Of a stretch of 64,000 nucleotides of DNA, positions 1 to 64,000 are shown piece by piece. Every line of letters starts with the position of its first letter. Within the stretch, counting starts at the first letter, position 1. The position numbers were made by a program, and so were the translations under genes. The stretch covers positions 124,001 to 188,000 of the forward strand of contig OZ237755.1 of the NCBI GenBank assembly GCA_965178125.1, written 5' to 3'. This DNA is from Bilabrum cf. latius (lineage: Eukaryota). Below the pieces are notes generated by a model, which saw nothing but the letters and a program-made list of their open reading frames with translations, did no database searches and had not been told where the DNA came from.

Positions 1-1912
1 GAGGAGACATGGTGCGGCAGGACAGGCCAGCGATGGACCGGGCACTAGCCCGCGGGACGGTGCCGGGTAGGATAGTCCCCGCGACCAGGTGCTGGGGGTG
101 CTCATGGCAGTCAACCGGCGGCGGCAGCTGCAGGCAGCCCTCGGTGCAGGGAGCAGCGCGGCCAAAAAGGGCGCACAGGCACTCGGGCACGAAGGCTTCA
201 GCCCCCTCGACGTTGTGCTGCTGGGCATCCTGAGCACACAGGCAGCCGCCATCATCCAGAGGGCCAGGCGTGAGGCCCGCGACAAGGCCAGGAAGCAGGC
301 GAGAGACGCAGTGCTGCACATGATCCCGAGGTTGGACCGCCCTCTGAGGCCGCTCGTGGAGGCGCTGGGGCTGCGGGCGCGACTGTAGCAGGCCGCGTGC
401 ATGGGAGAGGCTACCGCGGAGACTGAAGGGGGCACTCTTGCGGACAGTGGGTCAGGGAACAAGATGCAGGCATGGCCAGGGCACAGGGTGGGTGTGTTGT
501 CCCACAGACCGCCCCCGTTCGTGTCAGACGAGCACGAGGCCATGCAGTCGCTGCTGTCCAAGGCGCTGGAGGCGCCGCAGGCTGGGTAGGAAGGCAGCGG
601 GTCCGGCAAAGAGCCAGAGCCCGGCGAGGAGAAAGTGGGCACCTCCCTTGCACTCGTCACACGATCAGGGGCAGTCATCACCCGCATGCCCCTCCGGCTC
701 GCGCCCCGGATGATGGTCCCCGTCGCCTCCCGCGTGATGCCGCTGGACCCGTGGCTCCTTCCAGACGGTGTGGACCCCGCGCTAGCGTGGGCGGAGCAGA
801 CGCAACAGGCTGCTGCGGCGCTTGTTGGCTCTGCGGGCGCCCGTCTGTTTGTGCTAGCCGAGAGCACGGGCCGGCATGGGGGCGACCTGGGCTAGTCTCT
901 GCACGAGGCCAGGGGCTCTCAGCTGCACGCGGGCGGCGCAAAGGGAACGGGCGCACGGCGGCCCCTGGGGTCTCCTCTGCAACCGCAAGATAAGCCGTCG
1001 GGCGGGCGCGACGGGTGGACCTCTCCCTATGCCAAGGGGAAGGGACAGGGCTAGGGACAGGGCTAGGGACAGGGCGGGTCCGGGCCCCAGCAGCAGGAAG
1101 GTGGCGCAGGCTGGTCGCAAGGCAAGTCATCTGCCTTCACCGGTTAGTCACTCGGTGGCTTGGGCAGCGGGGCCACCGATGGTACCCAGGGTGGCAGCAC
1201 GTCGACCCACCCAACCGGACCATGGTCCCCTGGTGTGGGGATGTTCTGGTTCAGCAGTCTCGACAGAGACGCACAAGCCTCCTACACGAGGCAATCCGCC
1301 AGCGATGCCGCTGCCGCGCCCGATCCGGACTCGCTGCGTGCCGGGCGGGTGGTGAAGCTGATGAGTGCGATGGAGACGGGGGCAAGCGGTACGCCCACCA
1401 CGCCTGAGCAGCGGCGGCGGCGCGCCATGCAGGAGGCCATGGAGGCGCGATGGGTAGAGGCGAGGCCGCGCGGGGATCGCTGCTGGGCGCCTAGGCACTC
1501 CGTTGACTCGATCGCTGGGAGGGCAGCGTCCCGCACCGGAGAGGACCTGAGCCCGCCACCCATGACTCCCGAGCTGGCCAAGCTGGGCGACCCTGTTGGC
1601 CTGGTGGATATCCTGCACCCGCCCGAGGGCACGGTGTCGGACCGAGGGGGCAGAGGGCCTCAGCTTATCCAGCCGCGGCCCTCGGCCTCCCCATGGCACA
1701 ACCCACGAATCGACCTCGACTGCGTGACCCCGCTCGCGGTAGTGCCATGCATGGACAGCAGGGGCAGGTGCACGGCGGTGCTGGAAGTGCCGCTGCTGAC
1801 GCCCACCGAGGGTGCTCTGGAGGCCCTGGCTCTCTTTGCTCGTGTCATCGGTTCCTAGGCAGCTGCCGTGCAAGGACTCGACCTCTGTGCCAGGGCATTC
1901 AGGGGTGTGTAA
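1..1912 (+). CDS. 3' part of an uncharacterised protein (5' end outside window), read with TAG=Gln
   Basis: ORFs 89-388, 401-589, 635-895 and 1160-1858 share one frame and are separated only by TAG (68, 386, 587, 893, 1052, 1064, 1145, 1856). The first TAA/TGA is TAA at 1910-1912. No domain recognised. Confidence 0.7.
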
Positions 1913-2015
1913 ATGCAGGCAGGGCGAGAGGCCGCGTTACCATGGATGGCATTTACAGTGTGACTTAGGTTTAAATTCCAATACAAATCCGTCTATCTGA
2001 TCCGTTTAACAAGAC

Positions 2016-5000
2016 TCAATCAGCGACCATGTCGTCAGTCTGTGCCACGTTCTAAGGCGTAAGGAGGCTGTTCGCCGCAATGCCAAGATGCCCACGTTGA
2101 GCCGGCCCCGGCTCCAACACGGTCGTCGTCACTCGCAGCATGCACGCGGGGATGCCTCTCCGCGCCAGCTGACAGAGCCACGCATTCTAATTCGGCCGCA
2201 GCATGTCGCTGGCCCCTTTCACTTCTATCAGCCACACGTCCGACGGGCCACCACCCTACTAGCTAGCCCCGCCCGTCCCATGCTCGGCCCGCTCGCATGG
2301 CAGCTCCCGCGGGAAGGCCACCAGGTCTGGGAGCCCGTTTCCAAGGGTAGACATGTCGGACATCATGTGCGCCAGCAGCATCACGAGTCGTCTGCCGCCA
2401 AGGCCCGCCCCTACTCGCGCCAGGTCGCCAGAGGATACAATCCCCCACGCCAGACCGGGGCCCGTGTACCACCGCAGCCGATCGGCCTCCTATCGAATCC
2501 ACCTGAACAGCTCTCCCTGTGGCATATTCGCCAGCATGTGCAGCCGCTCAACGATCTTTAATTGCGCCGCCCCCTCCATGCAATTGCACGTGTCCCAGGA
2601 GAGCGGTAGCGCCTGGAGGTCTGTGAGCCAGTGGCTGTTCTCCCGATTCGGAAACAGCGCAGCGCTCTACACAGCAACAAAGGCCATGAGCCGCCACAGC
2701 AAATTCTCGCTGTGGAGCACCTTGTACCCCGTGCCAGCGGCTGCCGGCCTGGCAGCAGCAGCCTAAGCTCTCGAGGAAGCAGGGCCACGCTCCCGTACTA
2801 CCCACCAGTCCAGCCCAAGTCGCACGCACTGCTCGGTGTGCGGGCCCGTTACTTCCCCGAACAAATCATCCGGAGACACCACCAGCTCCAGAACCTGCGC
2901 TGCCACCTCCTCGACGCTCGCGGGCCCGTGTTGCCCAGGGTATCTCTGCCTGGCCAGCTGGCCTGCGCGGTACACTGGCTGCCGCGGCGGACTGACGAGG
3001 TGGCCAGCAGTCGCGGCAGCAGCGGTGCTTGCTGCACCAGAAGCAGATGATGCTGCCGCTGGATCAGTGGGGGATACGACGTGCACAGTCGTTCCCTGTC
3101 TGTCCCGATCTCGGTCTCCGCTCCGACTCTCCCACCCGGGCCTAACCCCGATATCAATGCGTGCGTCCCTGACTTTGTCCCAAGCACGCAAGCCCTCCGT
3201 CTGGTGCTTGGGCACGTGCTTGTTGAGAGCCAGCGTGCTGCTGCTCATGCAAGCAGACTGCGGTGAGTTGAGCGACGAGCTGGTCTCTCCGAGCCCCGCC
3301 ACAGACCCCCCTCGCCGCTTCTTCTATGGCGATGCATGCTCCTTTGCAATCACTTTCTGCATGGCCCTGGTCACGCTCACGAACGGATGCTCCATGCCGA
3401 GCAGGCTGGCCAGCCTCCATGGCACGAGCGCCTGCCCGGCAGCAGAGCTGCACAGGGCAGAGCCGTGCACGCATCGCCTCCCCATCCACGGCACGTCTCC
3501 GGGCAGGTTACCATGGAACAGCTCCTCTTCCTAACCGGGTTCCTTGCTCGCAATCACGGACCGGTAGTACTCGCGCTCCATCCTGGCGAATGCCGGGCTC
3601 TCCAGCATGGGCCCAAACCCCCCGGGCCACTGTCGATTTCCGCCCGCTCCCCTTGCCCTCCTCCGCTTGGGCCCTCCCCTCTCCCTTGACTCGTGCCTGG
3701 CATGCACCTCGGCCAAGTCCAGGAGAGACGATCGGGCTAGAGTGCCCGCCCCCGCACGGACGGTCTGTACCTGCATGCGATCCGCTTGCCTCGCGGACAG
3801 AAACCGGCCTTCCTACGCGCCGCCCCGTCCGCCTTTCGCGCGCGCTGCGAACCAGTGCAAAGCGAATGCCCGCCATGCCTCGGCTCGGTACGTATCTGGC
3901 CCTTCCCCCACGTCGTGTTTCTCGAATGCATGGGCCACAGCAATGCAGACGCGAAGCAGCGCGGTGGCTGTGCCCGCGGCCGCCTGCACGCACTCCGCCT
4001 GTTGTTCCGCAAGGTCGAGACCGTCCAGCCTCGGCACCAGCACGGCGACTGCATGCGGCTCGAAAGGCAGGCCCGGCCAGAACGCCAGTTCCTGTGCAGT
4101 TCGCACTGCCGAGTCGCTGCTGCTGTTGCTGTTGCTGCTCCCTGGGCTGGCGTGGACCGTGGAGGCCGGGGATGGCGGTCCCGCGGCACGTCCTACCCCG
4201 CGATGGGGAGGCGAGGAGCCCTCCCCCTGTGGGCCTGGGTCCCCTGGCACTGTTGGGTCTTTCCCATTCGACAATGGGGCTGCTGAAGGCGGTCGGGTGC
4301 TGGGGCTGGTATGCTGCGCTGTCAGTGCTGTATCCATCGCTTTGCTCCAGACCTCGTATGGCTCATCCTGCTGCAGGCACACGCTGGACGTGCGGGTGCT
4401 GGCCCTGTACAATGGGGACAGCAGCACTTTTACACTTTGGCCTGCGCCGCTAAATGCCGTGCCTCGTTTGTCTCTACCCCCACTGGTCGTCGAGTCTATC
4501 AAGAATCCATACCTATGCAGCAACGCGCGCCCCAGCCCAACGAACCGCGTGGGCCTCTCGGTGCTGTCCACCAGGGCACCCGCCAGCTCCTGCAGCCGAG
4601 CCATGGCCTCCGCACGGGATCGCTTGGACACTCGCTGCTGCCGTCTGCCTCCTCCCGCCGTGGCACAGGCCCCGAGGTACTCTGCCTGTCTCGCGAGCAC
4701 CAGTGCGTCCTGGGCGGCGAGGAGGGCCGCCCGGTTGGGGAACACGGAGCGGGCCCGCATTGGGGTGGGGGGAGGGGAATGTCCACTGCCAGTGGAAGGG
4801 TGTGGGCGGCTTGGGGGAGCACGGGAGGAAGCTGGTAGGGCCGCTGAGGACTCGCTCGGCTCGTCCCCTACTGCTGGTGGACGAGGCACCGAGGGGGGAA
4901 AGATGCCTGCGGATCTGCACTCCAAATCGGCCATGGGCTGGTGCAAGCACGCGGGGCACGGGCGCTATCCGAGTGCAAGCGCAGCGCATCGCTCCAGGAG

Positions 5001-5972
5001 CCTCATGCAGGGCTAGAACACGACCCGGAGCCGATCGGGCCCGCGCATTCGCTTGAAGCGGAGCAGCTGCTCGCCAAGCAGTGAGCGAGCAGCAGCTGGC
5101 CCGCTTGTTCCACTGTCGTCCCCGCTGACGGCACGTGAGGCCGCGCCAGATCTCGCAGGATGCATGCGTGTCAACCTTTTTGATCCGATGGACTCCGAAT
5201 TGTCAGAATCCTGCAGCAGAGCCAGCACTGCAGCGCCTGTCGGGCTCACGGCTCCCAGCGAGGCGAGGTGGGACAGCCACGCAGGCACCTGCTGCCGACC
5301 TGCCACGGAGAAGATGCGCCGTTGTGCACCTGCTTGAGTGTCGTGGCCATGGGCTGTTGTCGTATACTAGGGCTCTGTCTCGTCCGAGTCGCTCAGCTCA
5401 TCATCTCTATGCTCTGCTTCGGAATTGGCTGCATGCACAGTGAGTGCCGACCGCTCGCCTGGAGCAAATAGCCATGGCCACTCAACCGCACACAGGGCAT
5501 TAGGTATGAATGATCTCTACCCCTCGCTCTGCGGGTATGCTCCAGAGGCCCTATGCAAGTGAGAGCTGAATGCAACTGCAACCGCTTTGTGGCACGAGTG
5601 CTGCTTCGATTGCACGATAGCAACCAACAAGTCTCGCTCGTCCCTTGCGAGGAGTTTTCGAAGATCAGATGCAAGGCACAACGGCAGCACCTGGTCAACC
5701 AGCGATGGCACGTGGCTGCTGCGTGCTGAACTAGGGTTAGCGCTGAATCCTGACAGCAGTACGCGAGAGAGAAGCGCCCTCCGGCCAGCTCTGCAGGCAA
5801 AATCCCGCTTAATGACAAGTCTAAGGCGTTTTTGGTCTATTATTGCTAGCCCCAGATTGTCCGGCCGACAGCCTAGAGCAACATGCTTGAGACCATCATC
5901 GATTTTTTGGTTGGCGTTCAAAAAACCCTGGGCACATGCCTCAAGCGTAATTTCCTCTGGTTCGGCATGCAT
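2016..5972 (-). CDS. FAN1: FAN1-like structure-specific nuclease with C-terminal VRR-NUC domain (~1,318 aa, TAG=Gln)
   Basis: ORFs 5517-5972, 5013-5306, 3813-4946, 3531-3776 and 2763-3302 are co-frame and split only by TAG. The C-terminus reads GNGLPDLVAF...WLIEVKGASDMLRPN(TAG)NAWLCQLARRG, the PD-(D/E)xK VRR-NUC signature. Ends TGA at 2016-2018. The start codon is uncertain. Confidence 0.75.
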
Positions 5973-6177
5973 GTTGCCTTAGTTCGTCTGCGCTCCACAC
6001 TAACTACCACTACAGTAAAGTGTCATCGCGCAATACGGGTCATTAAGCGGCTCGACTTCGTGCTGGTTGTGGTTGAAGTTCGCATGCCGCGCCATCATGG
6101 ATCGGCGATCCCGGTTCCGGTTGGCAGCTAAACCAAAAGCAATCGTACATAGAAGCGCCCGACTCATTTTCAATTGA

Positions 6178-7833
6178 TCAATCGCTCGGCAGCGCATACC
6201 CCAGCACGACAAACATGGCTATCCCGATTGACAGCGCAAGCCACCTCGCTTTCGGGTCACCTCGCCTGCTGGCCCCGCCTCCTTCTTCCCCGCCCCCGCT
6301 GCCAGGCCCATCCACCTGCAGCTCTTCCCTCAGGATCTCCACCACTGCCACGTACACGAAAGTCCCCTGCGCAAGCCCCGTGGACACGAGGTCCACCCAG
6401 GGGCTCTGCAGCCCCGCCTTGAGCACGATCCCCAGCAGGATGCCCACCGGGGTCATGGCCGCGAACACGAGCACCAGCCTGGCACCCGCGCCGTACCCCA
6501 CCGCGTTGGCCCTCAAGCTGGTGCCCATGGCGAAGGCAGCGAAGCCCTTGTGAGCGGAGACAGCCATCCCGATGGCCACCGCCGCCGCCACCTCTGTCTG
6601 CACCCCGATGCCCACCCCCTCCAGCAGGCTGTGCACCGACAGGGATAGCACCAGCACCAGCGCCGTCCCGAGCCCACCCTGCCCTGTGGCCAGCGCGGCC
6701 GCTGCCGCCCCGTGGCTATGCCCATGACCCCCGGCCTGGGGGGGAGAGGACAGCCCCTGCATCGCCTGCAAGTGCACGTGCCCGTCACCCACGGGGCTAC
6801 CCATTTCGCGCTGGGGAAAATCTCCGGCAGCGGATGGATCCACCACAACCAGAGGGTCCTGGGACCCCCTTCTGGAGCCCTGCATCAAGGGCAGGCTGTC
6901 CTGGCTGTCCTATCGACCGCTGCCAGAGTGCGGGGGGGTGCCGCCTTGCTTGTCGCCTTGCTTGTCGCCTTGCTCGTCGCTGCTTCTGCTGCTGCTGCTG
7001 CCCTAGTCGTCTGTTTCACTGCCGTGACCCGCACCATCCTCATGCCCGTCGGAGGAGTCGGACAGCTCGATCATGGCCGGCTAAGATGCATCGCTGGACT
7101 TGTGTCGGGCCTGAGCTGTGTGCACTGCAACAATGGCGGCGCCAGCCCCTCCCCCTCCTAGTCCTACTCCCCCGTTCCCCGACCTCGATTGAATGCCACT
7201 ATGCAATCTCGACGGTGTTGACCTGCCTGACTTTGGTCCACCGTGCGACTCACCGCCCTCCATCGAGCCCCCGCTGCCCCTGCTACCAGTAACCTGGCGA
7301 CCTGCCTCCCCTACCGGTGCACCCACCGCCACCTCGGACCCACAGGCGGTCATTCCATCCAGCGCAAATGGCAGCAGCAGCCCCAGCAGAGGGAACAAGA
7401 AGGGGAGCGGCTGGTCCTCAATCCCCAGGGCCAGTGCGCTCCGGACCACGTCCGGGAGGAAGTGCGCGTATCCTGCCGAGAGCAAGACACCTCCCGCGAA
7501 GCAGTTGGCCAGGCTGATCCAAGCTGGATCCACGAGCGGGGCCTGCTCATGCTACAGGGCGTCGACAGTGCCTTCGTTCCTACTTTCGGACGAACGGCGA
7601 TCTTCCCGTTCATCTTGCAGGTGCTGAAACCTCCCACGGGAGCTGGCATGCTGCGCACCCGTCTTTTCTCTGCCGCAGCCGCAACAAGGTGTCTAACAAA
7701 CGGGCTCTCCCGCCAGCCAGTACGGCAACAGGCCACCAACGGCCCCCAGCACCAAAGTCAGAATCGCGCACAAGCACGCTACAACGATCGCTGCAACCGA
7801 CTGGTGTTCATCGTTTCCATTTTGTGCCAGCAT
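6178..7833 (-). CDS. ZIP-family zinc/iron permease (~551 aa, TAG=Gln)
   Basis: ORFs 7693-7911 (TM1, VLGAVGGLLP), 7081-7533 (ANCFAGGVLLSAGYAHFLPD) and 6178-6888 (HGHSHG loop, LSVHSLLEGVGIG, AHKGFAAF, GTFVYVA) are co-frame, with 5 TAGs in the joined frame. TGA stop. Start taken at ATG 7831-7833. Confidence 0.9.
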
Positions 7834-8103
7834 CCGATCATACCGTGACAAGTGGCCCGCATCAATTGCTTCGTTACACCCGAAGCACGATTCCATCCGA
7901 ATCAAAATCAATGTTTACTGAGCTACAGCTGTGCGGTACTGGGGCGCAAGTCAGGCGATTCAGAACGGCATCAATAATAGGCAAGCGATCCTACAATTTA
8001 AGCCTTTCCACTGCGAAATTGTGCTATTTGTGCTCTGTGCAGCACAATGACCTCGTCACGGACCGCTGCCGGTTGCGCCACTCGTCACTGCAACGCACCG
8101 TTC

Positions 8104-8373
8104 TTAGTCAACCTTTTTCTGCCTTCTGCCTGTTTCCTAGACCTAAATTGCCTTAATCAATAATCTAGTTTTGTTCTATTTGGCCACTATTTTGTCAATA
8201 TCCGCTTGGAACCACATGTACAGTCCAACAATCGCTGCTGTGCAGCACAAGAACACGCAGGACAGCGCAACAACCATTTCAATCTCCGTTTTAGTGGTTT
8301 CATCTGACCCAGCAGCAAGATTCGAAATGATGTAATTGTATATGAGAGCTATGGCATCCTGTAGAGATTCCAT
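8104..8373 (-). CDS. small single-pass membrane protein (~89 aa, TAG=Gln)
   Basis: ATG-initiated ORF with a hydrophobic segment (MVVALSCVFLCCTAAIVGLYMWF). Reading through TAGs at 8176, 8143 and 8137 adds a basic tail ending ...RRQKKVD before TAA at 8104-8106. Confidence 0.55.
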
Positions 8374-8962
8374 GGTCTCAGTTGTGCGTCGCCAGAGGCT
8401 ATGTGCGCTGCTATTTCGGAAAGTACACGTTACTTTGCGTCACCCAGTGTGACCCAGAGATCTTGTGGCCTGCGCCACAGGCACTCGCATTTGCACGGGC
8501 TGGCTGCGCCAATGACGTGCCGGCCCAAGGTGCGGGTTGCGATGAGCCCCGGCTCCTTCACGGCCTCCGGCACACGATGGCACCCCCTTTGGATAGCGGC
8601 CGCTGCCACTGACAGCGGCCAACGCTGTGGCCCCAACGACACTCGGTTGCATGCTAGTGGGACCGGACGAGATACGGCGCGAAGAAGCTGCCTTTGTTAC
8701 GACTAGGTAGTGCCTTTGCAAACCGGACCCTGTGACAGTCGGGGTGGGCGCCCGCACCTACCCGATCGGGGATCGGGGTGAGCACGGTATGACGGACCCC
8801 ATTCATAATGAGGCCAAGCATGAAGCGTGAGGCCGAATGTCTCGGGGTGACGCCGCGCTGTCCGGCCCATGGTTTCACCGAGTTGCACTGCCTTGCCAGT
8901 GCTGCACCTTGGCGAAAATCCTTGCTTTGCCCGACACAACTGTTCCCTCAAACGCCAGCCAG

Positions 8963-11900
8963 ATGGCTTCAGCGCTTGTTTGGGGAGTTGGAGGGTGGTT
9001 TCATGGCACTATGGATGCCTCTGTCAACAGCGCCACCCTGTCTGGGGCACTGGACGTGGTTGCAGTTCGGCATGCCGATGGCAGCATTCGATGCACCCCG
9101 TTTCATGCCCGTTTCGGTAGGCTGCAGGTGAGATTGCTATTGAACTTGCCTTGCGGTTACTGCGCCACCCAATGCTACCCATCTCTGTCGGCGCGGTCGA
9201 ATCGGAGAAGAGGATCGGCTCCGATACTTTCTTTGGCATTTCGTGCGACCACCGCAGGCGTACTACATAAACCAGCAGAGTGTCGATTTAATCGTGAATT
9301 CTAAGTCGGTGCCATTTGATCTAGTGGTGAGTGGCTTCTTCCCTTAAGAACAATTCATCCGGCTGGCGTCCCAGCTATTGGCTCGTGCCAAACCTGCCCC
9401 CCTCGCTTAAATTTCTTTGCAGCTTGGAGACGATGGCGTTGTATTCTTTCGCAACCGAGTGTTCCACCGGCCCGACGCACTGCTGGCTGCTGCCGCGGGC
9501 AGGAAAGCTCGCAACGACGCCGGTAGTACGGACGGAGCCGACGCTTCCGACACTGCATCCCTTTCCTCTGCAGATGCGCATTCTGTGGCCACCGCCCCAG
9601 GCATGTTTGCTCGGGGCTCCGTTGGTGCCAGCCGCTCCTTGCGCTCCGGGCGCTCCTCCGAAGCATCGAGGCGCGCGCGAGCAGGCCGTGTAGGGGCCCA
9701 GCGCGGCCCCCCCCACCGTGGGGACGCCCCCCCCCAGGGAGAGCAGCGCTCCCAGTCCCTGAGCACGCGCCACGGCGAGCTGCCCCAGGCCCTCCTGAGC
9801 CCGGGCTCCTCCCCTCAGCCAGCGCACGCCGACTCGGTGCCGGTGCCTGCCATGGCGGGCATGCCCTGCGCCCAGGCTCGGGGGCGAGACGGCCTCGAGT
9901 CTCCCGCGCGACTGGTCAGCGGGCCCGTCCCCTCCCTGGGAAAGGCAGAGGGTGCAGTGCACGGCGCTGCAGATCGGCCCCCGCTGGCCGGCCTCACGCA
10001 CGGCGGGTCCCACCTCCACGCTGCATCGGCGGCGCAGCGACAGGCCCTCCGCTCCTCTCTGGCGGCTCGCCGAGACGTGGAGGCGCGTTTGATGAGCGCT
10101 CGGCGCGCCCTGAGTCTCGAGGCGGGGCTTGGGGGCGGTCTGAGCGACGGGGAGGCCGAGACGTCCAGGCGGAGGCAGGAGCGGCGGAGGGCGGGACGGG
10201 AGGGCAGGGCCGGGGCAGGGGGCAGAAGGAGGAGGAGAAGAAGGAGACAAGCGGCCGGGAGAGCCGCGGATCCCTCGAGCGGGGCAGGCGCGGGTGCTGG
10301 TGTGGGTGAAGGAGGTGGGACTCTTGGCTTGTGTGCTGGCGGTCGCAGCCACGGAGCCGTCACCCCTGAAGGGGCAGAGGCAGAGGCAGAGGCAGAGGCT
10401 CGCGCGCGGCTGGGGGACGACGCAGGGACCTACCGGGGGCATGCGCCGTCCGGAGCCGTCACAGCCGACCGAAGTGCTCTGGGTGCTCGCGCCTCGGTCG
10501 GCGGGGGCGGGGGTACGACTCTTGGCGGAAACACAGCGGGTGCCCACGGCTCGCCCCACTCAATCCCGGCCCATGCGACGCACGGCTCGGCCCAGACGGC
10601 AGGCATGGCCAGCAGCGCCGTGCTGGGAAACACGAGGCCGGAGGGGGGTCCCTCTGGCCTGCACCAGCGGGTGCCACTGCACCGCGTTCCCTCGGGCTCC
10701 TACGCGGATGGTGACGAGGAGGGCGCTGCGTTCCTGTCCTCGCTGGATGTGGCCGCGCTGGAGGCGGTGGCGGCAGCGGGTCTGGGCAGCGCTGCCATGG
10801 AGGCGGCCGCTGAGGAGGGCGTGCTTCTGGATGGGCCCGCGGGCAGGCGTCCTTCCGTGACTCTTGGAAGGGGGACCTGGCGGGGGACGAGGCTCCGGCG
10901 GCACTCCACGGGTACTCCTGCGGCGGTGAGTTCGCTGGCCCTCGAGGCGCTCGCCCGGGAGGGAAGGGACAGGTGTTCCATTGGGGCGAGGCGGGCTGCG
11001 ATGATGAGGCGGATGGCCAAGCAGCGGAGGGGCAGAGGAGGGAGAGGGGGAGGGAGAGGGGGCAGCGCGCAGGGCAGACGACGGCAGGGAGCCGTGCTGG
11101 CTGGCGCAGTGTGCCTGGGTAATTTCTACGAAGGCTCGGGCGAGGGCGATGAGGGCGAGGTGCCGGGTGGCAGCAGCAGTCCTGTGATGGGAGTCACTGG
11201 GGAGCTGTCGGGTCGGTCTATCTCGCACAATACGGCCCTGCCAAGGGTATTTCCTGGCGGTGGCAGCTCAACTGCAGGCAGCCAAGCAGCCGCCAACGGG
11301 AACCCTGACATCCCCACCCGCGATGTGGGCCAGTGGGTGGGCAGCCACGCAGTGCGCGACCTGCAGGTGGAGGTGCTGCCCGCGCCCCCGGAGGACGGCC
11401 GCCGTGGGAGCGCGAGCGGCGATCCCCTGCCCGATGGGCTCTCTCGCGGTGCCGAGGGCGGGCCGGGCGTACGGGGCAGCGAGGGGGGGGGCGGCAGCAG
11501 CGGGGTGGCGGATCTGCTTCGGCTCGAGGCTCTGGCCCAGCTGAGCGACGACGGGACGTGCCTGTCCCTTCTCCGGGAGAACGAGGTGCTGGTTGTGCCC
11601 CGCGTGCCACTGCCGCAGCGGGCAGGGGGGGAGGAGCCCGTGGGCGTTGGTGAGGCATCGATCGGAGACCTGTGCGCGGGTCTTGGTCACGTGCTAGAGG
11701 CGGCCCACAGGTCCAGCGGGGGCCAGGGTGCTCTGGCGGCGAAGGAGCAGGCGGAGCAGGAGCAGGCGCTGGCCAAGGGGTGCCTCCGGCTGTCGGACTC
11801 GGCCTCCCTGACCAAGGAACGCGCGGGGCTCTCGCCCATGGGCGTCATGCAGGGCCGGACCAAGATCATAGGGGCGGTGGCGAGTCTCTGCGGGCCTGCT

Positions 11901-14792
11901 CTGCGCGAGTTCTGCTCGAGGGTGGTGGAGGTGCCGCCCTCGCTGCAGCAGATTGACGTGGCCCGGCTGCTGCGGTTCGCCGTTTTCCTGGCGACGGGTG
12001 ACGGGGCCATGGCAGGTGCGGGGCTCGGGGCCGGGGCGGGCGTGACGCCGGGGGCGGGCGCTGCTGCGGGGGCGGCGGATGGGGGGCCTGTGCGTGCGGT
12101 GGTGTGCAGCCCGATGTACGCGATGCAGTACCTCGGCTTCGCTGCGTCCTAGGGGAATTCGAGGGCTGGGCAGCTGCTGGGGCGACTGACGGGGCCCGTG
12201 GCTCCGCCTTCGCCGCCGGCGCGGCCCGCCCGCAGGAACAGCGGGGCCGGCCTGCCGGGCCTGCACGTGCGCAGCCCCTCCAACGCAGAGCCGCACTCGG
12301 GCACATCGCCCCACTCGGGCGAGCCGATGCACTAGCGGCCCACGGACCCTCTGCTCTCGCCCCAGCTGAGCGACGCTGGCAGCGTGAGGGGAGCGGGGGC
12401 GCACCTGCACCCGACTGACCTGGCGCTGACCCCGGCTGTCATGACAGAGGGGAGAAGCGACGAGAGGGGCGAGGGTAGGCCCGCCCCCCTGAGACCGGGA
12501 GGAGCAAGGGGGGTGGACCAGCACGTGGCGGGGGCCGAGCCAGGGTCCCCAATGAGCGAGAGGCAGATGGACATGCCGGGGACATCCGGGAGCGGGGGTT
12601 GGGCGGATCGAGTCGAAGGGGACGGGGACGGGGACGGGGATGCGATGGTGGTGGGCAGGGAGCCGTCCGTCCACAGCTCCTGGGACGGGGATGACGGTGT
12701 AGCCCCAGTCCCAGGCAGTCGCAGCACCAGCCAGCAGGCCTCAAGCAGCAGTGCGGTGGGCGGGTTCTTCTCTTTGTTCGGGGGAGGAGGCAGCGGCGCG
12801 GGCACTCCCACGGAGGGTGACGTAGACGGAGCAGAGGAGCAGCACGGCCTGGGGAACAAGGACCTCACTTCGTCGGGAGACGAGGGGGAGGGAGATGGAG
12901 AAGTGGTCAAGCAAGGGTAGGAAGGAGCAGGCGGGGCTTCGCAGACGATGTCGCGTCTTTCCTGCTCTAGGCCCAGGCCCGCTCCGATGCAGGTGGAGAG
13001 CGCTTCGGGCAAGGGCAAAGGGGGGCACGGCGGGAGGGGTAGGGCGCAGTCGGCTGGGCAGGCCGGTGTCGGCGCGCTACCCGGCGCAGAATCGTCTAGC
13101 GCCTCCCTCCTGGAGGACCAGACGGGCGGCCCGCCGGCGGGGGGCGAGTCCAGCAGCAGCGTGCCTGGTACTCCCTCCAGGCACGTGGCAGGGGCTGCCT
13201 TCCCGTCTGGATCCACCGCTCCCAAGAGCGGGAGCGGTAGGGAGACAGGGGACGTGTGCGACCTGGAGGCAGGAGAGGGGCTTGGCGGGAGCGTGGGGGA
13301 TGCGGCGGGCGTACTGCCGCCCTTCGACCTCGATCCCTCGTTCGAGCTGAGCCTGACCCCGCTGCCCGAGCAGCTGGCCACCATGGACCTGCAGCCCGGC
13401 TGCAACCCCTTCGAACTCAGGCTCAAGAACGGTGCCTCTGTCACCGCCAACATATTCCTGTACTCGCCTGACGCCCGCGTGGTGGTCTCAGACGTGGACG
13501 GCACCATCACAAAGAGCGACGTGCTGGGGCACTTGTACTACTTCATCGGCAGGGACTGGACCCAGGGCGGTGTGGCCGACCTGTACACCAAGGTGCGCAG
13601 CAACGGGTACGAGGTTCTGTACCTCACATCGAGGGCCATCGGGCAGATCAGCGCCACAAAGGACTACCTCTTCGGGATCGAGCAGGGGGGCCAGCGACTG
13701 CCCATGGGGCCCGTCATCACCAGCCCAGACCGGCTGCTGGCGGCCTTCACGCGAGAGGTCATCCAGCGGAAGCCGGAGGTGTTCAAGACCGCAGCGCTCA
13801 ACGAAGTCAAGCAGGCGTTCCCGGCCACTGCGCAACCGTTCTACGCAGGCTTCGGCAACCGCGACACGGACGTCAAGGCCTACAGGCGCGTGGGGGTGCC
13901 TCAGAACAAGATCTTCATCATCAACCCCGAGGGCACCATTTCCCACAGGAACAAGAAACTGCAGACGTCCTACTCGCAGATGTCCGCCCGCGCGGATGCG
14001 ATGTTCCCTGCCTTCGTGCCCTCGAGGCCGCTGGCGCCCTCACTCCCGCGGCCCGACCCCCTCACGCCGGCCCTCAGCTTGGACACGGCCCGTGCTGTGG
14101 CTCCTTCGGTGGGCGGCAGCAGCGGCGCTGGCATGGTGCACGGGGTGACAGGAACCGGGGTCATGGCACGGGATGTGGAGGCTGGTGCTGCCACGGGAGG
14201 GGCCGGGGCCTCTGTCTCTTCTGGGGACGGGTCGATGGGCGCCTCACCTCCTTTGGGGGGTGACCCGGGGGCAGGGGTGGTGGCGGGGGAGAGCTCGCAG
14301 CCGCAGCTCAAGGTGGTTCCATCTGCCTGGGAGATGGACGGTGGTCGCCCTGTCGGTGCCGAGGGGTCCACCGCGGGCTCTAGGAGCAGCGGAGCCGGAT
14401 CTGCGGGGGCCTCTGCGCCCGGCACCACGGGCAGGCCCGCACCGCTGCCTCACTCGCCTCGGAAAGTGGGTCGGAGGTTCGGGCGGCCCACGCTGCTCGA
14501 GGAGAAGTACAACGACTCGAACTTCTGGGGCGGGCTCAGCGGCCTTGGCCCTGGGCTGCCGAGCCCGACCGCCATCGCAGCGGTCGAGGCGGAGTCAAAG
14601 CGCGCCACTGCCGCTGCGAAGCAGGCCGAGCTGGGCGGTGGGGGCGCCACGCCCGGTGCCGGCTCCGACAGCGAGGACGACGAGCCGCCCGCCTTCGCGT
14701 CTGCCGCGGAGTTCGTCAGGTGGCACAGGGCCCAGGAGCGCAAGAAGGCCAGACGCGCTGCAGAGGCAGAGGCAGAGGCAGGGAACACTTGA
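8963..14792 (+). CDS. LPIN: Lipin / phosphatidate phosphatase (~1,867 aa); exons 8963-9127, 9258-9326, 9423-14792
   Basis: N-LIP motif ([29 protein letters not shown]...VDLIVN...LGDDGVVFF) is rebuilt by two GTGAG..GCAG introns. C-LIP carries [15 protein letters not shown] (DxDxT) and [11 protein letters not shown]. Internal TAGs at 12150, 12333, 12918. TGA stop. Confidence 0.92.
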
Positions 14793-15031
14793 GGGGTGCG
14801 AACGCGACTGCTGTGCCTCGTCGAACGACAAGAGCAACAGGCCGACCATGTCTAGTGATGAGCTGTTGCAAAACGTGTATTTGATTGAAGATGCAGTCAT
14901 GCTTTGAAGTCGTTCAAGTACCCAATAGGACCAGGATGAAGAAGAAGGCTGCGGCGCAAGCCGAAGCGCTCTACCATGGACCGACCGCAATACAATAATG
15001 TTGAAAGGGCCACCAACACCCGGGAGCACAG

Positions 15032-17353
15032 TCACTGCGGCGGCGGCTCCCACGCGGCAGCCTCGAGCAGCTCCTTCTTGAGTCTCTGGTTCTCCTGCAC
15101 GAGCATGCGGATGTCCCCCGCGGCCGCGTCCAGCATGCGCGCAAGGTCCCTCGACTTGGCCTGCATGCTGGCCCTCTCCTCCTCGAAGGCCTCGCACATC
15201 TCCTGCATCATGTCCAGCTGCTGCTTCTTCAGCTCCCGGATTTGCCCCTTGCTCTTGGACCGCTCCGCCTTCAGCTCGGCCTGGAAGCGCTCGTCCGCCG
15301 ACCGCCGCTCCAGCACCAGCACCTCGTACTGCTGCTTGGTCTGCAGCAGCTCCAGCTCCAGCTCCTGTGCGCGCTCCCCGCCGGCGCCCCCGGCCCCGCC
15401 ACCCCCCGCGTCGGCCGCGTACTTGGCCACGAGCTCCGCCCGCTCCTTGTCCGCCTTCTCCTTGAGCCGCTTGGTCTCCTCCTCTAGCTTGCGCTCCAGC
15501 TCTGCCTGCGCCTCTGCCCTCAGCTTGGCCTCCTCCTCCTCCCTGATCTCCTTCCTGAGCTCCGCATCCTCCTCAATCAGCCTGCGCTGCGCCGCCGCGT
15601 TCGCCCGCTCGTCCATCTGCGCGTCCTCGTTCTCCTGGATCTGCTTGTCCAGCTGCTGGAGCCGCTCGAATAGCTCGTCGTGCTCCGGCCGCACCACCTA
15701 GATCTCGTCCAAAATCTGCGCCATCTCCTCCGCGTGGGGCCCGTCCGTGGTTTCGCCGTCCAGCTGGTGCAGCTCCTCCCAGCCAGCCATCAGCTGCCGC
15801 AGCTCCTTCCGCTTCTTCTTAAACTCCGCCTTGGCCTTCTCCCGCTGCTTGCTCAGCTTTGTGTGCTGCTACATGAGCTCCTGCATGCGCTTGAGCAGCG
15901 CTCGGTTGTCCTCCCGGATGGTCTTCATCACGGAGCGTACCCTCGACTCGTTGGCAAGGTTCTTCCTTCTCTCCTCCTCGAACTTGCGGCTGAGCTCCTG
16001 CTGCTTGCGCCAGTCCTGCTCCTTGGCGTGGCTCAGCGCCTCGATCTTCTCCTGCAGCGCCCGCACCCTCTCGCTCTCCTTCGCCTTTTCCTCCTCGGAC
16101 ATCTCACCATCCCCGGCACCTGCCCCCGAGGACGGTGTCGCCGCGCCCCCGCCGGCCCCGTCTCCTCCGCCCCCTTTCCTCGCCTCCTCCAGCTGCTTCC
16201 TCAGCTCCTCGATCTCATCCCTGAGCTCCTCGATGACGGCCTGGTTCACGTCCTGGTTCTTCTTAGCCGTGTTCTTGATCTTCTTGGCGCGGTCAGCGAA
16301 CTGAAGGGTGGACAGCGTCTCGTCGAAGTTGTCATCAGCAGGGGAGATGGCCGCCAGCATGACCGTGATCGAGTTGCCACCCAGCGACTCCTGCAGGAGG
16401 CGCGTGAGCTGCGAGTCCCTGTATGGGATGTGCTTGCTCTTGCCCTCCACCAGCAAGCTGATGACCAGACCCAGGGTCATGAGCGATTTGTTGATGGATG
16501 CGCCCTCACGCAGCGTGGCACCCGATGCGCCCGTCTTGTCCGCCCTCTCAGACCCGGCGAGATCCACGAGGTTGATCTTGGCGGCGACGTTGGTCGTTGT
16601 CTTCTGAGTCTGCCCGCCCGCCTTTGTCTCCTCCTCCTTGTGCTGCTCCACCTTGATGGTGAAGCACGAGTGCGACCTAGATGACCGCGCATTCATCTTG
16701 GTCTCCGCCACTTGCCGCACCCGGTTGCCCTCGTCGATCAGCTTGAGGACGGCGTCCGCGTCCGTCACCACGATCGTTGCGAGGTCCTGCACGAACGTGC
16801 CCAGCTTGCTGTCCTGCCGGATGCGCAGCTTTTTGTCGCTAGGATTCAGCAGGTCCTTGATCTATTCCTTGTAAATTTCGAGGAAGCTGACTGTGATAAG
16901 AAACTCCAGCTTGGGGTCTTCGGTCTTCTTGGCTTCGATGCGCTCGAACAGGTCGCGGACCATGCGAGGAACGATCCCGGGGTGCTCGCCCTTATCGCCT
17001 CCCATCATACTCCAGGTTTTTCCTGAGCCGGTCTGGCCGTACGCGAAGATCGTGCCGTTAAAACCCGACAGCGCCGAATCTACAATCGGCCGGCCGAGCT
17101 CGTCGTACACCAGCGTCTGCTCCGTGTCCCAGGGGTACGAATGGTCATACGTAAAGGTATGAGTGCCTCGTCTTCCTTTATTGTCTTCAATTAGCGTTTT
17201 TGCCCCGTCCGTCTCGATTATCTTCTCGCACTTCATCTTTGTCTCCCTCGAATTGAACGGCCTGAGCCTCACGGCCACCTTCACATTGGTGCTCTGAGAT
17301 CGCTTGCTAGAGGGAGTCGGCGGTGCAGCAGCACCACCGGTTGCGGCTGACAT
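15032..17353 (-). CDS. N-terminal motor kinesin (kinesin-3-like motor) with coiled-coil tail (~773 aa, TAG=Gln)
   Basis: Motifs VAVRLRP, FAYGQTGSGKT, NARSSRSH, LVDLAGSER and HIPYRDS. TAGs at 16862 (inside the motor, EIYKE*IKDLL), 15869 and 15698. TGA stop at 15032-15034. Confidence 0.93.
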
Positions 17354-19007
17354 GGAATCGGTGCACGAAACTAGTGTCTAGCACGCCGAGCACAGGCAAG
17401 AAAATGTCGAAACCGGTAACGCACACGTGATGATTAGTTTTAAGTTGCGACCACTGATGAACTTTCAAGAAGAAGATTAAAATCACGCCTGAGTGATGAC
17501 CGTGACGAACGGAACCGAGCACCGTGCAGTACCTCGGGCGAGCATGCATCTGCGATGTGTCGCATGCCGCCTTCGTACGGCTCGGTGCATCGCACCCGTC
17601 TGGAGCGGCTGCAACCGGAGGCGGGGGTGATTGAAAAAGGTGCCAGCTCATCCATGCGGTAGCGACGGCAGCCGCACACGCAGCCTCGCCTACCCATCTC
17701 CCCGTTGCTCACTTCGCGGGTTACCGCGTGCTTCCGGCTTCCCATGCCCTCCGTCATCATGATAATCGTGCGGCAAGACACCCACAGGCACTCAGTCCCC
17801 GGCAGCACCCTCCTACGGCGGCGGCACAGCAGCCCCGAACCTGAACTCAAGCCCCCGTACAAATATGTGCTGCAGCTTAGCGACCCGTTTGTCATCCTCG
17901 AGCAAGCTAACATGCCCGTAAGGGGGCAGCGGGGCCCCCTGTTTGGCCACCCGCTCGAAGGGCCTCCTCCCTACCATTGGGCCAGCAGCTGCGCCGAGAG
18001 CTCCTTACTTGCGCGCTTGTGGGATACCCAAGTGGTACGGAACAAATTGCAAATTAAGCAGAAGACTTAGACACAGTGATGTCAAGCTTTCAAAGAATGA
18101 TGATGCCTATGAGTCAGGTCTTGCGGGGCTTCATGAAGGTTCCATGTGGTACGTCAACTCACGAGCTGAGCGCTTGACTCCACAGGTATCCTTCATTTCC
18201 AGCATTGGCTGAAGCAATCAAAGGTGGCACGCATGTTGTAAGACAGTGTTGATATCTCGTCAACATACAGCGTTCTCGCCTAAGTCATGCACTTATTGAT
18301 CAACGCAGGTCCATCGAACCTCTTTTTCTCCGCAGCAAGTTTCCGTGCATTGATCTCGTGGTTGTGCTACTTTTCGGCGCACTCCTTCACAGTGAGTTCA
18401 AAAGAAGTATATATTAACACAAATGCACCACTCGACTTTGAAGAAATTCTGTCTATGCCTTGTGCGGCACCCAAGATCCACACAAAGGCAGCCCGCATCT
18501 TCGTGTTCGCGAAGATTCGTGGCACGCGTCTGCACTCATCTCGTCGACCTGCGCGCCGTTCGCTTTGGACTCGCAGGAACACACGCATCATGTTCTAATA
18601 GATTCAAAGATTCCAATGGTAAGCTGTCGGCGCGCTAGTTCGGGTCGAACATGCAACACCTCCGCGCCGAACGGCGAACGTAGCCTGATGCTTCCGTCTC
18701 CCAACCCGCACGCCCGGGGGCCAAGCGCCGCCTACCTTCCCGCGAGCCAGCATGCGCAACTGCCCGCTTTTGTTAAAATCCCAGATTGATGTTGTAACTG
18801 CTGATTCCAGGGCCATGTTTAATGGTTACCTGAGTCATGTTCCACCCACGCGAGCTAGTCAGTCGTAGCCACACCTTGCACCGCATCTGCGCAACATGAC
18901 CAGGCTGGTCCGTTGATTTGCGAGCGTCTCAGCCCTAGACACCAGCTAAAGTTGGCACACTAGCATTCCGTCAAGGTTTATCTTGCCTTCTTCTTTACAT
19001 TTCACAG

Positions 19008-22000
19008 AGTTTGGAGTCGACTGTGGCGGAGCTTGCCCTACTGCTTGCTCTGAAGCCGCCCTAACCATCACCAACGACTGGACCAAGGCCAGCGTTATGG
19101 AGGGCGGGCAGATCTTCGAAATGGGAAACAGCCTGGTATCGTGTCCAGGCAGCTGGTCGCGCACGTCCAACTGGCTGTACCAGTCTGCAAACTGCTACGG
19201 CAGATCGTGGCCCGGCACGGAATTGGGGACGGAAAACCGTGGTTTCACTTCATACGGCGGGACGTACTATCTCATGCGAAGGATGGGGTCCCTTGGCGAT
19301 TTTGTGGCCGACTTAACGCTGTGGAGCGATGACAACGACGGGATTGGCATCGTGTGGTCGCACTCTGGCTCGTCAACTGGCAACATGTACAGTATCGTGA
19401 TGAATAACCAGCAGTCGGGCATTCATTTGGTCCGCAGAGAGAACAACGTCAACCGATACCTACAGGCGACCCCCACAACAAGTGCGTGGCAGTACCCGAT
19501 GGACACCAACATCAAGGCAAGGCTGACTTACATCCAGGGCCGCATCAAGTTCGAGGTCAGGTTCTCGGGTACCTCTCTGGTGACCGCCATCGACACTACG
19601 GATAGCAACCCTCTAGCGGCAGGCTTCTTCGGATTCGTATCATCAGGCAATTCAGGCTCTTGGTACAAGTTGGATACGCTCAAGCTGCTCCCCAACAGCT
19701 GCGATCGTGTCTCACCCTCCACGGCTGCATCGCTCAGGCTGCACCTATCATCAGAGACCTTCGCACAGTCCAGCGTCGGGACTGCTGTCACAAAGTGGTC
19801 CGATCTCTCCGGCCTTGCCAAGCATGCGGTGGTGGATGCAGACTCCAGAGCCCCCAACGTGGTGCTCAGCCGCTGGACCAGCCGAAAGGCCGTGAGCTTC
19901 ACCTCGAACGATTTCCTGCAGCTGCAGGATGCCAGCTTTCTGGGTAGGGACCAGAGCGCCTCGGGGTCTGCCTTGTTCATGGTCATGGACCCGAAGGTGG
20001 AGACAGGTACCATACTCAAGGTATACAAGGATGCTGTGCTGCTTGCAGAGGACTTTTCTGGCCTTAGTGAGAACGTGGGGTTCTACAGGTCAAACTCACT
20101 TAGGGGGCAAAGCGAGTTCTCCTCCAGGTTCAGTCTCGTTCGCGCCGGCGCAAACTTTTACTCTGATAGTGACTGGGCTGCCGTGATGAACGGGTACTTT
20201 GAATTCCGCGACACCAACGGCTGGGCCGAGCTGATCCTCCCCAACGTGCAGCTCGCATGGACAAGCAACGCCGTCATCAGCTATGAGGTCTACCGCACCG
20301 GGTGAGAAATGCTGTGGGCACTCACTGAAACCGTACTCGTGCCTGCCTTGCTCCATCCTTTTTGATTTGCTTAGTCTAGCTCTGTCCTCCCTTGTTAACC
20401 TCGCGTCGCAGAGGCAACGAAAACAACAACTGCATCGAGATGCAAACGTCGTACAACGGGGGCTCCAGCTACACCAGAAGGCACAACAACTGCGGTGATA
20501 ACGCGGCTTGGATACCGTTTACCTTCCAGGTCCCCTCCTCTGAGACCCAGGTCAGGGTGAAGTTCCGGGGGTACTACAACGCAGGGTCGGAGATCGGCCG
20601 CCTGGACAACATCCGTATCATTGCTGATGACGCCAGGGTCTCGTACTCGACATCTGCCTCCATCACTGGGACTGCTATCGGGGCATCAGCGTCCACCACC
20701 GTGGCTTCGGCGACTCGATCTGCAACGGACAAACCAATTCTCTTAGCCATGCGAGTGGGGCCATCCGGCACGAGCAGCCAGCAGCAAGTACAGATGTACC
20801 TTGACGGAGTACGCTTCTATAACCAACAACGAGCCAAGTCCATTGGAGGTGCAGACTATCCCGCGGCGGTGCTGTTCGAGGCAGGACAGGAGGGAATCTT
20901 GTACGAGATGCAAGCGTATGACAGTGCCATGAGCGATGACAATTTCGACGCAGTGCAGGAGTCCCTCATGACCAAGTACCGCATCTCGTCGAGCACATCT
21001 CAGTGCCCTGACATCTCGACGGACGGTGCAACGGAAGGCTACTCAGGTGCGAGGCAGGTGGCATCGACCCAATGCACTGGAGGCACAGCCGGCCAGACGT
21101 GCGAATTCGAATGTGACACCGGCATGGCACCCACGCGCGGCTAGGCAGCCCGCACCTGCGCCCAGTGGGGCCTCTGGACCGGAACACCGCTAGCCTGCGC
21201 CACCAGCTGCCCAGTCCTGGTGGAAATCCAGGCATCGAGGTGTGAGCGCGGCTACGTCGTAGAGTCCTTCCGAGATGGTACTTCATGGCGAGGGGGCAGC
21301 TCGGATTCCCTCGTTGCCTTGCCATGGCGACCCTCAGCGCAGCTATGGAGGGAGGAAGATGGGTACCTCACGCTCGAGCGCGACGATTCGTGCAGCCCTT
21401 TCCAGAGGCACGACAACTACCTAATCACCATGAACCAGGACTGGGAAGACCGCAACATGCCGCTCGATGTCTCCGTTGATCTATACGGGAGCGAGGGGCA
21501 GGCTGGCATTGTGTTCCGCACGCAATACGATGCCAACGATCCCTACAACGAGGCCATGGGCGAGCACTACCTTGCGACCGTCGACTGGGACCAGGGGGAG
21601 CTTGCCCTGAAGCGAAGGTCAAGCGGAGGGATTCTCTCTCCATTCCTATGCACCATTGATCTGTCTGCTACCATAAAAGCGGACAAGTGGCACAAGCTGC
21701 GGGTCGTCGCTGACGGATCGAGTACCAAGTTGGAGCTGGACGGTGCGACTTGGTGCGATATCACCGATAGCAGCAGCAATGCCCTCGCTTTCGGAGGTGC
21801 CGGGATATATACCAATGCAATCGGTGCCCCACCTAGGTTCCGAGACCTGTCGATCAAGCAAATCGACGAAGGGTGCAGCTAGAACTGCACTGGCATGACT
21901 GAGGGTTCAACGTGTACATTTGCGTGCAACGCACCATACTCACCTAACGGTGATGCAACGCGCACCTGCGGGAGCGACGGTTCGTGGAGCGGTTCGCAGA

Positions 22001-25000
22001 CGATGTGCGCATTTCCCCGCCCCACCGCCGTGGACTAGACCAGGGAGATCGAGGAGGAGAGCAGGGCAGAGACGGAGGTTGGAGAACCGCTGGAGGCCAG
22101 CGTATCTGGTGATGAGTATGAGCTCCAATTCGAGATCGTGTCTGGCAACACCGGCGATGCCTTCCGTGTGTCCAAGTGCACCGGTTAGCTGCGCGTGAAG
22201 ACTCCCGGGGCCATTGACTACGAGCAGGGCGTCCGTGAGATTGTACTGACAATGAGGGTACTCACGGAGGGTGACGCCAACTCGGCTACTACATTCACGG
22301 TGACCGTGACGGTATTGGACCGGAATGATGCCCCCGTCTTCGTTCCTCAGAGCCGCAATGTGGATGAAAATGCAGTCGAAGGTACGTTGGTTGGGCTACC
22401 CCTAGTAGCAACCGACCCAGATGGAGACGACATCGTGTGGTCGATCGAGCTCGGCAACGCCAACAGCGCCTTTTCCATCTCGTCCAGCGGCCAGCTCACT
22501 GCGGGCCCCACTACCCCGAGCCCGCTAGACTTCGAGTCCACTCCCACGTGGCGCATCGTGGTGCGGGCTGCGAACGTGGAGGACCAGGATGGCGTGGACA
22601 CGGTGGTGGCGTACACGGATGCCACGGTGACTGTCACGCTGAACGACCTCAACGAGCCGCCAACCGCTGGAAACCTCACTGTGCAGCTGCTAGAGTCGTT
22701 CGGACAGAATGGCGAAGTTGGCTCCGCGCGTGATGTTGGGACGCTACCAGTGACAGAGCAAGACGCCGGCCAGACGGTGTCACTGCAGGCAGGAGTGGGA
22801 TACTCAGTGCAGGACTTCACTATCTCTAGCGATGGCACGGTGAATTTGAAAGACGGATCGAAGTTAGACTACGAGATCAGTCCAGTGGTACTTGTGCCGT
22901 ACATTGCAACGGATGACTACTCTCCGCCTGCAAGCGCCCGTGGCTTTGTGGTAATTGAAGTGTAGAATGTGAACGAGGCACCGGAAGTGGCATGGCCGGG
23001 GGCCGCTGGTGTACCCGCTCTAAGCGTGGATGAGGATGCAGGGGTTGGTGACGTGGTGGGACAGATAGCTGCCACGGATCCCGATCTAGGGCAGGATGCT
23101 CGCTTCCGTATCGACTCGCAGATCCCAGCTGGTAAGCTGGCAATCGACCTGGAAACCGGCGTGATCACCCTGGCGGCCCCTGCTGCAGGCAGCACCGGCC
23201 CCTTGCTGGACACCGAGACACAGCCCACCCTCGCCGTCAACATCACCGTCTACGACACCGAGTTCGAGGTCTCGAAGGAGGTCACCATCGCAGTAGCAAA
23301 CGTGGACGAGCCTCCGGTGTTTACCACCAATGATGTGGGCGACCTTACAATTCTGGAGAACCGCGAGTCACAGTCCTCGTCTACGAGAGAGACAGTGGGT
23401 ACGCTTCGTGCACTCGACCCTGAGAGCGGCTCCGCGGCCGGTGTAACGTACAGTATCGTATCACAGGACCCAACGAGGGGCGGGCACACGGTACCGTTCG
23501 TGCTAGACTCTGCTACGGGCGTGCTTGCAGTCAATGAAGCAGTGCAGGGCGGGGAAAAGCCTGATCTGGACCACGAATTTCAGGGAGGACTCATGGCTAT
23601 CAACATCAGCGCATCTGACGGTACCGCTCCCGCTGGTGCTACAGTTCGTACGTTTTACGTCACCGTGACGAATGCCAACGAGCCTCCGACCTTCGACGCC
23701 ACAGGGCAGACGCTCTTTGCAGCTGCCTCGAGCGCAGGCACGATCGGGACACCCCTTGAGTCCTTCGTAAAGGACCAGGATCTGCAGAGCTCCACTGCAA
23801 CGGAATTTTTCAATTTCACTATCACAAGCGGTGATAGTGACGGCATCTTCAGCGTTGAGCAGGGTACGGGACAGCTGTTTGTTACCGAGACCAACGCTGC
23901 CAAGCCCGGTTTTGCATTCTCCGAGGCTTCGGGAACGGGAGTTAACACCTTTACGCTGGGCATTCGAGTGACGGACAGAGGTGGGCTCTCGGGGGATGGA
24001 ACCATCGCCGTAGAGCTGACAAAGACCAACGTTGCCCCTGCATTCTCTAATCTGCAGCTTTCGATGAATGTGGACGAAAATTCTGCGGACGGCACTGAAG
24101 TTGGTCGCGTGGATGCAACCGATTCGAATAATGGCTAGAGCCTGACCTTCACTCTAGCACCGACGGGGGCATCAGCCAACGTGCCGTTCCCCTTCGTGGT
24201 GTAGGCGCTACCAGAGAGCCAGGCCAGCAGTGGAGCGGACGCAACTGCCGTAATTGCGGTGGCTCCTGGCTCCGGGGGTGCTGGCCCTGGCATGCTGAAC
24301 TATGAGGGCGCGGTGACGAGCTACGAAGCATTGCTCACGGTCACCGATTCTGACAGCACCACGCCATTGAGCACAACCGCGAAGGTGGTGATCCGCGTGA
24401 GCGAGACAGCGGAGGCGCCATACTTCGACACGAGCCAGCGACTGCCGAACTCGGTGCGATTTGACGTGACGATCGAGGAGGGAGCTGCGGCAGGCACAGC
24501 AGTGCGCATGGCAGACGTCGCAGAAGAGGCGTCTGCCGGTCAGGGTGCGCCCGCTCTGCTAACGGCTCGAGAAGACGACATCGTGGATGCTGGCACCCTC
24601 GTGTACACAGTTCGAGCACCTGGGAGTGCAGCCAGTGGCTCACAGAGTGCGCGCGCCTGTGGCACTGCTGTTGTCGCGAACCAAACTACGGGCGCCCTAT
24701 CTGTGCTTCAGGAGGGTCAACTAGACTTCGAAGAAAATCCCAGCTTCCGATGCGTGCTTGTGGCTACGGACGGACGAGGAGACAGCGACACGGCTGACGT
24801 CGTTATTGCATTGGTGGATTCGAATGATGCCCCCATGGTGGCCGAGGGCCAGACCCTCGCCGTCGCAGAGGACGCAGCCGGAGGTGCGGCAGTAGGAATC
24901 GTTTCGGTGTCCGATCCCGACTCGAAGCAAGAGTGGAGGACCTTCACGATCATACTGGCGGGAGACCCTGGTGTCGACTGGTCTGCCGCCGGCAGCAACA

Positions 25001-28000
25001 CCACTGAAGACGATATGGACGATGCGGATACCACCAACGACGATGCGGACAGCTTCCGGCTGTTTCAGCTTGATCCCTCATCCGCTAGCCTTGTGCTGCG
25101 GGCGGGGCAGCAACTCGACTGGGAACGCAAAGCGTCTTACAGAGTACGTGTGGTGGTCACCGATGGAGGCGGGCTGTACACTGTTGGAACCGTTCAAGTG
25201 TCTGTGTCGGACGTCCCAGATGCCGTCATAACTAGTTTCAGGAATATCAGTCGTACGTAGGATGCAATCACCAGCCAATCCACCGGTGGATCCAGTGTTG
25301 GCCAAAGTGACTCAACTGGCGTTGCTATAGAAGCCTAGTTCGAGTACGGCACGGAAGGTGGTGACTGGGTTGTGCTACAGGGGTCCGGTATCTCACCTGA
25401 CGCAGATAGGGTTAATGAAGAAGGCCTGGATCTGTCGGGGTACACGTTCACAGCCATATACGGCCCATCGTCAGAACCGGACAAGTATGAGGCCACGGAC
25501 TGCTACATGGTGAATGCCGGCCATGAGGTGGCGTGTAAAGTGCAGGAAGGGGCTGGAGGGGGGCACGTTTGGGCCCTGAGGTCCTTCGAAGCATCCTCCG
25601 GGCGCGACCACACCGCGGTGTCAAACCCAAGCAGATCGTACACGTCCTACAAACCGCCTAGGTTAGAGAGTGTGGCTGGGGTGGGCGGCACTGGCAATTT
25701 GCTTTCCACTAGGGGTGCTCCACCCGATAACTCTGTCTCAATCGTGGCAGAGGGACAGAACTTCGGGCCCTCGGGCACGTCCATCCAGTTGCTGTACGGC
25801 GCTGACGGAGACGAGCGCACGCTGATAGCGAGGGACTGCCGTGTCACTAACCCGCACGTGCAGATCACGTGCCATCCGGTGCCTGGTGTAGGCGGACCTT
25901 TGAGCTTCGTGGCCAGCGCTGACGGGCAGGAGTCATCCATTTTCGACAGCGGGCTTTCGTACACTTCGCCCGAGATCAGTGAAGTAATTGTGCTGCTGCA
26001 GCAGGATGTGCAGCAGGCCCAACAGGCTGCCACCTTGGCAAACACGGACCCGACCTTGGCTGTAGAGGCTCTTGCTTTGGGAGTGGATGCATCCGCTACG
26101 AACGCACTCCTCTCTACGCATGGCGTGGACACGGTTTACATCAGTGGAGACTCGTTTGGCCCCGGGCCATCGAATCTACGGGGCTCCACAGTGACTGCCT
26201 GCTACGGCCCTGCCTCCGACCCCGACCGCTACTGCGTATCAGAGTGCAGCAATCTGCCTACCGATCCCCACACTGGCATCCTATGCAAAGCGCAGCCGGG
26301 AGTGGGAGTGCAGCACCAGTGGCGAGTCACGGTGGGAGGGCTGTCTTCCACACCCGCATCCCAGGACGACACGACGTCCTACCGACCCCCTGAAGTCACT
26401 GCTGCGCTGGGCCAGGGGACATCGGATGCCAAGACAGACGGCTGCGAGGTCGTCATCCTAGAGGGAGACCAGTTCGGTCCCAGGATCGCGATAGACGCAT
26501 AGGCGCAGGAGCAGTGCGACCAAGCACTATCGGGCGTACCCCGCGTAACAAACGATTCCAGTCAAGCAGGCTACATGCCAATGCCAAGGCCTCACGTGAC
26601 GTACTGGTCGAGATGGGCGGCAGAAGCAGATCCTACGGGACACTCTGTCTATGAGGCTAGAGATTGCTTCGTGTCGGCGGCCAGCACCCGCATCACCTGC
26701 CGTACCGCACCGGGCATCGGCGACGAGCTCGTTTGGAGAGTAGAGATCGACGGGCAAGAGAATTCTAACGTTGGCTCGTTTGAAACCAACTACCATCCGC
26801 CCGTGATCACCAGCTATGGAGGCCCAGGGTCGTCACTTGCCCGCACCGAGGGCTCGCAGGACGTCATCATCGAGGGCAGGCACTTTGGGCCGATTGGATC
26901 TAGGGTGGCACAAGCAGTGTACACTATGCGAGAGGTAGATGAAGAGTACCTGAGGCAGGTTGAGGCGGGTAGTCCAGTCCATCGAGTTCTACTAGAGAAG
27001 GCAGTTCTCGCATCCAAGGCACGGGGCCATCGCCGCCTCCAAGACGAGGATCTTCCTCCCATTTTCCACGCTACTGATTGTAATGTCACTGTGGCCCACA
27101 CTCAGGTGAACTGCAAGACTGTGGAGGGTGCAGGTGCCAGCCTTCAGTGGTTCCTCCTGATCGGAAACCAAATATCGGAGTCGCCTAGCACCAATTATGC
27201 ACCGCCCAGCGTGGACGGCGTCTCAGGACCCGGCAGTTCGAACGCCTCCACCGAGGGAGAGCAATCTATTGTGCTTCACGGCCGCAACTTTGGTCACTTG
27301 ACAGATTATTTGGACTTTGTGACGTACGGACCCTCCGGTACGGAGTACGCGGCAAAGAATTGCGAGGTGCGCAACCACACTGAAATTGATTGCACTACTA
27401 GCCCGGGCGTCGGACGACGCATGCTGTGGATCGTATCCGTCGAGGGACAGGAATCTGAGGCAGATGGTGGTCCGATCACATCATATGCCGCTCCCGAGAT
27501 CTCGCAAGTCCATCTTCCTCTCTAGGGTACCACCACTGCTGGTGGTGGCACTGTCGGTATCATCGTGAGCAACGCAGGCCAAGCAGCTCGTGCCGCCATC
27601 TCGATCCACGTGAACAGCAAAGGAGCCGCCCGTCCAGATGATATCCACGCCGGATGGAGCGAGATGATGCAGGGTCGTGGTGTGGGTCTCGAAACAGAGA
27701 CGTGGCTGGGACAGCTGGCAGAGGTGCAGATCACGAATGGAGGCGGAGATCTGCAGGCCGACGGCCAGGTGCGATTCGAGTTTGAGCTCCCCGCGGGCCA
27801 CGGCGAGGACAGGGAGGTGATTGTGAAGGTGGTCGCAGCAGATGGATCAGGTATGCCTGTCTACTCGCCGCTGAAGGGGCTTCTGTCGTACGACCCTCCC
27901 ATCATTACCCGCACTTCACCAGACCGCAACGCCACCATGGGCAACGCTTGGCTGCGAGTATTCGTGACTGGTGGGAATTTCTGTGACGGGCGTGACAACT

Positions 28001-31000
28001 GCGGCGAACTTTTGGTAGATGGGGAGACCATCGGTTTCAAAGCGGACCTCGAGGCTATCGGTGACGCTCTGTCGCCTAGGATCATGCGTTGGACGGATGA
28101 GGAAATCGAGTTTGAAATCGTGGAGCCTGCCGAATCGGGCACTCAGGTGCAGGTGAGGGTGGGACAGCGTGTATCAAATGCTGCTACGTTTGACCGTCCT
28201 GTACCATTCTTTGATGCGCTGCAGGATCAGCCAACGTGGCCAGCTCTCGGCCCCGCTGGTGGCGAGGAGTTCTACCTCGCCAAGGTACGGGGACTGGAAG
28301 GCACTGATGCGGGTCGGATCACGCTGACCATCGGCGGTCGGGAGTGCCAGGATCTGGAAGTGATAACGCCCGACCCCGACAGCCCGGATGCCTCGTGCTC
28401 GCTGACCTTTGCGGGGCCCTGTGAGAAACGCCTCAAGTGCACCACCCCTCCGGGTGTCGGCAGTCGGAACGAGGTCATCGTCAACGTGGGCACCGGCGGC
28501 ACGGTAGAGGCGGCCTCCCGCGGCAACTGGATGATCCTCAGCTACAGGGCACCCGTTGTGGAATCAGCCTTCGCCTACCTTCCTCCTCTTGCTGTCAGTC
28601 CAAGCACCACGACCGACCTCGAGTACTACGCTATGCATATCGAGAGAGACGGAGGCGCAAATGCTCTGGATGCCGCGTCTGACTCTGCCGGGATCCCAAC
28701 AACTGGTGGTGTGATGGAACTGCGGGGGTCAGGGTTTGGCACTGAGACGACCGGGGTAGTGCTAGCAAGCATCCCCGCTCTCGGGATCGAGCTGCAGCCT
28801 GTGCCCAACGGGAGGGCGGAGGACGGTATCCTTCGGCTGCAGGTCCCAGCCGGAGTGGGATACGAGCACGCGGTGCAAGTGCAGGTGGGCAGCTCTTTCT
28901 CAGATGTTCAGGATTCCAATGGCTTTGCCATTCGGTATGCCAGGCCTCGAGTGCGCTCCGCACTACCAGGGGCTCTAGGAACGGCTGGTGGTGAGGTGCT
29001 GGTGCTGACGGGCAGAGACTTCGGATCGTTGCAAGGCGACCTCCTCTTTACTAACGTGTCAATTGGGGGCAAGCCTTGCGAAATCGTCGCGGATGGTGCG
29101 GGTAGTACTCCAATGGATCAAAACATTGTATGCCTGACACCCGCCCACAGCGGCCGCAATCAGCTCGTGGAAGTGACCGTGGCTGGTCTATCCAGCGATT
29201 CAAAGGAAAGGGGCGTGGAGCCAGTAGATGTCACCGTGTCGTATCGACCGCCCGTGCTCCATTCTGCCAGCCCTCTCGGGGGTCCTACGTCGGGCCGCAC
29301 CCCCGATGGTGAACCGTACGTGATGACTCTCCACGGCGAGGACTTCGGCAACGGAGAGCAGGGACAGGTGTGGCTCCGGCCATCTCAACTAACTGACGAT
29401 GTGTCAAGCGTGGAGCGCCAGTTGCTGCTCTTGAGGCAAGTCAACGTGTCCTACGACAGCCCACTGGTCCAATCTTGGAACCACACAACTATCGTGATGC
29501 ACATGCCCGAGGGTGCCGGGCAAGATCTCAACGTGGTGGTGCACGTGTCGGGCCAAAGCAGCGCCGTAGCGGACGGACTGCAGTTCACGTATGACCCGCC
29601 CATCGTGTACGGCTGGCGACGCACCGTGGACCGCAGCCCCGAGGAGTGCATGCCCAGGGAGAGGTGCAAGACATTCGAGGGACAGCAGTACTGCAGGACG
29701 ATCGCGGCGGGATGCTATCCCACTGCCGGTGGCTTCTTCATCGAGATCGATGGGGAGTCCTTCGGCAGATCTGGGGCGGATGTCAGGCTGGGGAACTACT
29801 AGTGCTCGCCTGTGAACCGCCTGCTAGACCCGCTCAACGCGCAAACTCACAACCGAATTGTGTGCGAAGTGCCACAGGGCTTCGGAGATGATCTTCCTTT
29901 GGTCGTCACTGTTGGAGGACGTCGAAGCGACGATGCCGAGGCTCTGGCACTTGCCAGAACTCGCCTAGCCCTGATGGTGCAGGCCAGGCTGGATCAAATG
30001 GAAGCCAATGAGGAAGAACTTGAGACGCGCCGGTAGGAGGCCATGATCGGTAGTGGTGGCGCTGGTGGACTCCGCCGTCTGATTTAGGCTGTTGAGGATG
30101 ATCCCAGGCTAGAGAATTCTCAGGTGCCGATCGGTATCAAACCCAGCTCGCAGCTGGCGCTCCGAAAGCTGTCCATCACTCATGGTCACGGCAGATCGAT
30201 GATGTACAACGCTCGTCGACTGGAGGTATTCGGCCTACCTCTAAGCGTGGATGAGGCAATCCAAGCGGCTTATGTGTTCCAGTACGACCCGCCATTCGTT
30301 GATGCGGTCGTTTCCAACACGCCCGATGCCAGGGGTCAAGAGCTGCAGATTCGCGGACAAAACTTCGGTTGGTAGGAGAACGACGTCGAGATCATCGTGG
30401 GTGGGCAGATGTGTCTGGACGCCGCGTGGCAGAACGACGGGCTGCTGCGGTGCACCAAGCAACAAGACGTGGTGGGGCCCAAGAACGTGAGTGTCCTGGC
30501 CGCCAACCGAACGGAGCCATTCGTGTTCGAGGCGTGGGAGGAGCTGCTGGTGAGCGAGTGCCAGAGGGGCGTGTACGAGGGCATCAGGGGGGAGCTGTGC
30601 CTCCACTGCGAGGACGAGCACCCAGGTGCCAACTGCACTGACTCGCACATCCAGACCCACGACCCCATTACCTCGCTACCAGGCTGGTGGCGCTTCAACC
30701 GCAGTCTGGACGACCCCGAGTGCCACCCCTTGCGCACCACCCCTGTGCGTGCCGTCAATGCGACGCTTGGCACAGGCGGATGTCCCGTGTACAAGCCCTG
30801 CGAGCCGGTCGAAGCATGCGTGGGCCAGAACCTGTGCGCCTATGGATACGAAGGAGACCGCTGCTCGTAGTGCCTCTAGGGCGAGTTCCATAGGGTCAAC
30901 GGGAGGTGTGTCAAGTGCCCCGACAGGCCATGGCTGCAGTACGTGCTCATTGGAGTGGGTGCCATGTGCGCCGCGGCCTTTGGGTATCTGCTTCGGTCCA

Positions 31001-33126
31001 AGGGCATCATCGATGTGAGCATCCTGGCCATCGTGGGGATCGACTATCTGCAGGTGCTGGCCATCTTTGCATCCACGAGGGTGGAGTGGCCCAGGATGCT
31101 GGAGGACGTGCTGGCTGTTCTTTCGGCTTTCAATCTCAACATCAACGTTCTGTTCGTGCCCGAGTGCATCGTACCTGGTATTGGGTTCCAGGTCAAGTTT
31201 CTCGCCACCTTGGCGATGCCCGTGCTAGTCGGTGTGATCTTGCTGTTGGTAGTACTTGTCCGTTACGTGTACAAGCTGCTGTTGACCAACTACAAGGCCA
31301 TGCCATCAGACTATCTATGCTCTGATGCCAACGCGACCATCAGCGCCTTCATCGTGCTGGCCCGGTTCGCCTACCTCTTCGTGACCATGATGGCACTCAC
31401 GCCGGCCGCCTGCCTGCAGACCACGCCCCCGGATGGCAGGACGTATATGGACGGCATGGTAGACCACCCGTGCTGGGAGGCTGGTAGCCTGCAGGTGAAG
31501 CTGTTCCCTGTCGGTATCGTTGCATTCGGGATCTTCAGTGTGGGCCTCCCCCTGTGGGTGTTCTACTTCTTGCAGCGCAATGCTGATCAGGTCAAGGAGG
31601 ACCAGGTGCTGCGTGCCGCAGGGGTAGGCAACGATAGGTCGACCAATAATGATCTGGCATTCCGCGAGCGATACTACCAGCTCTACTTCATGATGAAGCC
31701 GGGAAAGATCACGTGGCAGCTGGTCATCACCGCCCGCAAGTTCTTCATCGCCTTCGTGTCTCTGGTGGTGCGCACTTCGCCGTCGTACCAGCTGGCACTG
31801 GTGCTGCTCGTGCTGTTCGCCTCGTACGTGCTGCACCTCAACCACATGCCGTACATGACTCGAGCCAACAAGCCAGAGGTGGTGAAAGAGCACCTAACGA
31901 TGGTACGCGGTGGAAACCGGGCGCACTTGCGCATCCAGCACAAGATTGACCAGATCGCTGAGCGTCAGGAGAAGAACAACACTGCCAAGAGGACTTCAGG
32001 CACGGGCTACAAGGTAGCTCGAGAGCAGCAGCAGCGCGATGCAGACGCCAACGAGTTCCTGGCCAGCAACCAGGTGCTGGCCACCATCGTGGACTACAAC
32101 ACCGTGGAGGCGGTGCTGCTGGGGTGCGGCGTGCTCGTGTGCCTGAGCGGGCTGATCTTCGCCTCGGAGAGGTTCTCGTCCGCGCAGCTGAGGAAGGTGT
32201 ACAGGGCCGAGTACGATGCATTGGCATTCGCAGTTATTGCCATTATCTTCCTATCGTTGTCCTACTTTATGACCTGCGTGGTGCTGGACCTCATGATCTC
32301 ACTGGCTCCCGACGCTACCCGACAGTGCCTCGGCGTCTGCATCTCGGACAAGCGGAAGGCCATCGCAAAGGCCAAGGCCTCCAAGATACGGGCTGCCGAC
32401 GGAGCGGATCCAGAAGAGGGCATGACGGACGCCGAGAAGCTGTTGGCCACAAACAGCTCCAAAAAAGAGCGTCGCAGCATGGCCAATCCGCTCCTCATGC
32501 AAGGAGGGCCCAGAGAGGGCGAGAGCAAGGCCGAGGCTGCCGCTAGGGCCGCCCGCTCCCTTGGCCAGGGTGCCATCCAGGACCTGCTGCAGGCCACGCA
32601 GCCTCCTTCCTAGGACGGTTGGCCTGCCGTGCGCGCGTACATGCAGAGCCTGATCGTGGCCAACGACGAGATGAACAAGGAGAACGAGGAGCGCAACCGT
32701 GAGGACGTGCGGCGAGCTGTGATGGGCGCTCCGGTCGGGTCGTCCAGGGCTTCTATTGGTGGACTGGAGGCCGCACGAGCCGTCTCGGGGGCCTTGCCAG
32801 GACGGCGGACCGCAAATCAAGCGACCAAGAAGACCTTCGGGGCGCTGCGGGCCGACGGAATGACGCTGTCACCCATGGCTAGACCCGGAGCGGCAAGTGC
32901 GACCGACAAGCCCATTGGGCGCAGGGCTTCGAGATTGTAGTCGCGGGGAAGCCGAAGAACTCTCAAGGCGTTTGACTCGCAGAAAAAGGTCGGCGCAGTG
33001 CCGAAGGCGGTGGCAACTGAAGAACAAAGCGCGGCCCCTGTGGTCGCAACTGGAGAGGAGCACAACGCGGCCACCCCAGAAGGGCCAGTGGGTGCTGCTC
33101 GTGTGAAGGACGACTCGACGGACTGA
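19008..33126 (+). CDS. giant (>4,600 aa) cell-surface protein: lectin-like, sushi-like, cadherin, IPT/TIG and Cys-rich modules, then a multi-pass TM region; exons 19008-20301 and 20412-33126, 5' exon(s) unresolved
   Basis: Exon 20412-33126 is one frame with 19 TAGs and no TAA/TGA until 33124. Cadherin motifs (DRNDAPVF, ATDPDGD, LDFE, NVNEAP), repeated IPT-like GxNFG..C..PPGVG..YxPP units, and hydrophobic helices at 30943-32300. Intron 20302-20411 (GTGAG..GCAG) restores the frame. Confidence 0.85.
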
Positions 33127-33594
33127 AGTATTGCAATTTAACTAACACCTTGCTGCTATGCTTACTAGACACGCTCCGTCTCCATTTCAGTCAAGACAAA
33201 TGCAGGCATGGCCAAACCGCTCTCCCACCTTCTCTCGGTGTGTGCCGGTATCGCGAGTTTCGCGTCCGCTATGTCATCTAAACAGGGAAATTAGAGCGGG
33301 AAACAAGAATGATGGTGTGAACTCGAAGGGCCAGTGCCGCGCCGCCCAGGATGGGGACAGAGAAATGCCTCACGAAACCGCTAGATCTAGAATCTAGATA
33401 GAGGTGGCAACCCCTCGCGTCCAGATCGGAGCATGTGCGCAACAAGCCCCGATCGGCATCATAACGGGCGCCGGCAAGAACATGACTCAACCGCTTTTGC
33501 GCACTGTTGCGATTACGGGTGTTACCGCAAGAGCGCAAAGAAGCACGCACCGACCGCAAGATGAAAACTGATGTGTCTCGCTCTCAATAGGCAC

Positions 33595-34502
33595 TCAGTA
33601 AGTCCCACCGACCTTCCCATCCGCATCCTCCCCCTTGGGAATCATGTCGGCCAGATTCTTGCCCTCAGCCACTGCCTTCCGCGCCTCCTCCACCAGCGCC
33701 TTGGTGGCAGAGGCACCCACGCGCGTGCACCCAGCCCCCACCACGGCAAGCAGCGCCTCCAGGCTCCGCACGCCGCCCGCCGCCTTCAGCTCGCACCCCT
33801 TGGCGTGCTCTTTCATGATGCGAAGGTGCGCCAGCTGCGCCCCCTTGTAGCTGTAGCCGCCCCCCTCCTGCTTGACGAAACCGAACCCAGTGCTCGTCTT
33901 GACCCAGCCCACGCCCACCTCCGAGCAGATCTGCGACAGCTTAGCGATGCGGTCCTCGTGACCCACGTGGAAATCATTCTCGAAGATAACCTTCACCCGG
34001 GCGCCGCCCTCCTCAGCCGCTGCCTGCACCGCCGCGATGTCGGCCTTGACCGCGTCCCACTCTCCGCCGATCGCCGCTCCGTTGTTCACCACCATGTCCA
34101 GCTCGGTCGCGCCGGACGCCATGGCCTCCTTCGACTCAGCAACCTTCGTAGCGGTTGTGGTCGTCCCGTGCGGGAAACCGATTACTGTGCAGACCGCCGT
34201 CTTGCTGCCGTCCAGTGCCTTCTTTGCTTTCGGGACGTCGCACGGGCGCACGCAGCACGAGGCGCAGCCGTATTCACGAGCCAGAGCGAGACCTTCCTCG
34301 ACCTAAGTACAGAGTTTTGGGATAGAGTGGCGCCAGCATTGCTTCGTGGGAGACGCGAGGGGCCGAGATGGCTCAGTGATGGATCTCGGCAGCGCAGATT
34401 CTGGCTCACGGTCTTCGTAGTCATGGTCGGATGCAGCAGGCTGTGATCGATTACTCCTGCCAAGTATTCTGGGGTTATTTTGGGCCCCTCTGCTGCCGCC
34501 AT
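33595..34502 (-). CDS. DERA: deoxyribose-phosphate aldolase; exons 34502-34410, 34302-33595
   Basis: Motifs IDHSLLHP, CTVIGFPHG, GATELDMVVN, KVIFE, WVKTSTGF, LKAAGGVR and RVGAS. A phase-0 intron at 34303-34409 (GTGAG..TTAG) joins the exons. TGA stop. Confidence 0.93.
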
Positions 34503-34616
34503 GGTAAACTATGGGTAGTGGGATCCGGCGGTGACGAGCCATGGATTGATCCGCATTTAGATGCAGCGCACTGTCGCGACTGCAGCCGGCTGTTCGTGCG
34601 ATTTCACGACCAATTT

Positions 34617-36701
34617 ATGTCGCAATGCGGGATGAGTTGCGGCATCATACTGGTAGTTATCATAACCAGTATTATTGTTCGAGTATTCCTGTCCCGGTAT
34701 CCGCATTCTGGTTATTAGTCTCCCCCAATGCACGGGGATTTTGAAGCATAGCGGCATTGGATAGAAATTACTTCGCACACATCAATAGGGCAGTGGTATG
34801 AGAACACGACTGCCAATAATTTATTGTATTGGGGGCTAGACTATCCTCCCTTGACGTGAGGTAGGGCATCATTCGTGGCCCATTGACATTTTCGAAGCAA
34901 CGTGTTGATCCATTCCACACACCTCGCCGCGGCCTTTTCTGATCGCAGAGCGTACCATTCTTGGACAATGGGCCAATTTGCCAAGGTATTGAGTCCTGAA
35001 TCGTTTGCTCTGGAGAAGTCTCGCGGATCAGAAGACCAAGATACAAGAATTTTCATGCGATTATCTGTGATCCTGTCCGACGTGCTGGTGCTGTGCCCGG
35101 CCATCCTGCTCGCAGTCAGCTTGAGTACCGCACGCCAGCAAGGTACGGCTTCAATCATAAGAGTGTTGCAGTTATCTCTGCCGGTGCTCCTGTGCCCGGG
35201 TTTGCTGCTCATCGACCACGGCCACTTCCAATACAATGGGGTGTCCCTGGGCCTCGCGCTCGGTGGTGCCGTCTTGTGCGCCCATTGGGGCGACTTGGCG
35301 TACATGCAGCAGAGAGCCGACCAGCGTACAGGTCTTTTCAGTTGTGGCGGCCTCTCTGCCGTGTGGGCCGGCTGCGCCCTCTTCGCAGCAGCGCTGTGCT
35401 ACAAGCAGATGGAGCTGTATCACGCTCCCGCCTTCTTCTTCTTCCTCATCGGGGCGGCATTGGACGCTGTCGCTTCGACCCGCCACGCGCTGACTCGCTC
35501 TAGGGCCGCGTGCAGTGCGCGGTTCTGGTTGCTGATCGCGGTGTTCGGCTCTGCTGTGCTGTCAGTCATGGGGGCGTCATTCGCTCCTTTCTGTCTCTGG
35601 GCAGACAAACAGCACTGGCAGTCGGGCACAGCGATGGATCAAGATGGCACAGCACCGCACGATGGCGGCCTTGACCCGTCAAAGGTGACCGTTGCGCGGG
35701 GGTCGGACACAGGGGAGTGCTGGGGCGGCGTGCAGCAGGTCCTGTACCGCGTGTTTCCCTTCCAGCGAGGGCTGTTCGAGGACAAAGTGGCCAACCTTTG
35801 GTGCGTGGCGGAGCCATTCATACGGCTGCGGGGGTCTGTGAAGGCGGGAGAGGTGTCTCTGCAGAGTATCCTCGGTGCAGCAACGCTCCTGACGCTCCTG
35901 CTGCTCGTGCCAGTTGGCGTCTATGGCTTGCGATGCAGCATCTTTCTAGGAGCAAGCACGGGCTATGGAACGAAAGGGTCTGTAGAGCCTGTGTCGGCAG
36001 GCAAGCAAAGCGTAGCGGCGGCTGGCAGATACACTGGTGGCACAAATGAAGCGACTGACAAGTCAAGCACCAGCACCATCACAAACACCAGCTCCAGCTC
36101 CCTGCGACGGATGCTGCTACTCATGGAAATCAGCGCGCTGGCTTTTTTCCTAGCCTCGTTTCAGGTGCACGAGAAATCAATCCTCATCGCGATGGCACCT
36201 GCAAGCGGCCTGTGCGCGGGCTGGGGTCGAGCAGGAGGGGGCCAGGGAGGAGGGACGGGCAAACACAAACACTGGTCGCATTCGTGGCTTGTGTGGGTGG
36301 GCACGTGTACCATGGTACCCTTGCTGCTGCGAGATGGGCTAGGGTGGCCAACATTGGTGCTGCTATTGGCGTGGTTCGTGGTTTACGGCTGGGAGTGGGT
36401 GCGAGGCTGGGGCAGGGGCTGCTCAGGCGTGTGCAGTGGCACGCTTGCAGGGCTGCTAGGGGGGCTGGTCGCTTGTGGTGCCGCTTTGGGGAGCTCTGGG
36501 CTACTACTGGCGATCGGCGCGCATGTGGCAGTGGCCCCACCAGAGGCCATGCCCGACCTCTTCGTTCTTGGGATTGCGGCGGCCGGATGCGGCTGTCTGA
36601 TCGTGGCGTACGTTGCAGCAGTTCTCGAGCTGAGCGACACGCACGCGACCACGAAGGGCTCATAGCTTGAGACTGAAGCCGTTGCAAAGAAACTCGATTA
36701 A
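34617..36701 (+). CDS. ALG6: ALG6 dolichyl-P-glucose alpha-1,3-glucosyltransferase; exons 34617-34855, 34949-36701 (TAG=Gln)
   Basis: Motifs [69 protein letters not shown] and FQVHEKSIL. Intron 34856-34948. TAGs at 34716, 34749, 36663. Ends ...KKLD then TAA. Confidence 0.93.
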
Positions 36702-36978
36702 CTTAACCTGCCGAGCGCTCGCGCATTGTCCGCTGGCGAGACCAATCCGGATGAGGTCTGTGAAATTGAGCGCGAAGAAGGGCGCGGTCGAAGAGGCCAG
36801 TCCAGTGAGGTACGAACAGGAGCGGCAGCTAGTTGTAGGCGGGGGGGGGGGGTGAGATCGCAGTAGAATGGAGTGACAGGAATGAGCGTCAAATTACCTT
36901 GTTCCATGCAAAAATGCAAGAGTATAAACCGTTTCGCGTGCTGAACCAGATCAGGGTGGAGCCCGCAACCCTGTACCG

Positions 36979-39900
36979 TTAGTACAAGTCCAAAGACGCC
37001 GTGTTGAACAGTGGGCTCTGACCAATGCTCTCTCGAGCCGCTTTGCCCTCCGCTTCACTCTCCTCACGCCCGCTGCCGCTCCGCGCAGAACGCGCCGCGG
37101 CCGGCACCGGGACAGCAGAGCTGGTTGCGGCGCCATCCCCCGAGACCTTGCTCTGCTGGCCACCGAGCCCTTCCCGTCCCACCCCTGCGTCGCTCGACCC
37201 CGAGGACTCGCCGCTGTCCGCCCGCCCTCGAGCAGCTTCCGATACAGCCGCCAGCGACGCGTCTCCCACTAAACTCGGAGACCCAGACTCTTCTCGCGCC
37301 AGCCGTGCCGAACCTCCCGAAGCAGCTGGGGAGCCGGGCCCATCGCTCCCCTCCCTCGCCCTCCGCTGCGAAGCGTCCGCAACGGCCACCACCGGCGAGA
37401 GCCCATCAAGTGCGGGCGACAAGGCCCCGGAGCTCCTGCGCCTCGCCGCCGAAGGATGACCCTTGCCCGCAGATGATGACGACCCACGCGCAGCAGAGGG
37501 TCTCCGGCGCTGCGTTCCAGTGGCTACCCCGGCGCTGCTGCCACCGCCCGCCGATCCCGATCCCTATCCTGCCCCTCCTGCTCCCGGCGTGGTTCCTATG
37601 CCTGCGGTGGCGTCGCTTCGACTCCCCGTGCTCTTGTAGCTGGCCCTGGATGCAGCTGACGCGGCCCTGTGCTGCCTCCTCTCCGCCCGCATCTTGGCGG
37701 CCTCCTGCGTCGCCCTCTCGATCTCCCGCGCGGCCCTCAGCCCGTCAAGCCTGCTCCTGCTGAAGAACTCGCCCCCCGCGCAGAACCCCACCATCCGGGC
37801 CATGCGCGCCTGCACCCGCTGCTCCTCGCCCACGGCCGACCCTCCCGCCCCACCCCCTTCCATTGCCTCCAGCTGCTCGTCCATGTCAACAGCCTCTTTC
37901 TGCCTCTCCTGAGGGGACATGTACCGCGCCCCCAGCGCCTGGCTAGCCGCCCTCATCTTAAGCTCACCCTCTGACGCGGCCCGTGCCCTCTCAGCCGCCT
38001 CCAAAGCCAGGTCCAGAGCTGCTTCCAGCTCGAGTCGGGTGGGACTAGGCCACGATCGTACGGCTATACGGCTCTCTGCCCGCTGCCGCGCGGGAGGCAG
38101 CAGCGCCGCCTCGACTTCCGCTGCCTGCTGCCCGCCCGGTGTGTCCAGGAGCACGGACAGCACTGCATCGCCGGGCAGAGAGGTCCGGGCCATGCGCAGC
38201 GCTGCCGCCACCACGGGCTTGAAGTCGGGCAGCACCAGAGCAGGCCCCAGCTGCCCGTGCTGGCCCGCGTGGTGCAAGAGTCCGGCCAGCGCAAGCGTCT
38301 CGGCCCGCAGGCCAGCGACCCGCACGGCTGCCAGTAGGCGCCCGCCCAGGAAGGCGCATCCCGCCCGACTCAGGTGCACCTGCCTGCGGCTAGGCGCGGG
38401 GTCCCGCAAGGATGCGATGGCCTGCAGCAGCTTGCGGACGATCTTCGCGTGGCTCCCGAACACGGCCACGTGAGCCGCGCACGACAGGTCAAAGGCAGTC
38501 TCTCCCAGCAGGTCCCGCATGGCCGAAGGGTCCTGCCCAGCGCCGTCATCTGCCTGCAGCACGCCGCGGGCATGTGCCACTGCCGCCCGGACCCTCTCCA
38601 CACAGCAACGCGCCGCTGCCCTAGGCTGCCCTGCGGCCCAAGCTAGCCTCCCCGCGAGCCCCAGGACCACGGCTGCCGCTGCTGGATTGCTTCTGCCCAC
38701 ATGACCCGCCTGCTTGCACAGCACGGCCATGGCCGCATCCAGCGCCTTGCTATTGTCGGCTGCTGGTCCCGCCGCCTGCTGCCGGCTCTCATCGCCCCGC
38801 ACCAGCCCCTGGGCTGTGGCTGGCATCCACCCGGGTCCCAGCGGGGGCAGCGCCATCGAAGTGGCTGGGTCCAGCACGCGCTCCAGGGCAGCCGCGGCCC
38901 AGGGGCCCGCACGCCGTGTGCTGTGGCTCGTGTCCAGCCGCACGGGTGCATCCACTCCGACCCCACCTACACCTCGTCGTGACCGCCCGTTCCCAGAGCC
39001 TGGGGCGGATCCAGCCCCGCCGTCAGTCATGGTTTCTGGGGCAGCGCCAGACTCCCCCCCGGCCTCCTCTGCGCTCAGGCAAGCGGGTCCGGATCGCACC
39101 CACTGCAGAGGATCGAAGCAGGCACTGCTGTGGCCAAACACGCCGTCTCGCTCCTCTAGCTCCCTCAGCATCGCCTGCGAATCTCTCCGGTCCTGCGCCT
39201 CCCGCTCCGCTCGCAGCCGGGCCTCTGCATCTTCTTGCGACTCCTTCCGCTCACCAGACGCATCCGCTCTGTTTCCATCCTCGTCCTCGTGGTCGTGCCA
39301 CTCGAGGCCACCGGCCTGCGCTGCCATCCGTCGTCTCTTCTCGCGAACCTTTCTCTCGGCCTCTGCGCGCCTCGCCATGTCCTTCACTCGCTGCCGGTTG
39401 ATCCGCTCTAACTTCTTGAGGCTGGACTCTAGCCGCCCATCCAGCCTCCGCCGGAAGTGGAACCGATCGTCAAACCCATCCCGCGCCTCCTCAGGGTCGC
39501 TGTCCTCGTCGTCAGAGTCCTCTTCCGACTCCGAGTCGGTGCAGCCCCCTTCCGCTACCACGCTGTTGCTACCACTCCCGGCGGACCGGCCGTGCCGCCG
39601 CCCTTTGCGGGAAGACCCTCGACTGGACCTTGAATGGGTCCTCGCCCGAGCTCCCGACGAGCTGCCACCACCGCTTCCCGCACCCGATGCGGCCGCCAGC
39701 CCGCCTGCAGGGGCGTCCCCTGATATTCCTATGAAGGTCCAGATCCTCTCACGGCGGGTCCACGTGAATCGCTTGTGCCCCGCTGCCACGAGGTGGGGCA
39801 TACGCGAAGCCAGACCGGCCCACTCCCCCTCCGCCGAGTGCATCGCATGGTGATGTCCCCCGGAGCCCCCGCCGCTGTCCACCCCATGCAGCACATGCAG

Positions 39901-42900
39901 CACCCCGGCCAGCCCAGAGGCAGTCATGGGGCCCAGCACCTGACCCATCCCGTCCGGGTGACCGCCCCGTTCTGCCGCCGCTCCGCCCTCCTCGTCCAAC
40001 CGGTGGCGCTCCTTCGACCCCTTCTTCACCGAAGATGCGCTGCCAGAAGTGCTACCGTGTGCATTCGCCACATCGACCGCGGCTCGGATGCACAGGGCAG
40101 CAGATGCCCACAGACCGACCATGCCGCCCTCGCCTTCCATCTGACGCCTGGCCTTCTTTCCAGGCACCAGCAGGCCGGGCACGAGCGCACCGAGTCCCTC
40201 CGATAGCATGCCGCAGTCGGTCCCGCACTCAAGCAACAGGTCCCTCGTGGCCTCAAGCACGGAGGAGCCGGCCCCGCCGCAGGCGATGCACGCGGCCAGC
40301 CGGCCCAGCCCGCCTCCGATCCTTGCCACCACTGACCCAGCCATGGTCTCCCCGGTCCCCATCCCCCGATCCGAGCCCCTCTCGCCCACGCTCCTCGCTG
40401 CTACCACCAGGAGACACTGCAGTAGCGGGTGCACTCGGCGCTTCCACGCCTCCCGCAAGACAAGTCGCGCCAGTTGCGCGCGGAACCGAAGCAGCTCCCC
40501 ATCGCTGGCGCGGCGCAGTGCCTCCACGGTGCTTGAGGCACCTGGCATCTGCGCCTCGGCAGCACCAGGGCTCCACCGCACCCGGGCAAAGTCCACCATC
40601 GCCCGGTCTATGCCTCGCAAAACCTGCCCGCACACCTGCATCAGCACGAAGAATGCTCCTTCGCCGGACAGGCCCCCCAGCTCGCGCTCAAGCCCGCCTT
40701 GGACCGCACCGAGGACTGCATCGACAGAGGCGCGAGCGCTTCGAATTGCTTGTGCGTGCTGCCCTTGCGCGCGCTTGAGTGCGGCAGCCGCGCGGCGTAC
40801 AGCGGCCGTCGCCCCGCCCGCTCTGGTCCTCTGGCTCTGCCCGCCCCAGCCCCGCGCCTGTCCGCTGCCAGGCTCGCCTCCATGCATCTCACCCAGCACC
40901 CTCTGTACCGAGTCGGCCACGCCGGCCTTGAGCTCTTTCACTAGCGGCTGGCAGCTGCTTAGCACCGACGCTGCGCGGGGCGCGTGCCACCCGCAGCCAT
41001 GCGCACAGCTCGCCAAGTAGCCGAGCGTGCCGCATGCAGCACCGACTTCGTCTGCTAGTACGGAGGGGTGCTGCAGCTAGCTGGATGCGGCTAGGCATGC
41101 GTGCACTGTGCCCAGGGACTCCTTGAGTAGCCGGTCGAAATCAACCGCAACCGCCCAGCGGGCGCACACTTTGGCGATGGGCTGCTACAGCTGCTCGGGG
41201 TCCAGTGCCCCCGAGCCTGGAGCGGGACCTTGCCCCCAGTCGGAGTCGGATCCAGAAGAGGCCGCAAGCATGCCGCTGAGCAGCACCGTCACGAGCTATG
41301 ACACACCAGATACACTTGCAGACCTCTCCTAGCCCGCAGCGTCTTGGGCTAACCGTTCTTTGTCGGCTCGCTGGCGTCGCAGGGCGACCTACATGCTGAC
41401 GGCCGGGCTCTCCCCCGCCCCGCCGCCCTCGACCAGCAGCGTCTTGCGCCCTGCAAGCCGGGGATTGAACGACATCGCCCAATCCAGACCCGCCCCGCGC
41501 CACACAGGACCATCAGCGGGAGAAGGCGCGCTTTCTGCGGCATCGCACCCACCTTGCTCGCCAGAGCCAGTGCCATCTCGCGTTCCGGCGGCAATCGTCC
41601 ACCACAGAGCCCCACACCCCATTCGGGCTGCTTGCCGTGCGAACGCCGCTGCAGACGCAAACTGCGCCTCATTCGGCCACATCGGCTGCTAGCTCACAGG
41701 CGCACGCGGCAAAACAGTCGCCCCTTTCGGCCACTGCAGCATTGGTGGGATGCCCAGTGCCCTCCTTGCTGCCTGGCGAGCCTGCCGTACCCGCTCTTTC
41801 TGCGCCCGCACGAGGCCATCACCATCCTGCACTCCCCCGGCGGCACCCGTCCCAACTGTGATGCCCTGCACGAACGAACTACCCAGTCCCTGCAGCGCGG
41901 ACGAAAAGCGTCGCACGCCTACCACTGCGCTTGAGGTAATCTCTGAAATGTTTCGAGTCGGGGATGGCGCGTCTGTGGGTGGTGATGCCGCGCCTGCAAG
42001 CACTGCCGAATCTTCTCGGGGCCTAGTGCTGCTGCCATTTGCAGACGTGGACACTCCACCAGCAGCTGCCGACGCAGGCTGGAACCCGACTTTGCCCTCT
42101 TCAGTAGTCGCATCAGGGCGCAGGCTGTTAGCCGCAAGCATGCCTGTCCCGTCGCCTTGCCGAGATGAGGTTAGCTCTCGCAACTGCCTAGCTGTGCCCT
42201 GTAGAATGCCCTGTCTCTGTTGCTCCAGCCAGCCACTTACGCCACTGGCGCGTTGCTGTGATCGCGACCCCTCGTCCCCTTGATCTACTGCTTGAAGAGC
42301 ATCGCCCGCAACAGGGCCGTCCATTTGCAAAAGTAGCGCTGCCTCGCAGTCTGCAGGCGGCAGCTCCAGCTGGGTGCCAACAGCTGCAGCTGTGAGCGCC
42401 TTGGCGGCTCTATGGCTATCGCTGGACTGCTGCCCCCGGCGCTCATCCGCACTTGGCTGGCCAGTCACGAGCGCATTCGTCTGCATTGACAGCCGGCGGA
42501 ATCCGGTCTAGAACATATTGCCAATCTATGCAAAACCTGCTGCGGGTCCAGACGACGCAGAATCTGGCGCCCTTCTTGGCTCATCTCGTGGCAGCGGCTG
42601 AGACTTCGTGCCCGTGGGGTGGTCGGCGCGCTCAGGTGCCAGGCTGGAATGTGCAGCGGGAAGCGCGGCACTGGCCTCTGCTTGCTAATGGGCCCGCTGA
42701 ATGATGTCCTCAAGTTGCAAGGACGCAGAAGTAGCTGCAGCCGTATCCCTGGCACTAGCTTCGTCCAGATCCTCCTCAATCGTGAAAGAAAAATCACCAC
42801 CTGCCGCCAAATCTTGCAGCCTGACCACCACTGGCGTGGTGGCTGGTTGAGCTGACTTAGGAGTACCTGGCCCGGATCCTCTCCGTGCCAGAGTGGGCGA

Positions 42901-45900
42901 CGGCCCGGCCTCTTCTACTGCCGCCGGGACGGAGATCCCGCTGGGTGCCTTCGGGACCTTGGGCGCCCGAGTGGCAGCATCAGCTGCAGCTGGGTTGCCC
43001 ATGCCGTCGCCAGCAGGGGCAGGGACAGGGGCAGCTACAAAAGGGCTACCATGGCCCTTGCCCTCCTCACCCTCATCCTCTACCCCATCCACTAGATCCA
43101 TGGCACTCTTGCGACGATAGCTACTGCGCTTTCGAGACCTGCTTACCCTCTCACGGCGAAGCTTAGCTTGCTCGGCCTTCAGACGGGCCTGCTCCCGCGC
43201 CTCCTGCTCGGCCTTCACACGGGCCTGCTCCCGCGCCTCCTGCTCGGCCTTCACACGGGCCTGTTCCCGCGCCTCCTGCTCGGCCTTCACACGGGCCTGC
43301 TCCCGCGCCTCCTGCTCGGCCTTCACACGGGCCTGCTCCCGCGCCTCCTGCTCGGCCTTCACACGGGCCTGCTCCCGCGCCTCCTGCTCGGCCTTCACAC
43401 GGGCCTGCTCCCGCGCCTCCTGCTCGGCCTTCACACGGGCCTGCTCCCGCGCCTCCTGCTCGGCCTTCAGACGGGCCTGCTCCCGCGCCTCCTGCTCGGC
43501 CTTCACACGGGCCTGCTCCCGCGCCTCCTGCTCGGCCTTCACACGGGCCTGCTCCCGCGCCTCCTGCTCGGCCTTCAGACGGGCCTGCTCCCGCGCCTCC
43601 TGCTCGGCCTTCAGGCAGGCCTGCTCCCGCGCCTCCTAAATACGCCGAACAGATTCGCGCGCGAGCTTTCCTCTAACCACTCGCTGCAATTCGATCGCAC
43701 CACGTGTTTGAGCTTCAAGTCGCCTCTCGGCAGCTTCTGCTTGCTGCTACCGAAGGGCCAAATGCAGACTCTGGCGATCCTCTCGGGTCCGCCAGAGAGC
43801 CTGGAGCGACACCGCCAGTCGCGATAAACGCTCAAACAGCGCGCGCGCCTCTTCATCGTCTTCGTCGTCTGAATCTGAATCTGAGTCTGAGTCTGAGTCT
43901 GAATCACTGTCGCTGTTGGTGTCGGTGTCAGTGTCCTTGTCGGTGTCGGTGTCACTACCGCTGCTTCTTCCATCGTCCGAACCAGACCCTGAACCAGATG
44001 TTGACCTATCCGTTGCATCATCGTCAGAGCTATGATCCACACCGTCATCATTCGTCGATCCTATAGGTTCTGCCAATGCCTCAGGAGGCTTAGCAGGCTA
44101 ATCTACTTCAGCACTAGCACTTTTCACTGTTGCTATGCTGCCTCCATCCTCTCCTGTACCCTGCTCATCCTCATCAGACGAATCATGAGAGGACTCCTCT
44201 GAACTATCGCTATCCGAATCATCATCGAAAGATTCTTCATCTGAGGAGCTGGGCACCTCCACAATGTCAGTCGACGCTGAACCAACAACTGCAGTCCCGT
44301 GCACATTTTCACCAGCTCCGCACTAGTTTTCAGCGAATTGTTCACGCTTCGCCTTGGCCGCTGCCTCCGCCGCCGCACGCTCACGCTCAGATGCACACCG
44401 ACGCCGAGCCAGCATGCCGCGACTCACACGCTGCACTGCCACCGCCGCGTCACGCTCACGCTTCGCCTTGGCCGCTGCCTCCGCCGCCGCACGCTCACGC
44501 TCAGATGCACACCGACGCCGAGCCAGCATGCCGCGACTCACACGCTGCACTGCCACCGCCGCGTCACGCTCACGCTTCGACTTGGCCGCTGCCTCCGCCG
44601 CCGCACGCTCACGCTCAGATGCACACCGACGCCGAGCCAGCATGCCGCGACTCACACGCTGCACTGCCACCGCCGCGTCACGCTCACGCTTCGCCTTGGC
44701 CGCTGCCTCCGCCGCCGCACGCTCACGCTCAGATGCACACCGACGCCGAGCCAGCATGCCGCGACTCACACGCTGCACTGCCACCGCCGCGTCACGCTCA
44801 CGCTTCGCCTTGGCCGCTGCCTCCGCCGCCGCACGCTCACGCTCAGATGCACACCGACGCCGAGCCAGCATGCCGCGACTCACACGCTGCACTGCCACCG
44901 CCGCGTCACGCTCACGCTTCGCCTTGGCCGCTGCCTCCGCCGCCGCACGCTCACGCTCAGATGCACACCGACGCCGAGCCAGCATGCCGCGACTCACACG
45001 CTGCACTGCCACCGCCGCGTCACGCTCACGCTTCGCCTTGGCCGCTGCCTCCGCCGCCGCACGCTCACGCTCAGATGCACACCGACGCCGAGCCAGCATG
45101 CCGCGACTCACACGCTGCACTGCCACCGCCGCGTCACGCTCACGCTTCGCCTTGGCCGCTGCCTCCGCCGCCGCACGCTCACGCTCAGATGCACACCGAC
45201 GCCGAGCCAGCATGCCGCGACTCACACGCTGCACTGCCACCGCCGCGTCACGCTCACGCTTCGCCTTGGCCGCTGCCTCCGCCGCCGCACGCTCACGCTC
45301 AGATGCACACCGACGCCGAGCCAGCATGCCGCGACTCACACGCTGCACTGCCACCGCCGCGTCACGCTCACGCTTCGCCTTGGCCGCTGCCTCCGCCGCC
45401 GCACGCTCACGCTCAGATGCACACCGACGCCGAGCCAGCATGCCGCGACTCACACGCTGCACTGCCACCGCCGCGTCACGCTCACGCTTCGCCTTGGCCG
45501 CTGCCTCCGCCGCCGCACGCTCGCGCTCAGATGCACACCGACGCCGAGCCAGCATGCCGCGACTCACACGCTGCACTGCCACCGCCGCGTCACGCTCACG
45601 CTTCGCCTTGGCCGCTGCCTCCGCCGCCGCACGCTCACGCTCAGATGCACACCGACGCCGAGCCAGCATGCCGCGACTCACACGCTGCACTGCCACCGCC
45701 GCGTCACGCTCACGCTTCGACTTGGCCGCTGCCTCCGCCGCCGCACGCTCGCGCTCAGATGCACACCGACGCCGAGCCAGCATGCCGCGACTCACACGCT
45801 GCACTGCCACCGCCGCGTCACGCTCACGCTTCGCCTTGGCCGCTGCCTCCGCCGCCGCACGCTCACGCTCAGATGCACACCGACGCCGAGCCAGCATGCC

Positions 45901-48900
45901 GCGACTCACACGCTGCACTGCCACCGCCGCGTCACGCTCACGCTTCGCCTTGGCCGCTGCCTCCGCCGCCGCACGCTCGCGCTCAGATGCACACCGACGC
46001 CGAGCCAGCATGCCGCGACTCACACGCTGCACTGCCACCGCCGCGTCACGCTCACGCTTCGCCTTGGCCGCTGCCTCCGCCGCCGCACGCTCACGCTCAG
46101 ATGCACACCGACGCCGAGCCAGCATGCCGCGACTCACACGCTGCACTGCCACCGCCGCGTCACGCTCACGCTTCGCCTTGGCCGCTGCCTCCGCCGCCGC
46201 ACGCTCGCGCTCAGATGCACACCGACGCCGAGCCAGCATGCCGCGACTCACACGCTGCACTGCCACCGCCGCGTCACGCTCACGCTTCGCCTTGGCCGCT
46301 GCCTCCGCCGCCGCACGCTCACGCTCAGATGCACACCGACGCCGAGCCAGCATGCCGCGACTCACACGCTGCACTGCCACCGCCGCGTCACGCTCACGCT
46401 TCGCCTTGGCCGCTGCCTCCGCCGCCGCACGCTCACGCTCAGATGCACACCGACGCCGAGCCAGCATGCCGCGACTCACACGCTGCACTGCCACCGCCGC
46501 GTCACGCTCACGCTTCGCCTTGGCCGCTGCCTCCGCCGCCGCACGCTCACGCTCAGATGCACACCGACGCCGAGCCAGCATGCCGCGACTCACACGCTGC
46601 ACTGCCACCGCCGCGTCACGCTCACGCTTCGCCTTGGCCGCTGCCTCCGCCGCCGCACGCTCACGCTCAGATGCACACCGACGCCGAGCCAGCATGCCGC
46701 GACTCACACGCTGCACTGCCACCGCCGCGTCACGCTCACGCTTCGCCTTGGCCGCTGCCTCCGCCGCCGCACGCTCACGCTCAGATGCACACCGACGCCG
46801 AGCCAGCATGCCGCGACTCACACGCTGCACTGCCACCGCCGCGTCACGCTCACGCTTCGCCTTGGCCGCTGCCTCCGCCGCCGCACGCTCGCGCTCAGAT
46901 GCACACCGACGCCGAGCCAGCATGCCGCGACTCACACGCTGCACTGCCACCGCCGCGTCACGCTCACGCTTCGCCTTGGCCGCTGCCTCCGCCGCCGCAC
47001 GCTCGCGCTCAGATGCACACCGACGCCGAGCCAGCATGCCGCGACTCACACGCTGCACTGCCACCGCCGCGTCACGCTCACGCTTCGCCTTGGCCGCTGC
47101 CTCCGCCGCCGCACGCTCGCGCTCAGATGCACACCGACGCCGAGCCAGCATGCCGCGACTCACACGCTGCACTGCCACCGCCGCGTCACGCTCACGCTTC
47201 GCCTTGGCCGCTGCCTCCGCCGCCGCACGCTCACGCTCAGATGCACACCGACGCCGAGCCAGCATGCCGCGACTCACACGCTGCACTGCCACCGCCGCGT
47301 CACGCTCACGCTTCGCCTTGGCCGCTGCCTCCGCCGCCGCACGCTCGCGCTCAGATGCACACCGACGCCGAGCCAGCATGCCGCGACTCACACGCTGCAC
47401 TGCCACCGCCGCGTCACGCTCACGCTTCGCCTTGGCCGCTGCCTCCGCCGCCGCACGCTCACGCTCAGATGCACACCGACGCCGAGCCAGCATGCCGCGA
47501 CTCACACGCTGCACTGCCACCGCCGCGTCACGCTCACGCTTCGCCTTGGCCGCTGCCTCCGCCGCCGCACGCTCACGCTCAGATGCACACCGACGCCGAG
47601 CCAGCATGCCGCGACTCATACGCTGCACTGCCACCGCCGCGTCACGCTCACGCTTCGCCTTGGCCGCTGCCTCCGCCGCCGCACGCTCACGCTCAGATGC
47701 ACACCGACGCCGAGCCAGCATGCCGCGACTCACGCGCTGCACTGCCACCGCCGCGTCACGCTCACGCTTCGCCTTGGCCGCTGCCTCCGCCGCCGCACGC
47801 TCACGCTCAGATGCACACCGACGTCTGGCTTGTCGACCTCTCCACCTTGCCTGCGTCCAGTGTGCTACCTTTACGAGTTGCTAGTATATTATGGCTTCCT
47901 CGTCGTCGCTCTCATCAGTGTCACTGTCTGAATCAGATGCGGAATCACTGTCAGTATCAGTGGTGCTTTTGCTGGTGTCAGCATCCGAAATACTCCCAGC
48001 TGACTCCCTGTGAGCGCCTTCACTTGCCTCGCCAGACTGTTCTGGGGTTATGATGGCCTCCTTTCTCTCGATGCCTTCTTCATGTAACCCATCGGCACTG
48101 GCCTCCTTGCCAGAGCCGTCCGCCTCCTTGTCAGAGCTGTCTGCCTACTTGCCAGAAGCACCTGCCTCCTTATCATCTCTCAAAGGTAGCTAGTTGGCTC
48201 CTGCTGTCTCCGTCGCTGCAAGCCCGCTCTTTCTCGACGACATTGCCCTGCTCAGGAGACGAGGGGTGGCCCACGATGGGAAGTATGACGGAAGAAGCAG
48301 GCCTCCTTCGGCTAGTGCGAGGCATCGGTGGTGAACCTGCTGCCACGGGAGTTGCGCAACGCGAGACACGCGCGGGGGCGCCCTGGGCTCGCCGTGAAGC
48401 ACGAATGCGACACCACCACCAAGAGCACCAGCCGCCTCTTGCACGGCTTGCGATCCATGGTGCGCTCCTGCCTGCACGCAGAATGCCAACGCCGGAGAGG
48501 GTGTAAGTGCCACGTCACGAATGACCCCTAGATCGGCATGCCACTGCAGCACGCCCGCTGCCTCCACACGTGAGGGCCTGGGGTCCAGCAGGTGAATGGC
48601 CGTGCTACTGTGAGCAAATAAGAGACTCTCGCACGCCGAGGAAGCGTCGTCCATGATCCCGCCGCCAGCAGGCACCTCGTCTGGGTCACCGAATTCCTCT
48701 GATGAGACGGTATCACCATCCGAAGAGGACGAATCCGACCCGCTGCCACTGTCGCTGCCACTGTCTGAATCGCTGTCCGAGTCGCTGCTGCCGTCCTCAA
48801 CCCCGGTCCAAGCCCGGGAGTCCACGTCCCGCAGAGGCTTGGCGAGCGTGATGCATTCCACCAAGCCGAGCTCGTGCTTGACCTCCTCGGCCCCCGAGGC

Positions 48901-50868
48901 CCCGCCAGCCCCCTCCAGCACGGTGCCGTCCTCAGCCAGCCACCCGGCAGCGCGTCCCCTAGGCTTGTAGCGGAGAGTGGAGACTACCTGGCCGGTAGCA
49001 GCAGAGGCCAGCCATACCGCTCGCTGGGGCCTGGCTGCAAGGATTCCCGCCTGTGCTTGCCTCGCTGCAGCGGACCCTGACGAAGTGCCAGCAGCGGCGC
49101 TGGCCTGCGCTGCGGCTGCCCTATGCGAGTCGCTGTCGCTGCCCTGAGTGGTCGCGATGGTCGCAGCCAATGCAGCCTCTGCTTCTGGGGGTGCGAAGCA
49201 CGCGCCTGCCACCACGTTGCGCGGGCGCTTCCCGACCGGCACCGGCTTCACCTAAGCCGCAAGGCTCAAACCACCGGCACTCCTGCTCTCCTGCTCGCTA
49301 CCTGCACCTTCTGTGCCACTGCCAGCCCCAGTCCTGCCAGTCAGTGACGCAAACATACCGACAACGGCTCCCGCCGCGCTAGATGACCGCCTCAGACCCG
49401 CGCCCTAGGCGTCCTTGCCAGCGCCCTACGACCCCGAGTCAGTGGGGGCGGGCCTGCCCAGCTGCACCCTGAGCACCACGGTCCTGGCAGCAGTAGACAC
49501 AAGCACAGCCACGCGCTGGGGCCGTCTCCGGAGAGCGGACGAGCGTGCCTGTGCAGGCGTCACGCTCATGCGTCCAGACGGACCTGGTGCAGGTGCTGGA
49601 GCCAGCGTGCCTGCCTCGCTCCCGGCCCGAGAGGACCGTGAGGAGGAGGGTCCTGCGCTGCGGTCTGCTGCTTGATCTTTGCCTGATCCAGTGGTATCCA
49701 GCATGGCCGCTAGGTGGGCCGTCTGCGCGCCCAAAAAGGGAAGCACTGCCTGCGATACCGTGCCCTTGCGCATCATGCTGGACTCGGAAGCTACCACGCG
49801 CCGGCGATGCCAGGCCTGCAGCTGCACCACGGAGGCCTGAGACTCGTCCTGGTACAGCACCCGAGACGCTGCCCTCCCCATGGGCTGCACGGGGGGCGGC
49901 GGACCCCCGGGGGCACCTGCGGGTGCCAGAGGCCCGTCTGCAAGCCTGCCTCCTCCTGCGCCCCCTGCTGCTGCACCGCTCCCGGGGCCCGCAGTGGGGC
50001 CCGAGCCCGCGCCCGCTGCCTCTGGACCCGACACACTGCCGCTGACAAGCCTAGAAAAACCGGAAGCGAGCGCCGAGAAACCGGCAGCGGCGCCTTTCAC
50101 TGCCTGGGCTGCTGCTTGGGATGCCGCGCCGGAGGCGCCAGCTTCAGGCGGCACTTCCTCCAGTGCTGACAGGTCGCTGGCGCACACGCGTCCAGTGGCA
50201 TCCCCAGAAAATACGGCGTCGGAATTAGGGCTCCACTCGAGAGTGCGCACCACCGCGCCCTGCGAAGACGAGCGGAGGAAGGTCGGGATCGGCAACAGCA
50301 TGCCACGGGAAAGATATAGAAGGGGCTGCGCCGCAAATAGAGCCGGCCGACCACCTTACTCTGTGTCTGGCGCATTCTACTACCGAATAATCTCCACAAA
50401 TGGACATATGCTGACGTGACGGAATCGCAACGACGTACACGCCGCCTTGGCCGTCAGACGCAGCGACCATGAGCTCATTCGGGGCAAGCGATACCGCTCT
50501 GATCCCTTCCTTGGATCCTAGTACATGAATTGTGCAGCGTAATTTCACTCCAGACGAAACACTTGGTGTCGCCTGGCTGGGCACAGCCTGCTTGGCCTGC
50601 GACACAGCAACAGCAGCTGCTGCGCAGTCCATTCTGTCGTAAACGAATATCATACCTGATGTGCTTCTGCGACATATAGATAGAATACTTATGCTTGCCG
50701 AGAGGCTTATTATGCTACAGTGAGTTGCTAGCAGGAATCGAGACCCAAGGATCAGGTATCTTACCCGCAAACAAGCAAGCTGGGACCGGCATCAAGGCAT
50801 GTCACAATGGCAGTTCCAGCGTGCACAGGTAGTTCCTATCTGAATAAACACGATTCAGGGATTGCCAT
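36979..50868 (-). CDS. giant (~4,560 aa) protein: HPS5/TECPR2-like N-terminal beta-propeller, acidic tracts, IQ-motif array, charged helical repeat, unknown C-terminal half; exons 50868-50765, 50666-50360, 50259-36979
   Basis: Motifs VTCLDAGPSLLVCGSTSGMIFVYDR, HRGAVVRTLEWSPNSDAVFSGDATGRV, SVVQL..LVSTAART, VGKRPRNVVAGACF and AARPQRAVWLA resemble the HPS5/TECPR2 propeller. The last exon is one 13.3-kb frame broken only by about 20 TAGs and ends TAA at 36979-36981. Confidence 0.75.
43166..43638. repeat. 36-bp coding tandem repeat, about 13 copies (KAEQEAREQAR[V/L] on minus strand)
   Basis: Unit gcctgctcccgcgcctcctgctcggccttcacacgg is repeated nearly perfectly. Confidence 0.95.
44341..47823. repeat. 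114-bp coding tandem repeat, about 30.5 copies, encoding 38-aa IQ-motif units on minus strand
   Basis: Near-identical 114-bp units translating to DAAVAVQRVSRGMLARRRCASERERAAAEAAAKAKRER. No unique spacers. Confidence 0.97.
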
Positions 50869-51043
50869 TGCAATGGAATTGCCCGGAAGGGGCGTAGAAT
50901 GGGTGATTCGTCTGTATGCGTGCGTAGGTTCCGCAATTCGCTTGGCGCCGTGCGCGGCGACGCATTGCCTGATGAGGCTCGAGGCCGGGCAAACAGACAA
51001 TGATAGATCGAGTCGAATGCTGACTTTCATGATATCTATCCAA

Positions 51044-54000
51044 TTACAACGAGGGAGGTGCACCCCCTCTGGTAAGCTGCGCAATCAGCGCAGCGGTGCG
51101 CGGCGAGGCATCCTGCGGCACGCCACCTGCCTGTTGCCCCGGCGGGGGCACGTAGATGGGGGGAGGGGCATTGGGGGCACCCGCCGAAGCACCCGGCGCC
51201 GGTGCCGGTGCCGGTGCGGGTGCAGGTGCCGGTGCAGGTGCCGGTGCGGGTGCGGGTGCGGGTGCACCAAAGAAAGCGCTGAACATGCTGGGGGCCGGTG
51301 CTGGGGCCGGGGCCGGGGCTGGTGCAGGTGCAGGTGCAGGTGCAGGTGCAGGCGCAGGTGCAGATTGGGTCGCAGGCGCCGCGGCGGCCTGCTTGTCCTG
51401 CTGCTACAGCTGCGCGATGAGAGCAGCAGTCCGGGGGGAAACGTCGCCTCCCCCCGACCCTGAGCCGGAACCCCCACTAGACCTATGCTGCTGGTAGCCG
51501 GGCGGGGGCGCGTGCACAGACAAGCCCGGTGACGACCCCGAGGCTGCGGGCGGAGCCGCGCTGGGGTATGTGGCACCAAACCCCGCGGCTCCGCCTGCTG
51601 CTGCCACCCCGCTCCCCCCGCCCGGTCCTGCCACCCCAGACCCGGGTGCCCCTGCCCCTGCCCCTGCCCCAGCACTCCCCTAAGGCCCCGAGGGCCCAGC
51701 TCCCATCTGCAGGATCTGCTCCCTGCGCTCGATGTCCCGCGAGTACTTGAAATCCGCCGCGCCCCGCCGCAGCCTCTCGGCCTGCTGCCTCACATCCGAG
51801 TAGAAGGTTTGCCCGTCCCGCACCACGGACCGCAGCTTCTCGAAGCGGTCCACGCCTTCCGCCAGCCGCTGCAACGCCTCTCCTCGCGCTCGCGTCCTGG
51901 CGTCCGTGGCTCGCAGCTCGTCGTACCTCTTTGCCAGCGCCTCTATCCTCTCCAGCATGCCGCCGTGGGCCCGCATGCTGGCTTGCAGCGCCCTGCGTTG
52001 GGGCTCCCTTGCCTCCGAGAGCTCCAGCATGGCACGGTCCTTGGCCTCCTCGCCCAAAGAGCCGCCCACCGCCTTGCCAAGCATGATGGTCGTGGCTTTG
52101 CTCTTGGGACACTTGCGGTACACGTCGTCAACGAGCTGCTCCCACTTGCCCTGCACCGCCGACAGCTCCTTGAGCGCCTCCTTGAGCTGCTCCCGCTCCG
52201 CTGCTCCCCCGGCCCCGCCCGTGGGTGCGGACGGCACCTCGGCGGACACCTCGGCGCGACTCCTGCACAGCCCCACGATCTCGGGCCGCAGCCGCTGCAG
52301 CTCCCGCTGCACCTGCGCATCGTTCCCGGCGGCTTGACGCAGGAACCCCCTCAGCCGGTCCACCTCGGCTGCCATGGGCGCCCCCACCTCAGCGGGGGCC
52401 GCGCACCTCCACCTGGGCCCGAACTGCTTGGCCAGCGTGTCGTGGTCCCGCCGGTCCGCCTCGAGGCTCTCCACCGCCCCCTCGATGTCACGACCCGCCT
52501 GTGAGCCCTTCTCATGGCTCTCCCGCAGAAGGCGGTCCAGCTCCTCGGCGCCCCCCTGGATGCGGACCCCTTCCACGCGCCTCCAAAGGTCGTCAGGGAT
52601 GCCCTCCGTCTGCTCGGCCGCGTCGATGGACCCAGGCAGCCCCAGCTCCTGCAGCTTGTCCTGCGCACGCTGCAGCTCCGTCGCGGTCTCCTCCTTAAGC
52701 CTCTTGACCTCCTGCTTCACGGCCTCCTCGTGCTCGTCCACAGCAGCGGCCACCAGGCGCGGCACCAGGGAACCAAAGATGTCTCGGATCTCGGGGGCAC
52801 CCCCCTCCCCCGCTGATGCCCCGGAGGACGCCCCGGAAGCGGCCTCCCCATCGGTGGAAGGCGGACCCACTGCATCGGCCGCAAAGGGGCGCCCGGTCAC
52901 GGGATGGTTGCCCTCTCCCCGCAGCATCGCGTCGATCTTGTCGGGCGCCGTGGGCCGGGCCATGATAGTGGCCGCGACGGGAGGGGTGGCATCGAAGGAG
53001 GGCACCACCTCCATGTACACGTCCACGTTCTTCCTGTGGATGGCAGCCCTCAGCTCCTGCGCCTAGGCCTTGAGCGCCGCCAGCCCGGAGTCGTCGAACT
53101 TCTCCCGCCCCTTCTTCTCGGTTTCCTCCGCCAGCCGCTGGGCAAACCCGATGATCTGCAGGCACCTGTCCAGCACCGCGAGCGCGGCACCGAATCCCTT
53201 GAGCACCTCTGGGTTCTTGGCGTTCTCGTGGATGCCTTGGGCGTGCCGGAACAGGGCGCCCGCCTGGAACGAGGTCTCCTGAAACTTGAGGTACTCGGTC
53301 CACGGATAATCCCTGCTGATTTCGGACATGTCCTCCTTGCGCATGCACGCGGCCGCCTGCCCGTACAGGTTGCCTGCACCCATGGCCAGCTGAGCAAGCT
53401 TCTGCTGCGGCATGTTGTTCTTGAAGGCCATCTGGTAGAAGCAGGCCTGCGCTTGCGCCTGCATGAGGAGAGAGAGCAGCTGCAGCCCCTCCGGGGTCAT
53501 GTCCACCGTGGGCCGGCCCGTGAACTTGTTGGAGATCTGGGTGCGCAGGTAGCTGAACAGGCCCGAGGCGAGCATCATGTGCTTGGCGCAGTTCTTGATC
53601 CCATCGTTGGAGCTCCTGTCCGTGCGGATGCCCCTCACGGACTCGAGGGCCCCCAGGTTGAAAAGGATGCACGCCGTCTCGTACGTCCAAGAGTACTCGG
53701 CGTAGCTGCGGGACGGCAGGAACGCGTCTGTCCACTGAAACTTTATGCGCAGGCCGCCCGAAGACGTGACCGGTAGCTTTTCTTTGCACAAATATATCTG
53801 CTGCAAATACCTGCGGGACGATCGAACAGCGAGGTGTTTGAAAGGACCTGGGTGGGCAAGCCGCAGCACGACGTGCGTTGAACAGTGTCAGATAACGATG
53901 GGCTCGGCGAGGGCACTATCCACCCGTTTGCGATTCCAATAAAAAGCTAGATGGGGCGTACAGGCACAGTTCTGCGCACTCACCCGATCAGGGTAGATCT

Positions 54001-54356
54001 TGTCGCCTGGTTGGCCTCAACCGCCTGGGCAACGCGCTCTCGCAGCGCCTAGAACTCTGCCCGCGCCTCAGCCTACTTCTGCGCTTCTTCCTGCGATTCC
54101 AGAAATCGTACAAAGTCTTCATCACAAGGGTGCGACGTCGCTTTTGCACGTGTGGCGAAGAGGGATCGGCGTCGCAAACCCGCATCGCTTCCAGCATCAC
54201 GCTAGAGACGCCAGCAGAATTGGCGCCATACCTCACAGGGCTATACGCAGAATAAATGTAATTATATATCGGTGTGGACACATCGGTGTTCCATGTTCGC
54301 TTCATTCCAATGCCGATCATCCCGCTGGATGTCTGCTAGCTCTGTCCTTGTCCCAT
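51044..54356 (-). CDS. ALIX: ALIX/BRO1-family ESCRT adaptor (BRO1 + V domain + Pro-rich tail, ~997 aa); exons 54356-54237, 54090-53984, 53810-51044
   Basis: BRO1 motifs (MKRT, YLQQI, FQWTDAF, YETACILFNLGAL, ASGLFSYL, LMQAQAQACFY), V-domain motifs (LQELGLPGSIDA, IPDDLW, GQTFYSD) and a P/A-rich tail. Two GTGAG..GCAG introns, 6 TAGs, TAA stop. Alternative start at ATG 54318-54320. Confidence 0.88.
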
Positions 54357-54604
54357 GATTAGCTGCCTTATTCCAATCTAGCCTTGCTTTTTATTGTTAT
54401 TGGTAAGCTTTCAAGCGCTGCAAGCACTGAGTACGAACAGGGACGCGCGGTTTGTGCTGCTGTGGCGCTTACAAGTGCGGTTTCTTCGATCTGTCGCGGA
54501 AAGCTCTTCAGTTTGGTTTAGCAAAGTATACGTTACAACAAGCAAGCTTGGGCGCTGCGCGGTCTGTGATCGCGAACGGAAGCTTCATTTGTCCGACACT
54601 GATC

Positions 54605-55025
54605 ATGGCTACCAGCTAGGTATCCCCAATGATGTCTCCTAAAATGGAGATGCTGATTGGGCAGTCTGTAGGCACCCCGGCCATGCTGTCAATGCGCCGG
54701 GAGGCAATGGCGATGGAGTATGCGTAGGTTCAGGAGAGGTGAGCCAAAGGAGTCTAGTTTTGTCGTTTCCCTGGCGTGGAATCAATTTTATTCTAGAATG
54801 AGAAATGACTAGAATTATGTTGAGAGCCATCATTCACTGCGCTAGTGACGCAGGTTCCGCCGACGAGAAGTGAGGCCCCTGATGAGGACACAGTACAGGC
54901 GTGTCGATGAGAAGCAGTACGCCCCCCAGAGGTTTATGGACTCATTCATCGTTGGGAAGCAAATGAGTGGGCTGTACGAGAAGGTCACTCAGTAGAGGCA
55001 AGCTTCGGGCCGCACCGTATTCTGA
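54605..55025 (+). CDS. candidate small spliced gene (~101 aa); exons 54605-54738, 54854-55025 (TAG=Gln)
   Basis: ATG 54605, GTGAG donor at 54739 and GCAG acceptor at 54853 give a 115-nt intron like the others here and keep the frame open to TGA 55023-55025. Three TAGs. No homology recognised. Confidence 0.4.
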
Positions 55026-55206
55026 TTTGCTGCGAGCCGCTGTTCATGCTGAAATTCTTTGATTGACCATACTACGTTTACTAGATACAGACCACTTAGC
55101 CTGCCCATACATGTTTTCAAGCCAGCATGTGCCCTCGTGGCTGAAGCGTCCGTTGGCTCGAGGGCGCATTCGAATGATGTCAACGGCGCACGGCCTCGCG
55201 GCGACA

Positions 55207-56706
55207 TCAAGCCTGGGTATAGAATAAGTCTGCTCGCATGGAGAACAGGTACCTCTCGTTGCCATGGGCCGGCTGCTTGTTGTAGGTCAGCAGCACGGAC
55301 GCGTCCGGCACCCGTCCGTCGGTCTTGCTGCTCTCTGGCGGCACCGGGATGATCGACGTGTAGCTCATCGTCTCGCGGGGGGAGAAAGTCGTCGAGTTCA
55401 CGTTGGGGGTAAACCGAAGAGTCTCGTTGCTCTCGCCCCTGTTGTGCCAGTAGGACAGCGAAAACTCCTCGAACGCATCCAGCCCCGACCCCGACCCCGC
55501 CGCCGCCCCTGCCCCTGCTTGTGCACCCCCCTCCTCCCCCCCCTCCTCCCCCCCCCCCCCCTCCTCCTCCTCCTGCTAGTAGTAGGGCCCGCTGCCAGCC
55601 GCCCGGAGCAGCGCGGTGCCACTCCAGTCCACCCACAGCAGCACGTCAGACGTCCCGTGATCCCGCATGCGTCCCCCGGACAGCAGCATGGGAGCAGCAG
55701 GCGGGGCTCCGCTCCCTCCAGCGGCTACACCTCGACCTCCCGCGCGCGCTGCTGGCACCGGTGGGGCGGCGGGCAGCAGCCGCGGCCGCGCGCACCCGAG
55801 CCCTTCCAGCACCCTTGGCTTGCTCCACGTGTGCCCCCTGTCCGTCGACACCACCACCCGGTAGTCTCGGTAGGGGTGCGTCTGCGGGCCGTCCCCCGCG
55901 TCCCATCGGATGACCATCGCGATGGCGGGGTCGGCCTGGGGGGCGGCGCCGCGCAGCCCGGTTCCGCTTCCGGGCAAGGGGATGAGCGCGAGGTCGTTCT
56001 CGTTGGGTCCCTCCTGCGCGTCTGGGTTGGCGCTGGCGTTGGCCACCACGGCCCTGAAGTGCCACTGCAGGCCACCGTCCGTCGAGCCGAAGGCCAGCAC
56101 AGAGGTGGCCCACTCGCCGTTGCCGCCCCAGAACACGATCACAGACATGACGCACTCCGTCCCCGGGCTGTCGCTGGGCCCGAAGCACACGAGACCCGTG
56201 CCCTGCAGCCGGATGGGACAACCCCCGAAGTGGTGGTCGCACCACACGTCGTGCGGGAGACCGAGCATCGCGGCTCGGGTGCTGTTGTCGCGGGCAAATG
56301 ATACGAACGGTGGGCTGCTGAGCCCCGTCCAGCTCTATGTGTACGTACCATTGAACACATGCTGGTGCTTTGACGCATTTGCGGTGTGCAGAGCATCCCC
56401 ATAGTCGCGAAGCTTGCCTGTGGCGGTCGGGTACAGCCTTGCAGCCCCTTGTTTTGGTACGCCCGGCGGAGCTGGGCTCCACGTAGCCCCCGCGTCTCCT
56501 GATATATACAACTCGCTTTCCCCATCGAGCATAACGGTGCTGGATGCTTGTCCCAGGCCAGCCAGCGCGTGGCCGCGAGCCGCATCCGTGCCCGATCCAA
56601 CGAGAGTCGGCGCGTGGAACACCACCGAACCGGGATTCTATCCCATGGACAGCGGCACATTGGAAGCAATGGCGCAATACGCTGCTAATTTGAGTACGGA
56701 ATTCAT
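55207..56706 (-). CDS. probable secreted BNR/Asp-box (sialidase-like beta-propeller) protein (~499 aa, TAG=Gln)
   Basis: Three Asp-box motifs (SGDAGATW, STDGGLQW, STDRGHTW) and a signal-peptide-like N-terminus (MNSVLKLAAYCAIAS). ORFs 56335-56625, 55576-56268 and 55207-55401 are co-frame, with TAGs at 56638, 56335, 55576. TGA stop. Confidence 0.75.
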
Positions 56707-56841
56707 GCTGGGCGCTATGGAACGCGCGACAATCAGCGCGGTTGCACTTCACTGACGAATGCAACTTGAAGCTGCGAGCATGCTGCCAGCCAATCATAAA
56801 ACAAAGAACTCCTGACGCGAAAATACCACGGTATAGGAGCT

Positions 56842-59205
56842 ATGTCTCTTATTGCGTAGCTACTCGGTCCACCAAACAAGCCACTGCCTATCCTGGTTCA
56901 TGACGTGATCCACATGAGACTTTCTATGGCGAGCTTCAGCGCTGCAGTGCAGCGAGAGCGGGCAGCAGGCCGTAGCGTTGATGTACGAATTGGTGGAAGG
57001 ACAGCATTGCAGACAGCAGCCGATTGCGGGAGCGCGGAGATTGCGCAGGTGCTGCTTGACGTGGGCGGCGCCGGTGCTAATGAAACGGACGCGCAAGGCA
57101 GGCGCACGCCTCTTCATTTCGCCTGCGATGCGCGCTCATCTGAAGTGTGCTGCCTACTCATTGCAGCAGGAGCCAATCCGAATGCGACGGACCGCAGGCA
57201 CTGGTCACCGCTGCATTGTGCCGCTCGCAGGGGCCTGCTAGACGCGGCACTACTGCTGCTCCTGTGTGGCGCGGACGCCGAGGCCCAAGACGAGGGCGGG
57301 CGCACGCCCTTGCACTACGTTTGCATGTTTGCCGCGCCCGCGCAGCCTGCCCTGGCGCAGCTGCTCGTCCGCGGCGCCGGTGCCTCGCCCAGCGCATCGG
57401 ACCACCTGGGCCTCTCGCCGCTGCACCACGCCGCGCAATCCGGGTCAGTTCCGCTGTGCGCGGCGCTGCTGGCCCTGGGAGCAGATCCTCTGGCCCGCAG
57501 CCGCACAGGTTTCACGCCCGCTGACGTGGCTCGCCTCGGCGGACGCACAGCCTTGGCAGATGCGCTGCAGTGCGCTGCAGGCTGGCTCGGCTCGCTGGTG
57601 GAAGAGGTCCGGCGGGGGGATGTGGAGCCCGTGCCCGAGTGCGCAGAAGCGCACCGACTGTGGGTGACCCGGCATCGGAAAGGGGCTGGCACTGGCGTGG
57701 GCCCGGGGATGTCCTCCCGAGCGGCTGGCTCGAGCACGGCGGCGGCAGCGCAGAGGCAGACGCAGACGCAGAGACAGGGCGTGTCGCTGCGGGGAGCTGC
57801 AGGTGGTAAGAATCCGAGTGCAGTGGCAGCAGGTCGGTCCATGCCTCGGCTGCGGCGCGCCGCCGGCCGGATCGGTGTGACGAGTCTTCTGGGCTGCACC
57901 GATGAGTCTGGCCCCCTGAAGGAGGGTGGGGGTGCACTGCATGGTGGAGGCGGGGATGGCCCGCAAACGGACCGCTCTGGTCCCAGTGGTCCTGCCGCCG
58001 CGCCCGCTCGACAGCTCAGGCGGTCTCGTGCTGCACAGGGCTGGCTGGATGCTGCGGCCCAGATGCTCCTGCAGGCCCTAGACGACCCCAGCTCTGACTC
58101 GGAGGACGAGGGCGAGGACAAGGGCGAGGACGGGGGTGAAAACGTGGAGGCAGACGCCTTGGTACAGGCGGGCGAGCTGCAGAGTGGGGCGGGAGGCAGC
58201 ATGCAGTCTCTAGCAATGGGCCAGCCCGAGGGCCGCGGTGGGCATTGGCATGGGCATGGGCATGGGCGTTCGTCCACAACTCAGCCTCTGGCTGGTGCCG
58301 GTGCCGGTGCCGGTGCTGGTGCTCTTCTGTCCTCCTCCCTGGAAGAGACAGCGAGTCTTGGTGTGAGCGAGGGAGCGGCGACCAGCCATAGAGGGCCTGT
58401 CTCCTCTTCATCCTCCTCCGCATCTGGGCATGGGCGCGCGGCAGGGCGCAAGTGCTCGCTGGGGACACACGTGGAAATCGAGGCTGGCGCTGGATAGCAA
58501 GCAGGCCCAGATGCGTAGATCGATGCGGAGACGCATGCGAACTAGGGCGCGCCTGTGGCGGGTGCCGTGCATTAGGGGGATGCGCGGGTCCGTTACCCGC
58601 TCGGTGGTGCTGGTGCCACAAGTGTCGCCAGGGAACTGCAGTCGCGCGCGGCTCCATCCTCGCTGGGCCAAGCCCCCACGCCTCGTCGCCTCGTGGAGCT
58701 GGCGGGCGAGCTGGAGACGGAGCACGGCGCGGGCATGGCGGCCGGCGGCAGCAGCCGCAAGGGCTGCGCACATTGTGTGCCCTGGGGCAAGATGGCGGAT
58801 GCACTCGGGGAGGACGGCAAGGGGCTGGGGCTGGAGGGTGACGAGCGCAAGCTGGCGGTGTGGCGGGGGCGCCTGCCGTCGGCCCTTGAGCTGGACGCGC
58901 TGAGCACCGCGCTGAGGAGGAGAAGGCGGGCAGCAGGGCTTTGGCCGGCGGGGGACAGAGACAACGGGGCGGCAGGGGTGGGGGCCGGTGCTGCCGCGCG
59001 TGGTGTGGGTGCCGGGGGTGCCGTGCAAGCGGCAGCAGGAGCAGGGGCTGCTCGCGCTGCCGAGTCTACCAGCCTGGTGGAAGGCCAGGCACCGGCTTGC
59101 TCGATGTCTGTCAGTTCGATCGGAGCCGATGGGCTGGCCGAGCTCGTGGTCAGGCTGGCGGGCCTGCCGGAGGGTGCGGCTGCGAACGTGTACGGGTTCG
59201 TGTGA
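56842..59205 (+). CDS. ankyrin-repeat protein with low-complexity C-terminal region (~787 aa, TAG=Gln)
   Basis: About 6 ankyrin repeats (GRTALQTAA, RRTPLHFAC, WSPLHCAA, GRTPLHY, GLSPLHHAA, GFTPADVA). TAGs at 56857, 58495, 58516, 58543, 58573 link to ORF 58693-59205. TGA stop. Confidence 0.82.
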
Positions 59206-59334
59206 GACTGCATGTGGGTGAAGTGGCTGGGTGCGTGCTGCGTGTTGCATTTGGGATTAAAAATGGAAACTCTACAACCTGTTCACTCATTCAAGTATAG
59301 TTCCCTCCGCCGATGGTAGCAAGCGGAGTCCGAA

Positions 59335-61818
59335 TCAGCTAGACCCCGGGCCTAGTCCCTTCTTGCGCCTCGGGTCCTCGTGCGCCCCGTGGCCCTCCTT
59401 GGATCCACGCAGCTGCTCGAGAGCGTGCGGCAGCACCCGCGCCAAGATCTCCACCGTCTCGCGCACTGCCTTTGGCTTCCCGGGACAGTTGATGACCAGG
59501 GCGTGCCCAAGCGTGCCGGCGATTCCGCGGGAGAGCACGCAGGCCGGCAGCTTGGGCAGCATCGCGTGGTGCACTGCCTGGATCAGGCCGTCTGCCCGCC
59601 GCTCCAGCACCCCCGCCGTGGCCTCCGGAGTCACGTCCCGAGGAGAAAACCCCGTGCCTCCCGTGGTCAGCACGAGCGCGGCCGCGGAGGAATCTCCTCG
59701 CGCCGCCTATGCCCGTATTGCGCCGCGGATGGCAGACTCGTCGTCGGGCGCCACATGCACGGAGGGCTCGTCGACCAGCCTTACCCGCCCAGGTGTCTCA
59801 AGCAGATCGCGCACCGCTGCCACACCAGTGGGCCCCGAGACGTCTTCAGCTTGGCCTCTGAAGCACGTGTCGCTGACCGTGATCACGCTGAGTCGGAGGG
59901 GTACCGGCGGCTTGCTCTTCTGCTTGTGCGTGTGCGTGTGCGTGTGCTTGTGCGTGTGCTCCGCGGCCTTGCGCTCGCCTGTGACAGGGCCAGACCCAGC
60001 CACAGCGGCCCAGGAGGAGCCTGCCGCCCGACTCGCACTCGCACTAGATTTCCCCGAGGCAGCAGGATCAGCAGCAGGATCAGCAGCAGGATCAGCGGCA
60101 AGGGGAGGGGGAGGAGGAACAGCTCCGCATGCACCGCTGCACCCGAAAGATGCCCTAGCACTCTCAACCTGGGCGGCGGGTTGGAAGGAAGAAGGTGCAG
60201 CCTGCTCTCTTGCTCCCTCGATGTCGCCGATCTAGATGCATTGCACGATAGTGCCAGCCGGAAGCACCGCCGGGCCGTCCGCCAGAATCTCCCCACCCGG
60301 CATCCCTTGCTCTCCGATGGAGGGCACCCGGATCAGCACGTTTGCACCGAGGAACGAGGCAGGGCGCGAGGAGGCTTGTCTCCCTGTGGGTGTCACACAA
60401 ACGGTGCCATCGCCGCCGTGCCGGGCGATACCTCTCTGGAAATCGGTCCGCAGAGAGTCCCTCCTCACAGGCACCTGCAGCCGGGCCACCAGTCGCGCGG
60501 GACTCGCGCGGGAGGCCTCGATCCCCTGCATACGGCGGAGGGCGGGCTCCACGAGCAGATGGAAGGTGGCGAGGGCGGAGGCAGGGTTCCCGGGGAGGCC
60601 GAAGAACATGCACTGGTGCACAGACGGTGGTTCTGGTGAAGCGGTCTATGTTTTGCCAGCGGCATCACCACGGTCGGCTGCCTCCTACTCTGGGTCGGCT
60701 GCTCCCGTGCCGCGGGGGCTGTCAGCGGCAGTCGCTCCTGACCGGGCTGTGAGTGGATATGAACTAGTTGCACCTGCCACGCTGCTTGCCGGCGGTCTTG
60801 CCACCGGTGCAGCTGACCGAACCGTGGAAGCGACCGCCACGGTGGTGGGCTTGCCCGGCTTCATCCTCAGCCTCCCGAAGAGCACTCTGCCGCCGGGCAG
60901 CTGCTCCATGCTCGGTTTCACGTGGTCGTGCATGCCCATGCTCACTCCGCCGGTGGTGATGACTGCATCGCATTGCGTCGCGGCGCGTGACAGAGCAGCT
61001 CGCGTGGCAGGCCCGTCGTCGGGGAGCACGCCCATGTCCAGGGCCCGAGCACCTGCTCGAGCGCACAGGGCGAGCAAGGAAGGGCGATTCGCATCGTAAA
61101 CCGTCGTCCCCTCGGAGCTCGGCTCCATCCCGATCGATTCAGCTGCAGTATCCCCGCCCCCAACTGCGTGCTCGCTGCTCCCGCGGGGCAAAGAGCCGGG
61201 CAGCACCGCCAGCTCTTGGCCCGTGCTGAACACGCCCACTACCGCCTAGCGACGAACTGAAACCGAGCGCACCCCAGCGGCAGACAGCAGCCCTAACTCA
61301 GCAGGTCCTATCAGCTCACCTGGCTGCATAACGGCCGCCCCGGTCGGGATGTCCGAGCCGATTGGACGAATCTTGTCGCCAGGCTGGTGCGTGCCCCGCA
61401 GCTCCACAACGTCACCTGACGACTGCGCAGCGCCTTCGTGCGGCGCTGAGTTCTCTACCATAACAACACAGTCGGCCCCGTCTGGGACGGGGGCGCCAGT
61501 TGTTATGTAGCAGCAGTGGCCATCCTTCAACACGGGCGGTGCGCCGTCGCCTGCTGCAACCCCCCCTTGCACAGGCAGAACCCCGGGCAAGTCTACGCTT
61601 TTTGCGGCATACCCATCTACAATTGATGCTCGAAAAGGTGGCAAATTGACTGTAGCAATGGCTGGCTTGCAAGCGCACCGACCGACGCTTTGGTGCAGTT
61701 GCACCTAGGCGACATCAAGCGGGCGGGCCGCTGCAAGCACCGATTCAATGGCAGCATCAATCTCGACCATTGGATACGGACTACTCCTGATAAGGCTACC
61801 GTCTTGTCGCACTGCCAT
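59335..61818 (-). CDS. CNX1: molybdopterin biosynthesis Cnx1/gephyrin-family protein, MoeA(E)-MogA(G) fusion (~827 aa, TAG=Gln)
   Basis: E-domain motifs ([68 protein letters not shown]) precede G-domain motifs ([38 protein letters not shown]). One frame with 6 TAGs. TGA stop. Confidence 0.92.
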
Positions 61819-61978
61819 GGCTGGATATGGGACCTTTCGTGATTGCGACTGCACAATCGTCGAGCCGCGATCATCATCACCAAAGACTGCCAGTGGGTCC
61901 GCCGAGCTTGCACGCTGTACAGATTGGAAGAACTTGCCAGACCGGCCATACAGCTCCGGTTGCTATCACTGATTACGC

Positions 61979-64000
61979 ATGCTAGCGAAGAAGCTGGTTA
62001 AGAATGGCTTGGATCCGCTGTTGGGCGCAAGGAACCGTTTGTTGCGAGGCGTACTCGGCACTCTAGGGTTTCCCACCCCTCACGAGCTGTACAGAGGCTA
62101 TGACAAGCTGCCTATGAATCGATCGTACCTCGCCTAGTACATGCAATCGAACCGAATATCGCTGGCAGACAACCAAGGGGAAGCTTGGCTCGCATTCAAC
62201 TCGAGGGTATCGGTCGGGAAAGGGTCCCTTGGGTCAGTCGTGGTCGATCTGCGGCCGCTCGGTAACGCGTAGCGCGATTTCCAAATCATTCTTGGGTCCC
62301 TCAAGCGCGGGCTTGCCGAGTTGCAGCGCGGCGGTCGCCTCGTGGTCGTGTCGTCCGGCGCACCAGGCTCGCCGGCAGGTGCGCTGGGAGACACCTGGAC
62401 GGCAGCGGTGCACGGGGCGGTTCTGAGCCTGCACTAGGAAGTCGGCAAGCATGGGATTGGCATCAATCACGTGGTTGACGCCGGGGGGGCAGCACCATTC
62501 CCGGAGGAGAGCGACTCGGAAGGCCAGGAGGAGGAGGAGGAGAGCGATGGGGGGAGCGAGGAGGAGGAGGGGAGCGATGAGGAGGGCGATGATAAGGGCG
62601 AGGAGGGCGCCGCTGCCGCTGACGAGCGACTCGAAGGCGTGGACAGCAATGAGGGTGAGGGCAGCGGTGCGGGCGGCATGCAGGCGCGCGTGGATCTCAA
62701 CCTAAAGTTCGACTCGATGCCGCTGGATGACAACGTGTGGGAGGCCGCTGCCTTCTTGGCCTCGCCCGCATCTGCGTTCGTCACGGGCCAGCAGCTTGTG
62801 GTGAACGCCGACCGAAGCAATGGCTGGGCAGGTGGTGATGTGGGCTATGAGTCAGAGGATGGCGTTGACGCGCTGCAGTATTCAACAGCGGCCCACCGAC
62901 TGCTGCGAAGGTCTGCCATCAGAGCAGAGGTGATGCTGGCGAAGGAGATGTAGGGTGAGACAGAGGGCAGAGGGGTTACCCCATACGGCCGCGAGCAAGA
63001 CTGGCTCAAGAAGAGTGACGAAATTGGTGCTGCGATCGAACGCATGAAGGGCCAGCTGCATGAGATGGGAGGTACGAACAAGACCGACATCACGGCTCCC
63101 ACTCTGCGCCCACAGGAGGGAAGCATTGCACTCGTCACGGGGGCCGCCAGGGGAATCGGCCGTGCGATCGCCCACCGGCTCGCCACTGAGGGCGCCATTG
63201 TGCTGTGCGTGGACGTGCCAGGGAACACGGAGGAGCTGAGCAAAGTGGCGGCCGAGGTAGGGGGGCTGGGCCTCGCCCTCGACATCACCCGGGACGACGC
63301 CCCCGGTGTGCTGCGCAGGGCAGTGGCGGAGTTTTCGTCCCCTCTGCGGAATGGCTTGGCCATGGACCACTCCGAGCCTTTCATGCGTGTTGCCAGGGGC
63401 GAGGACGCCGGGGCCGACCCGTGGGAGTCGCCGAGGCGGTCCGCGAGTGAGATCCTCGAGCTGCCAGAGTCCCGCGGCGCGATGGTGGACGAGTCCGACC
63501 TGGCCTCCTACTCGACCGACACTAACAAGCTGGTCACGTCGGCAGAGGGCGGGCTTGACGTTTTGGTGCACAACGCAGGTGTGACGAGGGACCGATCCCT
63601 GGGGAACATGTCCGAGGCGGAGGCGCGGGCGGTCTTCGCAGTCAACCTGGAGGCGATCCTTCGGATCGAGGAGGAGATCGGGGCTCGACAGCTGGTGGAC
63701 GGGAGCGGCGCCCCGGTGCTGGCGGATGGGGCTCGGGTGGTACTCCTGTCAAGCATCGTGGGTCGCGCGGGGGCCGTCGGGCAGTGCGCGTACGCGGCAA
63801 CGAAGAACGCCGTGGCGGCCTACGCGAGCGAGATGGGGCTCAAGAAAGCTGTGGCCGACTTGGGAGCGACGGTGAATGCGGTTGCTCCAGGATTCATCGA
63901 GACAGACATGACCCAAAAAATCCCAGTGGTGGGACGGGAGGTTGCCCGGAGGATGAGCTCGTTCCGGTAGGGGGGCTTGCCGTGGGATGTGGCGAGTGCC
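61979..64000 (+). CDS. FabG4-type (high-molecular-weight) 3-oxoacyl reductase / SDR, 3' end beyond window (TAG=Gln)
   Basis: SDR motifs ALVTGAARGIG, VHNAGVTRD, YAATK and NAVAPGFIETDMT, plus RRMSSFR*GGLPWDVA. A degenerate N-terminal domain (LGFPTP, VVVD, GRLVVV, LSLH*EVG) resembles FabG4. TAGs at 62135, 62270, 62435, 62951, 63968. Confidence 0.82.

Follow-up and report, generated by a model that had tools for sequence, protein, structure and literature searches.

The window, by which we mean the whole 64-kb stretch of DNA that was analysed, carries 13 protein-coding gene models on both strands, and spliced joints mark three introns in one of them. Along the sequence these are:

2..1912, plus strand: ORF of no known family (unk1), running in from the window start, with 8 TAG in frame; TAA at 1910-1912
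2016..5972, minus strand: FAN1-like nuclease gene, VRR_NUC domain at aa 1157-1282; 14 TAG, 4 of them within the domain; ends in TGA
6178..7911, minus strand: gene for a ZIP metal transporter, with 5 TAG in frame; TGA stop
9417..14792, plus strand: lipin gene (LNS2 domain); 3 in-frame TAG; ends in TGA
15032..17353, minus strand: kinesin-2 gene; three TAG, one in the motor domain (aa 164) and two at aa 495 and 552; TGA stop
18237..19007, plus strand: three GT..AG introns (18237>18336, 18391>18577, 18617>19007) that interrupt the giant adhesion gene in its 5' part, seen as joints in contigs of runs X5/X6
18950..33126, plus strand: giant cadherin/TIG/Sushi membrane protein gene; 19 in-frame TAG, not counting 20377; ends in TGA
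34902..36701, plus strand: ALG6/ALG8 glucosyltransferase gene; 1 in-frame TAG, 11 codons upstream of the TAA stop
36979..50301, minus strand: giant gene for an IQ-motif repeat protein of 4440 aa, with 20 TAG in frame; TAA stop
51044..53869, minus strand: ALIX/BRO1 gene; 3 in-frame TAG; ends in TAA
55207..56706, minus strand: ORF with a weak BNR/Asp-box match below the Pfam cut-off; 3 in-frame TAG; ends in TGA
56842..59205, plus strand: gene for an ankyrin-repeat protein, with 5 TAG in frame; TGA stop
59335..61854, minus strand: gene for a MoeA-MogA fusion of gephyrin/Cnx1 type, with 6 TAG in frame; TGA stop
61979..64000, plus strand: gene for a FabG4-like two-domain short-chain dehydrogenase (SDR), running out of the window at its end, with 5 TAG in frame

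In the giant adhesion gene, the ORF at 18983-20305 is probably joined to the ORF at 20380-33126 by a 77-nt intron (20303-20379), which was placed by the reading frames and GT..AG signals alone rather than by reads. The IQ-motif gene contains a 114-bp repeat in 30.5 copies (44342-47823) and a 36-bp repeat in 13 copies (43169-43637). The C-terminal 494 aa of the FAN1-like protein had no match in the PDB, and an Rfam scan of the window at gathering thresholds returned 0 matches. The last TAG of the SDR model lies 9 codons from the window end and is uninformative on TAGs close to gene ends. A prokaryotic or phage origin of the DNA was considered and rejected in view of the eukaryotic kinesin, lipin, ALIX and ALG6/8 genes and the GT..AG introns.

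The original prediction, made from the letters of the window, had counted about 100 in-frame TAGs and no internal TAA or TGA. Indeed, over the 18,127 codons of the 13 models we found 96 TAG, 0 internal TAA and 0 internal TGA, while in the two alternative frames, summed over those stretches, there are 210 TAG, 75 TAA and 695 TGA. From these frame counts it follows that TAG is equally common in and out of frame, whereas TAA and TGA are wholly excluded in frame. A realistic in-frame TAG total is about 90-95 rather than 96, because the AG of a 3' splice site probably accounts for the TAG at 20377, and the true start codon may lie downstream of a few TAGs close to N-termini (e.g., 56857); all codon counts describe one 64-kb window of the genome. 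When TAG is read as sense, the longest stop-to-stop ORFs reach 4458 and 4265 aa instead of 1311 aa, and short fragments merge into ORFs of coherent domain content. Reading TAA as sense instead leaves ORF lengths almost unaltered, and reading TGA as sense yields no ORF longer than 1462 aa. Pfam domains extend uninterrupted across the TAGs, as do the PDB alignments of kinesin, gephyrin and SDR. Among the glutamine codons of the models, 96 TAG stand beside 581 CAG and 147 CAA, so that TAG makes up about 1 in 8, in DNA whose GC content is 57-69% in 4-kb windows. We consider it highly probable that the window derives from the nuclear genome of a stramenopile, GC-rich and poor in introns, that uses UAG as an ordinary glutamine sense codon and terminates translation at UAA and UGA alone. 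The same code had been proposed at the outset, and it is upheld by the triplet counts, the continuity of domains, the glutamine found in relatives and the retention of TAG in transcript-like contigs.

The 12 complete models terminate with TGA (8) or TAA (4), and the 13th is open at the window edge. The claim that complete genes end in TAA or TGA holds to this extent, but its addition that they never end in TAG is true by construction, since TAG was read through when the models were made. Five TAA ends had been named, and the triplets are present at 1910 and 36699 on the plus strand and at 8104, 36979 and 51044 on the minus strand, but what ends at 8104 is only an unverified ORF of 111 codons. 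It is unlikely, although less so than the other alternatives, that the code is ambiguous, with UAG meaning glutamine within genes and terminating translation near mRNA 3' ends, as has been described for other stop codons in Condylostoma, Parduczia and Blastocrithidia. In three of the 12 complete models the last TAG stands 11-17 codons before the TAA or TGA (17 in unk1, 11 in FAN1, 11 in ALG6/8), and the 3' UTRs are short, because transcript-like contigs end 20-123 nt past the annotated stops. About 1.1 such near-terminal TAGs would be expected by chance from TAG density, however, which is not significantly fewer than 3. Moreover, old UAG stops that are now read through would leave the same pattern, which fits them and a UAG still terminating there equally well. 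No model requires a TAG stop, and for Iotanema the portion of the report available to us interprets all 81 UAGs that might be terminal as sense codons (PMC5304391). The window shares with the context-dependent codes the translation of a stop codon within genes, and differs from them in that UAA and UGA are never internal and the models can do without UAG termination.

UAA and UAG usually change meaning together, as the accessible parts of two reports state (PMC5304391; PMC11687900), and TAA is the rarest stop triplet in the window DNA, so that one might suspect a ciliate-type code (NCBI table 6) in which both are glutamine and TAA is merely scarce through high GC. This is very improbable in the light of the counts: if TAA stood to TAG as CAA does to CAG, some 24 in-frame occurrences would be expected, and about 37 per frame are found off-frame, but there are none in the window models. 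Each of the four models that end in TAA is also followed closely by a convergent neighbour gene or by the end of a transcript. Within the window, TAA does not serve as a sense codon. The code agrees with the UAR = Gln codes of many ciliates, hexamitin diplomonads, Ulvophyceae, Streblomastix and Amoeboaphelidium in the meaning of UAG, presumably by means of a tRNA-Gln(CUA), and departs from them in the meaning of UAA.

The amino acid meaning of UAG was read from related organisms. Eight protein fragments of relatives, 76-94% identical to the window proteins, cover 12 window TAG sites and show Q at 8, E at 2, A at 1 and L at 1 of them. At these sites the log10 likelihood of Q is -7.65, compared with -15.38 for background and -18.44 for E. 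The calculation excludes P0125, which is 54% identical and has A and S at its two sites, as well as P0127 and P0128, both bacterial cadherin proteins, and every secondary BLAST segment, since such segments represent paralogous repeats. Since window CAG sites are matched by Q in 112 of 123 cases, compared with the 8 of 12 for TAG, the TAG sites are less conserved than CAG sites. Glutamine at TAG was further examined in columns of distant homologues, and a Codetta-like sum over 7 of them favours Q, although weakly (+0.13, against -1.72 for H). One conserved column is SDR aa 664 (TAG at 63968), where Q stands in 146 of 150 representatives and also in FabG4 structures. In the IQ protein, the TAG at aa 2222 is aligned with the Q in the units that follow it within a 12-aa repeat, for which TRF gives 13 copies. 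Nine fragments of relatives end within the region of homology, where the window has Q opposite six of the ends, S opposite two and TAG opposite one; these are known as protein ends, their DNA stop codons being unseen. Pyrrolysine was also considered as a meaning of UAG and rejected, as relatives show glutamine.

The DNA of one relative, 83-85% identical to the window and represented by the metagenome contigs L001 and L002, allows codons to be compared directly. Counting the TAGs of both organisms, 6 of 8 are opposite CAG or CAA: the three window kinesin TAGs pair with TCG (serine, in L001, opposite aa 164), CAG and CAA, and the five in-frame TAGs of the relative pair with window CGC, CAG, CAG, CAG and CAG. 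The kinesin gene ends in TGA at the identical codon in the window and in L002. Downstream of a TAG of the relative, 110 codons contain 42 synonymous and 10 amino-acid differences, and the differences fall 9/5/49 over the three codon positions, which shows that the sequence behind TAG evolves as coding sequence and that TAG genes are under purifying selection. A tblastn search with six neighbouring window ORFs for synteny found no match in L001/L002.

These comparisons bear on the idea that UAG stands for another residue, such as glutamate or leucine, or is passed by near-cognate readthrough with no fixed meaning. The four relatives' residues other than Q at TAG sites would speak in its favour, as would some distant columns that are dominated by K (SDR aa 153, K in 125 of 150) or by hydrophobic residues (SDR aa 53; kinesin aa 164, V in 55 of 59). 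Q nevertheless exceeds E by about 10.8 log10 units, and the DNA pairs and the nearly invariant Q column of SDR point in the same direction. Natural readthrough proceeds with an efficiency of a few percent per site, and up to 20 TAGs per ORF exclude a low-efficiency process of this kind. We therefore give another or indefinite meaning of UAG very little credence.

Whether TAG persists in mature mRNA was asked of the sequencing runs. Runs X5-X7 consist of gene-sized pieces with a depth of 0 to 234 across genes, and GT..AG joints are present in contigs of X5 (three) and X6 (two), whereas the DNA run X1 has none. These joints, together with the depth pattern, lead us to infer that X5-X7 are RNA; no listed run is on record as RNA, and the automatic classification, itself a guess, calls X5 'probably DNA'. 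X5 pieces are identical to the window over unk1 (1-1059 and 1049-1932), contain 0 other letters over the ZIP transporter (6321-8373) and kinesin-2 (14909-17363), and cover parts of lipin (11073-12607 and 12730-14848). All 19 TAGs of these four genes lie within X5 pieces and are retained with 0 other letters, and no difference was recorded at any TAG. The check for editing or splicing-out that had been suggested with the original prediction thus came out in its favour: UAG is present in mature mRNA, neither edited nor spliced out, at 19 of 19 covered sites, with the RNA status taken from joints and depth as above. The FAN1 gene with its 14 TAGs lies outside the RNA-like coverage. That the TAGs are assembly or sequencing errors, marks of pseudogenes, or sites at which U-to-C editing restores CAG, for which we found no supporting evidence, is scarcely conceivable given this retention, the identical sequence over covered pieces in four runs from three studies, the purifying selection and the in-frame TAGs that relatives in other datasets carry on their own.

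A one-gene tree of kinesin-2 places the organism among stramenopiles beside the flagellate Cafeteria, its nearest named relative, and the sister clade carries intact standard-code orthologues. A search of genome contigs with the kinesin retrieved no relative. The TAG positions of the kinesin orthologues differ: the window has them at 164, 495 and 552, L001/L002 at 133, 180, 248, 573 and 663, and P0001 stops opposite 589. Since they are not common to the three organisms, they point to a free and ongoing exchange of CAG and TAG. Our literature search found no report of a nuclear code change in stramenopiles. The independent origin that had been suggested is backed by this tree, the sister-clade orthologues and the literature search, and its support is limited to these. 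On balance, we lean towards the view that this is the first nuclear code change known in stramenopiles and an independent UAG-only reassignment to glutamine, common to a small clade of GC-rich bicosoecid-related flagellates comprising the window organism and those of P0001 and L001/L002.

What would be new is the lineage, while the kind of code is already known, UAG alone becoming glutamine being the pattern that we take to be NCBI table 15. According to the parts of two reports available to us, this occurs in the fornicate Iotanema spirale, the ciliate Protocruzia tuzeti and two phyllopharyngean ciliate lineages (PMC5304391; PMC11687900). As far as those accounts go, the window agrees with these organisms in using UAG for glutamine and UAA and UGA as stops, whereas its host is a stramenopile near Cafeteria by the one-gene tree, not a metamonad or a ciliate, and is GC-rich. 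The same partial sources describe a reassignment of UAG alone, with UAA kept, to leucine in the uncultured rhizarian exLh and to serine in Scotinosphaera (PMC5304391; PMC11687900). These cases likewise uncouple UAG from UAA; in the window, however, the meaning is glutamine, with L at only 1 of 12 sites in relatives' proteins and S only in the L001 DNA (TCG).

A possible mechanism can be outlined. UAG might be decoded by a tRNA-Gln(CUA), which would pair with UAG and not with UAA and would be one mutation away from tRNA-Gln(CUG); in the available parts of earlier reports, this tRNA is predicted as the sole anticodon that reads UAG but not UAA (PMC5304391; PMC11687900). The release factor eRF1, in whose N-domain PMC5304391 names positions such as E55, L69 and S70, would have lost efficient recognition of UAG and kept that of UAA and UGA. 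Both genes had been stated to be absent from the window; tRNA scans of the window and of L001/L002 found no tRNA, and eRF1 is not in the window. Genes that formerly ended in UAG would now extend to the next UAA or UGA. At least two other related organisms use UAG in this way but at other positions, which assigns the code to a small clade in which TAG and CAG interchange freely through C/T transitions.

Changes of the nuclear code are rare, and the splitting of UAG from UAA is rarer still. If independent, the origin proposed here would add a case in a new supergroup branch, in a GC-rich genome with close relatives available as sequence data; it would offer a natural comparison of eRF1 and tRNA-Gln evolution under UAG-only reassignment, and would allow the role of codon rarity in reassignment to be tested. 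Of practical importance, standard gene callers split the proteins of this organism, and annotation, phylogenomics and contamination screens will err unless table 15 is applied. The relatives are present in the public protein collection only as pieces, several per contig.

The in-frame TAG codons of the window are, with high confidence, read as glutamine, with UAA and UGA kept as stops, a kind of code already known elsewhere. Under the standard code the window genes fall into pieces, whereas reading TAG as sense yields single long ORFs (e.g. 4254, 4440, 1791 and 1318 aa); reading TAA or TGA as sense produced no such fusion of ORFs. The G+C content of the 64-kb window is 57-69% (4-kb steps), and both strands code for typical eukaryotic proteins:

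2016-5972, minus strand: FAN1-like nuclease
15032-17353: kinesin-2 ORF
18950-33126, plus strand: giant cadherin/TIG/Sushi membrane protein
36979-50301, minus strand: IQ-repeat protein, 4440 aa
open at the window end: FabG4-like dehydrogenase (SDR)
also encoded in the window: lipin, ZIP transporter, ALG6/8, ALIX, ankyrin protein and gephyrin-type MoeA-MogA fusion

The 13 gene models (18,127 codons) hold 96 in-frame TAG and neither an internal TAA nor an internal TGA; the other two frames combined contain 210 TAG, 75 TAA and 695 TGA. The complete models terminate in TGA (eight) or TAA (four). The original prediction of TAGs interrupting otherwise intact genes, with UAA and UGA remaining stops, was thus borne out, and the TAA coordinates that it listed are correct. 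A ciliate-type code with UAR as glutamine does not fit the window: TAA, if related to TAG as CAA is to CAG (147:581), should occur in frame about 24 times, yet none was seen in the window models, and four of them end in TAA. In three complete models the last TAG lies 11-17 codons ahead of the stop (about 1.1 expected by chance); UAG may still terminate translation there, and old UAG stops that are now translated would give the same picture.

Introns are nearly absent from the window genes; three GT..AG introns at 18237-19007 are supported by spliced contigs. Judging from frame and GT..AG borders only, a 77-nt intron at 20303-20379 would connect the giant cadherin/TIG ORF with ORF 18983-20305, and one of the 96 TAGs (20377-20379) is probably the AG of its 3' splice site. 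The minus-strand gene 36979-50301 carries 30.5 copies of a 114-bp unit with 99% identity (44342-47823), coding for a 38-aa IQ-motif repeat, and 13 copies of a 36-bp unit (43169-43637), coding for KAEQEAREQAR(V/L); arrays this uniform suggest either that they expanded recently or that the assembly collapsed here.

Pfam domains run across TAGs, and HMMER alignments to the KIF1A, gephyrin and FabG4 structures cross them with no gap and no change of frame. Public sequencing runs were compared with positions 1-20000 of the window. Run X1 behaves as DNA, with a flat depth of 8-20 and two long contigs covering this region. Pieces of runs X5-X7 match gene limits (the kinesin ORF, for instance, is matched by 14909-17363). 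Depth in these runs is 0 over FAN1 and reaches 234 elsewhere, and they contain three GT..AG joints absent from X1. From these features we infer that X5-X7 behave as RNA; the automatic label only guesses 'RNA?' and has X5 as 'probably DNA'. If the TAGs were edited to CAG or spliced out, transcripts should reveal it. Neither was seen: TAG was kept, with 0 other letters, at 19/19 sites in transcript-like X5 pieces, a check spanning four genes (unknown ORF 8, ZIP 5, lipin 3, kinesin 3) and leaving the 14 TAGs of FAN1 outside the covered pieces, and none of the listed differences falls on a TAG. A 111-codon minus-strand ORF (8104-8439), ending in a TAA named by the original prediction, falls within the stretch spanned by the ZIP transcript-like contig 6321-8373 and may be a gene, an upstream ORF or an exon. 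X1 and X5-X7 come from three studies under three organism codes, and their long listed pieces are identical to the window over 1-20000 (0 other letters); the data of other organisms may therefore include the window organism as a co-cultured protist or a contaminant. Over the kinesin motor region 16266-16580, short matching pieces of other contigs show several differences (e.g. A>T at 16299) and odd joints; they most likely derive from paralogous kinesin genes and not from variants of this locus.

Relatives appear in the protein collection only as fragments, several per contig, which is the output expected of a standard-code gene caller on TAG-containing genes. Twelve window TAG sites could be compared with eight fragments (P0001, P0121-P0124, P0126, P0129, P0130) whose identity to the window is 76-94%; the fragments have Q at 8 of these sites, E at 2, A at 1 and L at 1. 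With a substitution table built from the 3,576 remaining positions of these alignments, the log10 likelihood was highest for Gln (-7.65; Glu, next best, -18.44; background model -15.38), in agreement with the predicted assignment. Nine of the relatives' fragments stop short within the homologous region, at positions where the window has Q (6), S (2) or a TAG common to both (1), as judged from the protein sequences.

In the dehydrogenase, the TAG at aa 664 occupies a column that is Q in 146/150 representatives and in the FabG4 structures, and in a 12-aa repeat of the IQ protein (13 copies, TRF) the copies that follow have Q at the position where aa 2222 is encoded by TAG. Other TAG columns are K (125/150), V (55/59) or hydrophobic in distant homologues, and a Codetta-like sum over 7 usable columns favours Q weakly. 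Moreover, relatives retained Q at 8/12 TAG sites versus 112/123 CAG sites; TAG is thus less conserved than CAG and, given these columns, sits mostly at tolerant positions. TAG 62435 (SDR aa 153, N-terminal domain of the FabG4-like protein), lies in the column where 125 of 150 homologues have K, and reflects either a true K-to-Q replacement or relaxed constraint.

Codon pairs in a relative's DNA also support glutamine. Two contigs of one JGI metagenome (L001/L002) carry a kinesin orthologue with an 83-85% identical protein. Window TAGs 164, 495 and 552 stand opposite its TCG, CAG and CAA; its own TAGs stand opposite window CGC (133) and CAG (180, 248, 573, 663). Both genes stop with TGA at the same codon. 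Beyond the relative's TAG 663, 110 codons show 42 synonymous versus 10 amino-acid differences (codon positions 9/5/49), so divergence downstream of TAGs is of the coding type. An intron of the relative (L001 781-949, starting GTAAGA), missing from the window gene, is a gain or loss between close relatives.

According to PMC5304391, CUA is the sole anticodon reading UAG but not UAA, one change from tRNA-Gln(CUG); on this basis a tRNA-Gln(CUA) would decode UAG and an altered eRF1 would no longer recognise it efficiently. Neither tRNAs nor Rfam families were found in the window. PMC5304391 and PMC11687900 describe UAG-only reassignment to Gln (Iotanema spirale, Protocruzia tuzeti, two phyllopharyngean lineages), Leu (one rhizarian and some ciliates) and Ser (Scotinosphaera).

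The best named kinesin match was Cafeteria roenbergensis (48% identity), followed by labyrinthulomycete, oomycete and ochrophyte sequences. A one-gene maximum-likelihood tree (38 rows) would place the window organism in the stramenopiles, the window and P0001 being sister (SH-aLRT 99) to Cafeteria and four further sequences. Standard-code calls give all five proteins of the sister clade at full length (738-786 aa), which suggests that the code change postdates the split from that clade. A nuclear code change in any stramenopile was not found in the accessible full-text literature, beyond which reports are possible, and we consider with moderate confidence that this is the first. In the kinesin orthologue no TAG position is common to the window, the organism of P0001 and L001/L002; in the giant gene the TAG at aa 868 is common to the window and a relative. 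In the kinesin tree P0009, labelled Symbiodinium sp. KB8, falls in the stramenopile clade adjoining the window's group and not with alveolates, and could stem from contamination of that assembly.

What the first reader, a model, noticed from the sequence alone, without database searches (positions are those of the whole stretch)
34716..34770. TAG at the highly conserved Gln of the ALG6 GD(Y/F)EAQRHW motif
The sequence reads GGG GAT TTT GAA GCA TAG CGG CAT TGG, with TAG at 34749-34751. This column is Gln in ALG6 orthologues. It is the best single site for identifying the residue as Gln rather than Leu, Glu, Tyr, Trp or pyrrolysine.
Basis: partly seen in the sequence, partly recalled or inferred. 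Interest (0 to 1): 0.8.

Follow-up and report, generated by a model that had tools for sequence, protein, structure and literature searches.

The report
Flagellate reads TAG stop as glutamine
This single-celled flagellate, a relative of Cafeteria, uses the normal stop signal TAG to put glutamine into its proteins across the genome while TAA and TGA still stop, a rare code for which we found no earlier report in its branch of eukaryotes (stramenopiles).

Summary
The TAG at 34749-34751 is real and sits in the only ALG6 match in the genome, at a column that is Gln in 157 of 158 homologues. Spliced contigs from two studies keep the TAG, so it is neither a dead copy nor edited away. It is one case of a genome-wide code change. 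Across 18 dynein heavy-chain frames, 258 TAG codons behave like CAG/CAA (log-likelihood Gln 91, next Glu -56). Of 154 sampled long ORFs, 130 contain TAG, and they end in TGA (121) or TAA (33). A relative has TAG opposite our CAG in eRF1. The genome has one tRNA with a CUA anticodon, and eRF1 has a diverged stop-recognition domain and two internal TAGs. eRF1 trees place the organism with Cafeteria among bicosoecids. The same code is known from Iotanema, three ciliates and some phages; eight literature searches found no nuclear case in stramenopiles. Unexpectedly, the CUA tRNA's acceptor and anticodon stems match tRNA-Tyr, not tRNA-Gln, though Tyr is not the residue implied. No proteomics: the residue, the tRNA's charge and the eRF1 role are inferred.

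The parts
34632..34855 (+). ALG6 exon 1 (Alg6_Alg8 family glucosyltransferase)
   Evidence: covered by spliced contigs
34716..34718 (+). in-frame TAG, ALG6 codon 29, variable column
   Evidence: unchanged in spliced contigs X1 and X2
34749..34751 (+). in-frame TAG, ALG6 codon 40, at the near-invariant Gln
   Evidence: Gln in 157 of 158 homologues; unchanged in spliced contigs
34856..34948 (+). 93-base GT-AG intron
   Evidence: skipped exactly by one contig each in runs X1 and X2
34949..36701 (+). ALG6 exon 2, ending in TAA
36663..36665 (+). in-frame TAG 12 codons before the stop; reading through gives a C-terminal KKLD dilysine end
   Evidence: 31 of 58 full-length homologues end in KKxx or KxKxx; unchanged in contigs of X1, X2, X3
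36699..36701 (+). TAA, true stop of ALG6
20329..33126 (+). supporting gene: 4265-codon frame (cadherin and IPT/TIG repeats) with 20 TAG, ends TGA; poly(A) loose end at 33164
36979..50355 (-). supporting gene: 4458-codon frame with 20 TAG, ends TAA
15032..17464 (-). supporting gene: kinesin frame with a TAG inside the motor domain
2016..5978 (-). supporting gene: frame with 14 TAG, one inside a weak VRR-NUC match (23.3 bits, cut-off 23.8)

Best explanation
The nuclear genetic code of this bicosoecid stramenopile reads UAG as glutamine everywhere; UGA and UAA remain stops. Shown from sequence: TAG is in frame in most genes, survives in spliced RNA, falls at Gln columns, and does not mark gene ends. 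Inferred: the single tRNA with a CUA anticodon decodes UAG (CUA cannot read UAA) and is charged by the ordinary GlnRS; eRF1, whose N-domain is diverged (S60V in TASNIKS, G29A/N30D beside GTS, position 69 itself a UAG), has lost most UAG recognition. Since eRF1 carries two UAGs in its own N-domain, the change locks itself in (inference).
For: ALG6 column Gln 157 of 158; single copy; spliced contigs with 0 other letters over both exon-1 TAGs in two studies. Dynein AAA_6: 12 of 28 matches have stops inside, all TAG. 19 dynein frames: 11 run all 3333 codons without TAA/TGA, 7 stop at the natural C-terminus (6 TGA, 1 TAA), 1 breaks at codon 2404. In 18 of them 258 TAG; at 198 alignable sites log-likelihood Q 91.3, E -55.6, K -80.2; at columns conserved >=70% Gln tops 19 of 30 TAG sites, against 203 of 283 for CAG and 23 of 33 for CAA; TAG profile correlates best with CAG 0.965 and CAA 0.892. 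25 Pfam-covered sites, summed bits relative to Q: E -8.2, K -11.7, Y -29.0, L -34.1, W -43.0. eRF1 codon 48 TAG opposite Gln in 90 of 95. Metagenome relative L078 (92% protein, 82% DNA identity) has TAG opposite our CAG and ends in TGA. 154 ORFs in 605 kb: 810 TAG, 130 ORFs with TAG, ends 121 TGA and 33 TAA; TAG rate 6.0 per 1000 in the last 40 codons and in the body. One CUA tRNA, 69.8 bits, no UUA tRNA in a pattern search. eRF1 N-domain 21 of 92 conserved columns changed against 16 of 158 elsewhere, p=0.009; Cafeteria 10 of 94 against 17 of 160.
Against: No peptide data. Three of 25 Pfam sites disfavour Gln by 4 bits or more (GluRS: W/Y; TPR: Y; GDA1: L), and Gln was best or tied at only 10 of 25; no CAG control was run for this test. 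The GluRS TAG lies opposite W or Y in 5 of 5 solved-structure alignments. The second eRF1 TAG lies opposite Leu in 90 and Gln in 6 of 96. A mixture fit leaves room for a Glu share (best 11.5%, upper 29.5%). The CUA tRNA is not a close copy of either tRNA-Gln (63-65% identity). The core eRF1 motifs GTS, NIKS, YxCxxxF, E55 and S70 are intact, so loss of UAG recognition is not shown. TAG is slightly commoner in the last 10 codons (14 of 1540, about 9 expected) and one ORF ends TAG-TGA. ORFs were called assuming TAG is sense and ignoring introns.
Confidence: 0.92

Rival explanations
1. UAG is mainly Gln but ambiguous: the Tyr-like CUA tRNA is partly charged with Tyr, or Glu enters in part.
For: The tRNA keeps C1-G72, a eukaryotic TyrRS determinant; GluRS and TPR sites favour aromatic residues; Glu share not excluded.
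Against: The tRNA has G73 and C34, not the A73 and G34 listed for TyrRS. 0 of 198 dynein TAG sites lie at Tyr-majority columns, against 339 of 1115 TAC/TAT sites; fitted Tyr share 0, upper 3.3%; Trp upper 2.9%. CAG/CAA sites also lean to Glu columns (43 Glu against 269 Gln). These tests see selection on sites, not low-level misreading.
Confidence: 0.04
2. UAG has two meanings: Gln inside genes, stop near the 3' end, as in context-dependent ciliate codes.
For: 14 TAG in the last 10 codons of 154 ORFs against about 9 expected; one TAG directly before TGA.
Against: No depletion near ends (37 of 6160 in the last 40 codons, equal to the body rate); the ALG6 TAG 12 codons before TAA is needed for the dilysine end; all 7 dynein ends seen and eRF1 use TGA or TAA.
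Confidence: 0.03
3. The ALG6 locus is a pseudogene, an assembly error, or is corrected by RNA editing.
For: Contigs drop rare variants, so a minority of edited molecules is not excluded; the runs are RNA by guess only.
Against: Single copy; intron-skipping contigs keep TAG in two studies and a non-spliced contig of run X4 matches the window with 0 differences over 32637-37000; hundreds of TAGs in essential genes.
Confidence: 0.005
4. UAG encodes pyrrolysine (ARAGORN labels the tRNA Pyl) or another single residue such as Leu, Glu, Tyr, Trp.
For: The ARAGORN label, which follows from the anticodon; a few sites favour L, Y or W.
Against: No PylS match in the genome while the control rang over cut-off in 1 of 14 genomes; Gln beats every other residue by over 70 log units in the column-class test and over 140 in the profile test.
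Confidence: 0.005

Closest known systems
Iotanema spirale (fornicate) nuclear code, UAG=Gln with UAA and UGA stops (PMC5304391; section 9 and passages read)
   Same: Same codon table; CUA tRNA and eRF1 change expected as the mechanism.
   Different: Unrelated lineage. Its tRNA was only predicted, as a mutated copy of tRNA-Gln(CUG); here a CUA tRNA gene is in hand and is not such a copy. Iotanema eRF1 has T32G in GTS; here GTS is intact. UAA is the dominant stop there; here TGA ends 121 of 154 ORFs.
Phyllopharyngean ciliates Hartmannula sinica and Trochilia petrani, and Protocruzia tuzeti, UAG=Gln (PMC11687900; abstract, introduction, discussion and passages read)
   Same: UAG alone reassigned to Gln; similar share of genes with UAG (78-91% there, 130 of 154 ORFs here).
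   Different: Ciliates, 27-54% GC, UAA ends 87-98% of genes; no suppressor tRNA was detected in H. sinica or T. petrani. Here a stramenopile with about 54-72% GC across the window and TGA as main stop.
Rhizarian exLh and Tara ciliate MAGs, UAG=Leu (PMC5304391, PMC11687900)
   Same: UAG uncoupled from UAA; exLh eRF1 is altered at position 69, which is a UAG codon here.
   Different: Residue is Leu there; their suppressors resemble tRNA-Leu, the cognate family.
UAR=Gln codes (Tetrahymena, ulvophytes, diplomonads, oxymonads; listed in PMC11687900 discussion)
   Same: UAG read as Gln.
   Different: UAA is also Gln there; here TAA is a stop and no UUA tRNA was found.
Phage genetic code 15, TAG=Gln (PMC9523058; search listing and start of abstract only)
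   Same: Same table.
   Different: Bacterial translation system; shown by proteomics there, not here.
Cafeteria roenbergensis (PMC6972860; passages read)
   Same: Best named eRF1 hit (69%) and tree neighbour; mitochondrial UGA=Trp in both.
   Different: The paper names a non-standard code only for the mitochondrion; its genome is 34-36 Mb and about 70% GC against 48.6 Mb here. Its nuclear codons were not tested here.

Membership tests
Nuclear code UAG=Gln, UAA/UGA stop (Iotanema type) | Widespread in-frame UAG in intact, expressed genes | tested here: met
   130 of 154 ORFs; 19 of 19 dynein frames; spliced contigs
Nuclear code UAG=Gln, UAA/UGA stop (Iotanema type) | UAG at conserved Gln columns | tested here: met
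   three counter-sites
Nuclear code UAG=Gln, UAA/UGA stop (Iotanema type) | UAA and UGA end genes and are absent inside them | tested here: met
   selenocysteine UGA not examined
Nuclear code UAG=Gln, UAA/UGA stop (Iotanema type) | tRNA with CUA anticodon present, none with UUA | tested here: met
   searches incomplete (63 of 780 candidates scored; intron-containing genes would be missed)
Nuclear code UAG=Gln, UAA/UGA stop (Iotanema type) | CUA tRNA derived from tRNA-Gln(CUG), as predicted in PMC5304391 | tested here: not met
   acceptor stem 6 of 14 and 2 of 14 identical to the two tRNA-Gln types, 12 of 14 to tRNA-Tyr. This is a predicted mechanism, not part of the code's definition.
Nuclear code UAG=Gln, UAA/UGA stop (Iotanema type) | eRF1 no longer recognises UAG | tested here: inconclusive
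   N-domain diverged, core motifs intact; needs an assay
Nuclear code UAG=Gln, UAA/UGA stop (Iotanema type) | Gln found at UAG positions in protein | not testable with these tools
   needs mass spectrometry
UAR=Gln code (Tetrahymena type) | UAA also read as Gln | tested here: not met
   no internal TAA in 18 dynein frames of 3224 codons or more; TAA ends ALG6, eRF1 and 33 of 154 ORFs
Context-dependent stop/sense codes | Dual codon depleted before gene ends and used as terminator | tested here: not met
   no depletion; power modest, ORF-based
Pyrrolysine system | PylRS gene | tested here: not met
   TIGR02367 no match
ALG6/ALG8 family (PF03155) | Pfam match over cut-off | tested here: met
   66.4 bits against cut-off 25 for exon 1; best solved structure is ALG6
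Bicosoecida (Stramenopiles) | Phylogenetic placement | tested here: met
   eRF1 only: with Cafeteria 98/91 (LG+G4, 47 rows) and 98/96 (C20, 29 rows); with both named bicosoecids 99/94 and 100/99. One gene, long branch; cox1 gave no named close hit.

The most novel reading that the evidence does not exclude
This is the first nuclear genetic-code change in stramenopiles, and it arose by an undescribed route: a copy of tRNA-Tyr became an amber reader (G34 to C) and was then switched to glutamine identity (A73 to G, G2-C71, A37, Gln/Glu-type D arm), instead of a tRNA-Gln changing its anticodon. A resident virophage has adopted the same code.
Probability: 0.4. Interest if true: 0.85.

Novelty: new member of a known kind. 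Interest (0 to 1): 0.72.

Why it matters
Codes that uncouple UAG from UAA are rare, and for the UAG=Gln ones the papers read here had no tRNA gene in hand. This genome supplies the code, a candidate tRNA, GlnRS and eRF1 together, in a GC-rich lineage where TGA, not TAA, is the main stop. That makes two open questions testable: which eRF1 changes drop UAG alone, and how a synthetase comes to charge a CUA tRNA. The tRNA's Tyr-like stems challenge the expected origin from tRNA-Gln. In practice, standard-code annotation truncates most genes of this lineage (median long ORF 394 against 738 codons).

Tried and rejected
First all-frame BLAST of dynein loci was swamped by off-frame alignments and was discarded; redone in the true frame. 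TAA-only, TGA-only and TAA+TAG readings gave no gain over TAG-only. cox1 search gave no named relative closer than 78%; cluster look-up of 10 relatives gave no taxon names. The metagenome scan gave one close relative among 80 loci, a 1299-base contig without the eRF1 N-domain. No run was on record as RNA; splicing was read from the contigs. The 40 listed variants of 70 in paralogous copies of the large gene held no CAG/TAG exchange, one TAG-to-AAG difference within a cluster. A pattern search for more tRNAs (105 matches, 100 listed, 20 fetched) added Arg, Asp and Trp genes and no second CUA gene; nuclear His and Leu genes were not found, so the set is incomplete. No viral-collection relative of the virophage capsid was returned. 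Earlier-findings look-ups were empty. The genome sample stayed at 400 kb of contiguous DNA plus short loci.

Full report
Observation. The gene starts at ATG 34632, has one 93-base GT-AG intron (34856-34948) and ends at TAA 36699-36701; it encodes 658 residues with TAG at codons 29, 40 and 647. Of 158 homologues from two searches, 157 have Gln and 1 His opposite codon 40, and the six neighbours D36, E38, A39, R41, H42, W43 are invariant. The solved ALG6 chain 6snh_X also has Gln. Codon 29 is at a variable column and is uninformative. The three other well-conserved Gln columns use CAA or CAG.

Not a pseudogene, error or editing site. The genome (48.6 Mb, 111 contigs) has one match to exon 1. No run is on record as RNA, but one contig in run X1 and one in run X2, from two studies, skip the intron exactly and match 34626-36256 and 34619-36223 with 0 other letters; X1 also shows a poly(A) end 38 bases after the TGA of the upstream large gene. 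Contigs hide rare variants, so only majority editing is excluded. Reading through the third TAG gives a C-terminal KKLD; 31 of 58 full-length homologues end in KKxx or KxKxx. That this is an ER-retrieval signal is recalled knowledge.

Genome-wide. In the window, freeing TAG alone yields frames of 4265 and 4458 codons with 20 TAG each. Of 28 matches to the dynein AAA_6 family, 12 contain stops, all TAG. Ten kilobases of each of 19 dynein genes were read in frame: 11 have no TAA/TGA in 3333 codons, 7 meet the first one at the C-terminus (6 TGA, 1 TAA), and 1 breaks at codon 2404 and continues in another frame; all 19 contain TAG. The 18 long frames hold 258 TAG, 382 CAA and 2167 CAG. In 605 kb of other DNA, 154 ORFs called with TAG as sense hold 810 TAG in 134,095 codons (13% of Gln-type codons); 130 contain TAG; 121 end in TGA and 33 in TAA. 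These ORFs ignore introns. Under the standard code 49 of 73 long ORFs would end in TAG.

Which residue. At 198 dynein TAG sites with at least 10 aligned paralogues, summed log-likelihood is 91.3 for Gln, -55.6 for Glu, -80.2 for Lys; the same method returns the right residue for 8 of 8 control codons. At columns conserved at 70% or more, Gln tops 19 of 30 TAG sites, 203 of 283 CAG sites and 23 of 33 CAA sites. A mixture fit gives a Tyr share of 0 (upper 3.3%), Trp 0.5% (2.9%), Leu 0.7% (6%), Glu 11.5% (29.5%). As an outside test, 150 of 409 single-TAG segments were scanned against Pfam; 32 matched, 29 over the TAG, and the 4 weakest were dropped. Over 25 sites, summed bits relative to Gln are E -8.2, K -11.7, Y -29.0, L -34.1, W -43.0. 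Gln is best or tied at 10, wins by 2 bits or more at 3, and loses by 4 or more at 3 (GluRS, TPR, GDA1). The GluRS site lies opposite W or Y in 5 of 5 structure alignments. No CAG control was run for the Pfam test. A metagenomic relative (L078, 92% protein identity in eRF1) has TAG where this genome has CAG, and ends in TGA: the code is shared by at least one other species, on one site's evidence.

Is UAG ever a stop? TAG runs at 6.0 per 1000 codons in ORF bodies and 6.0 in the last 40 codons (37 of 6160). The last 10 codons hold 14 against about 9 expected, and one ORF ends TAG-TGA. There is no depletion of the kind described for context-dependent codes; a few terminal UAGs cannot be excluded.

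The tRNA. Among 48 Rfam tRNA matches (63 of 780 candidates scored) one has a CUA anticodon, at G000:C23:907607-907679, 69.8 bits, single copy. A pattern search for CUA or UUA anticodon arms gave 14 matches; of the 12 nuclear ones only this is a tRNA. No PylRS was found. Whole-length identity is uninformative: Tyr 68.5%, Glu 68.1%, Gln 63-65%. By arm, it matches tRNA-Tyr(GUA) at 12 of 14 acceptor and 8 of 10 anticodon-stem positions; the next best acceptor match is 6 of 14. None of 414 non-isoacceptor pairs reaches 20 of 24 for these two stems. I chose the stems after seeing the data; for all four stems 8 of 414 pairs score as high, and for acceptor plus any other stem 3 of 414. It and tRNA-Tyr are the only ones with C1-G72. 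Its D stem matches tRNA-Gln(UUG) at 8 of 8, and it has G73, G2-C71 and A37. Table 1 of PMC9976931 (sections 6 and 17 read) lists A73, C1-G72, G34, U35 for eukaryotic Tyr identity, G73, G2-C71, U35, A37 among bacterial Gln determinants, and no data for eukaryotic Gln; the same review reports amber tRNAs of other families accepting Gln. The reading that a tRNA-Tyr copy was switched to Gln is therefore inference, about even odds; an old, diverged tRNA-Gln with convergent stems is the alternative. The tRNA set is incomplete. An intact GlnRS frame is present.

eRF1. The single eRF1 (C35; the other family matches look like pelota by recall) has four exons, 438 residues, ends in TAA and has TAG at codons 48 and 73, human positions 44 and 69. 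Position 44 is Gln in 90 of 95 homologues; position 69 is Leu in 90 and Gln in 6 of 96. GTS, NIKS, YxCxxxF, E55 and S70 are intact; TASNIKS reads TAVNIKS and the two residues before GTS are changed. In the N-domain 21 of 92 conserved columns differ against 16 of 158 elsewhere (p=0.009); the median of 95 rows is 2 and 5; three rows differ more, two of them with apparently mispredicted starts. PMC5304391 links position 69 and T32 to UAG recognition. Which change matters here is untested.

Lineage. The best named eRF1 hit is Cafeteria roenbergensis (69%). Trees place the protein with Cafeteria (98/91 under LG+G4 with 47 chosen rows; 98/96 under C20 with 29) inside a set with Bicosoecida sp. CB-2014 (99/94; 100/99); Cafeteria is Stramenopiles, Bigyra, Bicosoecida. 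This is one gene on a long branch. The 38.4-kb mitochondrial contig uses TGA in frame and has a UCA tRNA, as reported for Cafileria and Cafeteria (PMC6723347, PMC6972860; passages).

Comparison and novelty. The code works like, and meets the sequence tests for, the UAG=Gln code of Iotanema spirale and of Hartmannula, Trochilia and Protocruzia. The list of known cases in the 2024 discussion names no stramenopile. Eight full-text searches (seven on the code, one on tRNA mischarging) showed no nuclear case in stramenopiles in their listings; passages of PMC11412368, PMC12152300, PMC13192750, PMC10553269, PMC10120064 and PMC6492006 gave none either. Subscription journals are mostly missing, so priority is not established. 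What differs here: the lineage, high GC with TGA as main stop, a tRNA gene in hand, and its Tyr-like body.

Verdict. Real; UAG=Gln genome-wide with TAA/TGA stops, 0.92. New member of a known kind, interest 0.72. The bolder case, first in stramenopiles and through a Tyr-derived tRNA, 0.4.

Noticed in passing
G000:C2:700001-724000 (L240-L242): A 24-kb island of 36-44% GC with a virophage major capsid protein (MCP_V20_C, 9 TAG), an rve integrase (10 TAG), a primase-helicase-like gene (12 TAG), a DNA methylase and a Tet/JBP gene: an endogenous virophage whose genes carry in-frame TAG and end in TAA/TGA, like the host's. PMC10120064 reports the same host-code adoption for Streblomastix elements. 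No relative returned from IMG/VR.
   Followed up: partly
L035 (G000:C95:6099-7900): A second, 1802-base 18S rRNA gene only 78% identical to the 1700-base tandem copies on C12; it looks dinoflagellate by recall, so probably a contaminant or co-cultured organism in the assembly.
   Followed up: no
L159:1252-1254: TAG in cytosolic GluRS at a position that is W or Y in solved GluRS/GlnRS structures; a good peptide for testing ambiguity.
   Followed up: partly
window 44118-48053: Long near-perfect tandem repeat of an IQ-like 38-residue unit inside the 4458-codon minus-strand frame, open in several frames; may be an assembly-sensitive array.
   Followed up: no
window 20329-33126: The cadherin/IPT-TIG giant gene has diverged paralogues and much higher contig depth than its neighbours in runs X1 and X3.
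   Followed up: no
L058-L076: TAG share of Gln-type codons varies from 0.6% to 25% between dynein genes and rises as GC3 falls, as expected of a synonymous codon under mutation bias.
   Followed up: partly
L023, L039, L043, L051-L053: Several tRNA-Met(CAU)-labelled genes are near copies of tRNA-Pro(UGG) in acceptor and D stems (12-13 of 14 acceptor positions): possibly a second case of tRNA gene recruitment, or a tRNA-derived repeat.
   Followed up: no
window 33595-34520 (minus strand): DeoC aldolase gene head-to-head with ALG6, with a 107-base intron confirmed by contigs and no in-frame TAG.
   Followed up: partly
L054-L057 (G000:C111): 38.4-kb, 24% GC mitochondrial contig with UGA in frame and a UCA tRNA; all 22 plus-strand ORFs listed end in TAA.
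   Followed up: partly

What the first reader, a model, noticed from the sequence alone, without database searches (positions are those of the whole stretch)
36979..50868. HPS5/TECPR2-like propeller fused to a ~32-IQ rod in one ~4,560-aa protein
A propeller resembling lysosome-related-organelle and autophagy trafficking factors is followed by Asp/Ser tracts, 30 near-identical IQ units, two divergent flanking IQs (WTQARWRGRQAR, ELQRVVRGKLAR), a 12-aa E/K/R helical repeat and about 2,000 aa of unrecognised sequence. I know no HPS5 or TECPR2 with an IQ array. If continuously helical, the array would span roughly 170 nm (about 1,150 aa x 0.15 nm), suggesting a calmodulin-decorated tether (inference).
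Basis: partly seen in the sequence, partly recalled or inferred. Interest (0 to 1): 0.7.

Follow-up and report, generated by a model that had tools for sequence, protein, structure and literature searches.

The report
HPS5-type trafficking protein with IQ rod
A single-celled eukaryote that reads the usual stop codon TAG as glutamine has a 4,563-residue relative of the lysosome-trafficking protein HPS5 with thirty near-identical calmodulin-type binding repeats inserted in its middle; these could form a long calcium-sensitive arm or be a tolerated repeat expansion.

Summary
The gene is real: three exons, 4,563 aa. It is continuous only because this genome reads TAG as Gln: 21 in-frame TAGs, no internal TAA/TGA; close homologues have Q at 3 of 3 well-aligned TAG sites; a CUA-anticodon tRNA exists. 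One spliced 2,857-nt contig joins exon 1 to the first repeat, so propeller and array share a transcript; the downstream half was not tested on RNA. The N-terminus is an HPS5/TECPR2-family propeller broken by low-complexity inserts (three collinear Pfam PF23756 islands, each below cut-off); no TECPR repeats or RING, so HPS5-type. All 30 units pass Pfam's IQ cut-off; a calmodulin-binding prediction gave weak support (0.47, best control 0.02). The C-terminal 2,000 aa are lineage-specific, partly helical. Best reading: a BLOC-2-type tether subunit with an IQ/helix spacer in its central linker (0.4); close rival, a tolerated minisatellite (0.35), as an unrelated gene here has a similar 17-unit IQ array. 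170 nm is contour length only. The scan's index held no HPS5/TECPR2 note; a longer IQ array was noted in Naegleria.

The parts
50765..50868 (-). Exon 1 (start ATG; residues 1-35; one TAG=Gln)
   Evidence: spliced contig begins at 50848
50667..50764 (-). Intron 1, 98 nt, GT..AG
   Evidence: skipped in contigs of X5 and X6; replaced by unlike letters in the DNA of relative X8; sequence
50360..50666 (-). Exon 2 (first propeller blades)
   Evidence: only a weak WD40-type Pfam match (RAB3GAP2_N, E 0.015)
50260..50359 (-). Intron 2, 100 nt, GT..AG
   Evidence: skipped in the X5 contig
36979..50259 (-). Exon 3: 4,426 codons, 20 TAG=Gln, ends at TAA
48330..50868 (-). HPS5/TECPR2-family beta-propeller (residues about 1-780) with long Ala/Gly/Ser- and Asp/Ser-rich loop inserts
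   Evidence: PF23756 is the top family for three pieces in order: profile 108-139 (50140-50259, E 0.0011), 187-211 (49150-49281, E 0.083), 209-242 (48946-49080, E 0.0024); by-eye match to protist HPS5 rows
47860..48329 (-). Acidic Asp/Ser/Glu linker, about 155 aa
   Evidence: sequence
47824..47859 (-). Upstream divergent IQ-like motif WTQARWRGRQAR
   Evidence: pattern match; no Pfam match
44342..47823 (-). Array of 30.5 x 114 nt (38 aa): about 23 aa of Ala/Glu/Arg/Lys helix plus one IQ motif (VQRVSRGMLARRRC); no Pro, one Gly per unit, net charge +6 per unit
   Evidence: tandem junction present in contigs of 4 of 4 runs laid
43860..44341 (-). Asp/Ser-rich linker, about 165 aa
   Evidence: 23% Asp, 22% Ser
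43657..43692 (-). Downstream IQ motif ELQRVVRGKLAR (a further degenerate look-alike lies at about 43773-43809)
   Evidence: PF00612 24.2 bits; pattern
43169..43637 (-). 13 x 36 nt (12 aa) Glu/Gln/Ala/Arg/Lys repeat, single-alpha-helix-like, charge-neutral
   Evidence: same repeat, at least 5 copies, in distant relative L065
36982..43168 (-). C-terminal 2,058 aa: low-complexity stretches alternating with conserved helical blocks; no Pfam family, no RING
   Evidence: 40% identical over 1,563 aligned columns to L065; low-confidence helical-bundle and TPR-like models

Best explanation
The gene encodes this lineage's HPS5-type subunit of a BLOC-2-like endolysosomal tether: an N-terminal beta-propeller and a C-terminal helical region, with the variable middle expanded into a rod of 30 IQ-plus-charged-helix units and a second short IQ/helix segment. 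Shown: one spliced, TAG=Gln-read frame from the propeller into the array; propeller family; IQ-level motifs. Inferred: the C-terminal helical blocks stand for the HPS5 helical half; calmodulin or another EF-hand protein docks on the units (one per 38 aa) and stiffens them; calcium changes that binding and so the stiffness or reach, as described for myosin IQ-SAH lever arms; the rod thus acts as a long adjustable spacer (up to 177 nm contour) between a membrane- or Rab-binding propeller and the C-terminal part, hinged by acidic disordered linkers.
For: One 2,857-nt contig spliced at both introns runs from 50848 into the first repeat with no differing letter. PF23756 islands are collinear and reach profile position 242, whereas 19 other genome matches, of which the four loci I read were ordinary WD40 proteins, end by position 153. 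By eye, blades match protist HPS5 rows (Acanthamoeba AARPGRRIWLADAVTATV, here AARPQRAVWLASAATGQV; QVGSKPRKGNYGACF, here PVGKRPRNVVAGACF). PMC11513930 describes BLOC-2 subunits as beta N-terminus plus helical C-terminus, HPS5 poorly conserved between the ends, and present in oomycetes. 30 of 30 units over the IQ cut-off, calmodulin gene present. Complex prediction with the genome's calmodulin C-lobe: weak support, 0.47 against best control 0.02, runs agree in at least 98% of contacts, partner pLDDT at least 72; a textbook pair, so it may pass by likeness. The array exists as a tandem, high-depth unit in a relative about 93% identical in the flank (X8); the 12-aa repeat and C-terminus are collinear in a 40%-identical relative.
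Against: No piece passes the PF23756 cut-off; exons 1-2 give no PF23756 match. TPR_HPS5 and a RING are not detected. The motif has Ser where myosin-type IQs usually have a large hydrophobic residue (recalled consensus), and scores only 1 bit over the cut-off. At a score of 0.60 or under, only 5 of 78 solved complexes passed, and all 4 of 180 mismatches that passed lay there. An unrelated coiled-coil gene carries a 17-unit homogenised IQ array with Gly-rich spacers, so the genome makes such arrays without HPS5. Whether the distant relatives have the IQ array is unknown.
Confidence: 0.4

Rival explanations
1. An ordinary HPS5-type protein whose tolerant central linker has taken up a coding minisatellite. 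One IQ-like helix was amplified by unequal crossing-over; length and number are not selected, and any calmodulin binding is incidental.
For: Units differ by at most 2 of 114 nt. A second homogenised IQ array of 17 x 43 aa lies in an unrelated gene and other coding tandem repeats occur (L095). The propeller itself is swollen to about 780 aa by low-complexity inserts against a 328-position profile. Repeat-to-flank depth differs widely between runs: about 42-45 (X1), 17 (X5), 9-14 (X8) (the tool warns that depth is no copy number).
Against: The array is in frame, Pro-free and present in relative X8, where 2 of the 3 listed unit differences are silent and the third is Asp to Glu (only 40 of 167 differences were shown). 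Two separate IQ-plus-helix segments flank the second linker, and the 12-aa repeat survives at 40% identity.
Confidence: 0.35
2. A repurposed cytoskeletal protein: the propeller derives from HPS5, but the protein is a flagellar-root, basal-body or cortical fibre coated by centrin or calmodulin, in the manner of Sfi1 or ASPM (both recalled, not tested).
For: Size (476 kDa) is 1.7 times the longest HPS5 in Dataset S2 (2,669 aa); the genome has 77 EF-hand-pair matches at E 1e-8 or better; no BLOC-2 partner was found.
Against: No calponin-homology, motor or other cytoskeletal domain; HPS5-specific propeller motifs are kept.
Confidence: 0.15
3. Not one protein: the propeller-array part and the C-terminal 2,400 aa are separate products, or the join or the array length is an assembly artefact.
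For: No RNA or read was laid downstream of the first repeat; short-read contigs collapse the array.
Against: No TAA/TGA in frame on either side of the array; the frame is kept across it; L065 shows one frame with 10 TAG and 0 TAA/TGA from the 12-aa repeat onward; the unit matches nowhere else in the genome (30 matches, all here).
Confidence: 0.08

Closest known systems
HPS5 (BLOC-2 subunit; Pfam PF23756; PMC11513930)
   Same: N-terminal propeller with family motifs in order; helical C-terminal part; poorly conserved middle; occurs in protists including oomycetes.
   Different: 4,563 aa against 334-2,669 aa in Dataset S2; 30-unit IQ array and 12-aa helix repeat, listed for none of 47 proteins; no RING; no TPR_HPS5 match; partners not found.
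TECPR2
   Same: Shares the same propeller family.
   Different: No TECPR repeats detected; the 5 TECPR2 rows of Dataset S2 are all animal.
Myosin VI/VIIa/X IQ plus single-alpha-helix lever arms (PMC6981383, passages)
   Same: IQ motifs joined to charged helices, light-chain binding, calcium-dependent stiffness as the proposed mechanism.
   Different: One to six IQs on a motor; here 30 near-identical units alternate IQ and spacer helix, with no motor.
ASPM/Asp IQ arrays (recalled) and the 94-IQ Naegleria protein (scan note e1-682667, unchecked)
   Same: Long IQ arrays in very large proteins.
   Different: No calponin-homology domains here; 38-aa spacing; attached to an HPS5 propeller; not the longest array.
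UAG=Gln-only nuclear codes: Iotanema spirale, Protocruzia tuzeti, Hartmannula sinica, Trochilia petrani (PMC11687900, passages and listing)
   Same: UAG is Gln while UAA and UGA still end genes.
   Different: This organism is GC-rich with an aerobic, UGA=Trp mitochondrion, which fits neither a fornicate nor (by recall) a ciliate; lineage probably bicosoecid, not shown.

Membership tests
HPS5/TECPR2 propeller family (PF23756) | Match to the family profile over the curated cut-off (34 bits) | tested here: inconclusive
   31.7 bits for the start of exon 3; three collinear islands of 18.7, 12.5 and 17.6 bits; the spliced whole was not scanned
HPS5/TECPR2 propeller family (PF23756) | Family-specific motifs beyond the generic WD40 part, in order | tested here: met
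   profile 187-211 and 209-242 matched as the only family; other WD40 proteins of the genome stop by position 153; by-eye match to HPS5 rows
HPS5 (BLOC-2 subunit) | Helical C-terminal region after the propeller | tested here: inconclusive
   models all-helical but pLDDT 43 and 53; generic bundle and TPR matches, Z up to 11.8 (rmsd 2.3, 120 aligned) and 10.1 (rmsd 2.2, 89 aligned); no TPR_HPS5 match
HPS5 (BLOC-2 subunit) | C-terminal RING (in about one third of members, not required) | tested here: not met
   one CxxC in 4,563 aa, at residue 3461; the C-terminus is low-complexity
HPS5 (BLOC-2 subunit) | Groups with HPS5 rather than TECPR2 in a tree | not tested
   no HPS5 or TECPR2 sequence was returned by the protein searches
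HPS5 (BLOC-2 subunit) | Partners HPS3/HPS6 in the genome and binding to them | tested here: inconclusive
   PF14761 and PF14763 no match, controls silent or below cut-off; HPS6 not searched
TECPR2 | C-terminal TECPR beta-propeller repeats | tested here: not met
   no such Pfam family in residues 2116-4563; modelled parts are helical
IQ calmodulin-binding motif (PF00612) | Score over the cut-off (20.3 bits) | tested here: met
   30 of 30 units, 20.8-21.5 bits; downstream motif 24.2 bits; upstream motif not matched
IQ calmodulin-binding motif (PF00612) | Binds calmodulin or a like light chain | tested here: inconclusive
   prediction 0.47 against best control 0.02, weak support; needs a binding assay
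ASPM/Asp | Calponin-homology and ASH domains ahead of the IQ array (recalled) | tested here: not met
   none in the Pfam scan of the whole frame in pieces
UAG=Gln-only nuclear code | In-frame UAG at Gln positions, UAA/UGA as stops, CUA tRNA | tested here: met
   the tRNA's amino acid and protein-level proof are open

The most novel reading that the evidence does not exclude
A BLOC-2-type tether subunit with its own calmodulin-coated, calcium-adjustable arm of 100-180 nm, which would join calcium signalling directly to endolysosomal capture at long range, in a probably bicosoecid lineage whose nuclear code (UAG=Gln, UAA/UGA stop) was not found in my literature searches for stramenopiles.
Probability: 0.2. 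Interest if true: 0.78.

Novelty: new variant of a known kind. Interest (0 to 1): 0.55.

Why it matters
How BLOC-2 tethers is unresolved (PMC12493267, passages). An HPS5 relative whose middle holds a 1,200-residue rod shows that the two ends can be far apart in sequence, and offers a natural construct for asking whether spacer length or calcium matters. It also shows why such genes are missed: TAG read-through breaks the protein into fragments in databases (all 5 true relatives found were fragments of 213-888 aa). The code itself, UAG alone reassigned to Gln with an altered eRF1 and a hybrid-looking tRNA, is a rare type and may be the more citable result if the lineage is confirmed.

Tried and rejected
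Protein searches for named relatives: exon 2 against longer proteins, 0 hits; residues 1-660 of exon 3 among proteins of 1,045-3,325 aa, 0 hits; exon 3 start, 2 unnamed fragments; C-terminal 1,200 aa against 1.84 billion representatives, 4 hits of which 3 are unnamed relatives and 1 a chance match. PDB sequence search with the propeller, 0 at E 10; kinesin and FAN1 PDB searches returned nothing at the thresholds set. First metagenome scan with the propeller alignment found nothing; the second gave 1 locus that starts inside the 12-aa repeat, so the IQ array is untested in distant relatives. Fold searches of two low-confidence models gave generic helical matches only; no HPS or VPS solenoid listed. 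TPR_HPS5, HPS3_N, HPS3_C: no match in the genome, controls uninformative; the BLOC1S1 hit (E 0.23) is an unrelated coiled coil. The genome-wide PF23756 search did not list this locus itself, so it cannot exclude another divergent HPS5. Prp8 has only 3 TAGs and was not decisive. No run was on record as RNA; X5 was judged RNA-derived from its splicing. No Rfam match in the window. The ESM Atlas was not searched, so remote look-alikes of the C-terminal part remain untested. TAG as Glu, Tyr, Leu, Lys or Trp: in 6 test pieces Gln was best in 3 (by 5.0 bits in VRR_NUC, by 0.1 in kinesin, sole match in one cadherin), Trp was ahead by 0.3-0.7 bits in 2, and 1 gave no match. Literature: 10 searches; none showed HPS5 with an IQ array (1 unrelated listing) or a UAG=Gln code in a bicosoecid or stramenopile (listings only, library lacks most subscription journals).
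Full report
Gene structure. On the minus strand the standard code gives pieces of 194 to 1,185 codons in one frame between 50355 and 36979. All 20 internal stops of that frame are TAG and it ends at TAA. Upstream, two GT-AG introns of 98 and 100 nt link it to an ATG at 50868; the spliced CDS is 13,692 nt, 4,563 aa plus stop, with 21 TAG, about 476 kDa. In 3,084 non-repeat codons of exon 3 there is no TAA or TGA, against about 50 expected and 28-83 seen in each other frame. Contigs of four public runs were laid on 47715-51150. One 2,857-nt contig of X5 skips both introns and runs from 50848 to 47794, inside the first repeat, without a differing letter, so the TAGs are in the spliced form and propeller and array share a transcript. 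A contig of X6 (another study) skips intron 1. X1 holds the unspliced form. X5 is labelled 'RNA? (probably DNA)'; I take it as RNA-derived because of the splicing. Nothing was laid downstream of the first repeat.

The code. All 10 long frames examined in the window carry in-frame TAG (81 in all); the 9 that end inside the window end at TAA or TGA. A relative 93% identical has Gln at both TAG sites it covers; one about 60% identical has Gln at the one well-aligned site and Val at a poorly aligned one. Against the 40%-identical locus L065 the picture is weaker: 2 of 7 of our TAG sites and 2 of 9 of its TAG sites face Gln, including the two with the best-conserved flanks; the others face Ala, Ser, Met, Thr, Gly, Glu or Lys. 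In a tandem repeat elsewhere the same position is CAG in 4 copies and TAG in 2. Pfam scores favour Gln clearly only in VRR_NUC (49.1 against 38.8-44.1 bits). A single-copy tRNA with a CUA anticodon lies on contig C23; its D arm is of the Gln/Glu type, but its acceptor stem matches tRNA-Tyr at 6 of 7 positions, so the tRNA does not itself name the residue. eRF1 has TAVNIKS and YMCDSHF where the yeast and plant chains have TASNIKS and YLCDNKF, and its own TAG faces Gln in the plant chain and Leu in yeast. UAG=Gln with UAA kept as stop is known from Iotanema and a few ciliates (PMC11687900, passages). The organism is not identified. A 38.4-kb, 24% GC mitochondrial contig with cox1, a UCA-anticodon tRNA and what looks like a short nad11 fits what PMC6723347 and PMC6972860 say of bicosoecids (passages); this is circumstantial.

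The propeller. Pfam PF23756 (HPS5 beta propeller) is the only family for the first 793 aa of exon 3 (E 1.2e-7, 31.7 bits, cut-off 34). Scanned as 11 short pieces, 3 have it as top family, in order: profile 108-139, 187-211, 209-242; 7 have no match and 1 a chance match. The 19 other matches of this profile in the genome end by position 153 and the four loci read are ordinary WD40 proteins, so the later islands are family-specific. By eye the blades follow the protist HPS5 rows in Dataset S1 of PMC11513930 (7 of 33 rows seen). The domain is spread over about 780 aa by Ala/Gly/Ser and Asp/Ser inserts. In Dataset S2 (read whole) the 5 TECPR2 rows are animal, most with TECPR repeats; the other 42 are HPS5; none of the 47 lists an IQ domain, none is a bicosoecid, the longest has 2,669 aa. 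The SI Appendix PDF could not be read. With no TECPR repeats here, HPS5-type is the better label, but no tree was made.

The array. 30.5 copies of 114 nt at 44342-47823; 30 full units, at most 2 differences each, two amino-acid variants; found nowhere else in the genome. Each unit is about 23 aa of Ala/Glu/Arg/Lys helix and one IQ motif; 30 of 30 pass the Pfam cut-off by 0.5-1.2 bits. Residues 936-2115 have no Pro and 31 Gly; as one helix they would be 177 nm long. That is a contour length: bare single helices bend over tens of nanometres (recalled), and acidic linkers of about 155 and 165 aa flank the rod. A second segment follows: one good IQ (24.2 bits) and 13 copies of a neutral 12-aa helix repeat. 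The tandem junction is present in 4 of 4 runs, with depth about 42-45, 17 and 9-14 times the flank in X1, X5 and X8 (depth is no copy number), so the array is real and shared with a relative about 93% identical in the flank, but its length may vary. One unit (42 aa) folded with the C-lobe of the genome's calmodulin (L080) scored 0.47 against a best control of 0.02, contacts agreeing in at least 98%, partner pLDDT at least 72: weak support; scores at or under 0.60 were reached by 5 of 78 solved complexes and by all 4 of 180 mismatches that passed, and IQ-calmodulin is a textbook pair. Against special meaning: contig C34 has an unrelated coiled-coil gene ending in 17 homogenised 43-aa IQ units with Gly-rich spacers.

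The C-terminal 2,058 aa. No Pfam family, no RING. A search of 1.84 billion representatives found 3 unnamed relatives and one chance hit. Metagenome locus L065 has one frame with 10 TAG and no TAA/TGA, starting in the same 12-aa repeat and 40% identical over 1,563 columns, so this half is a conserved coding region tied to the short repeat. Two models from 3 and 2 sequences are low in confidence (pLDDT 43, 53) and match generic helical bundles and TPR/MIT hairpins: compatible with the helical half of HPS5, not proof.

Mechanism. PMC11513930 (passages) relates BLOC-2 to HOPS/CORVET subunits and notes that HPS5 is poorly conserved between its ends; PMC12493267 (passages) describes BLOC-2 as an endosome-to-lysosome-related-organelle tether of unknown mechanism, with a Dictyostelium form acting in endolysosome maturation; PMC6981383 (passages) describes calcium changing the stiffness of IQ-SAH lever arms. 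Put together (inference): an HPS5-type subunit whose linker has become a light-chain-coated spacer (0.4). A tolerated minisatellite in an otherwise ordinary HPS5 is nearly as likely (0.35); a cytoskeletal reuse (0.15) and separate products (0.08) less so. HPS3 was not found, but those searches could not show absence.

Verdict. Observation confirmed; interpretation partly supported; a new variant of a known kind; interest 0.55. The scan's index had no note on this genome and none with HPS5 or TECPR2.

Noticed in passing
whole window; G000:C23:907607-907679 (L012); G000:C35 about 455983 (L088): Nuclear code with TAG=Gln and TAA/TGA as stops; single CUA tRNA with Gln/Glu-type D arm and Tyr-like acceptor stem; eRF1 with altered TASNIKS and YxCxxxF regions. 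Also seen in a 40%-identical relative (L065). Not found in print for a stramenopile in my searches; lineage unproven.
   Followed up: partly
G000:C34:713641-718275 (-), L078/L079: Unrelated coiled-coil protein ending in 17 near-identical 43-aa IQ units with Gly-rich spacers.
   Followed up: partly
window 18950-33126 (+): Very large surface-type protein (frame of 4,265 aa, probably more upstream): sushi, cadherin and IPT/TIG repeats, a multi-pass membrane region and a charged tail.
   Followed up: no
window 59335-61965 (-): Gephyrin/Cnx1-like molybdenum cofactor protein with the E domain before the G domain, as in plant Cnx1.
   Followed up: no
window 51044-53887 (-): ALIX/BRO1 gene directly upstream on the same strand, 176 nt from the start codon; a second endosomal trafficking gene, separate contig in X5.
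   Followed up: no
window 2016-5978 (-), 9411-14792 (+), 15032-17353 (-), 34887-36701 (+), 56800-59205 (+), 61973-64000 (+): FAN1-like VRR-NUC nuclease, lipin, kinesin, ALG6/8 glycosyltransferase, ankyrin protein and FabG4-like short-chain dehydrogenase, all with in-frame TAG.
   Followed up: no
G000:C111 (L091-L094): 38,401-bp mitochondrial contig, 24% GC, UGA=Trp tRNA, apparently truncated nad11, several unusually long ribosomal-protein frames.
   Followed up: partly
G000:C7 about 55080 (L095): Coiled-coil protein with a 14-aa tandem repeat in which CAG and TAG alternate at one position.
   Followed up: partly
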